The notes: generated from the sequence alone by a model not told the origin. 64,000 bases of DNA from Epulopiscium sp. Nele67-Bin005 (GCA_002007365.1 LNZR01000043.1:14131-78130); one strand, 5' to 3'; shown: positions 1 through 64,000, counted from the stretch's first letter. Numbers and translations: made by a program.

Positions 1-1947
1 TGCGATATAACAAAACTTAAGCCTAATGAAATGCCTGAGTTTGATATATTGTGTGCTGGGTTTCCTTGCCAAGCCTTTTCAATTAGTGGAAAACAAAAAG
101 GATTTGAAGATACAAGGGGTACTTTATTTTTTGATCTTTGTAGAATAATTGAAGATAAATTACCCAAAATAGTCGTTTTAGAAAATGTTCATAACCTAGA
201 AAAACATGATAACGGAAAAACTTTAAGTGTAATTTTAGATAGCTTATCAAATTTCGGTTATACTATAAATTACAAAGTTCTTAATGCCAAAGATTTTGGA
301 GTTCCACAAAATAGACAACGAATTATTATTGTGGCTAATAGGGAAAATAAATATTTTGATTTTGAAAAATTAGAGCTATCTCCTTCCAAACCCATGAAAT
401 ACTACTTGCAAACAGAAGGTGAATTTGAATATTTAGCACCTGAAGAATATACTATTTTACAAGATTTTAAACAACAACCAAAATCTGGGCTTATTTTTAT
501 AGGATATCGTAATAAAAAAATTCGTACCACTGGAGTTAGAGAAGGCACTGAACATTTATCAAGAGTTCATAAGCAACCAAATAGAATTTATTCAGCTGAA
601 GGTATGCACCCAACTATTGCCTCTCAGGAACAAAGTGGTCGATATTGGATTTATAATAATAATCAGGTTCGTAAATTAACGCTAAATGAATGTTTTACCT
701 TTATGGGATTTCCACCAAACTATATAAAGCTTGGAACAAAATCCAAATTATATGAGCGTATCGGAAATAGTATTTGTGTTCCAATGGTAAATAGTCTAGC
801 TAATGAAATTTATAATCAATTATTTATGGAGGTAAATATGGATCAAAATCCCAAGCAGTTTCTGGAGGATATTTATAATGAAGCGAAATCTTTAGATACC
901 ATACTCCTTACAAAATCTCAACTTAATTTTGCAAATACTATCGTTGAAAAAGAAGCTACTAATAAAGGTGTATTTACTGTTTTGGTATCTAGTCTAACAT
1001 ATAAATGCCTAAATCCCACACAAGATATTCGATATCACCAATGTAATTTGCCAAACGGCTATAGTGGTAGAAGTTTTGATACCAAATATGTTACCCCATT
1101 TTTAAAAGAAAAACACTTTTTAGGTGCAATGAAGGAAAGTGGTTGGTTAACAAGAAGTTTGGAACAACCCTACCCATACACACTAGATTTTGGAGGTAAA
1201 ATTAATAATAAAAAAGTTAAAGAAGCATTTTTAAATATTATTGATGATATTCAAACTCATAGTGCTGATGCCAAAAATTATTTGTTAACCATTTTCCATT
1301 ATAGTATTTTGCATCAAGAAAAAAATAATATTATATTAATCAACCCAATAGAGCGAAATAGTGAATTTAATATTTCTGAAATAATAGATGCCTTACACAA
1401 ACATTTTTATTATGATTATCGAACAAGAGGAGCTTCTATATTGCCAGTAATTGCACTATATAGTATGTGGGAATGCTTGATTTATGAGGAATTTCCTCGA
1501 TATAAAAATAAATCACTAGAAAAACTTGCTTCTCATTATTCATGTGATAAATCTAGTAAAGCTGTTGGCGATATTGAAGTTAAAAATTCTTTAGGAGATT
1601 GCCTCGAAGCGATTGAAGTTAAATTTGAGATTGCTCCTACAAGCATTTTAGTTGATGATATTTTCAAAAAAATTTCTTCTACACCTGTACAGCGATATTA
1701 TATTTTAAGCACTGTTGCTCAAACAAATACCGAGGAACTAAATAAAATTACTAATCAAATTAATAAAATCAAAGAACAACATGGGTGTGAAATCATTGTT
1801 AATGGGGTGTTTGAAACTATTAAATATTATTTGCGTTTATTAGAAAATCCTACTTCCTTTATAAGTGCCTATATAAATAATCTAGGCAAAAATACCGAAA
1901 TCAACTCTGAACAAAAAGTTGCTTGGAACTTAATACTAAAAATTTAA
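1..1947 (+). CDS. DNA (cytosine-5)-methyltransferase, 5' end cut by the window edge, fused in frame to a ~370-aa C-terminal restriction-endonuclease-like domain
   Basis: The frame is open from nt 1 (CDITKLKPNE precedes the listed Met). C5-MTase motifs are present: GFPCQAFS (IV), ENV (VI), QNRQR (VIII), GNSICVP (X). There is no stop after motif X and the ORF runs on for 369 more codons. A GGAGG (828-832) followed by an ATG (838-840) sits at the domain junction. A D-x15-E-V-K motif lies at 1570-1623. Confidence 0.85.
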   Translation, partial: CDITKLKPNEMPEFDILCAGFPCQAFSISGKQKGFEDTRGTLFFDLCRIIEDKLPKIVVLENVHNLEKHDNGKTLSVILDSLSNFGYTINYKVLNAKDFGVPQNRQRIIIVANRENKYFDFEKLELSPSKPMKYYLQTEGEFEYLAPEEYTILQDFKQQPKSGLIFIGYRNKKIRTTGVREGTEHLSRVHKQPNRIYSAEGMHPTIASQEQSGRYWIYNNNQVRKLTLNECFTFMGFPPNYIKLGTKSKLYERIGNSICVPMVNSLANEIYNQLFMEVNMDQNPKQFLEDIYNEAKSLDTILLTKSQLNFANTIVEKEATNKGVFTVLVSSLTYKCLNPTQDIRYHQCNLPNGYSGRSFDTKYVTPFLKEKHFLGAMKESGWLTRSLEQPYPYTLDFGGKINNKKVKEAFLNIIDDIQTHSADAKNYLLTIFHYSILHQEKNNIILINPIERNSEFNISEIIDALHKHFYYDYRTRGASILPVIALYSMWECLIYEEFPRYKNKSLEKLASHYSCDKSSKAVGDIEVKNSLGDCLEAIEVKFEIAPTSILVDDIFKKISSTPVQRYYILSTVAQTNTEELNKITNQINKIKEQHGCEIIVNGVFETIKYYLRLLENPTSFISAYINNLGKNTEINSEQKVAWNLILKI

Positions 1948-1952
1948 AATAC

Positions 1953-1990
1953 AAAAAGGCTATATCACCAATTGGTAATATAGCCTTTTT
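1953..1990. terminator. Bidirectional rho-independent terminator between the MTase fusion and the lipoprotein gene
   Basis: Stem GGCTATAT (1958-1965) pairs with ATATAGCC (1978-1985), flanked by an A-run and a T-run. Confidence 0.8.
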
Positions 1991-1991
1991 C

Positions 1992-3095
1992 TTATTCTTG
2001 GATAGAATTAAAAGTTTCTTCTTCCACCTCAAACATTAGAAGTTCCATCTGTGCATAAATTTCTTCAAGTTGTAATTCCAAAAACTCATCTGCAGTTAAA
2101 GAATTTCCTTCTAAAGAAATTTCACGATATTTAGTTTCAGCATATTCAGTAGTTGAACTCATGTTCATACTTAATGGCTCTCCAAATAGCACTTCATTTA
2201 AGCTTAAGTACACATCAAAAGTTTGGTAATGAACACCATCTAAAACATAGTATTCCATGCTAAAGTTCCCATCTAAGAACATATCTAAAAGTGCCATTGC
2301 TCCATCTTTGAACTCAACAAAACTCGCTTGCGCCTCTAAAATTTCAGCTTCCTCTAAACCTAAAGCAAGTCCATCATTTATAGAAGGTAACTCATCAATA
2401 ATTTGAGCCAAAATCTCTACTATAAAAGTAGAAATTTCCATTTCAACTTTGTAAACATCATCTTCTTTAGTTACAACACCTTCTGCTGATAAATCCAATA
2501 ATTCCATCATAGCCTCAGAATAAAGCTCTTTATAACTATTAATATCAGCCACACTAATGCCTTCTACACCAAAAATGTTTCCATAATCAATATAATCAAT
2601 ATCTTCTAAGTATGATGGCACTGGCTCACCAACCATAGTATTCATTTGTTTGATGTAGTCTGTCGATAAATACATAACATCATCAACAACATATATAGAC
2701 ATTTCAAATGGCGTTGAGTTAAATAAATCTAAAACTTGCTCCATTTCTTGAGTAAATTCATCAATTACTTCATTAAATTCAAGAATTTCAGCTTCAGTTG
2801 CTTCTGATAAATCTATATCTGGGACCATCATTGAAGATAAGTCTCCAAAATCAAAATTCATGCTAGTATGTATTTCAGCGTTCATGCCACCAAATTCGCT
2901 ACCGTATCCTTGTTGGTCAAAACCATAAGTAATAGTTTGCTCTCCCATAGTAAGCTCAATTTTGCTATTTGAAGTAAAGTTGTAAGCTTCAAATTTTGAT
3001 GTTTCATTCATTGCATTATATAACTCTAATTCCGTTGCGCTACAACCAGTAAGAGCAACTACACCTATTCCTAATGCTAGTATTTTTTTAAACAT
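1992..3095 (-). CDS. Highly acidic putative lipoprotein, function unknown
   Basis: N-terminal signal peptide with lipobox (ALTGC). The protein is very Asp/Glu-rich. No recognisable catalytic motif. Confidence 0.7.
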   Translation of the reverse strand: MFKKILALGIGVVALTGCSATELELYNAMNETSKFEAYNFTSNSKIELTMGEQTITYGFDQQGYGSEFGGMNAEIHTSMNFDFGDLSSMMVPDIDLSEATEAEILEFNEVIDEFTQEMEQVLDLFNSTPFEMSIYVVDDVMYLSTDYIKQMNTMVGEPVPSYLEDIDYIDYGNIFGVEGISVADINSYKELYSEAMMELLDLSAEGVVTKEDDVYKVEMEISTFIVEILAQIIDELPSINDGLALGLEEAEILEAQASFVEFKDGAMALLDMFLDGNFSMEYYVLDGVHYQTFDVYLSLNEVLFGEPLSMNMSSTTEYAETKYREISLEGNSLTADEFLELQLEEIYAQMELLMFEVEEETFNSIQE

Positions 3096-3214
3096 AACAC
3101 CCTCTCCTTTATATGTATATGTATTGTGAGTCCAAATGTAATAATATCACGAAAAGGGGTAGGGGGTCAATACTACAATATTAATTACCAAATATTACTA
3201 TTTAAAATTAGGTA

Positions 3215-3247
3215 TAAAAAAAGCAGGGTGAGTAGCCCTGTTTTTTT
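3215..3247 (-). terminator. Rho-independent terminator downstream of 3258-3857
   Basis: CAGGG/CCCTG stem flanked by an A-run (plus strand) and a T-run. Confidence 0.6.
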
Positions 3248-3257
3248 ATGTAAAAAT

Positions 3258-3857
3258 TTAGTCGACAACAAACTCTTCCCCAAAAGTTAAAATGTCACTC
3301 TCTTCACTCAAATCTTCAATAAAATTTCCTTGTGCAAAATCTTCTTCAATTCCTTCATCTGATAATTCTTCTAACAATGGTGATTGATAATTTGTTCTTA
3401 AAACTTCTGCATCATTAGAAAGCGCAATGCGTACAGCGTCCATCAAAATATTAGTTGATGTTGCTACATTTTCTGTTGCTGGAAACTCCAATGATTGCGT
3501 TGAAATTACATATTCATTTACAATCGAAATACTATTATTTAAATCACTATACAAAATTCTTTCGGCCTCATCAAACCCTTCTAACGCAATAGAAGTTATT
3601 GTTTTATCCTCCACCGTAACTACCAAATCCATATTTGCATCTGTAAAAGCTAAATTCGCAACATAGGTCCCATCAGCATACCCACTTTCTTTTTGTAGTG
3701 ATGAAGATGAAACATTGCTAGATAAAGCTTCTGATGCCTCAACATCATCTTTCCCCATTGCCAAAAATGCCCCAAAAGTAGTAATTGCAATCGCCAACAT
3801 AACGGCAGGAACTTTCAAATCTTTAACATTTATAACAACAAATTTATGTCGTGCCAT
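3258..3857 (-). CDS. Membrane-anchored hypothetical protein with one N-terminal TM helix
   Basis: Strong SD (AAAGGAGGA) 8 nt upstream of the ATG. Hydrophobic helix VPAVMLAIAITTFGAFLAMG. Acidic C-terminus. Any FMN_bind-like resemblance is weak, so no function is assigned. Confidence 0.65.
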   Translation of the reverse strand: MARHKFVVINVKDLKVPAVMLAIAITTFGAFLAMGKDDVEASEALSSNVSSSSLQKESGYADGTYVANLAFTDANMDLVVTVEDKTITSIALEGFDEAERILYSDLNNSISIVNEYVISTQSLEFPATENVATSTNILMDAVRIALSNDAEVLRTNYQSPLLEELSDEGIEEDFAQGNFIEDLSEESDILTFGEEFVVD

Positions 3858-3996
3858 AAAAATTTCCTCCTTTAAAATTCATATTCTAATATATATATAT
3901 GGACGAAGCCTATTATATATACGTACAAGTTTAGGTTTTCCACAAAAATAGAGAGCTAACTCCGAAAAGTTAACTCTCTATGAAAACTCATTATCA

Positions 3997-4155
3997 TCAG
4001 CCTACTTCAGAAGCATCTATAATTCGTTTTACAGGTTCTTCACCGACCGAAACCACTTGCCGTGATGCTCAATCTCCATTTTTGCCATGCTCAAATGGTA
4101 CTCCAAGTTCTCTTGCTACTTCATGCTTCATGTGTTCTAAACGTGAATTTTTCAT
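3997..4155 (-). pseudogene. Alpha/beta-type small acid-soluble spore protein (SASP)-like gene interrupted by an in-frame TGA (28 codons, TGA, 23 codons, then TGA TGA TAA)
   Basis: My own minus-strand translation is MKNSRLEHMKHEVARELGVPFEHGKNGD*ASRQVVSVGEEPVKRIIDASEVG. It matches the SASP pattern (K-x-E-[IV]-A-x-E-L-G-V ... S-R-x-x-G-S-V-G-G-E-x-x-K-R). AAGGAGG SD upstream of the ATG at 4155. Terminator hairpin at 3951-3980. The in-frame TGA is at 4069-4071. Confidence 0.6.
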
Positions 4156-4305
4156 AGCCGTTTCCTCCTTGAAATTGTGAATGTTAAAATAAAAATGTTA
4201 TATTAATAAAATCTTTATTTTATATTATAACCAAACTCATTTGCTGGTTATATTAATATAATACCCCATTTTCTTTTTTATATTCTAGCTAAAATCTGGA
4301 AATTA
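4066..4305. repeat. Direct repeat copy 1 (~240 bp, a few mismatches against 4793-5032)
   Basis: The offset between copies is exactly 727 bp. The repeat covers the first 29 codons of the SASP-like gene, its SD and ~150 bp upstream. Identity ends at the ybjQ-like stop codon. Confidence 0.9.
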
Positions 4306-4620
4306 AATAACGACTGCTGTTCCATATGCCATCATCTCTGCAACGTTTGGTGCAACTGCCGAAGAAGTTAAACGTACTCCAACTACCGCATTTGCTCCTT
4401 TAGCTCTTGCGTCCTCTTCCATTCTTTTTAATGCTATCTCACGTGCTTCAGTCAACATTTCACTGTAACCTTTCAGTTCTCCACCTACAATGCTTTTTAG
4501 ACCAGCACCAATATCTTTCCCAAGATGCTTAGAATTAATCATCGTTCCTCTTGCAATTCCCAAAACTTCTTTAATTTCTTTGTTTGGAATAGTTTCCGTT
4601 GTTACTGAAATCATACTCAA
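4303..4620 (-). CDS. ybjQ: YbjQ/UPF0145 family protein
   Basis: 105 aa with the family-typical pattern (TTETIPGKEI-like N-terminus, GGEL.GY, EAR..AL.RM...A...GANAVVGVR, YGTAVV). Confidence 0.8.
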   Translation of the reverse strand: MSMISVTTETIPNKEIKEVLGIARGTMINSKHLGKDIGAGLKSIVGGELKGYSEMLTEAREIALKRMEEDARAKGANAVVGVRLTSSAVAPNVAEMMAYGTAVVI

Positions 4621-4723
4621 TCCTCCTTAAAATAAATTTATTATATGTTATAAATTAATATTTTGCAACAAAAAATAGCGTCCTAACTCCGTAAAGTTAG
4701 TACGCTATCAAAACTTATCATCA

Positions 4724-4882
4724 TCAACTCGGTTCACGAGCCTCTGATTTCCGTTTTTCTGGTTCTCCACCGACCGACCATTCTTGATTTAATGCTCAAT
4801 CTCCATTTTTGCCATGCTCAAATGGTACTCCAAGTTCTCTTGCTACTTCATGCTTCATGTGTTCTAAACGTGAATTTTTCAT
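4724..4882 (-). pseudogene. Second SASP-like gene with the same in-frame TGA (28 codons, TGA, 23 codons, then TGA TGA TGA TAA)
   Basis: Minus-strand translation is MKNSRLEHMKHEVARELGVPFEHGKNGD*ALNQEWSVGGEPEKRKSEAREPS. The 5' part is identical to copy 1. The part after the TGA is divergent but has the same length and keeps SVGGE..KR. In-frame TGA at 4796-4798. Terminator hairpin at about 4675-4710. Confidence 0.6.
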
Positions 4883-5032
4883 AGCCGTTTCCTCCTTGAA
4901 ATTGTGAATAGTAAAATAAAAATATTATATTAATAAAATCTTTATTTTATATTATAACCAAACTCATTTGCTGGTTATATTAATATAATACCCCATATTC
5001 TTTATTATATTCTATCTAAAATCTGGAAATTA
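4793..5032. repeat. Direct repeat copy 2 (partner of 4066-4305)
   Basis: Same as copy 1; near-identical over ~240 bp. Confidence 0.9.
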
Positions 5033-5066
5033 TAATTTTATTTGTGTAAATACTTTAAAATACTTA

Positions 5067-5095
5067 TTGACAAGCGTATTTTTACCTATTATTAT
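5067..5095 (+). promoter_or_regulatory. Sigma-A-type promoter candidate for htpG
   Basis: TTGACA (5067-5072), a 17-nt spacer, then TATTAT (5090-5095), about 40 nt upstream of the htpG ATG. Confidence 0.5.
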
Positions 5096-5133
5096 AGGAA
5101 TATGGAAAATTTTTTATATTTTTAGGAGGATTT

Positions 5134-6990
5134 ATGATGAATAAGCAAGGTAATTTATCAATTCATAGCGAAAATATATTTCCAATCATTAAAAAGTGGT
5201 TATATTCTGACCACGATATTTTTGTGCGTGAAATTATTTCAAATGCTTGTGATGCGATTTTAAAATTTAAAAAACTGTGCGATATTGGAGAGGCTAGCGA
5301 CGAGCTTAAAACTCCTTTTCAAATTGATGTAATTGTTGATAAAGAAGCAGGAACTATTACTATTTCTGATAACGGAATTGGTCTTAACGAAGAAGAAATC
5401 GAAAAATATATTAATCAAATTGCTTTCTCAGGAGCAGAAGATTTCCTTAGCAAATATCAAGATAAAATGGCTGATGACCAAATTATTGGGCATTTTGGAT
5501 TAGGATTTTACTCAAGTTTTATGGTTTCTGAAAAAGTTCAAATTAATACTCTATCTCACCAAGGTGGAACTCCACTTCTTTGGACTTGCGATGGTGGAAC
5601 AACTTTTGAACTTAGCGAAGGAACTCGTACAACTCGTGGAACGGATATTATTCTTTATATTTCTGAAGAAAGCCGTGAGTTTTTAGGCTTCCACAATCTT
5701 TCAAAAATTGTTGAGAAATATTGTTCATTTATGCCAGTACCAATTTTTATGATTGATGCTAATAAAGCAGAAGTTGAACCAGTTGAAGGAGAGGAAAATA
5801 TTGTTGAAGCGCCAACTCCAATTAACGAAACTCTTCCTTTATATGCAAAACAACCTTCTGAATGTACTGATGAAGAATACAAAGCGTTTTATCGCAAAAC
5901 TTTTATGGATTTCCAAGAACCACTATTTTGGATACATTTAAATATGGATTATCCATTCAAATTAAAAGGGATTTTATATTTCCCAAAAAGCAAAAACGAA
6001 TTTGAGATGATAGAAGGAAAGATTAAACTTTATAACAGCCAAGTTTTTGTAGCAGAAAATATTAAAGAGGTTATTCCAGAATTTTTACTTCTTTTAAAAG
6101 GTGTAATTGATTGCCCAGACTTACCTCTAAACGTTTCTCGTAGTTTCTTACAAAATGATGGATTTGTGAAAAAAATCTCTGATTATATCACAAAAAAAGT
6201 TGCTGATAAATTGATTTCTTTATACAAAAAAGAAAATGATAATTATCAAAAGTTTTGGGACGACATTTCTCCATTTATCAAATTTGGTTGCCTAAGAGAT
6301 GAGAAATTCTGTAGCAAAATGAAAGACTACGTTTTATATACAACTATCGCTGATGAATATTTAACTATGGAGCAATATTTGGAATTAGCCAAAGATGTTC
6401 ACGAAAACAAAGTGTTCTATGTGTCTGATAAAACTCAGCAATCTCAATACGTTGAGTTATTTAAAGAGAATAATCTAAAGGCTGTTTATCTTCCTCACCC
6501 AATTGATAATGCGTTTATTCAACACATGGAAAGCCAAAATCAAGACGTAAAATTTATGAGAATTGACTCTGATATTTCTGGAATTTTGGGACAAGATGAA
6601 GCCGACAAAACTCATGAAGAAAGTTTGACTACATTATTTAAAGATGTATTAAACAATGAAGAACTGACTGTTTCTGTTGAAAACTTAAAGAGTAAAAATG
6701 TTGCTTCTATGATTTTGGTTTCTGAGGAAAGTCGTCGTATGGAAGAAATGATGAAAATGTATGGAATGGGTGCTGTTCCAAATATGCCTCAACAATTAAC
6801 ATTAGTATTAAACCAAAATCACCCTCTAATTGAGTCTTTATCAAACCATACTTTAAAAGAAGATACAAAAAACCTTGTATGTGAGCATTTGTATGACTTG
6901 GCTCTAATTTCTAACCAGACTTTAAGCCCAGAAGCTATGCAAAAATTCTTACACAGAAATAACGAGCTGTTATTACAACTTACAAAATAA
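5134..6990 (+). CDS. htpG: Molecular chaperone HtpG (Hsp90 family)
   Basis: 618 aa. GHKL ATPase N-terminus (REIISNACDA, DNGIGL, GHFGLGFYS). Typical HtpG length. AGGAGGA SD. Confidence 0.93.
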   Translation: MMNKQGNLSIHSENIFPIIKKWLYSDHDIFVREIISNACDAILKFKKLCDIGEASDELKTPFQIDVIVDKEAGTITISDNGIGLNEEEIEKYINQIAFSGAEDFLSKYQDKMADDQIIGHFGLGFYSSFMVSEKVQINTLSHQGGTPLLWTCDGGTTFELSEGTRTTRGTDIILYISEESREFLGFHNLSKIVEKYCSFMPVPIFMIDANKAEVEPVEGEENIVEAPTPINETLPLYAKQPSECTDEEYKAFYRKTFMDFQEPLFWIHLNMDYPFKLKGILYFPKSKNEFEMIEGKIKLYNSQVFVAENIKEVIPEFLLLLKGVIDCPDLPLNVSRSFLQNDGFVKKISDYITKKVADKLISLYKKENDNYQKFWDDISPFIKFGCLRDEKFCSKMKDYVLYTTIADEYLTMEQYLELAKDVHENKVFYVSDKTQQSQYVELFKENNLKAVYLPHPIDNAFIQHMESQNQDVKFMRIDSDISGILGQDEADKTHEESLTTLFKDVLNNEELTVSVENLKSKNVASMILVSEESRRMEEMMKMYGMGAVPNMPQQLTLVLNQNHPLIESLSNHTLKEDTKNLVCEHLYDLALISNQTLSPEAMQKFLHRNNELLLQLTK

Positions 6991-6996
6991 AAATAT

Positions 6997-7031
6997 AACC
7001 CTCTTATAAAAAATATAGGAGGGTTTTTATT
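6997..7031 (+). terminator. Rho-independent terminator of htpG
   Basis: AACCCTC/GAGGGTT stem followed by a T-run. Confidence 0.75.
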
Positions 7032-7095
7032 TTATATCAAATATTACAAAACAAAAAAGTACCACCTTATTTCTAAGATGATACTTTCTAAGTAG

Positions 7096-7169
7096 TAGCC
7101 GAAGAGGGAGTCGAACCCCCGACACCATGGGTATGAACCATGTGCTCTAGCCAACTGAGCTATTCGGCC
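7096..7169 (-). tRNA. tRNA-Met (CAT), elongator type
   Basis: I folded the cloverleaf by hand. Anticodon loop is TTCATAC. There is no C1-A72 mismatch or GGG/CCC anticodon stem, so it is not an initiator. A lysidine-modified Ile2 tRNA is not fully excluded. Confidence 0.8.
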
Positions 7170-7204
7170 ATATTAAATTATTTTCCCAAAGTTATTATTT
7201 GGAA

Positions 7205-7277
7205 TGGTCGCTAGAGGGCTCGAACCTCTGACCCCCTGCTTGTAAGGCAGGTGCTCTCCCAGCTGAGCTAAGCGACC
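7205..7277 (-). tRNA. tRNA-Val (TAC)
   Basis: GGTCGCT/AGCGACC acceptor stem, anticodon loop CTTACAA, GTTCGAGC T-loop. Confidence 0.9.
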
Positions 7278-7284
7278 TAGTTAA

Positions 7285-7358
7285 CGACCCAGAAGGGACT
7301 CGAACCCTCGACCTCCGCCGTGACAGGGCGGCGTGCTAACCAACTGTACCACTGGGCC
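7285..7358 (-). tRNA. tRNA-Asp (GTC)
   Basis: Anticodon stem-loop CCGCC-CTGTCAC-GGCGG, GGTTCGAGTCC T-arm. Confidence 0.85.
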
Positions 7359-7364
7359 AAACAA

Positions 7365-7437
7365 CAGGGGCAGTAGGACTTGAACCCACGACATCCGGTT
7401 TTGGAGACCGACGTTCTACCAACTGAACTATACCCCT
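7365..7437 (-). tRNA. tRNA-Trp (CCA)
   Basis: AGGGGTA acceptor stem, anticodon loop CTCCAAA. Confidence 0.9.
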
Positions 7438-7445
7438 TTAAAGAA

Positions 7446-7517
7446 CTCCCCGAGTAGGGTTCGAACCTACGACCCTTCGGTTAACAGCCGAATGCTCTGC
7501 CGCTGAGCTATCGAGGA
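7446..7517 (-). tRNA. tRNA-Asn (GTT)
   Basis: Anticodon stem-loop TTCGG-CTGTTAA-CCGAA, GGTTCGAACC T-arm. Confidence 0.9.
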
Positions 7518-7527
7518 ATACTTCGTA

Positions 7528-7557
7528 AGTATAACAGACAAGTTGGTAAACTGTCAA
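7528..7557 (-). promoter_or_regulatory. Sigma-A-type promoter of the Asn-Trp-Asp-Val-Met tRNA operon
   Basis: On the minus strand: TTGACA (7552-7557), an 18-nt spacer, then TATACT (7528-7533), ending about 10 nt before tRNA-Asn. Confidence 0.6.
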
Positions 7558-7735
7558 GCGTTTTTTTAAATTTTTTGTTGTAAATTTTTTAGGGAATATA
7601 ATTTTTTATGTCATCTACTGAAAACTCAAGGCTTTTTAAGATATTTAATTCTTCTTCTCCAAATAAATTATAAACTTTTCAATCCAAAATCAAACAAATT
7701 CCTACTTGTTTCCTATAAATATCAGAATTTATTAT

Positions 7736-9091
7736 TTATCTAATATGTGCTAGGGCCTCACTCACGTTGCTAACACCAATAATCTCAATGCCTTTTGGTG
7801 CTGTAAGTTTGATTTGGTTGGCTTTTGGTAAAATACATTTTTTAAATCCGAGTTTCATAGCCTCCATTACTCTTTTTTCTGACATAGAAATCGCACGAAC
7901 TTCTCCCGTTAATCCAACTTCTCCAAAAACTACTGTATGAGGGTCAACATCTTTATTTCTAAAACTTGATGCAATAGCTATAATACTTGCCAAATCTAGT
8001 GCTGGCTCATTTATTTTGAGTCCTCCTGCAATATTTACATAAGCATCATAATTGGATAAATCAAGTCCACCCTTTTTATCCAAAACTGCTATTAAAAGTA
8101 CCATTCTATTGTAATCAATTCCTGTTGCTGTTCTTCTTGGCATTCCAAAACTAGTAAAACTTACCAAAGCTTGTACCTCAATCATCATCGGTCTTGTGCC
8201 TTCTATACTACAACTTACTACCGAACCTGCAACGTTCATTGGTCTTCCTGCTAACATCAATTCAGATGGATTTTTAACTTCCACCAAACCAACATCAACC
8301 ATCTCAAATACACCTATTTCATTTGTTGAGCCAAATCTATTTTTTACAGCTCTCAAAATTCTAAATGAGGCATGGCGTTCTCCCTCAAAATATAGCACAG
8401 TATCTACCATATGCTCCAATACTCGAGGTCCAGCTAATGCCCCCTCCTTTGTAACGTGTCCAACTATCATTATCGTTATATTTTCGCCTTTTGCAATGTT
8501 CATTAGCGTATGAGTTGCTTCTCGAACTTGACTTACACTCCCTGGGGCTGAATTTACATCTTCACAATACATAGTTTGAATTGAGTCCAAAATTACTATA
8601 TCTGGTTTGTTAGTTTTTAGGTGAGTTTCTATATTTTGCATATTTGTTTCTGCGAGCAAACTTAAATTTTCTGTACTAACTTTTAATCGTTCTCCACGAA
8701 GTTTAATTTGCGTTGTTGACTCTTCTCCCGAAATATACAAAACATCTTTATTTTGACGACCTATAGTTTCGCAAATTTGTAATAAAAGCGTTGATTTTCC
8801 TATCCCTGGGTCACCACCAACCAACACCAAAGACCCCCTAACTATTCCTCCTCCCAACACTCTATCAAGCTCTGTTAGACCTGTGGAGGTGCGAGTTTCA
8901 TCAACAATTTCAATGTCTTTTAGTTTTACAGGGGTATTTTTTATCGTTCGATTATCATTTATTTTTTGTTTGGGGTTTACTGTTTCTTCAACAAGACTTC
9001 CCCATTCATTACAAGATGGACATTTCCCAAGCCACTTTGCCGACTCATGCGCACAAGCTTGACAAACATAAATTTGTTTCTTTTTTGCCAT
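7736..9091 (-). CDS. radA: DNA repair protein RadA/Sms
   Basis: N-terminal zinc ribbon (CQACAHESAKWLGKCPSC), Walker A (GGDPGIGKST), KNRFG motif, Lon-like C-terminal domain. Confidence 0.93.
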   Translation of the reverse strand: MAKKKQIYVCQACAHESAKWLGKCPSCNEWGSLVEETVNPKQKINDNRTIKNTPVKLKDIEIVDETRTSTGLTELDRVLGGGIVRGSLVLVGGDPGIGKSTLLLQICETIGRQNKDVLYISGEESTTQIKLRGERLKVSTENLSLLAETNMQNIETHLKTNKPDIVILDSIQTMYCEDVNSAPGSVSQVREATHTLMNIAKGENITIMIVGHVTKEGALAGPRVLEHMVDTVLYFEGERHASFRILRAVKNRFGSTNEIGVFEMVDVGLVEVKNPSELMLAGRPMNVAGSVVSCSIEGTRPMMIEVQALVSFTSFGMPRRTATGIDYNRMVLLIAVLDKKGGLDLSNYDAYVNIAGGLKINEPALDLASIIAIASSFRNKDVDPHTVVFGEVGLTGEVRAISMSEKRVMEAMKLGFKKCILPKANQIKLTAPKGIEIIGVSNVSEALAHIR

Positions 9092-9147
9092 ATTTTCTCC
9101 TTAAAAAAAGCCACCTTATACGTTTTAGCATAAGATAGCTTTTTGTT

Positions 9148-9561
9148 TTAGCTTAATCTATTAAGTTCGATAAGTTGTTCTTCAGGTGTTGCCACTACTG
9201 AAAAATTTACTTTTCCTGTTGCTGTTGTTTGAACTTCACTAATAACTTTTTTATCTATTTTTAGTTCGTATGTTGTTTGAGGCTCTAGCTCCAAAGTAAT
9301 TTGCGTTGGTGCATAACCTTCCAACATAAATTTCACTTTTTCGCTCTCAACTTTAAAATGGTGAACTGCAGTTCCTGGAAGTGACTCATAAACTAAAACG
9401 TTATCTTTTTTTAGTTTTGTTACTTCTTTAAAACTTTTAGCTTTGTAAAAATTGCCTGATACTTCAAAGTTTTCTTTTTTCGTTTTAGTTGGTAAAGTGT
9501 AATCTCCAAAACTAAGTGTATCGTCCGAATTAATGCGAATAATATCTGTTATAACGCCCAT
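9148..9561 (-). CDS. Hypothetical protein (137 aa) between clpC and radA
   Basis: Long ORF in an operon-like position. No motif recognised. Confidence 0.55.
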   Translation of the reverse strand: MGVITDIIRINSDDTLSFGDYTLPTKTKKENFEVSGNFYKAKSFKEVTKLKKDNVLVYESLPGTAVHHFKVESEKVKFMLEGYAPTQITLELEPQTTYELKIDKKVISEVQTTATGKVNFSVVATPEEQLIELNRLS

Positions 9562-9735
9562 ATGTTTACCTCCGTTAAAGTAAATTTAATAAATTAGGCA
9601 GGTTTTCTACCTCTAATAAATTATTATCATTATACCACAAAAAATCCAAAAAATATATCACTAACTTTACGAATAATATCACTTTTAGTCAAATCGCTTG
9701 ATAAATATAGGATTTTTTGTGGATATTAATATTTT

Positions 9736-12177
9736 CTAGTTTGAACTAAAGGCAATCTTTTCATCTTTTACACTAATTTTTACGTTGTCACCTTCTCTAA
9801 TATTACCAACCAAAATTTCATCAGATAATTCATCTTCAATTTCTGATTGGATAGTTCTTCTTAATGGACGTGCTCCGTAAGTTGAATTGAAACCTTTTTT
9901 CGCCAAAAACGTAACTGCTTCATCTGTTAACATTAGCTCAATTCCAACATTTTTAGAGATGCGTTTAATTAAATTGTTTGTCATAACTTTTGCTATTTCT
10001 TCAATATGCTCTTGGTTAAGTGGGTGGAATACGATAGTTTCGTCTATACGATTTACAAACTCTGGTCTAAACAGGCGTTTGACTTCGTCCATAACCATTT
10101 TTTTCATATCTTTGTAATCTTTTTCTGTGTCAACAATATTGACAAATCCCATACGCTTTGGTTCAACAATATGTCTTGCTCCAATGTTAGATGTCATTAT
10201 AATAATAGTATTTTTGAAATCAATTTTGCGTCCCAATGAGTCTGTCATATGACCATCGTCCAAAATTTGAAGCAACATATTAAATGTATCTCCATGTGCT
10301 TTTTCGATTTCATCAAATAAAACTACAGAATATGGTTTTCTTCTTACTTTTTCAGTAAGCTGACCACCTTCTTCATGCCCAACATATCCAGGAGGCGCAC
10401 CAATTAATTTTGCTCCAGAATGTTGCTCCATATATTCACTCATATCAATTCTAATGATTGCATTTTCATCACCAAAAACTAGTTCTGCCAATGCTTTTGT
10501 AAGCTCTGTTTTACCAACTCCTGTAGGCCCTAAAAATAAGAATGAACCTATTGGACGATTTGGATCTTTAAGACCAACACGCCCTCTTCTTACAGCTTTT
10601 GCCACACTTTTTACTGCTTCTTCTTGCCCAATAATTCTCTCATGAAGCAATTTTTCCAAATCACGAAGTTTTTCGCTTTCTTCTTGTGCCAAACGTTTTA
10701 CAGGAATGTGAACCCAACTACTTACAACTTCTGCAATATCTTCAGCGTTTACAACTTGATGGCTCTTAGTTTGCTTAGTTTCCCATTCCTCTTTGTGTTT
10801 TTCTAGCTCAATTTTTAATTCGTTTTCTTCATTTTTAAATTCTTGAGCTTGGATATAATTTTCTGTAATTAGAGCTAATTCTTTTTGTTTATTAAGCTCC
10901 AACAATTTTCCTTCCAAAGCTTTAACTTGGTCTGGAGAAGTATAGGCTCTTAGTTTTACTCGAGAAGCCGCCTCATCAATTAAATCTATAGCTTTATCTG
11001 GCAATAATCTGTCTGTAATATAGCGATTTGACAATTTTACAGCTGATAAAATTGCCTCATCTAAAATTGTTGCCTCATGGTGAATTTCATATTTTTCTTT
11101 AATTCCTTGCAAAATTTCAATCGTTTCTTCAACACTTGGCTCATCAACTTGCACTGGCTGAAAACGACGTTCAAGAGCTGAGTCTTTTTCGATATATTTG
11201 CGATATTCTTTATAAGTTGTTGCTCCAATTAATTGTAATTCGCCTCTTGCAAGCGTTGGTTTTAGTATGTTTGAAGCGTCCATAGTTCCTTCTGCCGAAC
11301 CTGCTCCTATAATAGTGTGTAACTCATCAATAAATAAAATTACATCAGAACTTTGCGTAATTTCTTTAATAACTTTTGTAATTCTCTCCTCAAAATCACC
11401 ACGGTATCTAGTTCCCGAAATCATTACCGATAAATCAAGTGCCACAACTCTTTTTCCTTTTAAAAGTTCTGGTACATTCCCAGCAATAATTCTTTGGGCT
11501 AACCCTTCAACTACAGCAGTTTTACCAACTCCTGGCTCTCCTACTAAACATGGATTATTTTTTGTACGACGAGATAAAATTTGGATCAAACGTTCAATTT
11601 CTGTGCCACGTCCAACGATAGGATCAAAACGGTCTTCTCTTGCAAGCTCAGTTAAATCACGGCTATATTTATCAAGAGTTGGCGTATTACTTGCAATTTT
11701 TTCTCTTGTAGTATCAGCATGGAACGTCATTTCCTGAACTCTATCTTTAGATATTATCATATTTAGACTAGAGTATAATGCATTTGTATCAACGTCTAAT
11801 TTCTCAAGAATACTAACTGCCACACATCTACTCTCTTTTAAAATTGTCATCAACAAATGTTCTGTACCGATTTTATTAGCACCAGTTTGTTTTGCAAGCA
11901 CCATAGATTTTTCCAAAACTCTTTGCATTCTTGGCGTATAACCTCTAGTTACTGTATTGCTGTCGCTACCTTTTCCTAATTCTTCACGTACTTTTTCAAT
12001 AATCATATCTTCTGTAATTTTTTGCTTGCTAAGCGCTTTTTGAGCCACAGAATGATCGATGTGAGAAAGCCCGATGAGTGCGTGTTCTGTTCCTAAGTAA
12101 GCGTGTCTAAATTGAGTCATAATTTTTTGAGCATGATCTAATGCTTGTTGTGCTTGGGGTGTAAATTGACTTTGCAT
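9736..12177 (-). CDS. clpC: ATP-dependent Clp protease ATP-binding subunit ClpC
   Basis: 813 aa. Duplicated Clp_N repeat, two AAA+ modules (GEPGVGKT and GPTGVGKT Walker A motifs), UVR-like linker. Confidence 0.93.
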   Translation of the reverse strand: MQSQFTPQAQQALDHAQKIMTQFRHAYLGTEHALIGLSHIDHSVAQKALSKQKITEDMIIEKVREELGKGSDSNTVTRGYTPRMQRVLEKSMVLAKQTGANKIGTEHLLMTILKESRCVAVSILEKLDVDTNALYSSLNMIISKDRVQEMTFHADTTREKIASNTPTLDKYSRDLTELAREDRFDPIVGRGTEIERLIQILSRRTKNNPCLVGEPGVGKTAVVEGLAQRIIAGNVPELLKGKRVVALDLSVMISGTRYRGDFEERITKVIKEITQSSDVILFIDELHTIIGAGSAEGTMDASNILKPTLARGELQLIGATTYKEYRKYIEKDSALERRFQPVQVDEPSVEETIEILQGIKEKYEIHHEATILDEAILSAVKLSNRYITDRLLPDKAIDLIDEAASRVKLRAYTSPDQVKALEGKLLELNKQKELALITENYIQAQEFKNEENELKIELEKHKEEWETKQTKSHQVVNAEDIAEVVSSWVHIPVKRLAQEESEKLRDLEKLLHERIIGQEEAVKSVAKAVRRGRVGLKDPNRPIGSFLFLGPTGVGKTELTKALAELVFGDENAIIRIDMSEYMEQHSGAKLIGAPPGYVGHEEGGQLTEKVRRKPYSVVLFDEIEKAHGDTFNMLLQILDDGHMTDSLGRKIDFKNTIIIMTSNIGARHIVEPKRMGFVNIVDTEKDYKDMKKMVMDEVKRLFRPEFVNRIDETIVFHPLNQEHIEEIAKVMTNNLIKRISKNVGIELMLTDEAVTFLAKKGFNSTYGARPLRRTIQSEIEDELSDEILVGNIREGDNVKISVKDEKIAFSSN

Positions 12178-12206
12178 AGTTAAAATTCCTACCTCTCATA
12201 TTTTAA

Positions 12207-12605
12207 TTAATCAATCTTTGTTCCACAATTTGTACAAAATTCTGTGTCTGGAGCATTTCCAATGTAGCAATTTGGACAAAAGTGTAATAGTTTTATATGC
12301 TTAATCTCATTTGGTGTCATATTTGATTGAGTTGGCTCTAAAGTTTTTTCAAGCTCCTCAATTTTGTGAAGTAAATTTTCAATCTTATCACAAACTAGTG
12401 GGTCAAGCATCACTGCCTCACCAAGCTTTTGACGCTGATAAAAGCAACTTTCCCCCAATTGTTGATAAAGTTTTTTTAGTTCATTTTTGCAAGATAAAAT
12501 TTCTGTACGACATTTTGTATTGTCAATAGTTTTATGTGTTTGAGTTGAAACTCCTTTGTAAGTATCCTTCAAATTTTTTCCAAGTTGCTCCACAATGTGC
12601 TTCAC
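12207..12605 (-). CDS. Coiled-coil protein with a C-terminal zinc ribbon, probably co-transcribed with clpC
   Basis: CPNC-x13-CTNC at the C-terminus. GGAGGG SD and a GTG start. The stop lies 29 nt upstream of the clpC ATG. Confidence 0.6.
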   Translation of the reverse strand: MKHIVEQLGKNLKDTYKGVSTQTHKTIDNTKCRTEILSCKNELKKLYQQLGESCFYQRQKLGEAVMLDPLVCDKIENLLHKIEELEKTLEPTQSNMTPNEIKHIKLLHFCPNCYIGNAPDTEFCTNCGTKID

Positions 12606-13034
12606 GATATCCCTCCTACTATAAGATGAGCTAGGTTAAAATTAACCAAGCATTATCTAAAAATTTTTCTAATGTTAATATCTTATAGCATTTTAACTAA
12701 TAAAACAATTATTTTTTCTATTCTTTTGCAAGATAAATTTTACCTAAGCCAAAAATTCCCATTAAAAATTTATTAGCTCCTACTTTAAGTATGCCCCTCC
12801 CCTAAAGAAAGAATACTTATTTTCTAACGAATATATGCACTTTCTAACAAAATTTCTTTTAATTGTAACAAAATTGTGGATAAATAAAATTTTAACAGCT
12901 TATTATCGACACATAAAGACACCTATTATTCAATATTGCTGTACTGGAGTTAAATTATATCTCAAAACACAAAATATATTCCCCAGTCCAACAAAAAAAT
13001 TATAATTTCTAAATCCCAAATATTTTTGCACATC

Positions 13035-13060
13035 AAAAAACCCTAGAAATTTTTCTAGGG
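13035..13060 (-). terminator. Rho-independent terminator downstream of mazF
   Basis: CCCTAGAAA/TTTCTAGGG stem, with a T-run on the minus strand. Confidence 0.75.
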
Positions 13061-13072
13061 CTACCGTGTATT

Positions 13073-13429
13073 TTATGTATCTACCTCAAAACTTACCTTG
13101 AGTGCTTTATCTACTTTTTTCATTAAATCACTATCTAAATGACAAATCTTCTCTTTTAGGCGCTTTTTATCAATGGTCCTAATTTGCTCAAGAAGAATTA
13201 CCGAGCGTTTAACAATTTCATAGTTATTATCATCAATTTCAACGTGTGTTGGTAACTTTGCTTTATTTATTTTTGATGTAATTGCTGCACAAATTATTGT
13301 TGGGCTAAATTTATTTCCCATATCATTTTGAATAACTAAAACAGGGCGAATTCCACCTTGCTCCGACCCAATAACTGGGCTTAAATCTGCATAAAATATA
13401 TCTCCTCGTTTGACTACCACTCTACTCAC
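13073..13429 (-). CDS. mazF: MazF/PemK-family endoribonuclease toxin (EndoA-like)
   Basis: [30 protein letters not shown]...KLPTHVEI closely follows B. subtilis EndoA (NdoA). GTG start. The exact start (13429 or about 13420) is uncertain. Confidence 0.9.
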
Positions 13430-13625
13430 TCTCCACTATACAATCATAATAAGATTGAACCTCACTTTCTACTTGAAAATATAATTTTGATATCGCTAAA
13501 TTGATATCTGCCATCTCTTGATAACCTCTTTTCATCATGTTCAATGTCACCTTGTCAACTTTATTTTTGTCAATTTTCTTAAAAGGTCGGTTATTTGCTT
13601 TTGTATCTGCTAAATAGCCAAACAT
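13422..13625 (-). CDS. mazE: Antitoxin of the EndoAI/MazE type (short form, 67 aa)
   Basis: The C-terminal [26 protein letters not shown] matches the toxin-binding tail of EndoAI. I chose the internal Met (MFGYLAD) with a GGGAG SD, because the longer ORF would overlap alr. Confidence 0.7.
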
Positions 13626-13669
13626 TGCAAACCACTCCCTAACTCTTATAATCAAAATACAATATATGC

Positions 13670-14797
13670 TTAAATATAAATTCTTGGTACACGTTTTCCA
13701 ATCATACAAATTACTTCATAATTTATCGTGTCAATTATCATTGCAATTTCTTCTGCTGAAATAGTTTTATCATTTTGCGTTCCTAAAACTACTACTTCAT
13801 CACCAATTTGAATGTCTTTAATATGAGTAACATCAACCATAAATTGGTCCATACATACTGTGCCTACAACGTTTGCATATTCCCCACGGATTAAGACTCT
13901 TCCTTTATTAGAAAGCCGTCTTGAGTATCCATCGGCGTATCCTATAGGAATTGTGGCAATTTTACATTTTTGGTTTGTTTGATAAGTTTTACCATAACTA
14001 ATAAATTGGTCTTTGCACAATTCTTTTATATGCACCACTTGAGTTTTAATCGTCATAGCAGGCATCAGCTCAATTTTTTTGTGCGATAAATAATTTGATG
14101 GATAATAGCCATACAAAATAATCCCTGTTCTAACTACATCTAAATGTGTATATTCATGTGCAATTGTCGCTGCACTATTTGATGCATGAGCTACAGGTAA
14201 TTGTATGCCTACAGTTTTTAGTTCATGTAAAAAACCTTTAAAAACACTCCATTGCTCCTTAGTATACGTAATATCTTGTTCATCTGAAGTAGAAAAATGC
14301 GTGAATATACCCTCTAAATTAATATTTGGCAATTGTTCAATTTTTTTGATATCATTAATGCTTTGCGAGTTAGGCAAAAACCCTATTCTCCCCATACCAG
14401 TATCAACTTTAATATGGACATTTATTGTTTTTCCAAACCTTTTTGCTTCTTTGGAGATAACTTCTGCCATCTCATAAGAAAAAATTGTTTGAGTCAAATT
14501 ATTTAAAATGAGCATTTCAATATCCATAGGAGGCGTATAACCAAGCACTAAAATTTGTGAGTGAATACCTGATAATCTAAGCTCCTCACCCTCCTTAGCA
14601 ATAGCTACTGCAAAACGGCTAACCCCTTCTTTTTGAAGGATATTCGCACTTTCTATTGCACCATGACCATACCCATCAGCTTTTACAATTGCCATAATAT
14701 CCACTTCTTTAGAAACGAACTTACGCACCTGATGATAATTATGTTTTATGGCCTTTGTACTAATCTCTGCAATAACTCGTGGTCTACTCAATCTCAT
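13670..14797 (-). CDS. alr: Alanine racemase
   Basis: PLP-lysine motif AIVKADGYGHG, typical length (375 aa), conserved position upstream of mazEF as in Bacillus. Confidence 0.92.
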   Translation of the reverse strand: MRLSRPRVIAEISTKAIKHNYHQVRKFVSKEVDIMAIVKADGYGHGAIESANILQKEGVSRFAVAIAKEGEELRLSGIHSQILVLGYTPPMDIEMLILNNLTQTIFSYEMAEVISKEAKRFGKTINVHIKVDTGMGRIGFLPNSQSINDIKKIEQLPNINLEGIFTHFSTSDEQDITYTKEQWSVFKGFLHELKTVGIQLPVAHASNSAATIAHEYTHLDVVRTGIILYGYYPSNYLSHKKIELMPAMTIKTQVVHIKELCKDQFISYGKTYQTNQKCKIATIPIGYADGYSRRLSNKGRVLIRGEYANVVGTVCMDQFMVDVTHIKDIQIGDEVVVLGTQNDKTISAEEIAMIIDTINYEVICMIGKRVPRIYI

Positions 14798-15140
14798 ATT
14801 TGACTGTTACCAACTATAACATCTTTAGAAAATCAAATTAATATTTACGTCTTAGCTTAACATAAATATGGTTAACTTTACAACATTAATCGTTAGTAAC
14901 TTCCTCCTTTTTTGTAAAATTTATTTTTTGTAGATGACTAAAATAGTTTTAAATATACACTTAAATATATACTCTTACTATTAATTAAGTATGAAAACTC
15001 TTGAACATTTTATTCTAAAATTCTTGTTTGGTTTTTAATGTTTGGCTAAATATTTTCAATTTCTCCAACAATTTGTCTATTGTTGTCTTTTTAAAGTGAG
15101 GTGTAATCTTTAAATTTAATCTTATGTAAAAACTTTGATG

Positions 15141-15512
15141 TTATTTTTCTAAAATCACCGTTGCTACTGCATATAATTTACAATGCGAAATGCTCACATG
15201 GATATTATTAATATTATTTTGTAATACAATTTTTTGTGCATTACCCAAAAGCTCTATGTATGGTTTTCCTAAACTATCCCGTAAAACTTGAACTTCTCTT
15301 AATTCAATATTTCTAAATCCTGTGCCTAATGCTTTGCTAAATGCTTCTTTGGTAGCAAAATTCCCAGCTATACTTTCTACCTTATTTCCATTTTCTAAAA
15401 ACATTTGTAGCTCCTTATCGGTAAATGCTTTTGTACAAAATGATGGCATTTTTTCTATGGCTTTTGCAATTCTGTCAATTTCTATAATATCTGTACCCAA
15501 ACCAAAAATCAT
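15141..15512 (-). CDS. acpS: Holo-[acyl-carrier-protein] synthase
   Basis: MIFGLGTDIIEIDRI N-terminus, 123 aa, KEAFSKALGTG motif. Confidence 0.9.
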   Translation of the reverse strand: MIFGLGTDIIEIDRIAKAIEKMPSFCTKAFTDKELQMFLENGNKVESIAGNFATKEAFSKALGTGFRNIELREVQVLRDSLGKPYIELLGNAQKIVLQNNINNIHVSISHCKLYAVATVILEK

Positions 15513-16168
15513 GCTTCAACTTCCTCCACAATTTTATCAAGCTTATCAACATATTTATACCCCATCATATCATGTAGATAATTGTATAGTTGTCCATAAT
15601 CTTTGTTTGACTGCTTTTTCGCTTCTGTTTTTTCTAATAATAAAGCTCGCAAATCATCAATTTCTAATTCCAGAGTTTCCCTAGTTGATTTATGATGCTC
15701 CATAAAACCATAACATTTTATTACAACATTTTCAACCAGTTCCAAATTAATGCTTTCTAATTTTTGTTCAGCATTTGTTAACTTGGTTTCTAATTTTGCA
15801 ATAATATCATTATTTTTAAGTAGTGCATCTCTTGCAGCATCAAGGTCATCACAATCATCTGGGTGTTCTTGAGCCTCTTCACTAAATTTCAAAATTTTTT
15901 CCATCAATTTAGTTTTTACAACTTGAGCCTCTTTTAAGTCGTTAGTAAGCTGACCTTGTTGTTGCAAATAATGATTAACATCTTTTTCTAAACTTTCAAT
16001 TTTTCTATCAACTACAATTTCTTTAATTTGATACCAAGTGTTATCTAGCGTTAAAATAGGTAACTTGTTTTCTCGTAGCAACATACGAATTCGTTCAATT
16101 TCAACAAAAGATAACTCTTCCATATCATGGTTATTTTTATTCTTACCAAATTTAAACTTTTTAAACAT
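15509..16168 (-). CDS. Coiled-coil hypothetical protein, translationally coupled to acpS
   Basis: 219 aa and charged/heptad-rich. Its TGA stop overlaps the acpS ATG (ATGA). Confidence 0.6.
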   Translation of the reverse strand: MFKKFKFGKNKNNHDMEELSFVEIERIRMLLRENKLPILTLDNTWYQIKEIVVDRKIESLEKDVNHYLQQQGQLTNDLKEAQVVKTKLMEKILKFSEEAQEHPDDCDDLDAARDALLKNNDIIAKLETKLTNAEQKLESINLELVENVVIKCYGFMEHHKSTRETLELEIDDLRALLLEKTEAKKQSNKDYGQLYNYLHDMMGYKYVDKLDKIVEEVEA

Positions 16169-16333
16169 AAAATCTCCTACTTTTGTAAATTATTTAATTC
16201 ATTTATCGTCAAAGTATTCTCCTTTAATTAAAATTTCTTATTTAAAATGTTGATTAATAAAATTGGGTCAAAGGATATTATTAAACTTGACCCTAAGTAA
16301 AATTATCATAATCTATATTTTAATAAGTAATCT

Positions 16334-16960
16334 TTAGTCATTATGGATTTGATAGGCAAGTGTCATCAATGAATGAAACAGATGGACATTTTCAATTTCC
16401 ATATCTCCATTTATAAATAAATCTTCTGGAGTAAAATTCCAAAGTCCTTTAACTCCCCAGTCTGATAGGTTTTGAGCCATATCTTTAGCTCCCGCCTTTG
16501 GAGTTGCCAAAATTGCAATATCCACAGAATTTTCCTTTATAAATTGTTCCAAATTGTCAATATCAAGAACTTCAATTCCTCTCATTTTTAGGCCAACAAG
16601 TTTTGGATTAATATCAAAAATACCAATTAAATGAAAACCCTGCCTCCCAAAAGATGTATAATTTGCAAGGGCTTGACCCAAATTCCCTGCCCCAATTAAT
16701 ATCATGTTATGAAGTTGGTCTTGACCCAAAATTTTACCAATTTCATTATATAAATACTCAACATTATAGCCATACCCTTGTTGCCCAAACCCTCCAAAAT
16801 TATTCAAATCTTGACGAATTTGAGATGCTGTAACTTGCATAGTATCGCTTAAATCTTGAGATGAAATTTTCGTAACTCCATTATTTAATAATTCACCTAA
16901 ATACTTATAATACCTTGGAAGCCTTCTAATGACTGCCATCGAAATTTTACGTTGCGACAT
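16334..16960 (-). CDS. rex: Redox-sensing transcriptional repressor Rex
   Basis: Winged-helix N-terminus (VIRRLPRYYKYL, ISS..L), Rossmann GAGNLG motif, 208 aa. Confidence 0.9.
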   Translation of the reverse strand: MSQRKISMAVIRRLPRYYKYLGELLNNGVTKISSQDLSDTMQVTASQIRQDLNNFGGFGQQGYGYNVEYLYNEIGKILGQDQLHNMILIGAGNLGQALANYTSFGRQGFHLIGIFDINPKLVGLKMRGIEVLDIDNLEQFIKENSVDIAILATPKAGAKDMAQNLSDWGVKGLWNFTPEDLFINGDMEIENVHLFHSLMTLAYQIHND

Positions 16961-17270
16961 TGTCCTTCCTCCTTTTTATAAATTATTTTGAAAAGCTAAA
17001 TGCTGTCCAATTTCTATTGTACCACGTTTGAGGCTTTATGTCACAACCTTAACGCAATTTACTTTTAATTTTTGGTGTTTTCTGTTAGTATAATACATAA
17101 AATATGAATAGTTTGTTGAATAATTTGTTTTTGTGCATTACTAAGGCAGAAACTAACCAAAATTCTCCCAAAATTTTTGTAAAATATATTTCTTATTAAT
17201 TGGAATATCACCATTTTTTTTGGTTTTATTCAACTTTTTAAAATTTTTTATTTCAGGAAGGAACTTTTTT

Positions 17271-19184
17271 ATGATAATCGCTTGTAACCACATTGAAAAA
17301 AGATTTAACGACAAAATTATTTTATCTGATGTCCATTTTCATATTAATCCCCAAGATAAAATTGGATTAATTGGGCATAATGGAGCTGGTAAAACTACAC
17401 TTTTTAAGATGATTACCAAAGAAATATTACCAGATAATGGAGAAATTACGTATTCAAAAAATTGCTCTATTGGATATTTGGAGCAACACATGACTTTGCA
17501 AGGAAATAGCACTGTTTATGATGAATTAATCAAAGTTTTTGATGAAGTTATAAAACTTGAGTCTAAACTTGAAGACATGGCTAATGAAATTGCCAAAACT
17601 CACTCTTTGGAACTAACTAACCAATATGATGCCCTTCGCCAAACTTTTGAGGAAAAAAAAGGTTATGAATATAAAAGCTTAGTTAAGGGAGTTTTGAAGG
17701 GATTGGGATTTTTGTCAGAAGTTTATGATAGGCAAATTAACGAGCTTTCTGGTGGTCAAAAAACTAGGGTGGCCCTTGCCAAATTGCTCCTTGAAGAACC
17801 TAGTATTTTGCTACTTGATGAGCCTACCAACCACCTTGATATTGCGTCTATTGAATGGCTTGAAAATTTTTTGCGTTCATATAGAGGAGCAGTTTTAGTA
17901 ATTTCGCATGACCGTTATTTTTTGGATAAAATAGTAAATAAAGTTGTGCATTTGGAATTTGGAAAAAGCAATGTATATTATGGAAATTATGACCATTTTA
18001 TCATTGAAAGCGCCAAAGCCCATGAAGTTGCCATGCATCAATACGAAAAACAACAACAAGAAATCGCTCGCCAAAAAGCTGTTATTGCAAAACTCCGTCA
18101 ATTTAACCGAGAAAAATCTATAAAACGTGCAGAAAGCCGTGAAAAAATGCTCGCCAAACAAGAAGTTATGGAGATGCCAATGATTGATAATAAGCCGATG
18201 AATTTAATTTTAGCTCCTCAAATTCAAAGTGGAAATGATGTTGTTAGCGTTAATAATTTAAAAAAATGTTTTAATGATAAAGTTATTTTTGATAATATTT
18301 GCTTTGATATAAAAAGAGGGGACAAAGTGGCTATTGTTGGGGCAAATGGTGTTGGTAAAACTACTATTTTTAAGATGATGCTTGAACAATTTGCTCCTGA
18401 TGGTGGAGAAATTAAAATTGGTACAAACGTTCACATTGGATATTACGACCAAGCTCACGATACCCTAAATACCAAAAATACAATCATTGAAGAACTCCAA
18501 GAAAATTTTCCATCTCTAACAAATGGGCATATTAGAAATGTTTTGGCTGCATTTTTATTTATTGGAGAAGATGTTTTTAAGCCAATTAGCTCTTTGAGTG
18601 GTGGCGAAAGAGGTCGAGTTGTACTTTCAAAAATTATGCTCTCTTTTGCAAATTTACTACTTCTTGATGAGCCAACAAACCATCTTGATATTATGTCTAA
18701 AGAGGTGCTAGAGCGTGCAATTAGTACGTATGAAGGAACGGTTTTATATATTTCGCATGACCGTTATTTTATAAATCAGACTGCTACAAAAATTCTTGAG
18801 ATGCAACCTAATAAGATGACTTTATTTTTGGGTGATTATGATTATTATATCGAAAAGAAAAAAGAACAAGACTCAAATTTTGAACCATCGCTTCAAGTTA
18901 CCGAAGTAAAAGCTCAAGCCTCAAAAGCAGATTGGCAAAAAAGCAAAGAGTTACAAACTCAAATTAGGCGACTAAAAACTCAAATTGAAAAGACTGAACA
19001 AAATATCTCTGATATTGAAGCCCAAATTGAAGATATTGATAATCAGCTTTGTCAAGAAGAGGTATATTCTGATTTTGAACGTTCCAAACAACTTACTGAT
19101 GATAAGGAAAATTTTGAAAATGAAATGGCTGCTCTATATGAAAAGTGGGAAGAGCTTTCTTGTGAACTAGAAACTTTTGAATAA
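17271..19184 (+). CDS. ABC-F family ATPase (YdiF/Uup-like translation factor type)
   Basis: Two ABC cassettes (GHNGAGKTT and GANGVGKTT, LSGGQ and LSGGE). Charged inter-domain linker, C-terminal coiled coil, no TM domain. I chose the ATG at 17271 (MIIACNHIEKRF), which has an upstream GGAAGGAA, over the TTG at 17220. Confidence 0.88.
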   Translation: MIIACNHIEKRFNDKIILSDVHFHINPQDKIGLIGHNGAGKTTLFKMITKEILPDNGEITYSKNCSIGYLEQHMTLQGNSTVYDELIKVFDEVIKLESKLEDMANEIAKTHSLELTNQYDALRQTFEEKKGYEYKSLVKGVLKGLGFLSEVYDRQINELSGGQKTRVALAKLLLEEPSILLLDEPTNHLDIASIEWLENFLRSYRGAVLVISHDRYFLDKIVNKVVHLEFGKSNVYYGNYDHFIIESAKAHEVAMHQYEKQQQEIARQKAVIAKLRQFNREKSIKRAESREKMLAKQEVMEMPMIDNKPMNLILAPQIQSGNDVVSVNNLKKCFNDKVIFDNICFDIKRGDKVAIVGANGVGKTTIFKMMLEQFAPDGGEIKIGTNVHIGYYDQAHDTLNTKNTIIEELQENFPSLTNGHIRNVLAAFLFIGEDVFKPISSLSGGERGRVVLSKIMLSFANLLLLDEPTNHLDIMSKEVLERAISTYEGTVLYISHDRYFINQTATKILEMQPNKMTLFLGDYDYYIEKKKEQDSNFEPSLQVTEVKAQASKADWQKSKELQTQIRRLKTQIEKTEQNISDIEAQIEDIDNQLCQEEVYSDFERSKQLTDDKENFENEMAALYEKWEELSCELETFE

Positions 19185-19249
19185 CTTACTCTTCCATTAT
19201 TTGTAAAAATAGTGTATAATAAAGAAAGAACTCAATAAAAAATCTCGTG

Positions 19250-19283
19250 GGACTATTAAATCTTTTTGATAGTCCTATTTTTT
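19250..19283 (+). terminator. Rho-independent terminator of the ABC-F gene
   Basis: GGACTAT/ATAGTCC stem followed by TATTTTTT. Confidence 0.65.
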
Positions 19284-19324
19284 CTGTACGACAAAAAAGG
19301 TAGATCATCACGATTTTTGGATTT

Positions 19325-19367
19325 TAAAAAACTCAGCCCACAATTTTTCGTAGCTGAGTTTTTTTTT
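19325..19367. terminator. Bidirectional terminator (serves the GntR gene on the minus strand)
   Basis: ACTCAGC/GCTGAGT stem flanked by an A6 run and a T8 run. Confidence 0.65.
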
Positions 19368-20019
19368 ATTGCAATTTTGCATTATGAATTACACTATTAA
19401 TATGTTGGACACTAGCTACTTCAGCTTCTTCAATTTTACCATTCTTAATCGCATCATAAATTGCCATGTGTTCTTCCAACATTTTAACGGCTCTTCCTTC
19501 CCTCATAATAGAAGATTTTCTAAATTTTTGAATATATGAATGAAAGTCTAATAAAATATGTGTTAAAATCTTACTTCTGCTTGAGTTATACAAAACTTCA
19601 TGAAACCTATGATCCAAATTTTTGATTTGATTGTAATCTTTCTTCGCTATATAAAATTTGGTAAGTGTCAACACTTCTTCTAATTCTATTAATTCACTCT
19701 CTTGTATTCTTTCTGCTGCATATTTTATAGCCAGTCCCTCTAACATTAATCGCATTGTTAAAATATCTTCAATATCCTCTTGACTAACTCCAGCTACAAC
19801 TGTCTCTTTATTTGGGATAGAATGAACTAATCCTTCTAACTCTAGTTGACGAATTGCTTCTCTAACAGGGGTTCGACTTACACTAAGCTCTTTTGCAATA
19901 ACATTTTCTCTCAAAATATCTCCCACATGATATTTATCCTCCAAGATGTCCTCACGCAATCTATTAAAAACCATGCCTCTTAAAGAAGACCTTTCTCCAT
20001 GCTCTGTATCGTATCTCAT
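19366..20019 (-). CDS. GntR-family transcriptional regulator (FadR/FCD subfamily)
   Basis: N-terminal wHTH (ELSVSRTPVREAIRQLELEGLV) plus an all-helical C-terminal domain. The start is placed at the internal ATG (MRYDTE), which has an AAGGAG SD. Confidence 0.85.
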   Translation of the reverse strand: MRYDTEHGERSSLRGMVFNRLREDILEDKYHVGDILRENVIAKELSVSRTPVREAIRQLELEGLVHSIPNKETVVAGVSQEDIEDILTMRLMLEGLAIKYAAERIQESELIELEEVLTLTKFYIAKKDYNQIKNLDHRFHEVLYNSSRSKILTHILLDFHSYIQKFRKSSIMREGRAVKMLEEHMAIYDAIKNGKIEEAEVASVQHINSVIHNAKLQ

Positions 20020-20100
20020 AAAACAACTCCTTATCTGGTCAGGTAAAATTATAGCCTTCAATTCATTTTAACAAAATCAGCCAAAATTTCAACTAATTTT

Positions 20101-20736
20101 TTAATATTGCACCCACTCATCATTCTTTTTATAGGCCACTAGACTTTCTACCAAATTTCTTTCATCAATCTCAAACGTGTTAGAATTTTCACAAATAACA
20201 GTTTGCCATTTAAGTTGTAGCTGATACTCTGTCTTACTATCGGCTTTATTTACAAGCTCGATAACTTCCAAAATCTCTAACACCAAATCCCCATTTGAAT
20301 TAAATTCAATCGTTAGAGGAGTTACAGCAATTTGTGTATCTACTATATTTTTATGTTTTATAAACCATTCTTCAAACTGAATTTGAAAATTATTTAGCCC
20401 TCCATCAGTTATGTAATTATCAAGTATAGTAAAACTTTGTTTGGCAATCGCATCTTTATATTGTTTATAAAAATTTTGTATAAATATATCTAACGCATAT
20501 TGACCTTTTTCAGATATCGTAAATGTATCCCCATATTTAACGATATAACTTTCCTCTGGCACTATATAAAGCACCTCATTTGCTACTTCCACCTCTTGTT
20601 GAGACACAGAATATTCAAGAGGAGTCACTTGTGGAAATTTAAAATAATAATTTTTGCCTGCCATAACCCCCAATAAAATTCCTGTTGCCACAACAACCAA
20701 ACTAGTTTTTGGGGTTGTAATATATTTTGCTCTCAT
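20101..20736 (-). CDS. Membrane-anchored hypothetical protein
   Basis: One N-terminal TM helix (LVVVATGILLGVMAG). No recognisable motif. Confidence 0.55.
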   Translation of the reverse strand: MRAKYITTPKTSLVVVATGILLGVMAGKNYYFKFPQVTPLEYSVSQQEVEVANEVLYIVPEESYIVKYGDTFTISEKGQYALDIFIQNFYKQYKDAIAKQSFTILDNYITDGGLNNFQIQFEEWFIKHKNIVDTQIAVTPLTIEFNSNGDLVLEILEVIELVNKADSKTEYQLQLKWQTVICENSNTFEIDERNLVESLVAYKKNDEWVQY

Positions 20737-21009
20737 TAATTAGTTGTTACCTTTCTATAGTTTTTATTGTAATATATATATTTAGTCTACGGACAAGTTA
20801 TTACACTTTACGAACAAAAATAATATCAACTTTTTAATATAAAAATTAAATCTTGCTCAAAAGTCATAGTCTGTTGTCGAAGCTCGTCAAATTATTTACA
20901 AATTTCACCCTCAAAAATTGAAGATAAAGTTGTCATTACACTGAAAAAACTATACAACATCACCAAAACCTCACAATAAACTTAGGTTATTATATTTGGT
21001 GAATTTTGT

Positions 21010-21036
21010 TAAGTTCATGTTAATTCAGGTCGATAT
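21010..21036 (+). promoter_or_regulatory. Sigma-D (sigma-28)-like promoter candidate
   Basis: TAAG (21010-21013), a 15-nt spacer, then GTCGATAT (21029-21036), against the consensus TAAA-N15-GCCGATAT. It lies about 125 nt upstream of ORF 21160. Confidence 0.35.
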
Positions 21037-21159
21037 TTAATATATAAGATAATTATAAACCGTTGATTAAACAAGCTACTAAGCTTTTTATAACTTTTTA
21101 TTATATATTAAATCTATGTTAAATTATTGATGTAGATAAATTTAAAAGGAGGAAACTTT

Positions 21160-21423
21160 ATGATGATGAACAATGTTTATGCTATTTTAAATACAACAAA
21201 TATGGCACAATATGCTGATGTCAAAAAGGCGAATGATGGCGATTTTAAGGAGCAACTTCAAGGCAAAGTAAAACCAATTGAAGCCGTTTCTCCAATAGAA
21301 GCAACAACTGCAATCAATGAACATCAAGAAAAAAATTCTGCACAAACTGCCTACAATAAATTTAAAAATGCCCATACATTTTTCGATTTAAATCAGTTTA
21401 CCTCTGAAACTAGTGAAAGCTAG
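21160..21423 (+). CDS. Small hypothetical protein (87 aa) at the head of the MCP array
   Basis: Strong SD (AAAGGAGGA) 7 nt upstream of the ATG. No motif recognised. Confidence 0.55.
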   Translation: MMMNNVYAILNTTNMAQYADVKKANDGDFKEQLQGKVKPIEAVSPIEATTAINEHQEKNSAQTAYNKFKNAHTFFDLNQFTSETSES

Positions 21424-21674
21424 TTTTTTTTTGTGCAAAATATTTATTTAAAAAAATTTCATTTTATTATTTTTACTTTTTTGATAATTTTGCACAGTTA
21501 TTTTTCTTTTTATCCCTTAAATCTACCCTATATTACCAAAAAATTCATATTTTATTCATCATTTAGATAAGATGTATAGGCTATACTACATTAAACTAAC
21601 TGACAAATTTATATATAATTTTATATCTTTGTATGAACTACAAGATAAAACTTAAATTCTAGGAGGGGATTTTA

Positions 21675-23801
21675 ATGGAAAGATTTAATAATTTAAAGCT
21701 TGCCCGAAAACTTACTATAATAATTGTTCTTATTACAGCGCTTATTAATGGGATTTTGCTAACTGTTACCGTTACCAACGTCACCAAAAATAACGAAGAA
21801 TTAATTATGGACAAGTTTACTTTACAAGCTGAACTTAATGCAACAATTATCCAAAACTTGGTTACAAGTGGATTTAATATTGCAACAGATTTACAGGCTT
21901 ATATAGAAAATTCTTATGCCAATTTTACTGCACCACCAGTTGATGAAGAAGGTAACTCAACAGCTACAAACACTGGTATTGTGTATGGTGGGCCAATTGC
22001 TACAGGTAATTCCAGAATGGAAGACTACCTTTTAAATACAGCTTGGTCAGCGATTACTGATAATGAAGATGTTTCTGGAATTGGGCTATTTTTTGATAAA
22101 TACGCATTTGACCCAACTCAAGAAATTTACGCTTTTTGGGTATCAGAATTTAATGCCCAAAATCAAAGCTTTTTGCCAGTTTATAGTTATTCGGAGTATT
22201 CTAATGAAGAGTTTTTTACTGCTCCAAAAAGTACACACACACCATACATAACTACACCAGCACAAAATATTAACGGGGATTATACGTGTTATGTATCTTA
22301 CCCAATTATTTACCAAGGTGAATTTAAGGCCACTCTTTGTGTTGAGCTTATGGTATCAAACTTTGAGCGTACTGCAATTAGTAATCCAAAATATCCAACA
22401 CTATATTCTTCTATCTTAAATAGCGATTGGGTAATACTTTATGACTCTACAGATTTAGCTCATATTGGGCATAATGTTGGGGAATATTTAACTCCACAAT
22501 GTGTGGAAACTTGGACAGAACTTGCTGCAAAAGAAGAATTTTTTATAACAGAGGCAATTTATCCAAATAACGTTCGCCATTTAAGATTTGCCTCACCAAT
22601 TCAGGCAGGAAATGAAATTTGGTGGTCACATATAGAAATCTCTCCAGATAATTTATATAGTGATGTTGTTGAGATGACAGTAGTAATTGTTACACTATCT
22701 TTGGTGGCACTAGTTGCTCTAATTGTGTTAGTTACAGGATTTATTAACAAAATGTTAAAACCTCTTGATGCTGTTGTTGATGCGTCTAGTAGCATCGAAA
22801 ATGGAAATTTAACTATTTCTCTTGAGGCACGTTATACAGATGAAGTTGGGATTTTATCAAATAGTTTTATGGACATGGCCTCTCACCTAAAGTCAATTGT
22901 TAGCGAAATTGAGTTTGTACTTGGAGAAATGGCAAGAGGAGATTTTACGGCTATTTCCAAAATGAAAGCTAACTATAATGGTCAGTTTAGCCCTATCAAA
23001 AAATCTTTGTACGACATTAGCAAAACGCTTAGCCTCTCACTAGAAAATATTAACAAGGCTGCTACTGAAGTTAATCATGGCGCTGATGAAATTGCTGTTG
23101 GAGCAAGCGAAATCGCTCAAGGTACTATTGCTCAAGGTATGATTATTGATACGTTTGTAATGACTACTGGCAAAATTGAGAAAGCTGTAAATGATGCAAT
23201 TTGTCAAATCGAAGAAACAGGTAAAATTTCTCTAGAAGCTAAGCAAAAAGCTACAGAAGGAGTAAATTCTATGTCTAAAATGTTAACTTCTATGAATTTA
23301 ATTAATGAGTCTAGCCAAACTATTTCTGAAGTTCTAAAAACTGTTGAGGATATTGCTGAACAAACTAATTTACTAGCTCTTAACGCCTCAATAGAAGCTG
23401 CTCGTGCTGGAGAGGCTGGTCAAGGATTTGCCATTGTAGCCACTGAAATCCGTGAACTTGCAACAAGAAGTAGTGATTGTGTTCAACAAATTGAAAGTGT
23501 TATTAAAGAGAGTACATCTAATGTTGAAAAAGGTCAAGAGATGGCCAATGCTACTGCAAAAAGTCTTAATCAAATTGTAGATACAATTGAAAAAACTGCC
23601 GACATTGCACACACTTTACTTCAAACTAGTGAAGCTCAACAACATAGCATAGATGAACTTATAGAAGGTACATCACAAATCGAAAATGTGGTAAAAAGTA
23701 ATAATGCTACTTCTCAAGAAAGCGCTGCAATTAGTGAAGAACTTGCTTCTCAGGCACAGGCTCTCGAAAATCTTTTGCAACACTTTACATTTACTCACTA
23801 A
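21675..23801 (+). CDS. Methyl-accepting chemotaxis protein A1 (TM, ~300-aa double-Cache-like sensor, TM, HAMP, MA domain)
   Basis: [10 protein letters not shown]-terminus. TM1, then an extracytoplasmic region with FDKYAFDP / SYPIIY / WWSH motifs, then TM2. HAMP (KPLD...DEVGIL). Conserved hairpin [35 protein letters not shown]. Confidence 0.93.
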
Positions 23802-23958
23802 AAATATTATAAAAAGGCTAATAATTATGTTAGTCTTTTTTTTTATAAATTATTCTTAATAAATTTCTTCTTTAATAATATAAGTAATAGATAATTTGTT
23901 TACAAAATTATAGTAATTTGACCCAAAAGGCATAATCAAAAAATAATTAAGTATATTA

Positions 23959-23987
23959 TTGTGTGAAATATTGTTAAATGGTATACT
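23959..23987 (+). promoter_or_regulatory. Sigma-A promoter candidate for MCP A2 (extended -10)
   Basis: TTGTGT, a 17-nt spacer, then TGgTATACT, about 110 nt upstream of the ATG. Confidence 0.35.
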
Positions 23988-24096
23988 AAATATACAACTT
24001 AGGATAAGTTACCTACATAAGAGGTAAAATGTTAAAAAAAATTTAACTATTTTTTTGACTAAATAGAACTTAAAAGGGTAAAAGGGAGGATTATAT

Positions 24097-26235
24097 ATGG
24101 AGAAATTTAATAACTTTAAACTCGCAAAAAAACTAACATTACTAATGGCTCTAATAACAAGTATTATCTTGATGATTTTAGTAACATCTACTACCGTTGG
24201 AGTTGGCTATAGCAATTCAATTCTTATTATGGACAAATTTAAAGCTCAAGCCGAACTAAATGCAAATATCGTACAAAATATGTTAGATGGAGCATTTAAT
24301 GTAGCCACAAATTTACAAGCTTACATTGATAGTAATTTTTATAAATTTGGTGCGCCTATTTATGATGAAGAAGGAAATGTATTATCAACTAGCACAAGCA
24401 ACGTATATGGAGTGCCTCTTGCTGCTGCTAATTCTCGGGCTGAAGACTTTATACTAAACACAATATGGGCGGCAATTCTTGATAATCCACATATAGGGGC
24501 TGTGGGGGTGCTTTTTGATCCATATAAGTTTGACCCAACTCAAGAAATATTTTCATTTTGGGTTACACCAAATAAGGCTAATCAACAAAGTATGATACCT
24601 CTTACAGAATACTCGCAATATAGCACAGCCGATTTTTATACTTCTGTAAAACAAACTAAATCTCCAGTAATTACAACCCCTCTTTTAAATGCTGATAACG
24701 TATACACAAGTTTTATAGCCTACCCTATAGTTTATCAAAATGAATTTCAGGGCGTTATTTGTATTGAACTTTTGGCTACAAACTTTGACTATATAGCTGT
24801 AGAAAATCCACTATATCCAAGTTTACATTGTGCAATATTAACTGATGATTGGGAGATTTATTATGACTCAGAGTCGCTAACTCACATCGGAATGTATGCA
24901 GATGACTTTATTACACAAGAGTCTATGGATAAATGGAATGCTCTTGCTATTAAGCGTGAATTTTTTATCGTAGAAACACAGTATCCTAATGGTTCACGCC
25001 ATGTTAGATTTATATCACCAATAGAGGCTGGGGACGAACTTTGGTGGTCACATCTTGAGATTTCAACGTCAGATTTTTTATCAGAAGTAGTATCTCTTGT
25101 TGCTAAAATTATATTTATTTCTGTGGTGGCACTTATTTTACTAATTGTAATTATGACTCGTGCTATATCAAAACAACTAAAACCTATAGATAAAGTTGTT
25201 GAAGCATCTTCTCAAATTGCAGAAGGAAACCTAAATATTACAATAGTTACACCATACAATGATGAGATAGGAATTTTGGCCACAGGATTTAGTGGAATGG
25301 CCTCTCACCTAAAAACTATCATTACAGAAATAGAAGTAGTCCTTGGAAAAATGGCTGATGGCGACTTTACAGCTGCTTCAAATTCCAAACTACTTGCAAA
25401 TTATAATGGCCAATTTGCTCCTATTAAAAAATCTATGAGAACAATAGGAAAAAAACTAAGCTCATCACTAGAAAACATTACTCGTATTGCATCAGAAGTA
25501 AACCATGGGGCTGCTGATATTTCTGTTGCGGCAAACGATTTGGCACATGGTAGTGTGTCTCAAAGTTTATCAATTGATACATTTATTACAACAACAACAA
25601 ACATGGGGCAATCTATTTTAAATTCTCAATCCAAAGTAGAAAATGCCAAACAAATTTCTCAAAATGCCAAAGAAAAAGCCTCAAAAGGTGAGCAATCAAT
25701 GAAAGAAATGCTCACTTCTATGGAACAAATTAATAGTTCTAGCAAAACTATCTCTATGGTTTTGGGCAAAATAGAAGAAATTGCTGACCAAACAAATCTC
25801 CTTGCGCTAAATGCATCAATAGAAGCTGCTCGTGCTGGAGAGTCTGGCAAAGGATTTGCCGTTGTTGCTAGTGAGGTTCGAGATTTATCACTAAGAACTA
25901 CAAACATTATTAAAGATGTAAAGGAGATAATCCAAGAAAGCACTAGAAACGTTGATGAAGGTCAAAAAATCGCAAATCAAACAGCACATAGCCTTCATGA
26001 AATTGTTGAGGCAGTTGAGGTTACAGCCAAAATTTCAAATGAATTATCTCAAATTAGTACTTCTCAACAACAAAGTATACAAAAATTATTAGATGAGAGT
26101 TCAGAAATAACAGCTGTAGTTGAAGTTACAACAGCCACAAGTGAAGAGAGTGCTGCAATTAGCAATCAACTAGCTGGCAATGCTCACGCTTTAGAAGAAT
26201 TATTACAACACTTCAAATTTAGAAAAGATTTATAA
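24097..26235 (+). CDS. Methyl-accepting chemotaxis protein A2
   Basis: Same architecture as A1. Hairpin [35 protein letters not shown]. Confidence 0.93.
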
Positions 26236-26264
26236 AAAGCTACCTTTCGGGGTAGTTTTTTTTT
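26236..26264 (+). terminator. Rho-independent terminator of MCP A2
   Basis: CTACC/GGTAG stem followed by a T9 run. Confidence 0.7.
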
Positions 26265-26660
26265 GCAAAAATATATAATTTATAATAAAACCTACAATAA
26301 AAATTATAGTTATTCATTAATTTTTTCTTCTTAAATATGACTATTATTTTAATAATTAATTCCGATACTTAACAAATTATTTAGACAACTTTTATTAATG
26401 TTAGAAATGCGTTTATATTATGTATAATACAAAATTCATTACTTTGCATACTAGTAAACATTTCCACCAAATTATATTTTAACTTATTAATGATAATTAG
26501 TAATTTATTATTGATAATTAAAATACCATTAACTCATTTATAGCATTTATTAAAAATTTCATATATTGTTCATATTTCTACGGTAATTAAATGATAAACT
26601 ATTGAGGCAAACTTAACAATTTTACCTACCACACCAAAGGTACAAAGGAGGATATTTTTT

Positions 26661-28802
26661 ATGGAGAAGTTTAATAATTTAAAACTTGTTCGCAAACTAA
26701 TTATAGTTATAACCTTACTAACAACCATTATTTTATCAACGTTAGTAACAGTTACTGCATTTTCAGTAGCCAAAAATAACTATAGTATCATTATGGATAA
26801 ATTCACTTTACAAGCTGAAATGAACGGGACAGTTGTTCAATCAATAGTGGATAATTCTTTTAATGTTGCTACAAATCTACAAACATATATTTTAAATTCT
26901 TATTCAAAATTTGGTGCGCCTATTTATGATGAAGAAGGTAACGCCATATCTACAAACAAAAGTGCTGTTTATAATGTCCCACTTGCTGCGGCTAATTTCC
27001 GTATGGAAGATTACATATTAAACACAGCATGGGCAACAATTTCTGACAATCCTGATATTGGGGCTATCGGGGTACACTTTGAGCCATATGCATTTGACCC
27101 AACTTTAGAAACATATTCATTTTGGGTAACTACAAACAAAGCCGCACAAAATAGTATGATACCTCTACCTAGTTATGATGTTTATAGTACATCAGATTTT
27201 TATTCAGCGACCAAAGCTACTCTACAACCCGTAATTACGCCACCTGCTCAAAATACAAATATTGATAATCAAGGGCAGTATAGTAGTTATATTTCATATC
27301 CAATAATCTACCAAAATCAGTTTAAAGGGGTTGTCTGCATAGAATTAATTACTTCAAACTTTGACCGTACTGCAATTAGTAACACACGTTATCCAAGTTT
27401 GCACTCCTCTATATTAAGTAGTGAGTGGACAATTATTTTTGACTCCGAAAGCGACGAAAATATAGGTCTTAATGTATCAGACTTCCTAACAACAAAAAGC
27501 CTTGAAACTTGGCTTCATCTATCTAGCAATAACGAGTTTTTTAGCCTTGAAACAGCATACCCAACTGGTGAGAAACATATTAGATATAGCTACCCAATTA
27601 CTGCTGGGAACGAGATTTGGTGGTCACACGTTGAGCTTACGACAACAGATTTTTATAGAGATGTTATAAATATAGTTTCTACAATAATTATTATTTCTGT
27701 AGGTGCAATTATAGCTCTCATTTGCCTTGTATCAATGTTTATCAAATATTTATTACAACCACTTGATGATATAGTACAAGCTTCTGCACAAATCTCAGAA
27801 GGGAATTTAAATGTTATTGTTACTTCTAGTTATTCAGATGAATTTGGAATACTCGCAAATGGATTTACTTGTATGGCTGCTCACCTAAGAAGTATTATTA
27901 TAGAAATTGAAGCTATTCTTGAAGCTATGGCTCATGGAGATTTTTCGGTTGTTGATGAAGATAATTTTGAGGCAAATTATAATGGTCAATTTGCTCCTAT
28001 AAAAATCTCTCTAATCCAAATTGGACAAAAGCTTAGTGAGTCCTTGGAAAATATTAGCCGACTAGCTACAGAAGTTAACTTTGGGGCAGAAGATACAGCA
28101 ACTACAGCTACTGAGCTTGCTATGGGAAATGTTGTTCAGAGTGGAGTTGTGGATACGTTTTTGGACGCTACCGAAAATATCGAACAAGCTGTAATCGACA
28201 CCAGAGTTAAAATTGAGCAAACCGAACAAATTTCTTATGAGGCACAACAAAAATCTACCATAGGAGCAACAGCCATGGAAGAAATGCTAAAATCAATGCA
28301 AGAAATCTCTCAAGCAAGCTCAACTATTTCTGAAGTATTAAAAACTGTTGAAGATATTGCAGAACAAACCAACCTCTTAGCTCTTAATGCAACAATAGAA
28401 GCTGCTCGTGCTGGGGAAAACGGAAAAGGGTTTAATGTTGTTGCTACTGAAGTTCGTAACCTAGCAATAAGAAGCCAAGAAAACGTACGTGAAATAGAAA
28501 ATGTTATTAAAGATATTAGTCAAAGCGTTGAAAGAGGCGAGAGTATGGCCAACTCAACTTCACAAAGTCTACGTGAAATTGTAGATATTGTTGAACAAAC
28601 AGTTCATATTACACAAGAATTGATGACAGCAAGCGAAGTCCAGCAAGAAAATATTAAAGAAGTTATTAACGGGACTGAAGAACTTAATTCAGTTATTGAA
28701 AATAATATTGCGACTAGTCAACAAAGTGCCGCAATTAGTCAACAGCTTGCCTTTAATGCACAATCATTAGATGAGCTACTACGTTCCTTTAAATTTGAAT
28801 AA
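26661..28802 (+). CDS. Methyl-accepting chemotaxis protein A3
   Basis: Same architecture. Hairpin [35 protein letters not shown]. Confidence 0.93.
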
Positions 28803-28807
28803 ATTTT

Positions 28808-28841
28808 AGCTATAGGCCAACCTGCCTATAGCTTTTTTTTT
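28808..28841 (+). terminator. Rho-independent terminator of MCP A3
   Basis: AGCTATAGG/CCTATAGCT stem followed by a T9 run. Confidence 0.85.
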
Positions 28842-29229
28842 GTAGATTTTTTAAATAAGTGGAACATTTTTATAAAAAAATACGTCTATATATTAAACTA
28901 CTGAATATAATTTTTTTAATTTGGATAAGTAGTCAATTTGAAAATTTTATTTAAAAAATGTAACTAAAATTTTAATAGTTGTCAAAACTTGCCGAAAAAC
29001 ATATTATAAATAATTTATAATGTGCAGTATAACTTTTATAATTTATATGAAAAAAGTAGTTCAATTTGTATATGTATGATAAAATGAGGGTGGACACGTA
29101 AAATTACGTTAACAAATTGTTTATAATTTGTTAGTGTCTACATATTTTCTTCAAATGTATTAGCTACATTGAACTATATACAAAATCTGTTACTTAAGAA
29201 AGTTTTAGCAAAATAAGGAGGATATTTAA

Positions 29230-31341
29230 ATGAAAACTTTTCACAATTTAAAACTAACCAAAAAACTAAGTATCATTATTGGTATTGGCGTATTTATTGC
29301 TTTTACCTTGCTCTTAGTTATTACTAACTATAGCGTTGCCAAACAAGGTCGAGAACATCTTATTGAAAGATTTAGCGTGGAAGCTAAACATAATGCATAT
29401 GTAGTGGAGAATATGCTCTATGATGGATTTGGTTTTTCTGATGATTTATTAAGCCACATCGTTTATGAGTGGAGTGGGTTAGAAACTGCTCAACCCGATG
29501 ATAACACTTATACAAGCAAAGTTTATAATAACCTAGAACTATTAAATCAAAATTCTAGACTAGAAGATTACATACTAAATATAGCTTCTGTTATCGTTAA
29601 TAACAATGCAAATGTGGCTGGAGTTGGAGTATATTTTGAACCATACACTTTTGCCAGAAACTTGGATACTTATGGGTTTGAAATAACTGAAGCTAGTGCC
29701 AAAAATTATACAGCTGTGCCATCTACAAAATATAGCGATTATGCTAATGAAGAATTTTATCAGTGGGCAAAAACTACAAAAAAGCCTCATGTTACATTGC
29801 CAATATTATATCCAGACGGCAGAAGAATTAGCCACATAACATCTCCAATTATTATTAATAATATATTTAAAGGAGTGGTTGTAACTGACCTTATTACTAC
29901 AAATTTTGAAGATACAAAAGTATCTGACCCAGAGTATCCAACTCTTTTTTCTGCTGTATTAACAAATGATTGGGAAATTATTTATGATGCCGAAGCTGAA
30001 GAGCATGTTGGGCTTAACGTTTCTGATTTTCTAACACCACAAAGCATGACAAAATGGGAAAATTTAGCAAAAAATGAACAATTTTTTATTATTGAAACAG
30101 AATATCCAACTGGAGAAGAGCATATAAGACTTCTATCACCTATTCAAGCTGGGGCAGATATTTGGTGGGCCCATGTAGAAATCCAAACTACAGATTTGTA
30201 TTCTGATGTTTATAGTTTAGCCATTAAAATAGTTGCTTGTGGAGGTTTTTCATTAGTAGCGCTTATAATGTTTGCTGGAGGAGCAATTAGAAAGATGTTA
30301 AAACCACTTGATGAAATAGTGGAGGCTTCTATTCAAATCCAACAAGGAAATTTAGATGTACAAGTTCATTCTCCTCACAATGATGAAATAGGGATTTTGG
30401 CACAATCATTTACAATAATGAGCCTAAAACTCAAAAATATCATTGGAGAAATTGATACTATCTTGGATAAGATGGCACAAGGAGATTTTACATCTACTAA
30501 CAAAATGGTGGTACAATATGATGGGCAATTTGCATCTATCAAAACGGCGCTTATTGGAATTTCTGATAATCTAAGCTCATCATTACAAAATATTAACCGT
30601 TCTGCCAATGAAGTTAACTCTGGAGCAGACGATATTTCAAAAGCTGCCAACGACTTGGCTATAGTTAGTGGTGCGCAAACAGATACTATTTGTGAATTTA
30701 TGGCAACTACAGAAGATATCGCACAACACATTAATAATACTATGCAACAAGTTAAAGAAAGCGAGAAAATTTCTCTTGAGGCCAAACAAAAAGCTCATAC
30801 AGGTTCTAATTCTATGAAAAATATGTTAGTATCTATGGAGCAAATTAATGAGTCTAGCCAAACTATTTCTGAAGTTTTACAAACAGTTGAGTCAATTGCC
30901 GAACAAACTAACTTATTAGCTCTAAATGCCGCTATTGAAGCTGCTCGTGCTGGTGAGGCTGGTCAGGGGTTTGCTGTTGTTGCTACAGAAATCCGTGAGC
31001 TTGCAACAAGAAGTAGTAACAGTGTTCACGAAATTGAAGCCGTTATCAAAACTAGCATTAGAAATGTTGAACAGGGTCAAGCTATGGCCAATGAAACTTC
31101 AAAAAATTTAGAAGATATTTTTGTTACAATCGAAAAAACTGCCAACATTGCTCAAAATTTATTAAAAGTTAGTGCTGAGCAACAACAAAGTATTTCAGGA
31201 CTTGTTGAGGGGACTCGCCATATTAGCAGTTCTGTTCAAACAACTACAGCAACCTCAGAACAGAGTGCTGCAATTAGTGATGAACTTGCTCGTCAGGCTC
31301 AAAATCTTAATGAACTTTTGACACAGTTTAAGTTTAATTAA
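29230..31341 (+). CDS. Methyl-accepting chemotaxis protein A4
   Basis: Same architecture. Hairpin [35 protein letters not shown]. Confidence 0.93.
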
Positions 31342-31398
31342 TTAAATAGGCTACCCTTAGTTGGGTAGTCTTTAATTAGTTCAAAGTTTGCTTATAAT

Positions 31399-31425
31399 TA
31401 ATACAAATTTGGTTGCAACCGATAA
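31399..31425 (+). promoter_or_regulatory. Sigma-D-like promoter candidate upstream of MCP A5
   Basis: TAAT, a 15-nt spacer, then ACCGATAA (31418-31425), about 90 nt upstream of the ATG. Confidence 0.3.
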
Positions 31426-31514
31426 ACCTATTATGGTATCATTATACATATAGATTTTTTGACAAATTATTTTATAATACTTAATCTTATTACAATTGAG
31501 AAAGGAAATTACCA

Positions 31515-33617
31515 ATGGACAAATTTCATAATCTAAGACTCGGTCAGAAATTAACGATTATAATTGGTGCTGCTGTATCGGTTATATTGTTATTAACTAC
31601 CATAATAACAGCCACTCAAGTAAGCCAAGTTACTCAAGAGGCAGTTATGAAACAATTTAGTATCCAAGCGCAATATAATGCTCATATCATACAGACATTA
31701 ATTAAGGAGGCATCTGACATCGCAATTGATGCAAGAGACCATGTTGTTGATGAATTTAGCAAATTAAAAACTGCTATTAATCCAGATACATCAAAGCCTA
31801 GTGTCATCTATGATATGCAACTCTCAGAAGCAAACGCAATTTTGGAGAGCTACCTCATTGACTCATTAAGCGTAGCAGCAAGAAATAACTCAAACATATA
31901 TGGTGTTGGTGTTTACTTTGAGCCATACACATTTGACCCAACAAAAGAAGTTTACGGGTTCTACTTAGAGTCTAGCACATCATATTTACCTGTAGCTAAG
32001 ACGGTATACACGAATTATGCAACGCAAGAATTTTATTCAATTCCAAAAAATACAATGCAATCTTATGTTACAAGACCACAATTATTATCCAATGGTCTAA
32101 GAACTAGCTCAATTAGTTACCCAATTATTGTAAATGGAAACTTTATGGGAGTAATTGTGGCTGATATTATAACTACAAACTTTGCAGAAACTCGTTTAGT
32201 AGATGCTGACTATCCAAGTTTATTCTCATGTATTTTAACTAGTGAGTGGGAAATTATTTACAACTCAATTTCTAGTGATTTAATTGGTACAAATCTTGGA
32301 GAAAGCAGTACAGCACAAAGTATTGTAAACTTAACAGAAGGTGCAAAAAATGGAGTTTTATTTAGTACAGAGAGTGCATTTACTGATGGCGCACCTCAAA
32401 TTAGAGTTTTATCTCCTGTATATGCTGGAGAAGAAATTTGGTGGGCATCTATTGCAGTTGAGCCACACGAATTATACGCTGATACACAACGCATCACATT
32501 AATTATTTGTATTGTTTCTGTAATATCAGTATTAGTTCTTATTTCATTAGTAGGATTAGTAGTTAAAAGATTATTAAATCCACTAAACTATATTTTAGAA
32601 GCAGCAAGCAAAATTGAACAAGGAAACTTAGATATTACACTAGACTCACAATACAACGATGAGATTGGTAAATTATCAAGACGTTTCTTAAGAATGGCGA
32701 GTAGCCTAAAAGCTATTATCAAAGAAATTGACCATGTTTTGGGAGAGATGGCCAAAGGTGATTTTACTGTAACTAATAATATGAATGCAACTTATACAGG
32801 GCAGTTTGTTCCTATTAAAAATGCACTAATTTCTATATCAGATACACTAAGTTCATCGCTAAAAGATATCAACCATTCTGCTGAAGAAGTAAGCTTTGGA
32901 GCAGGAGAAATTTCGGTTGGAAGTACAGCTCTAGCAAAAGGAAGTCTAGAACAAACTAACATTATAGAAAACTTTGTAGAAGCAACTCAAGATATCGCAA
33001 CTAATGTCAAAAATACTATGAGCAAATTTAAAGAAAGTGAACGTATCTCTGAAGAAGCCAAAGAAAAAGCTCATGAAGGAGCAGATACTATGGACGATAT
33101 GTTAACATCTATGAAAGCAATTAACGAGTCTAGCCAACAAATTGCTGAGGTACTAAAAACAGTTGAGAGCATCGCAGAACAAACAAACTTACTTGCACTA
33201 AATGCAGCCATAGAAGCAGCAAGAGCTGGAGAGGCAGGAAAAGGGTTTGCAGTTGTTGCCACAGAAATCCGTGAGCTTGCAACAAGAAGTACAGAAAGTG
33301 TTAAAGAAATTGAAAGTGTTATCAAAACTAGCATCAAAACAGTAGAGGCTGGGCAATCTATGGCAAATGATACAGCAAAAAGTCTACACGATATTGTGGA
33401 TACAGTTGATAAAACGGCTGCCATCACCAAAGAATTACTAGAAGCTACAGAGGCACAGCAACAAAGTATTTCAGAACTTGCTGAAGGAACTAAACAAATT
33501 TCTACTATAGTTCAGGCAAATTCTGCAACATCAGAAGAGAGTGCAGCAATTAGCGAGGACTTAGCTAATCAAGCCCAAAATCTCAAAGCTTCATTAGCAT
33601 ATTTCAAATTTAACTAA
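31515..33617 (+). CDS. Methyl-accepting chemotaxis protein A5
   Basis: Same architecture. Hairpin [35 protein letters not shown]. Confidence 0.93.
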
Positions 33618-33633
33618 AAAACTCTAAAAAAAG

Positions 33634-33661
33634 CTACCTAAAATTTACAGGTAGATTTTTT
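33634..33661 (+). terminator. Rho-independent terminator of MCP A5
   Basis: CTACCT/AGGTAG stem followed by ATTTTTT. Confidence 0.65.
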
Positions 33662-33908
33662 GCATATAACAAAATTTACATCTCAACTCAAACTTACTTT
33701 TCAAAAAACAAATCCCATTTCACACAATCCTTAATTTCAAAAATCGTGATGATCGTACTTTTTTGTCCACTTGTTGGGAACAATTCCAATTTCCAAAAAA
33801 AATTTGCATTGATGGAGCTATAGTATTATAATATAATTTAAATTTAAACTTTGAATTAAGTTTATTGTTTCAAAATTTTATTGTAGATGAGGGGAGAGAA
33901 TTAATATT

Positions 33909-36011
33909 ATGGAAAAGTTTTATAATCTTAAACTGGGGAAAAAATTAACTATTTTGATAGGGATTGCTGTAGCTATAATTTTGACAATAACTACAATAAT
34001 CACTGCAACTCGAGTAAATACCATTACAGAAAGTGGAGTCTTAAAGCAATTTAACACACAAACTGAGTATAATGCATTTATCATTCAAAGTTTAATCCAA
34101 GATGCGTGTAATATTATTGGTGATGCCAGAGACCATGTCGCAAACGAATATCATACACTAAAAAGTGCTGATGAAGCTAGCATTCGCATTGATAGTACAG
34201 TGTATGGATACGAACTAGCTCAAACTAATTACAACCTAGAAAACTATATATTAAACCTAACAAGTATTGCTGCTATAAATAATCCAAATATATATTCGAT
34301 TAATACTTACTTTGAGCCATACGCATTTGACCCAACAAAACAAATTTATGGCTTTACAATTGAGCAAACAAATTCTTTTGTCCCAAAACCAATAACACAA
34401 TACTCAACTTATTCAAATGAAGAATTTTATGCTATTCCAAAAAATACTTTAGATGTTCATGTTACTCAACCTAGAGAATTATCTGATGGCACAAGACTAA
34501 TTTCAATTACTTATCCTATAGTTGCAAATAATAGCTTTAAAGGCGCAATTGTAGCCAATATTATAAGTAACAATCTTGAAACTACAGATATTAATGACCC
34601 TGATTTACCAACAGCATTTTCTAATATATTTTCTAACACACTAAATATTGTACATGACTCACGCTCAACAGATTATATTGGAACACACATTTCTAATTTG
34701 CTTACACCACAAAGCTTCTCACATATCGAACAGCTTACAACAGCTGGCAAAACGTTTAGTACAGAAACAAGTTATCAAGATGGCTCAAACCACCTAAGAA
34801 TTTTTGCTCCTGTAAAAGTTGGAAATGATATTTGGTGGGCATCTAGTGGGGTTGAACCTAGTGATTTATATTCTGATGCAACAGCTATAACATTTTTGGT
34901 AGTATCTGTATCAGTTATTTCATTGTTAGTATTAGTTACAGTTGTAAAAATCTTGGTAGATAAATTGCTCCTACCACTAGATAATATTGTAGATGCAGCA
35001 GGCTCAATTAAAAAAGGAAACTTGGATATAACTTTAGATATAACTAGTGAAGATGAAATTGGAAGTTTGGCACGCAGATTTGTACGAATGGCAGAAAAAT
35101 TAAAAGGTATTATCCACGAGATTGAATATGTTTTGGGAGAGATGGCCAAGGGTGATTTTACTGTAATAAATACTATGAATGCCAAATATGATGGGCAATT
35201 TGCTCCTATCAAAACCTCACTAATAACAATATCTGAAACTCTAAGCTCATCACTAAAAAATATTAATCAGTCTGCCGAAGAAGTAAGCCAAGGAGCAGGA
35301 GAAATTTCTAGTGGAACGTCTGAGCTTGCAAAATCAACAATTGAACAAAGTCAAATTATCGAAAATTTTGTAGTAGCAACAGACGAAATCGCACACCATA
35401 TAACAAACACTATGGAACAATTTAAAGAAAGCGAAATCATCTCTAACGAAGCCAAACAAAAAGCTCATAACGGCGCACACACTATGAGTAATATGCTAAC
35501 TTCCATGGACGCAATTAATGAGTCTAGCCAAAAAATATCTGAAGTTTTGAAGACTGTCGAAAGTATTGCCGACCAAACTAGCCTTCTTGCCCTAAACGCA
35601 ACTATTGAAGCTGCAAGAGCTGGAGAAGCTGGAAAAGGTTTTGCAGTTGTTGCCAATGAAATTAGAGAGCTAGCAGACAGAAGCACAGAAAGCGTTAAGG
35701 AAATCGAAGAAGTTATAAAAACTAGTATACACAGCGTTGAAGAAGGTCAGGCAATGGCAAATGAAACTGCTGATAGCCTACAAGATATTGTAGAAACTGT
35801 TGAGAAAAACGCATCTATTACCAAAAAATTATTAGAAACTAGCAAAGAACAACAACAAAGTATTTCGGAACTTGCAGATGGCACAAAACAAATTGCTGCC
35901 CTAGTCCAAACTAATTCTGCCACTACAGAAGAAAGTGCATCAATTAGCGAAGACTTAGCCCAACAAGCCCAAAACCTAAAACAATCTTTGTCATATTTCA
36001 AATTTAACTAA
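33909..36011 (+). CDS. Methyl-accepting chemotaxis protein A6
   Basis: Same architecture. Closest by eye to A5 along the whole length. Confidence 0.93.
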
Positions 36012-36016
36012 AAAAA

Positions 36017-36050
36017 CCATGGATAAGATTTTACTTATCCATGGTTTTTT
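36017..36050 (+). terminator. Rho-independent terminator of MCP A6
   Basis: 11-bp stem CCATGGATAAG/CTTATCCATGG followed by a T6 run. Confidence 0.85.
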
Positions 36051-36461
36051 AATATGCAACTAATAAGCTACTTTTTGTAAGTAAAGCCCAAAAACAATTT
36101 TACCAATACAAACGTCAATGTATTTTGTAACATATAAAAATTCCACAAATGAAGTATACCATATTTTCATCATTGTAGGAAATTTTTGTTGTAAAAACAA
36201 TATTAATATAATTTTATTATGCATATTTTTTAATATGGAGTATATTATTATAATCGTATTCAATTATTAAGAAAATATTACAACTTTAGCTAAATTTAAC
36301 AATAATTATTATGAAGTTTACTTGTCTAAATTAGTAGTTTTGTAGTATATTATAATATAGGGGGAGAATTTAGCAATTCATTACTTTGTTAATTTTACAT
36401 ATCGCTAATTTTTAATCTGTGATACATCAATCACAAAAATAAATAAGAAAAGAGGAAAATT

Positions 36462-38582
36462 ATGGAACAATTTAATAATCTCAAAATGGCAAGAAAGCTA
36501 AACATTGTAGTAATTATTACAATGCTTATAACAACGCTACTAACCACACCACTTACAATACTAAGAGTAAGCAATCTTAGCAAAGAACTTGTCATGGATA
36601 AATTTGCAACATCTGCTCAATATAATGCTTTACTTGTCGAATCTTTAATTAATGAAGCATATTTATTTGTTGATGATGCCCAACACCACATAGTAAGTGA
36701 ATACGCACTTTTGGAAGCATACACAGAAGGCCCATACGAAAGTTCACTATATGATTTACCTCTCTCAGCAGTAAATGCTACTATGGAAAACTATTTATTA
36801 AGTACAGCAAAATCTTACACAAGTGGAAACGATAATATTTTTGGAATTGGTGTATATTTTGAGCCATTTGCTTTTGTAGATAACCTCCCAGTTTATGGCT
36901 TTAAATATAATAGCGACAATACTACAAGCCCCGTAATATCACAAAAATATTCGGAGTATTCTAATGAAGAGTTTTATGAAGGAGCAAAAACTACACTAAA
37001 ACCATACATTACAAGCCCAAAACTTCAACCTAACGGAAACAGAGTTAGCCACATTAGTTACCCAATTATCGTTAATGGCGAATTTAAAGGGGTAGCTGTA
37101 GCCGATATTATTTCTCGAAAATTTGCTGATACAAGTATTGATGACCCTAACTACTCTACACTTTTTTCTGCAATCCTAACTGATACTTGGGAAATTGTGT
37201 ATCATGATTGGGAGCCTAACTATGGAGTGGCTGATACAATTTATGTTGGACACAGAATGACAGAATATTTAGTAGAAGACAGTATGATAGAATGGAAATC
37301 TCTTGCTACTAGTGGAGAATGTTTTACAATAGAAACAGTATCTCTTGATGGTTCAGAACACATTAGAGTACTCTCACCAATTCAAATTGGAGGAAACACT
37401 TGGTGGGCCCATATCGGAATTGAGTCAGATGATTTATACAAAGATTTACGTTCAATCCAATCAATAATCGCAATTGTTCCTATTGTAACGCTTATAATTG
37501 TAACACTTATTGTAGGAATTGCAGTTACTAACTTATTAAATCCACTAAAAAATATTTTATCAGCCGCATTACAAATCGAGCAAGGAAAGCTTGATACAAA
37601 ATTATTAGGTAAGTATGATGATGAAATAGGAAGTTTATCAAGAAGATTTACACGAATGTCAAAAAATCTCCGTGAAATAATTCAAGAAATCAACTTTGTA
37701 CTTGGAGAGATGGCAAACGGTGATTTTACAGTAACTGAAAATATGAAAGTTAATTACCCTGGAGAATTTGCTCCTATAAAAGAAGCAATTGACTCAATTT
37801 CTACAAACTTAAATCAATTATTATTTAATGTACAACAAGCTACAGAACAAGTAAGCTACGGAGGGTCTGAACTCTCAATTGCCGTAACAGAGCTTGCAAA
37901 AGGAGTTGTTGAACAAACAGAAATTATTGATAGCTTTATTGCAACTACAGAAGAAATTTCTAACAGTGTAACAACTACTGTAGTTCAATTTAAAGAAAGC
38001 GAGCGTATTTCTGAAGAAGCTAAACAAAAAGCATACGAAGGAACTAAACTTATGGAACAAATGCTTGAGTCAATGGAAGAAATTAATATGTCTAGCATAG
38101 CTATATCAAACGTACTCCAAACTATAGAAAGCATTGCAGACCAAACAAATCTTCTTGCCCTAAACGCTACAATAGAAGCTGCTAGAGCTGGAGAACTTGG
38201 CAAAGGATTTGCAGTTGTTGCAAACGAAATCCGAGACCTTTCAATTCGTAGTAGCCATAGTGTTAAAGAAATCGAAGAAGTTATAAAAACTAGTATCAAA
38301 AAAGTTGAACAGGGTCAAACGATTGCTAATTCAACATCTGATAGCCTAAAAGATATTGTATCAACAATAGAACAAACTGCAACTATAGCCAAAGAATTAT
38401 TAGTAGCTAGTGAGGCCCAACACTCTCATATTGAAGAATTAATTGAGGGAACAAAATCAATTTCAGGAGTTGTTGATGGCAACGTTGCTGCTGCTGAAGA
38501 AAGTGCGGCTATAAGTGAGGCTCTATCTTGGCAAGCAAATAACTTAAAAGAAACTCTAAATGCTTTCAAATTAAATGATTAA
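36462..38582 (+). CDS. Methyl-accepting chemotaxis protein A7
   Basis: Same architecture. Shares a sensor-domain insertion ([18 protein letters not shown]) with A8. Confidence 0.93.
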
Positions 38583-38786
38583 TAACTAACAAAAAATAAG
38601 TCATCTACAACAAGACGGCTTATTTTTTTGTGGATATTTGTAAATTTATATTGCAAATATACCCCAAAATATATTATATTTATATTTAAATATAGTTTTT
38701 ATGAAGTGGAATTGCTACATATTATCAATTTTATTACCACAAATAAAAATTACACAATTTATCATTTTAATGAAAGGAAAAAAACT

Positions 38787-40916
38787 ATGCAAAAATTTCA
38801 TAATTTACGTATGGCTCGAAAAATCAGTTTATTAGTTGCATTTATCATAATCAGTGTCTCGCTAATCATAGGGCCTGCTACTACATTTTTCATCAACAAA
38901 ATTAGTAAAGAAACCCTTATCGAAAAATTCAGCTTATCTGCGAGATATAACGCACTGATTGTGCAATCGCTAATTGATGAAGCCTATGGATTTGCAAGTG
39001 ATATGCAAACACACATTGTTGATGGTTACAACGGCCTAGAAGCATATGATGGAGGGGTTTATGCCAGCAAATTATACGGTACTCCAATATCTTCTAACAC
39101 TTCTAAAATGGAAGATTATATTTTAAATCTTGCAATCTCAGCAAGTAAAAGTGCATCATCAAATATATATGGTGTGGCAATTTATTTTGAACCTTATGCC
39201 TTCACACCAGACCAACAAATTTATGGATTTAGAGTAGATGAAAGTAACCCTACTTCACCTATATTATCAACAAAATATACGGATTATTCAAACGAAGCAA
39301 TTTATACTATTCCAAAAAATACTCTAAAACCTTACGTTTCAACACCAGATTTATTATCAAATGGACTTAGAGTATGCCACGTTAGTTACCCAATTATTAT
39401 AAATGGGCAATTTAAAGGGGTTGTTGTTGCCGACATCAAAACTTCACAACTTCAAAGCACAGATTCAGAATACAAAGAAGAATTTCCATCAATATATTCT
39501 GCTGTATTAACAAGTGATTGGGAAATTATCTATCATGATTGGGAGCCTGACTATAGCGTTGCAAACACTCAATATGTTGGACACAATGTAGATGAGAGAT
39601 TAACGCCAGCATCTATGAATGAATGGAATGAACTCGCAAAAGCTGGAGAATTTTTTACGATTGATGCTAATTATACAGACGGAACAGAGTATATCAAAAT
39701 CCTATCTCCAATAGAGGTTGGAGAAGAAATTTGGTGGGCCAAAATAGGGATAGAACCTAAAGATTTGTATGGTGATATAACAGCACTACTAATACTTATA
39801 GGTGGGGCATTAGTGGGAACAATACTAAGTTTGATTATCTGTATTGATATCATAGTTAGAAAATTCCTTGACCCATTAAATATTTTAGTAGATGCTGCTC
39901 AAAAAATCGAAGTTGGAGAACTTCACATCGAAATTGAAAATGACCACCATGATGAAATAGGAAATTTATCTCGTGGATTTACACTTATGGCCTCAAATCT
40001 AAAAGCTATTATTGATGAAATTGATCATGCCTTAGAAGAGATGTCACAAGGGAATTTCTCTGTATCATCAGAAATGAAAGTAACTTATAACGGGCAGTTT
40101 CTCTCTATTAAAGAGGCCATTGTTTCTATTTCTAACAAACTAAGTGGACTTATGCAAAGTGTTAATAACGCTACAGAACAAGTAAGTTACGGAGGGTCTG
40201 AACTTTCGATTGCCGTTACGGAGCTTGCCCGTGGAATTGTTGATCAAACTCAAATTATCGAAACCTTTATTGCTACTACAGAAGAAATTTCTCAAGTGGT
40301 TGCTGGGACTGCCGAACAATTTAGAGAGAGTGAAATTATTTCTGCCGAAGCCAAAGAGCAAGCAAACGAAGGAACTCACTATATGAAACAGATGTTAAAT
40401 TCTATGGTTCAAATTAATGAATCAAGCATCGAAATTTCTCAGGTTTTAAAGACAATCGAAGGTATTGCCGACCAAACAAATCTTCTTGCACTAAATGCCT
40501 CTATTGAAGCTGCCAGAGCTGGAGAAGCTGGAAAAGGGTTTGCAATTGTTGCTAATGAAATCCGTGACCTTGCTAACCTTAGTGCCAAAAGTGTTCAAGA
40601 AATCGAAGCAGTTATTAAAATTAGTATTAACAATGTGGAGCAGGGGCAAGAAATGGCTACCAAAACTTCTGATAGTCTAAAATCTATCGTATCTACAATT
40701 GATAAGACTGCAAGTATCTCAAACGGCTTATTACAATCAAGTAAATCTCAACAAAAGCATATTGAAGAACTCGTTGAAGGAGCAAAATCTATTTCTCGAG
40801 TTATTGAGTCTAATGTTGCTGCTGCTGAAGAAAGTGCCGCTATTAGTGAGGCCCTAGCTTGGCAAGCTGATAACCTAACAGAAACATTAGCTCAATTCAA
40901 ACTTACAGACGACTAA
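38787..40916 (+). CDS. Methyl-accepting chemotaxis protein A8
   Basis: The start is placed at [12 protein letters not shown] (ATG 38787), matching the conserved N-terminus of all paralogs. The listed ORF start at 38628 adds 53 unconserved, AT-rich codons. Confidence 0.92.
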
Positions 40917-40952
40917 AAAAAAGACTACTGATTAATTTCAGTAGTCTTTTTA
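40914..40952. terminator. Bidirectional terminator between MCP A8 and groEL
   Basis: AGACTACTG/CAGTAGTCT stem flanked by an A8 run and a T5 run. Confidence 0.85.
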
Positions 40953-40953
40953 A

Positions 40954-42952
<1,999 letters not shown>

Positions 42953-42961
42953 TACAGTTCT

Positions 42962-42990
42962 ATAATAAATTATTTCTTATCATTTTTCAA
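42962..42990 (-). promoter_or_regulatory. Sigma-A promoter of groESL
   Basis: On the minus strand: TTGAAA, a 17-nt spacer, then TATTAT, immediately upstream of CIRCE. Confidence 0.6.
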
Positions 42991-43044
42991 GATATTTTTT
43001 GATTTTTTTCAAAAAATGTTGGAATAAAATGTAAATATCAATTT

Positions 43045-43866
43045 TTACTTTTTAAAAAGCTGATTTTCCCGAGCATAATAAAACAAATATTGCTGAGCAT
43101 AACCAGCCAAATCACCATAATAATCTAAGGCAAAATCCTTAATTTTTTTGAGACTTTGCTCCTCACCATTAAAGTATAGCCCTTCCATCACTCTTTTAAT
43201 CCAAACATCAGTAGGAAAAATATCATTTTTTTTGTATGCAAAAAGCAAAATACAATCAGAAACTTTTGGGCCAACTCCACTAATTTGCATCAAATATTCA
43301 CGGGCATCATCAGAATTCATATTATAAATTTGATTTAGGTCAATTGTACCATCACTTACTTTTGCACAAGCATCTAAAATATACTTATCCCTAAATCCAA
43401 CTTTACATTCCCGAAGCCCCTCATTAGTCGCCAAAACAAGTTGTTCAACCGTTGGAAATGCATAATAATCTTCACCATGCATTTGATTTTTGCTACCGTA
43501 TTTTGCACAAATATTTTCGATAGATTTTTTTATATTTGGAATACCATTATTTTGTGAAATTATAAAAGAAATCAACATCTCCCAAGGGTCTTGCTTCAAA
43601 ATTCGTATCCCACCCCCAAATTCCACAGCATTTTTCATATGTTCATCTTTGCTACTAAGTACCTTTTTTATTTGAGAATAATCAGTTTCGCCATCAAAAT
43701 AGTTATACCAAAACTCATTATACTCATCTAAATTATTATCAGTTTCTTCATTATATATACCAAAATTATTTTGTGCGATGATACGGAATGTGTGTGGAGT
43801 TGGTTCGCAAAACCTAAACACTTGACCACATTCCAAAGTTTGTCTAATATTAAAATTTGTATTCAC
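43045..43866 (-). CDS. ogg: 8-oxoguanine DNA glycosylase / AP lyase (Ogg, HhH-GPD superfamily)
   Basis: HhH-GPD signature (ISGVGPKVSDCILLF ... FPTDVWIKR), 273 aa. Confidence 0.8.
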   Translation of the reverse strand: MNTNFNIRQTLECGQVFRFCEPTPHTFRIIAQNNFGIYNEETDNNLDEYNEFWYNYFDGETDYSQIKKVLSSKDEHMKNAVEFGGGIRILKQDPWEMLISFIISQNNGIPNIKKSIENICAKYGSKNQMHGEDYYAFPTVEQLVLATNEGLRECKVGFRDKYILDACAKVSDGTIDLNQIYNMNSDDAREYLMQISGVGPKVSDCILLFAYKKNDIFPTDVWIKRVMEGLYFNGEEQSLKKIKDFALDYYGDLAGYAQQYLFYYARENQLFKK

Positions 43867-43968
43867 CTATTACCCTCCTAAAAATTTGCCTATTTCATTA
43901 TTGCCAAATAAAATTATTTCTATACAAAAAGTAGACCATTATTTTTAATAATAGCCTACTTTGTTTAA

Positions 43969-46077
43969 TTAATCAAACTTAAAGTACGTTAATAATGTCT
44001 GCAACATTTGAGCCTGACTAGCTAGCTCCTGACTTATTGCTGCTGTTTCTTCCGAAGTTGCCGCATTATTTTGGACTACATCAGAAATAATTTTTGTACC
44101 TTTAACAAGTTCCGAAAGCCCTTCATATTGCTCCTCACTAGTTACCAATAAATCATGCGCAATTACTGCTGTTTTATCAATAGTTTCAACAATTTCTTGC
44201 AAACTATCAGCAGTTGAATTAGCAAGGATTTGACCCTTTTCTACACTGCTTGTATTTCTCTTTAAAACGTTCTCAATCTCATGCACACTTTGCGCACTTC
44301 TTGTTGCAAGCTCACGAATTTCATTGGCAACAACACCAAATCCTTTACCTGCTTCACCTGCTCTTGCAGCTTCAATTGTAGCGTTTAGAGCCAATAAATT
44401 AGTTTGCTCAGCAATATCCTCTACATTTTTTAACACTTGTGTAATTACTGCTCCTGACTTATTAATCTCTTCCATAGAAGCTACCATTTGTTGCATATAC
44501 TTTGTCCCTTCATGAGCCTTTTGTTTAGCCTCTTGAGAGATGTCTTTACACTCTGTAAAACGTGATGTTGTATTTGTGATATGCGCTGTAATTTCTTCTG
44601 TAGTTTCAATAAAACTATCAACTATAATAGCTTGGTCTGTTGCTCCTATTGCAAGCTCTGTCGCTGCATGGGCAAGCTCTGCTGCACCTGTAGTTACCTC
44701 ATCAGCCGACGTTTCTATTCGTTGCAAAGTGCCATGTAACTTATGAGAAATTTCTACTAAAGCACTTTTAATAGGAAGAAAATCCCCATCATACTTTGCC
44801 TGCATCTCCAAACTTTTATTAAAATTACCTTGTGCCATCTCATCTAAAACAAGTTGCACCTCACTAATTATAGCTCTTAACTTTGCCGTCATTTTCAAAA
44901 ATTCTTGTGCCAGCATACCCGGCTCATCATTATAAAACTCTGGCATCTTAACATTAAGATTTCCTTTTTGAATTTCAGAAGCCGAATTCACTATAGTATG
45001 AAGTGGAGCTAATAATTTTCTTGTTAACACATTTATACCAAAGTTTAATAATACTAATCCTGATACTGATAATACCAACAAATTTCCTGCTAACGCTGTA
45101 GCATCTGAATATAAATCCGAAGGTTCAACAGCAATATTTGCCCACCAAATATCATTTCCAGCCTTAATTGGTGAAAATACTCGGCTATGCTTAGACCCAT
45201 CTAAATAAGATGTTTCTACAGTAAAAGTTTCTCCGTACTTTGCAAGCTCCTTAATATCTTCCATACTTTTTGGAGAAAGATATGCATCTAAATTTTGCCC
45301 AATATAATCTGCACTATTTGACTCATAAATTATTTCCCAATCTCCAGATAATACCGAAGTAAAAGCCGTTGGAAATTCTAAATTATCCATATTTGTTTGC
45401 TCAAAATTATCAATTATAATATCTGCAAAAACTACTCCTTTAAATTGATTATTTATAACAATTGGATAACTCACATGACAAATTCGTATACCATTAGATA
45501 GTTCATCTGGCAGAGATACATACGGCTCTAATGTATTTTTTGGTATTGTATAAAAATTCTCTGTTGAATATGAATTATAATCAGTAAAAACTGTTGGTGA
45601 ATTCAAATTATGTTGAGTAACTTTAAATGCATAAATCTCCTGAGTTGGGTCAAATGCGTATGGCTCAAAATATATCCCTACCCCATAAATATTTTTGTTA
45701 TTTTTACTAATGTATAATGCACGATTTTTCAAAATACTTTCCATCTCCAAATTTTCATCTGAAAACTGCTTGTTATATAATACACTAAGATTTTCTAACG
45801 GTTCATATTCTTTGTATGGCGCTCTTAACGAATTATATTCATCAACAATATAACCCTTTGTATCTATAACAAAATTTGCGGCATCTTCAAGCAAACCTTC
45901 TATTAATAATGCATTATATTTTGCTGCCGAATTGAATGTTTCCCCCACACGTTTCTGATTTAAATCAATAACTCCATAACCTGTAACATAAGTTGTTAAT
46001 AATAAGATAAGTGTAACATAAATCCCCAAAACCAATGATAATTTTTTGTTTAACTTTAAATTGTTAAATTTTTCCAT
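43969..46077 (-). CDS. Methyl-accepting chemotaxis protein B1
   Basis: Same architecture as the plus-strand arm. Hairpin [35 protein letters not shown]. Confidence 0.93.
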   Translation of the reverse strand: MEKFNNLKLNKKLSLVLGIYVTLILLLTTYVTGYGVIDLNQKRVGETFNSAAKYNALLIEGLLEDAANFVIDTKGYIVDEYNSLRAPYKEYEPLENLSVLYNKQFSDENLEMESILKNRALYISKNNKNIYGVGIYFEPYAFDPTQEIYAFKVTQHNLNSPTVFTDYNSYSTENFYTIPKNTLEPYVSLPDELSNGIRICHVSYPIVINNQFKGVVFADIIIDNFEQTNMDNLEFPTAFTSVLSGDWEIIYESNSADYIGQNLDAYLSPKSMEDIKELAKYGETFTVETSYLDGSKHSRVFSPIKAGNDIWWANIAVEPSDLYSDATALAGNLLVLSVSGLVLLNFGINVLTRKLLAPLHTIVNSASEIQKGNLNVKMPEFYNDEPGMLAQEFLKMTAKLRAIISEVQLVLDEMAQGNFNKSLEMQAKYDGDFLPIKSALVEISHKLHGTLQRIETSADEVTTGAAELAHAATELAIGATDQAIIVDSFIETTEEITAHITNTTSRFTECKDISQEAKQKAHEGTKYMQQMVASMEEINKSGAVITQVLKNVEDIAEQTNLLALNATIEAARAGEAGKGFGVVANEIRELATRSAQSVHEIENVLKRNTSSVEKGQILANSTADSLQEIVETIDKTAVIAHDLLVTSEEQYEGLSELVKGTKIISDVVQNNAATSEETAAISQELASQAQMLQTLLTYFKFD

Positions 46078-46256
46078 TGCTGTCCTCCTTACTCTCTTTA
46101 ATATGTACTAAGCTTGTATATCTTTTCTAATTTGTCACAAAATCCTCAAATCTATAATACCATGACTTGACTAAATTACGCAAATAACTAAGTTTTAATA
46201 TATTATTAACTTTAATAAAAAATAGGCTACCATTTAGATAACCTATCCCCTAATAA

Positions 46257-48347
46257 TTATTCAAACTTATAATGTGCTAATAAATTTTGAAGTAGCTCTG
46301 CCTGACTTGCAAGTTGCTCACTAATTGCTGCTCCCTCTTGTGAGGCTGAGGCATTAGATTGAATTACATCTGCAATTATTTTGGTCCCTGCAACAAGCTC
46401 CTCAATACTTTCATATTGCTTATCATTTGCCAACAACAAATCATTTGATATAGTAGCAGTCTTTTCAACAGTCTCCACAATCTCCCTAAGACTTTGTGAT
46501 GTTTCATTTGCCATCTGCTGACCAAAAGACACGCTACGTTGACTAGCTTTTATCACCTTCTCTATCTCATGAACACTGTCTGTACTATGGTTTGCAAGCT
46601 CCCGAATTTCACTAGCAACAACAGCAAATCCCTTGCCTGCCTCTCCTGCTCTTGCGGCTTCTATACTGGCATTTAGGGCCAACAAATTAGTTTGGTCAGC
46701 AATATTTTCTACAGTCTTTAATACCTCCGAAATAATTTGACTCGAATTACTAATTTCTTGCATAGAGCCTAACATTTTTTCCATACTTTTAACGCCATCA
46801 TACGCTTTTTGCTTTGCCTCATTAGAAATACTCTCACTTTCTTTAAATGAAGTAGCTGTAGAATTCACTTGTTGTGCGATTTCTTCGGTAGTTTTTATAA
46901 AGCTATCAATAACTAATGTCTGCTCTGATGTTCCCTTTGCCAAATCTGTAGCCGAATATGCAATTTCACTTGCACCCAAACTTACCTCACTTGCAGTAAT
47001 ACTAATTTCTTGCAAAGAACAACTTAGACTCTTAGAAATTGTTCCCATAGCCTTTTTAATAGGAAGAAACTCCCCTGGGTAATTTCCTTTCAGCTTAGAT
47101 ACTGCTGTAAAATCTCCTTCTGCCATATCCTCCAAAACATCATCAATTTCTGTAACCAATTCTTTTAATGTAGTTGACATATGCTCAAATCCTTTTGATA
47201 ATTGACCCATCTCATCATTATTTTGACTCACAAGAGCCGTATTAAAATTACCTTTTTCTATGGCAACTTGAGCCTGTAATACATCATGAAGTGGAGCTAA
47301 TAATTTTTTGGTTATATTTGTAATCATTATAAGTAAAAATATAACGGCAACTACTGCAACCACTACAATTAGCGACATCACATCAGTTACTGCCTCATAT
47401 AAAATGTCTTCACTCATTCCAATTACAGCCCACCAAACATATGTCCCTGCCTGAATTGGGCAAAAAACTTGAATTAATCCATCATCATTTTTGGTACTAA
47501 ATACAAACGATATTCCGTTTTTTGCAAGAGAGTTTAAAGTTTCCATGTTTTTTGAAGTTATATACTTGCTTATATTTTCTCCCATACGTTCTTCGCCTCT
47601 TGTATCAAAAACAACTTCCCAATCATTAGTAAATATTGCTGAATATAATGATGGATATTCTGGGTCAGTCATAGCAATTTCACTAAATTCTGAAGTTATA
47701 ATATCAGCTACTACCACCCCTTTAAATTGTCCATCTACAATTATTGGATAACTAACATGACTCATTCTTACCCCATTATCCAACAATTCTGGGTTTGAAA
47801 CATATGGTTGCATCGTATTTTTTGCCACAGAATAAAACGCCTGTGAAGCATAACTTGAATAATTTTGCAAAATAATCGGTGTCATATTATTGATATCAAC
47901 TTTAAACCCATACGTATCCATATTGATATCAAACGCATATGGCTCAAAATATATTCCAACCCCATTTATATGAGGGTTATTTTTATTCGCAAAAATTGCT
48001 CGGCTTAACAAAAAATCTTCCATTCTTGCATTTTGAGGCGAGATATTTGTATTATATAATACACTAGTATTATCTTCCTCATCTGTAGCACTCCTTAATG
48101 AGCCGTATTCCTCAACTATATACCCCTGTACCTCACTTGCAAAATTATATGCCTCATCAATTAAAGCCTGCACAAACAAGGCGCTATAATGCGACCCTAA
48201 CGCAAATCTCTCCATAATAGCAGTTTGGCTTATATTATTTACTTTTCCAGCTGTAATTATTGTGGTGATAGCTAAAATTATAGTTATAAACACACCTATT
48301 ATTATGTTCAATTTTTTACTTAGTTTAAAATCTCGAAATCCTCCCAT
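46257..48347 (-). CDS. Methyl-accepting chemotaxis protein B2
   Basis: The start is placed at [13 protein letters not shown] (ATG 48347), which has a GAGGAGAGGGA SD. Same architecture. Confidence 0.9.
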
Positions 48348-48617
48348 TCCCTCTCCTCTCAATAAGATAACTTTTGAATACAATTTAAATTATTAATTAT
48401 TAATAATTTTTTCAAATATGTATAGAGAAATTATATATTACCTTATAATATACCATGCACTTCTTCAATTTAGCAATAAATTATCTTTTAAATAACTATA
48501 AATATTACCTAAAAAATATTTTTATCTATTAGTTAAATTTCATTAAACAAAAATCCCATATATTAACAATTCCTAGAAAACTTATTTATAAATTAAATTT
48601 TTTATGGAAAATTCACC

Positions 48618-48651
48618 CAAAAAAGACTATGGAAAATTTATATCCATAGTC
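48618..48651 (-). terminator. Rho-independent terminator of MCP B3
   Basis: GACTATGGA/TCCATAGTC stem with a T-run on the minus strand. Confidence 0.8.
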
Positions 48652-48675
48652 TCAAAGCCCTGCTCGCTTTTTACG

Positions 48676-50772
48676 TTAGTCAAATTTAAAATGTGATACC
48701 AAACTTCTAAGACCTTCTGCCTGAGCTGCCAACTCCTGACTAATTGCCGCACTCTCCTGTGAAGCTGCCGCATTTACCAAAATTACGCTCGCAATCTGAT
48801 TAGTCCCCTCAACAAGCTCTGTCACACTCTCACTTTGCTTTTGACTAGCGTCCAATAAATCTTTAGAAATATTTGCTGTTTTATCAACAGTTTCCACAAT
48901 CTCAATAAGGCTATTTGCTGTTTGATTTGCGATTTGCTGACCTCTCTCAACACTTGCCAAACTTGCTTTAATAACTTCATCAACTTGTTGCACACTTACT
49001 GTACTTCTGTTTGCCAAATCTCGGATTTCATTTGCAACAACTACAAACCCTTTACCCAAATCTCCAGCTCTTGCGGCTTCAATACTTGCATTTAAAGCAA
49101 GAAGGCTTGTCTGGTCAGCAATGCTCTCAACTGTCTTTAATACATCAGAAATAATTTGGCTAGAACGACCAATTTCCTTCATCGCATCTAACATTTCATT
49201 CATACACTCAGCACCTTCACCAGCTTTTTGTTTTGCATCTTGGCAAATTCGTTCGCTCTCTTTAAATGATAATGCCGTTTCACTAATATGAGCTGCTATT
49301 TCTTGCGTCGTTTCCACAAAACTATCAACAACTATAGTCTGTTCGGTTGCTCCTTTTGCAAGCTCAACAGCGGCATAAGCAATTTCTGAAGCACCATGAC
49401 TTACCTCTTCAACTGACAAATTAATTTCTCTCAAAGAAGCACTTAAATTTTGTGAAATATCATTTAGTGCATTTTTAATAGGAAAAAAGTCCCCATTATA
49501 AGTTACTTTTAATTGTGAAACAGCTGTTAAATCTCCTTTTGCCATATCTGTTAAAATATTGTCAATTTCACGTATAATATTTTTGAGTTTGTCAGACATA
49601 TCCACAAATCCTCGTGATAATACACCAATCTCATCTTCATACGGGTTAGAAATATTAATATCAAGCTTCCCTTCACCAATACTTTTTTGAGCGTCCAATA
49701 CGTCTTCTAATGGATTTAATATTTTTCTTGCAACTAATCTAATAACTATATTTAAAGATAATATAGCCAAAATTGAAAAACTAACAATAATAAAAGTTGT
49801 GTGTGTTACATCTGAATATAAATCCGATGGTTCAATCCCAATTAATGCCCACCAAGTTTCAGCACCTGCATAAATTGGCGATAATATTCTAAAATGTTTT
49901 GTACCATCTGGATAAACCGTTTCCACCTTAAATGGCTCACCTTTTTTTACTAATGCTTCTATCTCCTCAAGACTTTTTTCAGTTATATAATTAACCAAAT
50001 TATGGCCAACATAACCTTCTATTCTTGAGTCATAAACAAATTCCCAATCACTTGATAATACTGAAGAAAATATTGTTGGAAAATCATCAGCAACTACTTT
50101 AGTTTTATCAAAATTACTAGCTAAAATATCGGCAACAACTACCCCCTTAAATTCTTCATCAATAATAATTGGATAACTAATATGACTAACTATTACACCG
50201 TTTGATAACACTCTCGGCTTTGAAACATATGGTTCATATGTATCTTTTGGCGTTGTATAAAAATCCTCATAAATATAATCATTAAGATTTGTTATGGCTG
50301 AGGCACGCTCACTACTATCATCAACCTTAAATGCATATACTTCTTTTTCTGGGTCAAACGCATATGGCTCAAAATAAACTCCAATTCCAAAAATATGTGC
50401 ATTATTTTTATTTGCATAAGAAGCTCTATTTATTAAAAAATCTTCTACTCTTTGATGCCTACCCGAAAATTCCATATTATACAACAAACTTTCATTATCA
50501 TGTTCATGTTGATGATACATTAAACTTTTATATTCATCAACTATAAACGCCTGTGTATCAATTACAAAATTATAGGCCTCATCTATAAGCGATTGCACAT
50601 ACAATGCGTTATACTGAGCTTTTGCACTAAACCTCTCAAGCACTGCTTTTTGGCTAAGTATATTAACTTCATATGCCGTTATTAAGGTGGTGACTGCCAA
50701 AATTAGTGTTACAAATAATCCAATTATTAATGTCAATTTTTTTCCAAGTGGCAAATTCTTAAATTTTTCCAT
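48676..50772 (-). CDS. Methyl-accepting chemotaxis protein B3
   Basis: Same architecture. Hairpin [35 protein letters not shown]. Confidence 0.93.
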
Positions 50773-50910
50773 AATTCTCTCCCCATAATCTGTAGGTATT
50801 TAAAAAGTTTATTACTTTTGTATAATTTCTCTAATATATATAATACCATATTAATAACAAAATGTCGAAAAAAAAGCGAACTATATATAAAATATAATCC
50901 ACTTTTTTTA

Positions 50911-53013
50911 TTAGTCATGAAATGTAAATTGTGTCAATAAACTTTGTAAACTTTCAGCCTGAGCAGCTAACTCCTCACTAATTGCCGCACTCTCCTCTGA
51001 GGCTGCCGCATTTACCTGAATTACTTCCGAAATCTGTCCAGTTCCTTCAACAAGTTTTGCAATACTTCTATGTTGCTTCTCATTAGCAAGCATTAACTTT
51101 CTTGAAATATCAACAGTTTGTTCAACAGTATCTACAATTTCTACAAGACTGTTTGCAACTTCTGTCGCCATCTCTTGCCCCCTATTAATACTATCTAAGT
51201 TTGCCTTAATAACTTCCTCAATCTCCTTAACACTTGCCGTACTTCTAATTGCCAAATTACGAACTTCAGACGCAACTACAGCAAATCCTCTTCCAAATTC
51301 TCCTGCTTTGGCTGCCTCTATTGTAGCATTTAGAGCAAGTAAATCTGTTTGGTCTGCAATATCTTTAACAGTTTGTAATACATCAGAAATAACCTTCGTA
51401 GAACTATTAATATCATGCATAGACCCCAACATATCTTGCATAGAATTTGCCCCCTCATTCGCCTTTATTTTGGCCTCACTACAAATTCTCTCGCTCTCCT
51501 CAAATGCAAAGTTATTAGTATCAATTTGCTTAATAATACTTTTGGTAGTTTTTAAAAATTGGTCAATAACCAAAGTTTGTTCTGTAGTACCTCTTGCAAG
51601 TTCTACAGCAGCAAACGAAATTTCACTAGAACCATGAGTTAACCCATCAACAGAATCATTAATTTCTAACAAAGAGATATTTAACTTTTCTGATAGTTCA
51701 ACTAATGCCTTCTTAATAGGGAAAAACTGCCCATCATAAGTTACTTTCATTGCTGATATTGACGTAAAATCTCCTTCTGCCATACCACCCAAAATATGCT
51801 CAAGTTCTGAAATAATATTTTTAAGTTTAACCGTCATATTCTCAAATCCTAACGACAACATTCCCACTTCATCTTCGGTTTTATGAGGTAGCATTATATC
51901 AAAATTACCTTTTCCAATTTCAGCTTGTGCCTCAATAATTTCCATAATAGGCTTCGTTAATTCTTTAGAAACTTTAGCAATTATAAAGTTTACTACCAAA
52001 ATTGCACATATCAAAATTCCAATAACGATACTTGTAATTCTTATAGTCGCATAATTTAAATCATGTGGCTCAACTGCAATAATTGCCCACCAAGTTTCAG
52101 CACCTGCCTTAATTGGAGACAACATTCTAAGGTGGGTTGTCCCATCTAAATATTGAGTTGTAATATCAAAACTTTGCCCAGCCTGTGCCAATTGGTTAAG
52201 ATTATTCAAATCCTCTCCACGAATTAAATCTCTCAAATTTTGCCCAACATACTCATCACCCTTAGAATAATATACAACCTCCCAATCTTCAGTAACTACA
52301 ACAGAAAATAAAGTTGGAAACTCCTCACTAAATATACGAGTTTGTTCAAAATCTATCGTACGAATATCAGCAACAACTACCCCCTGAAACTTACCATCTA
52401 GTATAATTGGATAACTAATATGGCTAATTTCCAAATTGTTTCCAACTTTTTCTGGTCTTGAAACATATGGCTCTAAAGTTTGTTTTGGCACAGAATAAAA
52501 CGGCTCATTAGAATACTCTGAATAATTATTTATAGCAGTAATATCACTATTTTCATCATCAATTCTAAAAGCATATGCGTGCTGATTTGTATCAAAAGTG
52601 TACGGCTCAAAATACACCCCCACACCAAAAATATGTGCATTATTTTTGTAAGTATATATAGCTCTACTTATTAAAAACTCCTCTATTTTTGCATTCTGAT
52701 CCGAAATTTCAACATCATATAATAAACTTTCTTCTGTGGTGTCATTTCCTTGCTCCTCAATAAAACTATTAAATTCATCAACTATATAGCTTTGTGTATC
52801 AATTACAAAATTATACGCTTCATCAATCAAACTTTGTACAACTAAAGCATTATATTGGGCCTTTAAAGTAAATCGTTTAGAAATTGAATCTGTGCTTAAC
52901 TCCTTTACCTCAAACGCCAAAACTATCGTAATAATTAATAAAATTGCTGTAATAAATCCTCCAATAATCAAACTTAACTTTTTACTAAGTTTATAGTGTT
53001 TAAACCTTTCCAT
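50911..53013 (-). CDS. Methyl-accepting chemotaxis protein B4
   Basis: Same architecture. The start is probably the second ATG (MERFKHYKL), 6 nt after GAGGAG; the first ATG (53019) abuts the SD. Confidence 0.9.
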
Positions 53014-53372
53014 TTTCATCTCCTCTGTAATTTTTTGGCAAAAATATCCAAAAATTTATTTTTTCTTTATAAACTTTATATACGTTTATTTAGTTTATAA
53101 TATTTTATTAACTTCGCATCTGTATATATTTAATATAACACAATATTTTTAAAAAGTGAAACAAAAAATTAGATTAAATCTAAGTATACAGAATTTTAAA
53201 TATATATTTAATAATATACACCAGCTAATTATTTTATTTATCTAAATATATTAGGACAAAAAAAGCAGTTCATCACGATTTCTGGAATTCATAAATCTCA
53301 AATGGCTTTTCCAATCTTATTTTCACATTTAAAATATTCCCTACAAATCATTTTATATTTAATTTAAATCAC

Positions 53373-53407
53373 AAAAAAATAGGCTATAAACAATTTGTTT
53401 ATAACCT
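53373..53407 (-). terminator. Rho-independent terminator of MCP B5
   Basis: AGGCTATAAACAA/TTGTTTATAACCT stem with a T7 run on the minus strand. Confidence 0.8.
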
Positions 53408-53424
53408 AAACTTATGCAAAACTT

Positions 53425-55524
53425 TTAGTCAAATTTAAAAAATGCCAATAACTCTTCTAAACTCTCTGCCTGACCAGACAACACTTCACTAACAGCAGCG
53501 TTCTCTTCAGAAGTTGCCGCATTATTTTGTACAACATCAGAAATAATTTTTGTTCCTTTTACAAGCTCAGACAAACTCTCATGTTGTTCAGCACTTATAA
53601 CCATCAACTCATTTGCAATAACTGCCGTTTGATTAATAGTAGTAACAATCTCAACCAAACTATTAGAAGTAGCATTTGCCAACTGTTCTCCACGCTCAAT
53701 ATTAATTTGCGTTTGATTAACAACTTCTTCAATCTCATAAACACAATTGGCACTTCTATCAGAAAGTTCACGGATTTCACTTGCAACTACTGCAAACCCT
53801 TTACCTGCCTCACCTGCACGGGCTGCTTCAATTGTTGCATTTAACGCAAGCAAACTAGTTTGGTCTGCAATTGCCTCAACAGTTTTTAATACAGTAGAAA
53901 TAGTTTCTCCAGAATTACTAATTGCCTTCATAGATTTTAACATCTCTTCCATAGAGTCAGCCCCTTCATGAGCCTTTTGTTTTGCCTCATTAGAAATACG
54001 CTCACACTCTTCAAATTGAGAAGTAGTATTTGTAATATGATTAGTAATTTCTTCTGTAGTTTCAATAAAACTATCAACAATAATTGCTTGGTCTGTAGCA
54101 CCTACTGCAAGCTCCAAAGATGACTGCGAAATTTCACTAGCCCCCTGACTTACCTCTTTTGAAGCGATACTAATATTTTTTAATGAGCCACTAAGCTGTT
54201 CAGTAATGGACATTAGGGCCTCCTTAATAGAAAGAAACTGCCCATGGTAACTAGCTTGCATATTTGAAGTTGCCGTAAAATCACCCTTTGCCATAGCTCC
54301 TAATACAAACTCAATTTCATTTATCAATTCCTTTAATCCAGAACCCATTTCCATAAATCGTTTTGACAATACCCCAATCTCATCATTAGTATTAATTTGT
54401 AAATCTAAATTAAAATCACCCTTTTGAATTTGTTCAGCCACAACAACAACCTCATCTAATGGCTTTAACAATTTAGTAATTCCAACCTTTATAACAGTGT
54501 TCAAAATTAACAAAACAATAATTGCCATCATAACCATAATATACGAAAGATAATTCATATCATCATACACATCATTTATATTAATTTCTACATGGGCCCA
54601 CCAAGTTTCGTACCCAGCATCAATTGGTGATAAAAATCTCATATGTTGTGCGCCATTATGATATGTTGTTTCAATAACAAAAAATTTCTCTTTCTCAACT
54701 TCATTTAGCCAACGAGTCATGCTATCAAGTTCTAAGTAGTCTTCAACGTGTTTACCTGTACTACCAATCCCCTCACTATCATACATAATTTCCCAATTAT
54801 CTCTCAAAATTGAAGTATATAATGTTGGCATATCCTCATCATAAATACGTGTTTGAGAAAATTTATTAGTTAAAATTTCTGCAACAACAGCACCTTTAAA
54901 CTGCCCATTTACAATAATCGGATATGTAATATACGAATTACTTATACCGTTATCCATAAGTTGTGGTGATGAAAAATATGGTTGCATTGTATTTTTAGGA
55001 ATAGTATAAAAATTTTCATTTGCGTAATCAGAGTAATTTTTATAAACTTCAACATTTGTTCCTGTTCCATCAACTGCATAACCATAAGCTTGTAAATTTG
55101 ATGTAAATGCATATGGCTCAAAATATACCCCAGCCCCAATAATTACATCATGATTTTGTATATGAAATTTAATTAAATTTAGTATGTATTCCTCAAGCCT
55201 AGAATTTGAACTAGAGAGCATTAAGTCATTATATACCAAACTATTATATGTATTTTCATCAACAATACTACTCCCCGTTTGTAGCACATTAGAAATATAA
55301 ACTTGTACTTCCGAAATAAATTCAAACCCTTCATTTAATAAACTCTCTACAACAACAGCATTTGTTCTAGCTTCTGCACTTAACCTATCAACAACAGCAT
55401 CTTTACTCACAGTACGAACTTGAGCAAGGGTAATAGTCATCATAACTGCAATTACAACTGATAAACTTATCCCAATAATAAATGTTAATTTACTAGAAAG
55501 TTTTTGGTTATTAAAATTATCCAT
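53425..55524 (-). CDS. Methyl-accepting chemotaxis protein B5
   Basis: Same architecture. The cytoplasmic part is near-identical in patches to B1. Confidence 0.93.
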
Positions 55525-55830
55525 ATAATTTCTCCTTTTTTTATATTTTTTATGTAGAATTTGTAGCCCTATTAGATAATTCTACCACACTCTTATAATA
55601 ATAACTAGTATAATCTCTAAATTGTCATATTTTGATAAGTAATTTATAGTCTATATCTTGCATATTTTGTAGCAAATCAATAAACCAAAATGTAGACTTT
55701 GTAAATAATAACTAATACGCTAACAAATTTATCGGATAACTTTAAGCTAATATGTAAAATTATTCACATATTATATTTTTCATTTCAGCTAACTATTTAT
55801 ATTTCTCCCCAAAAATATAAATTTACACAC

Positions 55831-55866
55831 AAAAAAGCAGATTAGAATTTACTAATCTGCTTTTTA
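55831..55866. terminator. Bidirectional terminator downstream of the 9-tRNA cluster
   Basis: GCAGATTAG/CTAATCTGC stem flanked by an A6 run and a T5 run. Confidence 0.8.
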
Positions 55867-55880
55867 ATCGTATTAAGGGA

Positions 55881-55953
55881 CAGGGCTACAAGGACTCGAA
55901 CCTTGGAATGCAGGAATCAAAATCCTGTGCCTTACCGACTTGGCGATAACCCT
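55881..55953 (-). tRNA. tRNA-Gln (TTG), copy 1
   Basis: Anticodon stem-loop CAGGA-TTTTGAT-TCCTG. Identical to 56313-56385. Confidence 0.88.
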
Positions 55954-55959
55954 ATGAAG

Positions 55960-56033
<74 letters not shown>

Positions 56034-56037
56034 AAAA

Positions 56038-56108
56038 AGCGGGTGATGGGAATCGAACCCACGTAGCCAGCTTGGAAGGCTGGAGTTCTACCATTGAACT
56101 ACACCCGC
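56038..56108 (-). tRNA. tRNA-Gly (TCC), copy 1
   Basis: Anticodon stem-loop CCAGC-CTTCCAA-GCTGG. Identical to 56620-56690. Confidence 0.9.
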
Positions 56109-56147
56109 AAAAGTTATGCGTATCTTTGTTGCACATTTTATAAAATA

Positions 56148-56228
56148 TGCGGATAAAGGGAGTCGAACCCCCACGCCAATGGCGCTAGATCCTAAGTCTA
56201 GTGCGTCTGCCAATTCCGCCATATCCGC
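56148..56228 (-). tRNA. tRNA-Leu (TAG)
   Basis: Long variable arm (class II). Anticodon stem-loop CTAGA-CTTAGGA-TCTAG. Confidence 0.88.
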
Positions 56229-56235
56229 ATATAAG

Positions 56236-56308
56236 TGAGCCACCCGGGGTTCGAACCCGGGACCACTTGATTAAAAGTCAAGTGCTCTACCAACTGAGCT
56301 AGTAACTC
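56236..56308 (-). tRNA. tRNA-Lys (TTT)
   Basis: Anticodon stem-loop CTTGA-CTTTTAA-TCAAG. Confidence 0.9.
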
Positions 56309-56312
56309 ACAA

Positions 56313-56385
56313 CAGGGCTACAAGGACTCGAACCTTGGAATGCAGGAATCAAAATCCTGTGCCTTACCGACTTGGCGATAACCCT
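56313..56385 (-). tRNA. tRNA-Gln (TTG), copy 2
   Basis: Sequence identical to copy 1. Confidence 0.88.
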
Positions 56386-56460
56386 ATATTATATATCTTA
56401 GTATTACCATTTTGATTTTTAATATACATAATTTCTCAAAAAATTATTACATATATTAAG

Positions 56461-56535
56461 GGTGGAAAATGGGGATCGAACCCACGACCTCCAGGACCAC
56501 AATCTGGCGCTCTAACCGACTGAGCTATTCCCACC
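56461..56535 (-). tRNA. tRNA-His (GTG) with encoded G-1
   Basis: Anticodon loop TTGTGGT. An extra 5' G pairs with the C73 discriminator, the bacterial His identity element. Confidence 0.85.
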
Positions 56536-56541
56536 ACAAAA

Positions 56542-56615
<74 letters not shown>

Positions 56616-56619
56616 AAAG

Positions 56620-56690
56620 AGCGGGTGATGGGAATCGAACCCACGTAGCCAGCTTGGAAGGCTGGAGTTCTACCATTGAACTACACCCGC
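56620..56690 (-). tRNA. tRNA-Gly (TCC), copy 2
   Basis: Sequence identical to copy 1. Confidence 0.9.
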
Positions 56691-57001
56691 ATACAATTTC
56701 TGTAATGCTTGTCTTAATGCTTAACCCCTACTCTCTAAATAACTAGGGCTTATCTCACTAACAAGTAATATTATATGAGGATTTTTTTAAAAAGTCAAGT
56801 AGTTTTTTGGATTTTTTCTATAAATTTTAGCGAAAAACTTTTTATTGTAACCCCTAACCTCTAAAAACCTAGTATTTTCAAGATTTGTGTAACTCCTCCA
56901 AAATACAAATTTAGCCAAAAAAATCGTGGTGCTAGACTAATTTTAATATCCAACACCACTTTTTATTTCAATTTCTCAAATCAAAAATTAAATTTTATAT
57001 T

Positions 57002-57604
57002 CTAAATCTCACTTTCAATCTTCAATTTCATAGCCGATAATGCTTTTCCTCGATGGCTAATTTTATTTTTTTCTTCAGCTGATAATTCGGCCAAAGAAGT
57101 TTCTTCATTAATATAAAAAATCGGGTCATATCCAAAACCATTGCTACCTTTTGCCTCAAAACCGATATACCCTTCAATTGTTCCTTTTGTAACTATCGGT
57201 TTTTGATTTGGTGCAATTATCGCAATCACACATACAAATCTTGCTGTACGATTTGACCACAACACGCCTTCCATTCGCTCAAGAATAATTTTATTTTTTT
57301 CCTCGTATGGCGTGTCCTCTCCCAAATATCTTGAAGAATACACTCCTGGTTCTTTATTTAGAAAATCAATTTCTAGCCCAGAGTCATCTGCCATAAATAA
57401 ATATTGATTAGTATCCTTTTTTTCCATATAAGAAATAATGCTTTCAACTTTAATTACAGCGTTCTCCTCAAAAGTTGTACCAGTTTCTTCTATATTATAG
57501 TCGATTTTTGCATCTGCCATCGTAATAATATTATAATCCTCAAAAAACTTTTTTACTTCTCTAACTTTTCCTTGATTTGTTGTCACCAACATTATAGACT
57601 TCAT
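57002..57604 (-). CDS. rdgB: Non-canonical purine NTP pyrophosphatase (RdgB/HAM1 family)
   Basis: MLVTTNQGKVREV N-terminus, FGYDPIF motif, SHRG near the C-terminus. The start is placed at MKSIMLV, 1 nt after the stop of the upstream gene. Confidence 0.88.
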   Translation of the reverse strand: MKSIMLVTTNQGKVREVKKFFEDYNIITMADAKIDYNIEETGTTFEENAVIKVESIISYMEKKDTNQYLFMADDSGLEIDFLNKEPGVYSSRYLGEDTPYEEKNKIILERMEGVLWSNRTARFVCVIAIIAPNQKPIVTKGTIEGYIGFEAKGSNGFGYDPIFYINEETSLAELSAEEKNKISHRGKALSAMKLKIESEI

Positions 57605-57605
57605 T

Positions 57606-58040
57606 CTAAACTTCCTCCTCCTTATAATATTTCTCATATGTTTGTCGAGTTACTTCTTTAAAATTACTACCTTCAGGAAAAATTACCACTTGTCCATCAA
57701 CCAAAATCGTAATTTTTTGGGCCATAGTATTTTCAAATACAACTTCCATAATTTTTCTAGCTAGCTCAATTTCCATAGCCGACCCACCTCCATAGTTTAG
57801 CATCTGCATATGCAAATTGACAACTACAGTTTCTTCTATATAATGTACGTCAATTACTTTATCTAAAGTTTCATCTAACCATTGTTGAGAGTCAAAATTT
57901 TTTAAATTTTCCTCTGCTTCATCGTGCAAAAACTCTTCTAAATTTTGTCGTAAACTTGGCTGAGTTTGAGTTGGTAAAGTTTCTTGTATATTGTTGTTCA
58001 AAACGCCCATCATAAAAAAGGCCCATACAATTTGTTTCAT
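57606..58040 (-). CDS. Secreted GerMN-domain-like protein
   Basis: N-terminal hydrophobic signal. The C-terminal pattern (VVVNLH...GGGSAMEIELARKIMEVVFEN...ITILVDGQ) resembles GerM-type domains. gerM lies near ysnA (rdgB) in B. subtilis. Confidence 0.5.
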   Translation of the reverse strand: MKQIVWAFFMMGVLNNNIQETLPTQTQPSLRQNLEEFLHDEAEENLKNFDSQQWLDETLDKVIDVHYIEETVVVNLHMQMLNYGGGSAMEIELARKIMEVVFENTMAQKITILVDGQVVIFPEGSNFKEVTRQTYEKYYKEEEV

Positions 58041-58209
58041 AATTAAAATTCTCCTTACTATATTTAATTCCTAAATTAACTCCACCTATTTATCTTTTCC
58101 AAATTTACTATATTTTACCATTTATATTGTACATTATTTAACTTCCGTATACAAATATTATTTTTGCACAAAAAAAGAAATCCCTATTTAAAATAGAGAT
58201 TTCTAAAAT

Positions 58210-60594
58210 TTATCTTGTATACATATTATCAAAATAGTGTATGATACTTTCATAAATTGCTAAACAATATTTTTGATTAAAGTCATCAGAAACTAACTTT
58301 TGAATATCACCCCAGTTAGTTAAAAATCCACCTTCTAACAGTACTGCTGGCATATCACTTGTACGTAAAACATAATAAGTTACATTAGATTTTGCTCCTC
58401 TGTTAGTCATTCCTGTATAACTTATCATCTTATTAATCATAATTTCAGCAAGCTCTTTGCTTAACCCATCATCAGTTGGATAATAAAATACTTCTGTTCC
58501 ATTTGCTGAACTACTAGTTGCTGCGTTATTATGAACACTTACAAATAAATCTGCTCCAATTTCATTAGATAAAGTTGGACGGAAATCTACTGTTATATAA
58601 GTATCTGTTTCTCGTGTATAATAAATTTTAATATCTGGTCTTTGTTCTAATAATCTAGCAAGTTCTGCTACTTGGAAATCAATTATTTGAACTTCCGTAT
58701 AACCATTTGAAACTGCTCCTGGGTCAGAACCACCATGTCCTGGGTCAATTACTAATATCTTGTCATAGCGTTCTCTTGGGTCCATCAAATCAAAAATAAT
58801 AACATTTCCTCTTGTAGAAATATCATACGCCTGAACTCTTGCCTCATCAATAATTAACTTCGTTGTAATATCTGTAATAACCGAAATATCATTAACTTTA
58901 TCATCGTTAACATCTATAAATTCATCTACCAAATATTTACTATAATCTGCACCCAAATCAACAATCATCTGACGTTCAATATAATTATCCGTTACAGAAA
59001 TTTGGCTAATATCTACCATTCCTTCTGGGAGTGTTATTTCGATATTTGTAGTCTCATAATTATAAAATACTGCTCTATCACTTGGCACAAATCCATCATC
59101 AAACCATTCTTCTTCAACTTCTGGCTCTTCTTCAATTTCTGGCTCTGGCACATCACCTTCATCAACCATTCTAAACATTAAGTTTCCATCTACTTCTTCA
59201 AAATAATAATCATATTTTGCCTGTCGACTTAGCCATAATGTTAATTCCGAACCATTTCTAATGTTTTCCAAAGATGCATCTTCAATAAAGTTTAAATCAA
59301 GGTCTTTCCACTCTTCCTCATCATTAAAATATGAATTATTAAGAGTAAATTCCACTTTATCACGAAGTTTATCAGCGTTTACATCAAGTTGAGCTTCTCG
59401 TAAATCTTTGAAGAAAACGTAATCCCCAATATCATCAGACCCCACAATAATTGCGCTTACTGGTTGCTCCTCAAAATTTATTATAACCTGTCTTCTATTG
59501 CTATCTAATTCCACAGAAGCTTTTGCCCCAGACTTTAAGTCAAACACAACTCTAGTAGTATTTGCTGAGAGTTGACTTGTGCGAATTAATGAAACAAAAT
59601 CATTATCTGTTGGTATAATTTCTCTTGGCAAAGTATTTTCACTATTGATAATATCAACTACCAAATGCCCTGCAACCATTGAAACATCAATATCACTAAT
59701 CGCACTACGAGTATCAATTAATCCCGTTGCACCATCTGTAGTTTGACGCATTATTGCATCAACAACCGTAGTTTTTGCATTACTTTGTGCTGGAGCATTT
59801 ACTTCTGTATAATTTTCAGTTCCTATGTAAACTTCTTTTACTCCATCTAACATTCCTAATGCGTTATTAACTTGCTGTTGCCAAGTAATTCTTGGGACTT
59901 CCATAATTCCAAGGTCACTAAACCCTTCTTCCTCAACTTCTGGTTCTACCTCTTCAATTTCTGGTTCGATTTCTTCTTCAACTTCTGGCTCTACCTCTTC
60001 GATTTCTGGTTCTACCTCTTCGATTTCTGGTTCTACCTCTTCGATTTCTGGTTCTAATTCTTCCTCAATTTCTGGGTATGGTCTTTCTGGCTCTGGGTGT
60101 TCTGTCTCTGGTCTTTCCATAAGGTCTGTACGAATATTTACAGTTCTTAACTCTTGGTTCCAATCAACTCGCATTCCTAAATTTTCACTAATAAAACGAA
60201 CAGGCACCATAACTTTATCATTAATCAATTTTACAGGCACAGTTAACTCATGATATTCCCCATCAACCCAAGCAAATTCTTCATTATATTTTAGAGTAAT
60301 TAGAGTTTCCTCATAATAAATATAGGCACGTTTTTCTGTATTTTTCCACTCAACCATTGCACCCAAAGGCTCAAAAACTTCTCGTATAGGTACTAAAGTT
60401 ACATCATCAAATTGAATAGGTGGCATTACTGAAGTATTTACTTCCTCACCATTTATATATAGTGTGATTGGTGGCAAACTATATTCTTGAACTATCCCAT
60501 CATATTCTATTGTTAGCGCTTGAGTTGGAGTTGCCATTGCTCCAATTGCAAGCATTCCAAGACCTAACATACCCATTCTAATTTTATTACTCAC
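58210..60594 (-). CDS. N-acetylmuramoyl-L-alanine amidase (Amidase_3) with a Cu-amine-oxidase-N-like domain, acidic repeat linker and AMIN-like domain
   Basis: C-terminal ILVIDPGHGGSDPGAV ... SVHNNA amidase_3 motifs. N-terminal VMVPVRFISENLGMRVDW stalk domain. RVVFDLKSGAKASVE AMIN-like segment. The likely start is the GTG at 60594, 7 nt after AAGGAGGA (the listed ATG at 60624 lies upstream of that SD). Confidence 0.85.
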   Translation of the reverse strand: MSNKIRMGMLGLGMLAIGAMATPTQALTIEYDGIVQEYSLPPITLYINGEEVNTSVMPPIQFDDVTLVPIREVFEPLGAMVEWKNTEKRAYIYYEETLITLKYNEEFAWVDGEYHELTVPVKLINDKVMVPVRFISENLGMRVDWNQELRTVNIRTDLMERPETEHPEPERPYPEIEEELEPEIEEVEPEIEEVEPEIEEVEPEVEEEIEPEIEEVEPEVEEEGFSDLGIMEVPRITWQQQVNNALGMLDGVKEVYIGTENYTEVNAPAQSNAKTTVVDAIMRQTTDGATGLIDTRSAISDIDVSMVAGHLVVDIINSENTLPREIIPTDNDFVSLIRTSQLSANTTRVVFDLKSGAKASVELDSNRRQVIINFEEQPVSAIIVGSDDIGDYVFFKDLREAQLDVNADKLRDKVEFTLNNSYFNDEEEWKDLDLNFIEDASLENIRNGSELTLWLSRQAKYDYYFEEVDGNLMFRMVDEGDVPEPEIEEEPEVEEEWFDDGFVPSDRAVFYNYETTNIEITLPEGMVDISQISVTDNYIERQMIVDLGADYSKYLVDEFIDVNDDKVNDISVITDITTKLIIDEARVQAYDISTRGNVIIFDLMDPRERYDKILVIDPGHGGSDPGAVSNGYTEVQIIDFQVAELARLLEQRPDIKIYYTRETDTYITVDFRPTLSNEIGADLFVSVHNNAATSSSANGTEVFYYPTDDGLSKELAEIMINKMISYTGMTNRGAKSNVTYYVLRTSDMPAVLLEGGFLTNWGDIQKLVSDDFNQKYCLAIYESIIHYFDNMYTR
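59929..60077. repeat. 21-bp tandem repeat inside the amidase gene, encoding (PEIEEVE)n
   Basis: Three perfect copies of CTACCTCTTCGATTTCTGGTT at 59991-60053, flanked by degenerate copies. Confidence 0.9.
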
Positions 60595-60796
60595 GCAAAA
60601 ATCCTCCTTGTTTATATAGTTCATCTGTAAATACTTGTAAATTTAATATTTACCTTAATTTTATTATTATAATTTATTATACCAAATATTTGTTAATGTT
60701 ACAAAGGTAAATAACATATTTAACATTTTTGTAATCTTTCTCAAAATTATACCTAAAAAAATAAAAGACGTGATGTTACTCACGCCTTTGTTAAAT

Positions 60797-62749
60797 TTAT
60801 TTTAGTAAATCCAAAACCATATCCTCTGTAAGTATTGGAATTTCTAGGTCTTTAGCCTTTTTATTTTTACTTGATGTAGATAAATTATCATTATTAATTA
60901 GATAATTAGTTTTCTTACTAACAGATCCTGTTACTTTTCCTCCGTGTTTTTCAATTTCTAATTGCAAAGCCTTCCTATTTTCAAAATGCATTAAATCCCC
61001 AGTTATTACAAAAGTTTTACCAAATATTTGCGAATCTAATTGTTGAGGTAGTTTTTCTTGCTTAATTAAAGTTAACTCTAACATTAAATCATTTATCATA
61101 GTCTTATTTTCATCTAAACTAAAATAATGAACCAATGCCTCAGCTGTAATTTTGCCTATCCCATCAATTTCTAAAAAATCTTCTTCTGTTGCTACCAAAA
61201 TTTTATTGATATCATCATCAAATTTTGTACAAATTAATTTTGCTGTAGCAAGCCCAACTTGCATAATTCCAAGCCCATGCAATACCTGTGCAAGTGTTGT
61301 AGTTCTTGAGTTATCAACAGCTTTAATCAATCTATTATATGATTGCTCCTTAAAGCCTTCCAAAGTTTTTAGTTCCTCCTCATGTTGCTTTAATTTATAT
61401 ATCGATAAAATATTTATCAAAATATTATTTTTCATCAGTTTTTCAATTGTAGCTTCTGATAAACTTTCTATATTCATTGCATTTCTACTAGCAAAATGAC
61501 TAATTGACTTTAACATCTGAGCTTCACAATTTCCATTTGGGCAATAAAGCATTTTTGCTGATTTTTCTTGCTTGATAATAGTTTCACACCCACAAACAGA
61601 ACAGTTTTTTGGAACTTCAACTGGGCCAGACTTAGTCAGATTTTCAGCAATTTGTGGAATAATCATATTGGCTTTGTAAACTATTACTGTATCACCAATT
61701 CCTAATTTTAATTGCTCCAAAATACTAATATTATGAACGCTTGCACGCCTTACTTCCGTCCCCTCAAGCTCCACAACTTCAAAATTTGCAACAGGATTTA
61801 TCAACCCAGTTCGTGAAGTGTTCCATTCAATTTCGATTATTTTTGTTTCTTTAAGTTCATCACTCCATTTAAATGCAATTGAGTCTTTGGGGAATTTTGA
61901 AGTCGTTCCCAAACTTTTGGAATACTCAATATTATCATAAGTTAAAACTAGACCGTCAGAACCAAAATCATTATTGATAATTTCAGTTTCTAAACTATGA
62001 ATTTGAGAGGCTATTTTCTCTTTATTAACCAAAAAATATCCTGCAATATCAAAGCCTTGCTCCTGCAACCAAGTTAGAGTTTGGCTTTTTAATTCAAAAT
62101 CCTGATTTTCAATTTCTACTATAGAAAATGCAAAAAATTGTACGTTACGTTTTGCTGTTTCTTCAGAATTAAGCTGTCTAACACTTCCACTACACAAGTT
62201 TCTAGGATTTTTATATTTTTCCTCATCTGATAAATTTTCATTTATAATATTAAAATCACTATACGTAATTATAGCTTCACCTCTAATAGTTAAGTTGCCT
62301 TGATAATCAATTTTTAGGGGCAAATTTTTAAAAGTCTTAGCGTTGTTTGTAACATCTTCTCCAACAGTTCCGTTTCCACGAGTGACAGCCTGCATAAGTT
62401 GTCCATTATTATAGGTACAAACTACAGTTAAACCATCTAATTTCCATGACAAAACCCCCTCTTTATCCCCAAGAAATTGTTCTAGCTCCTCAATTTCTTT
62501 AGTTTTGTTGAGGGATAACATTGGTTTTTTGTGGTTAATTTTTTGTAGGTTACTAATTACTTCGTACCCAACTTTTTGTGTTACACTTCCTGCCAAAACT
62601 ATATTTAATTCTTGCTCCAATTTCTCTAGCTCATCATACTTTTTATCATACTCTAAATTTGTCATGATTTCTCTGTTGTGTTGCTCATATGCTTTTGCTG
62701 CCTCAGAAAGTTCTTTTACCAAAGCGTGCATTTTCTTGATTTTCTCCAT
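60797..62749 (-). CDS. ligA: NAD-dependent DNA ligase LigA
   Basis: Adenylation motif (WKLDG), 4-Cys zinc finger (CSVCGC...CPNGNC), HhH repeats, C-terminal BRCT (FVITGDL). Confidence 0.93.
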   Translation of the reverse strand: MEKIKKMHALVKELSEAAKAYEQHNREIMTNLEYDKKYDELEKLEQELNIVLAGSVTQKVGYEVISNLQKINHKKPMLSLNKTKEIEELEQFLGDKEGVLSWKLDGLTVVCTYNNGQLMQAVTRGNGTVGEDVTNNAKTFKNLPLKIDYQGNLTIRGEAIITYSDFNIINENLSDEEKYKNPRNLCSGSVRQLNSEETAKRNVQFFAFSIVEIENQDFELKSQTLTWLQEQGFDIAGYFLVNKEKIASQIHSLETEIINNDFGSDGLVLTYDNIEYSKSLGTTSKFPKDSIAFKWSDELKETKIIEIEWNTSRTGLINPVANFEVVELEGTEVRRASVHNISILEQLKLGIGDTVIVYKANMIIPQIAENLTKSGPVEVPKNCSVCGCETIIKQEKSAKMLYCPNGNCEAQMLKSISHFASRNAMNIESLSEATIEKLMKNNILINILSIYKLKQHEEELKTLEGFKEQSYNRLIKAVDNSRTTTLAQVLHGLGIMQVGLATAKLICTKFDDDINKILVATEEDFLEIDGIGKITAEALVHYFSLDENKTMINDLMLELTLIKQEKLPQQLDSQIFGKTFVITGDLMHFENRKALQLEIEKHGGKVTGSVSKKTNYLINNDNLSTSSKNKKAKDLEIPILTEDMVLDLLK

Positions 62750-62845
62750 TAGTTACCTCACCTTAAAATAAAGCCTCCTCCAATTCGGAGAAGACTTATT
62801 GCTATATAATGACTATATTATATATTAAATTTACCTATCATGCAA

Positions 62846-64000
62846 TCAAATTTTAAATCTTTCCATTTGACCTTTTAAGTTTGTTGATTGTGCCGAAAGT
62901 TCTTCACTAATTGCAACATTTTCTTGAGAAATTGCATAGATTTTTGTAATTTCCTCAAATAATCCCTCAATTCCCATCGTAATTTCACTTAGTGCGTCCC
63001 TTTGATCGATAGAATTATTTTTGATTTTTTGAGAAATTATTGAGCTTTCAATACTTGCTGACAAAATATTATTTAGTGCTTCTGTTGTTAAATGCACCAT
63101 CTGCTCACCTTTTACAACGTTAATTAAATTATTTTGTAGCATATCATGAACTTCTTTTACGATTTCTCTTGTTGTTATAGAAAGCTCACGAACTTCCTTG
63201 GCAACAATTGCAAATCCTTTTCCTTGCTCCCCTGCATGGGCTGCTTCTATTGCTGCATTTAGTGCTAAAAGATTTGTTTGGTTTGCGATTTCATCAATCG
63301 AATTTATTATAGTAGAAATTTGTTCTGTAGATGCTGTAATTAGACTCATTGCCTCAACTAATTCTGTGGAAACTGCTTTGCCATCTGTAGCTTTTTTATT
63401 CATATCTTGGATAATATCGTACCCAATATTTACATTTTCCATATCTTTTAACATTTGTGAAGTTATATTTCCTGTATGCTCTTTAAAAGTTTGGAGTAAT
63501 TCGTACTGACCTGTTGTAACTTCGGCAAGCTCCATTGAGCTACTGGCAATCTGTCTTGCCCCTTCACTTACATCATTTGCTGAAAAAGTAGTATCCTTTA
63601 AAACAGCTCGTAATTTTTCTGATATAGTTATTATTGACAATTTTATTTCAACAAAATCACCCACATACACTTTTTGTGGAATTTTTGTAAAATCACCTTC
63701 TGCAAAATCATGTAAAATCTCTGAAATTTCTTGGATATATCCACTCATATTTTTGGATAAATCATTTGTTACACCAACCAAAGTTTCAACTTCTTTGGTA
63801 TCACACACAATATTTGAAGTATCTAGTCGCATTCTTCCTCCCCCAAGCTCGGATAACAAATATGATACGTCTATAAGTGGAGTTATATATTTATTTGTGA
63901 ATTTAATTGTCAAAAATTTTGTGACAATATATGAAAAGAAAATTATAAAAGCTGCAAATGTTATGCAGTCTAAGATTTGTTGTACACTTGATGAAACTTC
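62846..64000 (-). CDS. Methyl-accepting chemotaxis protein, N-terminus beyond the right window edge
   Basis: The frame stays open upstream of the listed TTG to nt 64000 (…[18 protein letters not shown] is a TM helix). HAMP-like segment. Hairpin [35 protein letters not shown]. The cytoplasmic part is shorter and sequence-distinct from the 13-gene array. Confidence 0.88.

Follow-up and report, generated by a model that had tools for sequence, protein, structure and literature searches.

In the Firmicute B. subtilis, mcpA-tlpA-mcpB-tlpB form a four-gene tandem cluster of co-oriented double-Cache MCPs with the architecture TM1-sensor-TM2-HAMP-MA, 44-heptad signalling domains and sigma-D promoters. 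This cluster is not linked to the che operon, as is common for MCP genes. The B. subtilis-type chemotaxis system classically employs 44-heptad receptors, and Firmicute F1-type pathways usually go with receptors of that length. Duplicated dCache-type MCPs in which a conserved signalling module is joined to a diverged sensor with a new ligand range are represented by PctA/PctB/PctC of P. aeruginosa and Tlp2/3/4 of C. jejuni, sets of three members with comparatively high identity (PctABC average >77%). Ca. Epulopiscium viviparus (type B), which belongs to a related surgeonfish gut symbiont lineage, is motile and chemotactic, and possesses a full B. subtilis-type chemotaxis adaptation gene set and highly expressed MCPs; the total in its genome was reported as three canonical MCPs plus seven putative ones (PMC10756260).

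The locus described here comprises 13 intact paralogous MCP ORFs in two opposed rows, eight on the plus strand and five on the minus strand, around ogg-groES-groEL, and lies in a 64-kb stretch of DNA (the window) from one contig of the MAG Epulopiscium sp. Nele67-Bin005. Further differences from the B. subtilis cluster are the apparent 36-heptad length of the signalling domains, a second HAMP and the lack of a sigma-D consensus, TAAA-N14-17-CCGATA giving one intragenic match against 0.65 expected. In contrast to the three-member Pct and Tlp sets, the 13 proteins share only ∼45% overall identity, and the Pfam dCache_1 model fails to capture their sensor subfamily. The array is, to our knowledge, among the larger contiguous bacterial chemoreceptor arrays; the window as a whole contains 14 MCPs, compared with about ten in the entire Ca. 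E. viviparus repertoire.

Organization of the array and its groESL core

An initial annotation of this DNA had described 13 complete genes of 696-713 aa with one shared architecture, occupying ∼27.5 kb of a 33.85-kb span. Analysis of ORFs, Pfam domains and transmembrane segments upheld this description, as did the summed length of the coding DNA. Start positions were refined by means of the conserved M-x-x-F-x-N-L-K-L N-terminus together with the SD. This placed the start of M8 at 38787, an earlier TTG at 38628 being over-extended, and the boundaries of the minus-strand genes M10 and M12 at 48347 and 53013, respectively. The features of the locus are as follows.

M1: 21675..23801, plus strand, predicted dCache-HAMP-HAMP-MCP chemoreceptor, 708 aa, subfamily M1-M3 (ORF, Pfam, sensor structure model)
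M2: 24097..26235, plus strand, paralog, 712 aa, subfamily M1-M3 (ORF, Pfam); identical to NCBI OON96982.1
M3: 26661..28802, plus strand, paralog, 713 aa, sister of M2 (ORF, Pfam, tree)
M4: 29230..31341, plus strand, paralog, 703 aa, base of the M4-M13 clade (ORF, Pfam, tree)
M5: 31515..33617, plus strand, paralog, 700 aa, sister of M6 (ORF, Pfam, tree)
M6: 33909..36011, plus strand, paralog, 700 aa (ORF, Pfam, tree)
M7: 36462..38582, plus strand, paralog, 706 aa, sister of M8; identical to OON96987.1
M8: 38787..40916, plus strand, paralog, 709 aa, start refined from 38628 (ORF, Pfam)
Bidirectional terminator-like hairpin: 40917..40953, no strand; A-run, 10-bp stem and T-run, common to the convergent M8 and groEL
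groEL: 40954..42585, minus strand, conserved core gene, outside the receptor family
groES: 42610..42897, minus strand (Pfam Cpn10)
CIRCE (HrcA operator) inverted repeat: 42926..42952, no strand, upstream of groES
Sigma-A-like promoter-like site, TTGAAA-17-TATTAT: 42990-42962, upstream of groES
ogg, 8-oxoguanine DNA glycosylase: 43045..43866, minus strand (Pfam); conserved trio with groES-groEL in relatives
M9: 43969..46077, minus strand, paralog, 702 aa; signalling module sister to that of M13
M10: 46257..48347, minus strand, paralog, 696 aa, start refined (ORF, Pfam)
M11: 48676..50772, minus strand, paralog, 698 aa (ORF, Pfam, tree)
M12: 50911..53013, minus strand, paralog, 700 aa, start refined (ORF, Pfam)
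M13: 53425..55524, minus strand, paralog, 699 aa (ORF, Pfam); identical to OON96996.1

At the DNA level, too, the genes form a repeat, which recurs every 2.24-2.58 kb at 60-75% identity. Current NCBI annotation of the array proteins is limited to "hypothetical protein". A 14th MCPsignal protein of 355 aa, which does not have a sensor of the array type, is encoded at 62846-63913, and the same MAG contains at least five further MCPs beyond the 14 in the window.

The MCP genes look like separate transcription units rather than one operon, judging from their sequence signals. Gaps of 138-450 bp separate consecutive MCP genes, each of the 13 starts has an SD-like purine run ahead of it (weak at M5 and M8), and a hairpin followed by a T-run is found within 75 nt past the stop codon in 12 of the 13 genes, M4 having a hairpin with a poor T-run. 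These observations agree with the original proposal of independent transcription units, each with its own SD and AT-rich spacer. Support for promoters in the AT-rich spacers is weak, since sigma-70-like matches there barely exceed those in shuffled sequence in the plus arm. No che gene occurs anywhere in the 64-kb window, which extends the annotated absence of cheA/W/Y/R/B in or beside the array, and no flagellar genes lie near it. The G+C content is even across the window, and third-position GC skew matches the strand of each arm, as expected for long residence in place. Eight of the 13 MCP genes are on the lagging strand. The array region is rich in highly expressed genes, including groESL and two tRNA clusters.

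Both arms had been described as directed toward groESL and ogg. This holds for the plus arm, which converges on the 3′ end of groEL with a gap of 37 bp after M8, whereas the minus arm is upstream of and co-directional with groEL-groES-ogg, since all three of these genes are on the minus strand. The ogg-groES-groEL unit is kept, without an adjoining MCP of the array family, in Ca. E. fishelsonii, in Nuni2H_MBin003 and in two contigs with 87-88% groEL identity; the contigs of these relatives are short and each covers one side of groESL, those of Ca. E. fishelsonii ending just past groEL. Among the matches listed for more distant genomes (groEL identity ≤76%), an MCP was located within 10 kb of groEL in only 2 of 80, and none of the 80 showed the array there. 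Occurrence of the same array at groESL in related genomes, which had been named beforehand as the mark of an old and ordinary locus, was thus seen in none of the relatives compared on these one-sided contigs.

A functional or regulatory link between the array and groESL was considered and rejected: groESL has its own CIRCE and promoter-like site, terminators flank it, and its MCP neighbours are not conserved in the relatives compared. Given this separate operator and the relatives that keep ogg-groES-groEL without such MCPs, the link is positional. The central placement of a heat-shock operon, to which the initial annotation had drawn attention, is therefore a real adjacency, but it has no demonstrated meaning and is regarded as incidental.

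Sensor and signalling domains

All 13 proteins have the order TM1, double-Cache sensor (as predicted below), TM2, two HAMPs and signalling domain, with exactly two hydrophobic segments at approximately residues 13-33 and 325-360 (Kyte-Doolittle). Pfam searches detected MCPsignal (PF00015, best E 2.7e-41) and HAMP (PF00672) in every protein, as had been anticipated, and HAMP_2 and MCP-like_PDC_1 (PF22673, best E 4e-10) in 11 proteins each. By contrast, the sensor model that had been expected, dCache_1 (PF02743), matched just one of the 13 array proteins, with an E value of 0.009.

Structure prediction, together with a sequence profile, identifies the array sensors as double-Cache in fold, in keeping with their initial description as double-Cache-like. 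The AF2 model of the M1 sensor (pLDDT 89.4, pTM 0.83) begins with a long helix, after which come two alpha/beta modules. All 50 Foldseek matches listed from the PDB were Cache-type sensor domains or constructs containing one. The top matches were all dCache ligand-binding domains, aligned across ∼300 columns with a probability of 1.0, and the best of them were MkcA, PctD, mmHK1S-Z3 and TlpQ (E 1e-16 to 1e-10, TM ∼0.6-0.7). The sensor sequence profile (hmmsearch) matched the dCache structures 3lib and 3li8, the former with an E value of 3e-11 and with both modules covered. A long N-terminal helix and two PAS-like modules (TM ∼0.65) are common to the modelled sensor and the solved bimodular dCache domains of PctD (7prq), MkcA (9heh), TlpQ (6fu4), mmHK1S-Z3 (3lib) and a Roseburia uracil receptor (9hvj). 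Between the array sensors and the nearest solved structures, identity amounts to only 9-16%; with the dCache domains just named it is 12-16%, which precludes the transfer of a ligand from them. A search for homologous proteins returned no match with the sensor alignment and one with a single sensor, but these negatives do not signify absence, as the window's own proteins and clear homologues are present in the same collection.

The signalling domain aligns without gaps to residues 233-516 of E. coli Tsr, hairpin tip included, and matches Tsr structures with E values of 1e-34 to 1e-36. NCBIfam Tsr/Tap models aligned 267-268 residues to 267-268, and 129-132 residues lie C-terminal of the hairpin tip (measured in 12 of the 13 genes), whereas alignment to the 44H protein TM1143 (2ch7) was shorter or unequal in length. 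In the scheme of Alexander and Zhulin, the 36H class reportedly has about 18 heptads per arm. By its alignment to Tsr, the signalling domain is of 36-heptad length and register; this comparison, which bears on the heptad-class assignment that had been suggested for these proteins, revealed no heptad indels relative to Tsr. The 19-residue hairpin-tip consensus is invariant at most alignment positions, and the tip is near-identical across all 13 proteins. One predicted methylation site (consensus [ASTG]-x-x-[EQ]-[EQ]-x-x-[ASTG]) is kept in all 13 with EE, QE, EQ or QQ variation, at the position occupied by VEES in Tsr; five of the proteins have a second predicted site. The likeness to E. coli Tsr and Tar, which starts where the HAMP ends and runs without gaps through the whole helical bundle, thus includes the hairpin tip and the methylation-site positions of the C-helix. 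However, the sensor of Tsr and Tar is a four-helix bundle, their HAMP is single and an NWETF tether forms their C-terminus, whereas the array proteins combine a predicted dCache sensor with two HAMPs and end at the bundle without a tether.

Divergence and origin of the copies

Mean identity is 39% among the sensors (range 29-57%) and 55% among the signalling domains, and dN is 0.57 in the former versus 0.37 in the latter. The sensors are Cache-like and diverge more than the signalling modules, two points on which the first reading of the locus had been staked. The most variable sensor columns correspond to loops of the membrane-distal module. The dS values of 0.8-1.9 are saturated, so that dN/dS, determined per domain as had been proposed, is only a crude measure; it ranged from 0.16 to 0.58, below 1 in all domains, and was not used as a test for positive selection because of this saturation. 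Saturated dS and dN/dS below 1 everywhere imply that the duplications are old and that all copies have been maintained. With the copies only 57-68% identical at the nucleotide level overall, the locus is not in active expansion.

In the tree, sister genes are physical neighbours (M2-M3, M5-M6, M7-M8 and M10-M11-M12). Monophyly of M4-M13 against outgroups received 80% support, and monophyly of all 13 genes received 5% bootstrap. There are two subfamilies, M4-M13 forming one lineage-specific clade and M1-M3 a second, so that the original notion of an expansion locus stands as a paralog expansion but not as a single homogeneous one. Sister pairs fall within arms, and none of the mirrored combinations M8/M9, M7/M10, M6/M11 and M5/M12 is among them; an inverted segmental duplication, by which five genes would have been copied as a mirror image about the core, was therefore rejected. 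Recent gene conversion or concerted evolution was likewise discarded: no alignment window exceeded 86% nucleotide identity, the peaks being the strongly constrained hairpin tip, and no gene-conversion tracts were found among the 13 copies. Smaller tandem arrays of the same MCP family, of four, four and two genes, occur on other contigs of the same metagenome, with higher identity within than between arrays. Tandem arrays are the usual mode of this dCache MCP family in these genomes.

Interpretation of the array

The locus is probably a large lineage-specific tandem expansion of one dCache chemoreceptor family in a bacterium of the fish gut that resembles Epulopiscium. Repeated tandem duplications of single genes, none of them recent, would have built two rows flanking a pre-existing ogg-groES-groEL unit, to which their adjacency would be incidental. 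Purifying selection maintains every copy, and each is probably an independent transcription unit, given an RBS, an AT-rich spacer and a terminator of its own. The conserved hairpins would couple all 13 receptors to a single CheA/CheW array whose genes lie at another site in the genome, a coupling to the chemotaxis pathway that is assumed because the window contains no che genes. The divergent sensors, especially in their membrane-distal Cache loops, would bind different small molecules, and such diversified ligand specificity would broaden the spectrum of gut compounds to which swimming responds. Counted against this explanation is the 36-heptad length of the receptors, given the 44-heptad partners usual for Firmicute F1 pathways.

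The same mismatch, set against the B. subtilis-type system of the relative, and the lack of che or flagellar genes near the array would suit receptors that feed a Che-like pathway with non-flagellar output, or several pathways, as an input bank for gene regulation or development. This is unlikely, as MCP genes are so often unlinked to che operons, the near-identical hairpin tip argues for one common partner, and in topology, HAMP domains and conserved methylation site the proteins match classical taxis receptors. It is equally doubtful that the many MCPs serve dosage or structure, supplying bulk membrane receptor with which a very large cell would build lattices and membrane invaginations, instead of extending ligand breadth. 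The highly expressed MCPs of Ca. E. viviparus have been proposed to help fold its internal membrane system (PMC10756260), and the array is situated among highly expressed genes; however, copies kept for dosage should stay similar, which the sensor divergence, saturated dS and lack of conversion tracts contradict, and the lagging-strand position of most copies would be unusual under selection for very high expression.

Somewhat less probable still is a module-shuffling receptor bank in a giant, highly polyploid cell, in which paralogs would swap sensor and signalling modules, as in the exchange of signalling modules between M9 and M13, and mass co-expression would also help to form the extensive receptor lattices and membrane folds proposed for Epulopiscium; if true, the locus would serve both sensing breadth and cell architecture. 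There is very little likelihood that the genes are neutral, redundant leftovers in decay or an artefact of assembly or binning of a metagenome contig. The sequence does derive from a MAG, and bin attribution is inconsistent, proteins on contigs with the WGS prefix MDSP being named both Bin004 and Bin005. Yet all 13 reading frames are intact with motifs conserved and dN/dS below 1 in every domain, copies only ∼60% identical in DNA make short-read collapse or chimeric joining of repeats unlikely, and the G+C is even and the skew strand-matched, the latter as expected for long residence in place.

The preferred reading, tandem expansion of one receptor family, makes the locus uncommon in its size but in other respects an ordinary expansion of a receptor family, one that reveals no new mechanism. 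The organism belongs to a little-studied group of symbionts of the surgeonfish gut that are relatives of giant bacteria, and in these genomes the dCache subfamily shows repeated tandem expansion. With 13 naturally diversified sensors on a scaffold colinear with Tsr, mapping of ligands through E. coli hybrid receptors should be practical.

Organization of the array and its surroundings

The window contains 13 intact MCP open reading frames (M1–M13, numbered along it), eight on the plus strand (plus arm, M1–M8; 21675–40916) and five on the minus strand (minus arm, M9–M13; 43969–55524). Boundaries were refined on the basis of the conserved N terminus M-x-x-F-x-N-L-K-L and a preceding purine-rich SD sequence, which placed the start of M8 at 38787 (an over-extended TTG at 38628 being set aside) and the ends of M10 and M12 at 48347 and 53013, respectively. 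After this refinement, the predicted proteins span 696–713 residues, and the number, lengths, positions, and strands of the genes in the initial annotation were borne out, as were its spacers of 138–450 bp between successive MCP genes. At the DNA level, the array repeats with a period of 2.24–2.58 kb at 60–75% identity. Exact sequence matching identified the proteins of the region as OON96981–OON96996 (locus tags ATN36_04435–04510), all annotated as “hypothetical protein”; the contig that encodes them measures 88,001 bp and belongs to the MAG “Epulopiscium sp. Nele67-Bin005.” Between the two arms lie the following features.

40917–40953, bidirectional hairpin common to the M8 end of the plus arm and groEL
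40954–42585, minus strand, groEL
42610–42897, minus strand, groES
42926–42952, CIRCE (HrcA operator) inverted repeat directly upstream of groES, with one mismatch and zero copies expected by chance
43045–43866, minus strand, ogg

Both arms had been described as transcribed toward this core. Its position between them holds, but because groEL, groES, and ogg all lie on the minus strand, the minus-arm genes M13 to M9 precede ogg-groES-groEL and are read in the same direction, and true convergence is limited to the plus arm, which runs toward the 3′ end of groEL.

The array is flanked by ordinary chromosomal genes: on the left by htpG, tRNAs, radA, clpC, alr with mazF, acpS, rex, an ABC-F ATPase, and a GntR regulator, and on the right by nine tRNAs, a Ham1 pyrophosphatase, an amidase, ligA, and a shorter MCPsignal protein. 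The last, a 14th MCPsignal protein adjoining ligA (62846–63913, minus strand; 355 residues), has neither a Pfam match in its first 167 residues nor a dCache sensor and may represent a receptor of another type, for instance a soluble one. No che genes were found in the whole 64-kb window, which extends the earlier statement that none lie in or next to the array.

Inspection of the remaining window revealed several further features. Clusters of tRNA genes occur at 55878–56690 and 7095–7518 (both minus strand); the nine-gene cluster directly upstream of M13 carries tRNA-Gly(tcc), Arg(tct), and Gln(ttg) twice each with identical Rfam scores, an internal duplication. Directly downstream of alr, a PemK/MazF toxin gene (13073–13709, minus strand; 118 residues) overlaps an upstream 95-residue open reading frame, an order that corresponds to the alr-antitoxin-mazF arrangement of Bacillus. 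At 31–1947 (plus strand), a 638-residue open reading frame has a C-5 cytosine DNA methylase domain at residues 1–261 only, with the match beginning at profile position 58, and its C-terminal 370 residues are without any match. Since the adjoining open reading frames at 1992–3095 and 3258–3857 also lack Pfam matches, the three may form part of a restriction-modification or defense locus.

The third-codon-position GC skew of the coding strand was +0.47 to +0.64 for minus-arm genes and 0.00 to −0.32 for plus-arm genes, and other genes in the window gave +0.16 to +0.63 (minus strand) and −0.08 to +0.07 (plus strand). This strand-matched composition suggests the minus strand as the leading strand and the plus arm as 19 kb of presumed lagging-strand sequence, with both arms probably kept in their current orientation long enough for synonymous sites to reach equilibrium. 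A stable hairpin plus T-run (−6 to −18 kcal/mol) was present within 75 nucleotides past 12 of the 13 genes, consistent with the terminators initially ascribed to most of them; the hairpin of M4 has a weak T-run. Promoter scans of the spacers were uninformative in this very AT-rich DNA, and a motif scan found no sigma-D consensus for the array genes. Judged from these signals, independent transcription of M1–M13 is likely.

A 28-nucleotide box, AAATCGTGATGA-N5-CTTTTTTGTCC, occurs in three copies with at most one mismatch, compared with zero expected from shuffled sequence.

19289–19316, minus strand, downstream of gntR
33741–33768, plus strand, upstream of M6
53254–53281, minus strand, upstream of M12

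Each copy lies just past a terminator and some tens of nucleotides ahead of a −10-like TAT-rich stretch. No Rfam family matched the box at the gathering threshold; it might serve as a binding site for a regulator or represent a small repeat element.

Receptor architecture and divergence of the paralogs

Pfam searches detected MCPsignal and HAMP in all 13 proteins and HAMP_2 and MCP-like_PDC_1 in 11 each, whereas the dCache_1 model matched only one (E = 0.009); the HAMP and MCPsignal assignments were thus upheld at the level of Pfam. Exactly two hydrophobic segments were detected in every protein, at approximately residues 13–33 and 325–360. An AlphaFold2 model of the M1 sensor, for which the input alignment consisted of the 13 paralogs, placed two alpha/beta modules after a long helix (pLDDT 89.4, pTM 0.83). 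Its top Foldseek matches in the PDB were all double-Cache ligand-binding domains, including those of MkcA, PctD, mmHK1S-Z3, TlpQ, a Roseburia uracil receptor, and TlpA/TlpC (E down to 8e-16, TM ∼0.65, 9–16% identity), and the sensor sequence profile matched 3lib/3li8 (E = 3e-11). The description “double-Cache-like” is therefore correct by predicted fold, with the sensor subfamily lying outside the Pfam dCache_1 model.

The cytoplasmic portion of M9 aligned without gaps to residues 233–516 of Escherichia coli Tsr, and its first 45 residues aligned to a HAMP domain in the HAMP-Tsr fusion 3zx6. NCBIfam Tsr/Tap models matched 267–268 residues to 267–268, and the distance from hairpin tip to protein end was 129–132 residues in the 12 of 13 proteins measured. 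Taken together with the Pfam matches, hydrophobic segments, and fold, these data give the order TM1, dCache, TM2, HAMP, HAMP, and a signaling (MA) domain of 36-heptad length without a C-terminal tether. The methylation-site consensus is kept in all 13 proteins, with E/Q variation, at the position aligned to the Tsr sequence VEES.

Pairwise identity among M1–M13 by domain
Sensor: mean 39%, range 29–57%
First HAMP: mean 45%, range 34–60%
Second HAMP: mean 51%, range 35–75%
Signaling (MA) domain: mean 55%, range 45–75%

The sensors are more divergent than the signaling modules, as had been proposed, and dN was correspondingly 0.57 and 0.37. Alignment variability is highest in loops of the membrane-distal module, and strands with YFEPYAFD and SYPII..G.FKGVV are conserved among sensors. 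Overall nucleotide identity was 57–68%, and no long conversion tracts were found in the nucleotide comparison. Values of dS were saturated (0.8–1.9), and dN/dS, to be read with that saturation in mind, was 0.16–0.58 in every domain, which points to old duplications and to purifying selection on all copies.

In bootstrapped neighbor-joining trees, sister genes were physical neighbors (M2-M3, M5-M6, M7-M8, and M10-M11-M12), a pattern that reads as the signature of tandem duplication. M9 (43969–46077) and M13 (53425–55524) are sisters only in the signaling module (66% identity, 97–99% bootstrap), whereas their sensors are 34% identical; the break, close to where the MA domain begins, indicates a probable old exchange of modules between non-adjacent paralogs. 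Trees with outgroups from a full HMMER search (1090 matches at E ≤ 1e-3, 172 at E ≤ 1e-30) supported the subfamilies M4–M13 (80%) and M1–M3 (100%), and a single clade of all 13 received 5%; M1–M3 possibly cluster with proteins of other Epulopiscium bins. Among the homologues compared, no outside sensor was >38% identical to any of M1–M13.

Comparison with relatives

The closest groEL sequences were those of Epulopiscium sp. Nuni2H_MBin003 and Ca. Epulonipiscium fishelsonii (90% identity), followed by Cellulosilyticaceae (∼86%). The ogg-groES-groEL trio is conserved in relatives and the adjoining genes vary: an aminotransferase and unrelated genes lie upstream of ogg in Ca. E. fishelsonii, a his operon lies downstream of groEL in Nuni2H_MBin003, and two contigs with 87–88% groEL identity have DUF6062 upstream and unrelated genes downstream. 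On one of these two, an ENA contig (L087; groEL 88%), a single co-directional MCP with a Cache_3-Cache_2 sensor (8743–10473) directly follows groEL, so an MCP beside groESL is not unique; the dCache family of M1–M13 and an array at this position are. Among the 80 more distant genomes listed, an MCPsignal match within 10 kb of groEL occurred in only two, and the M1–M13 sensor type occurred there in none.

In the window, a sigma-A-like promoter (by sequence match) lies just upstream of the CIRCE element, which predicts classical heat-shock regulation of the chaperonin operon, separate from the receptors, and the M9 terminator precedes ogg. The differing neighbors suggest that the array at groESL is not a shared, ordinary locus, the relatives' contigs being short and each covering one side of groESL only, and neither they nor these signals reveal a functional link between the array and the chaperonin genes.

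A metagenome scan with the sensor profile returned 14 loci, ten of them from the surgeonfish-gut WGS projects MDSO/MDSP/MDSQ. The contig encoding ATN36_03105, named by NCBI as the same MAG, has four MCPs of the family in tandem, another (L096, MDSP01000005.1) has an array of four plus a sensor-only open reading frame, and a third has two. The sensor-only frame (8829–9734 of L096; 301 residues), directly upstream of the four-gene array, comprises an N-terminal TM and a sensor-like part and may represent either a truncated family member or an autonomous sensor. Identity is higher within arrays (56–61%) than between them (45–54%), which points to separate local expansions. The homologues inspected in Ca. 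E. fishelsonii and Nuni2H_MBin001 are single genes. Counting the window and these contigs, the Nele67-Bin005 MAG has at least 19 MCP genes, with bin attribution not fully consistent between records, compared with three canonical and seven putative MCPs reported for Ca. E. viviparus (PMC10756260).

Origin and meaning of the array

These sequence data are best read as an ancient tandem expansion, specific to the lineage, of a single dCache-MCP family. Duplication would have proceeded gene by gene on either side of an ogg-groESL unit already in place, and the 13 copies would have been retained as functional receptors with a common signaling interface and diversified sensors. The receptors would differ in ligand specificity and presumably couple to one Che pathway.

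Other explanations are less well supported. A role of the copies in dosage or membrane architecture, as proposed for Ca. E. viviparus (PMC10756260), sits poorly with the depth of divergence among them, and an output other than motility is disfavored by the traits of classical taxis receptors that each of the 13 proteins shows. Were the locus decayed or an assembly artifact, neither the intact reading frames, apparently under selection, nor a composition that fits the strand would be expected.

Receptor-family expansion with sensor diversification has well documented precedents. Paralogous chemoreceptors occur in >60% of genomes, with PctABC as a worked example (PMC6974571) and Tlp2/3/4 as another case (PMC9769880); in both, as in M1–M13, signaling is conserved and the sensor domains diverge. 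The array is a large case of this known receptor expansion, without a new mechanism; it is larger than usual and in an interesting organism, and its principle will not surprise a specialist. M1–M13 provide a set of naturally diversified sensors, all on a scaffold colinear with Tsr.
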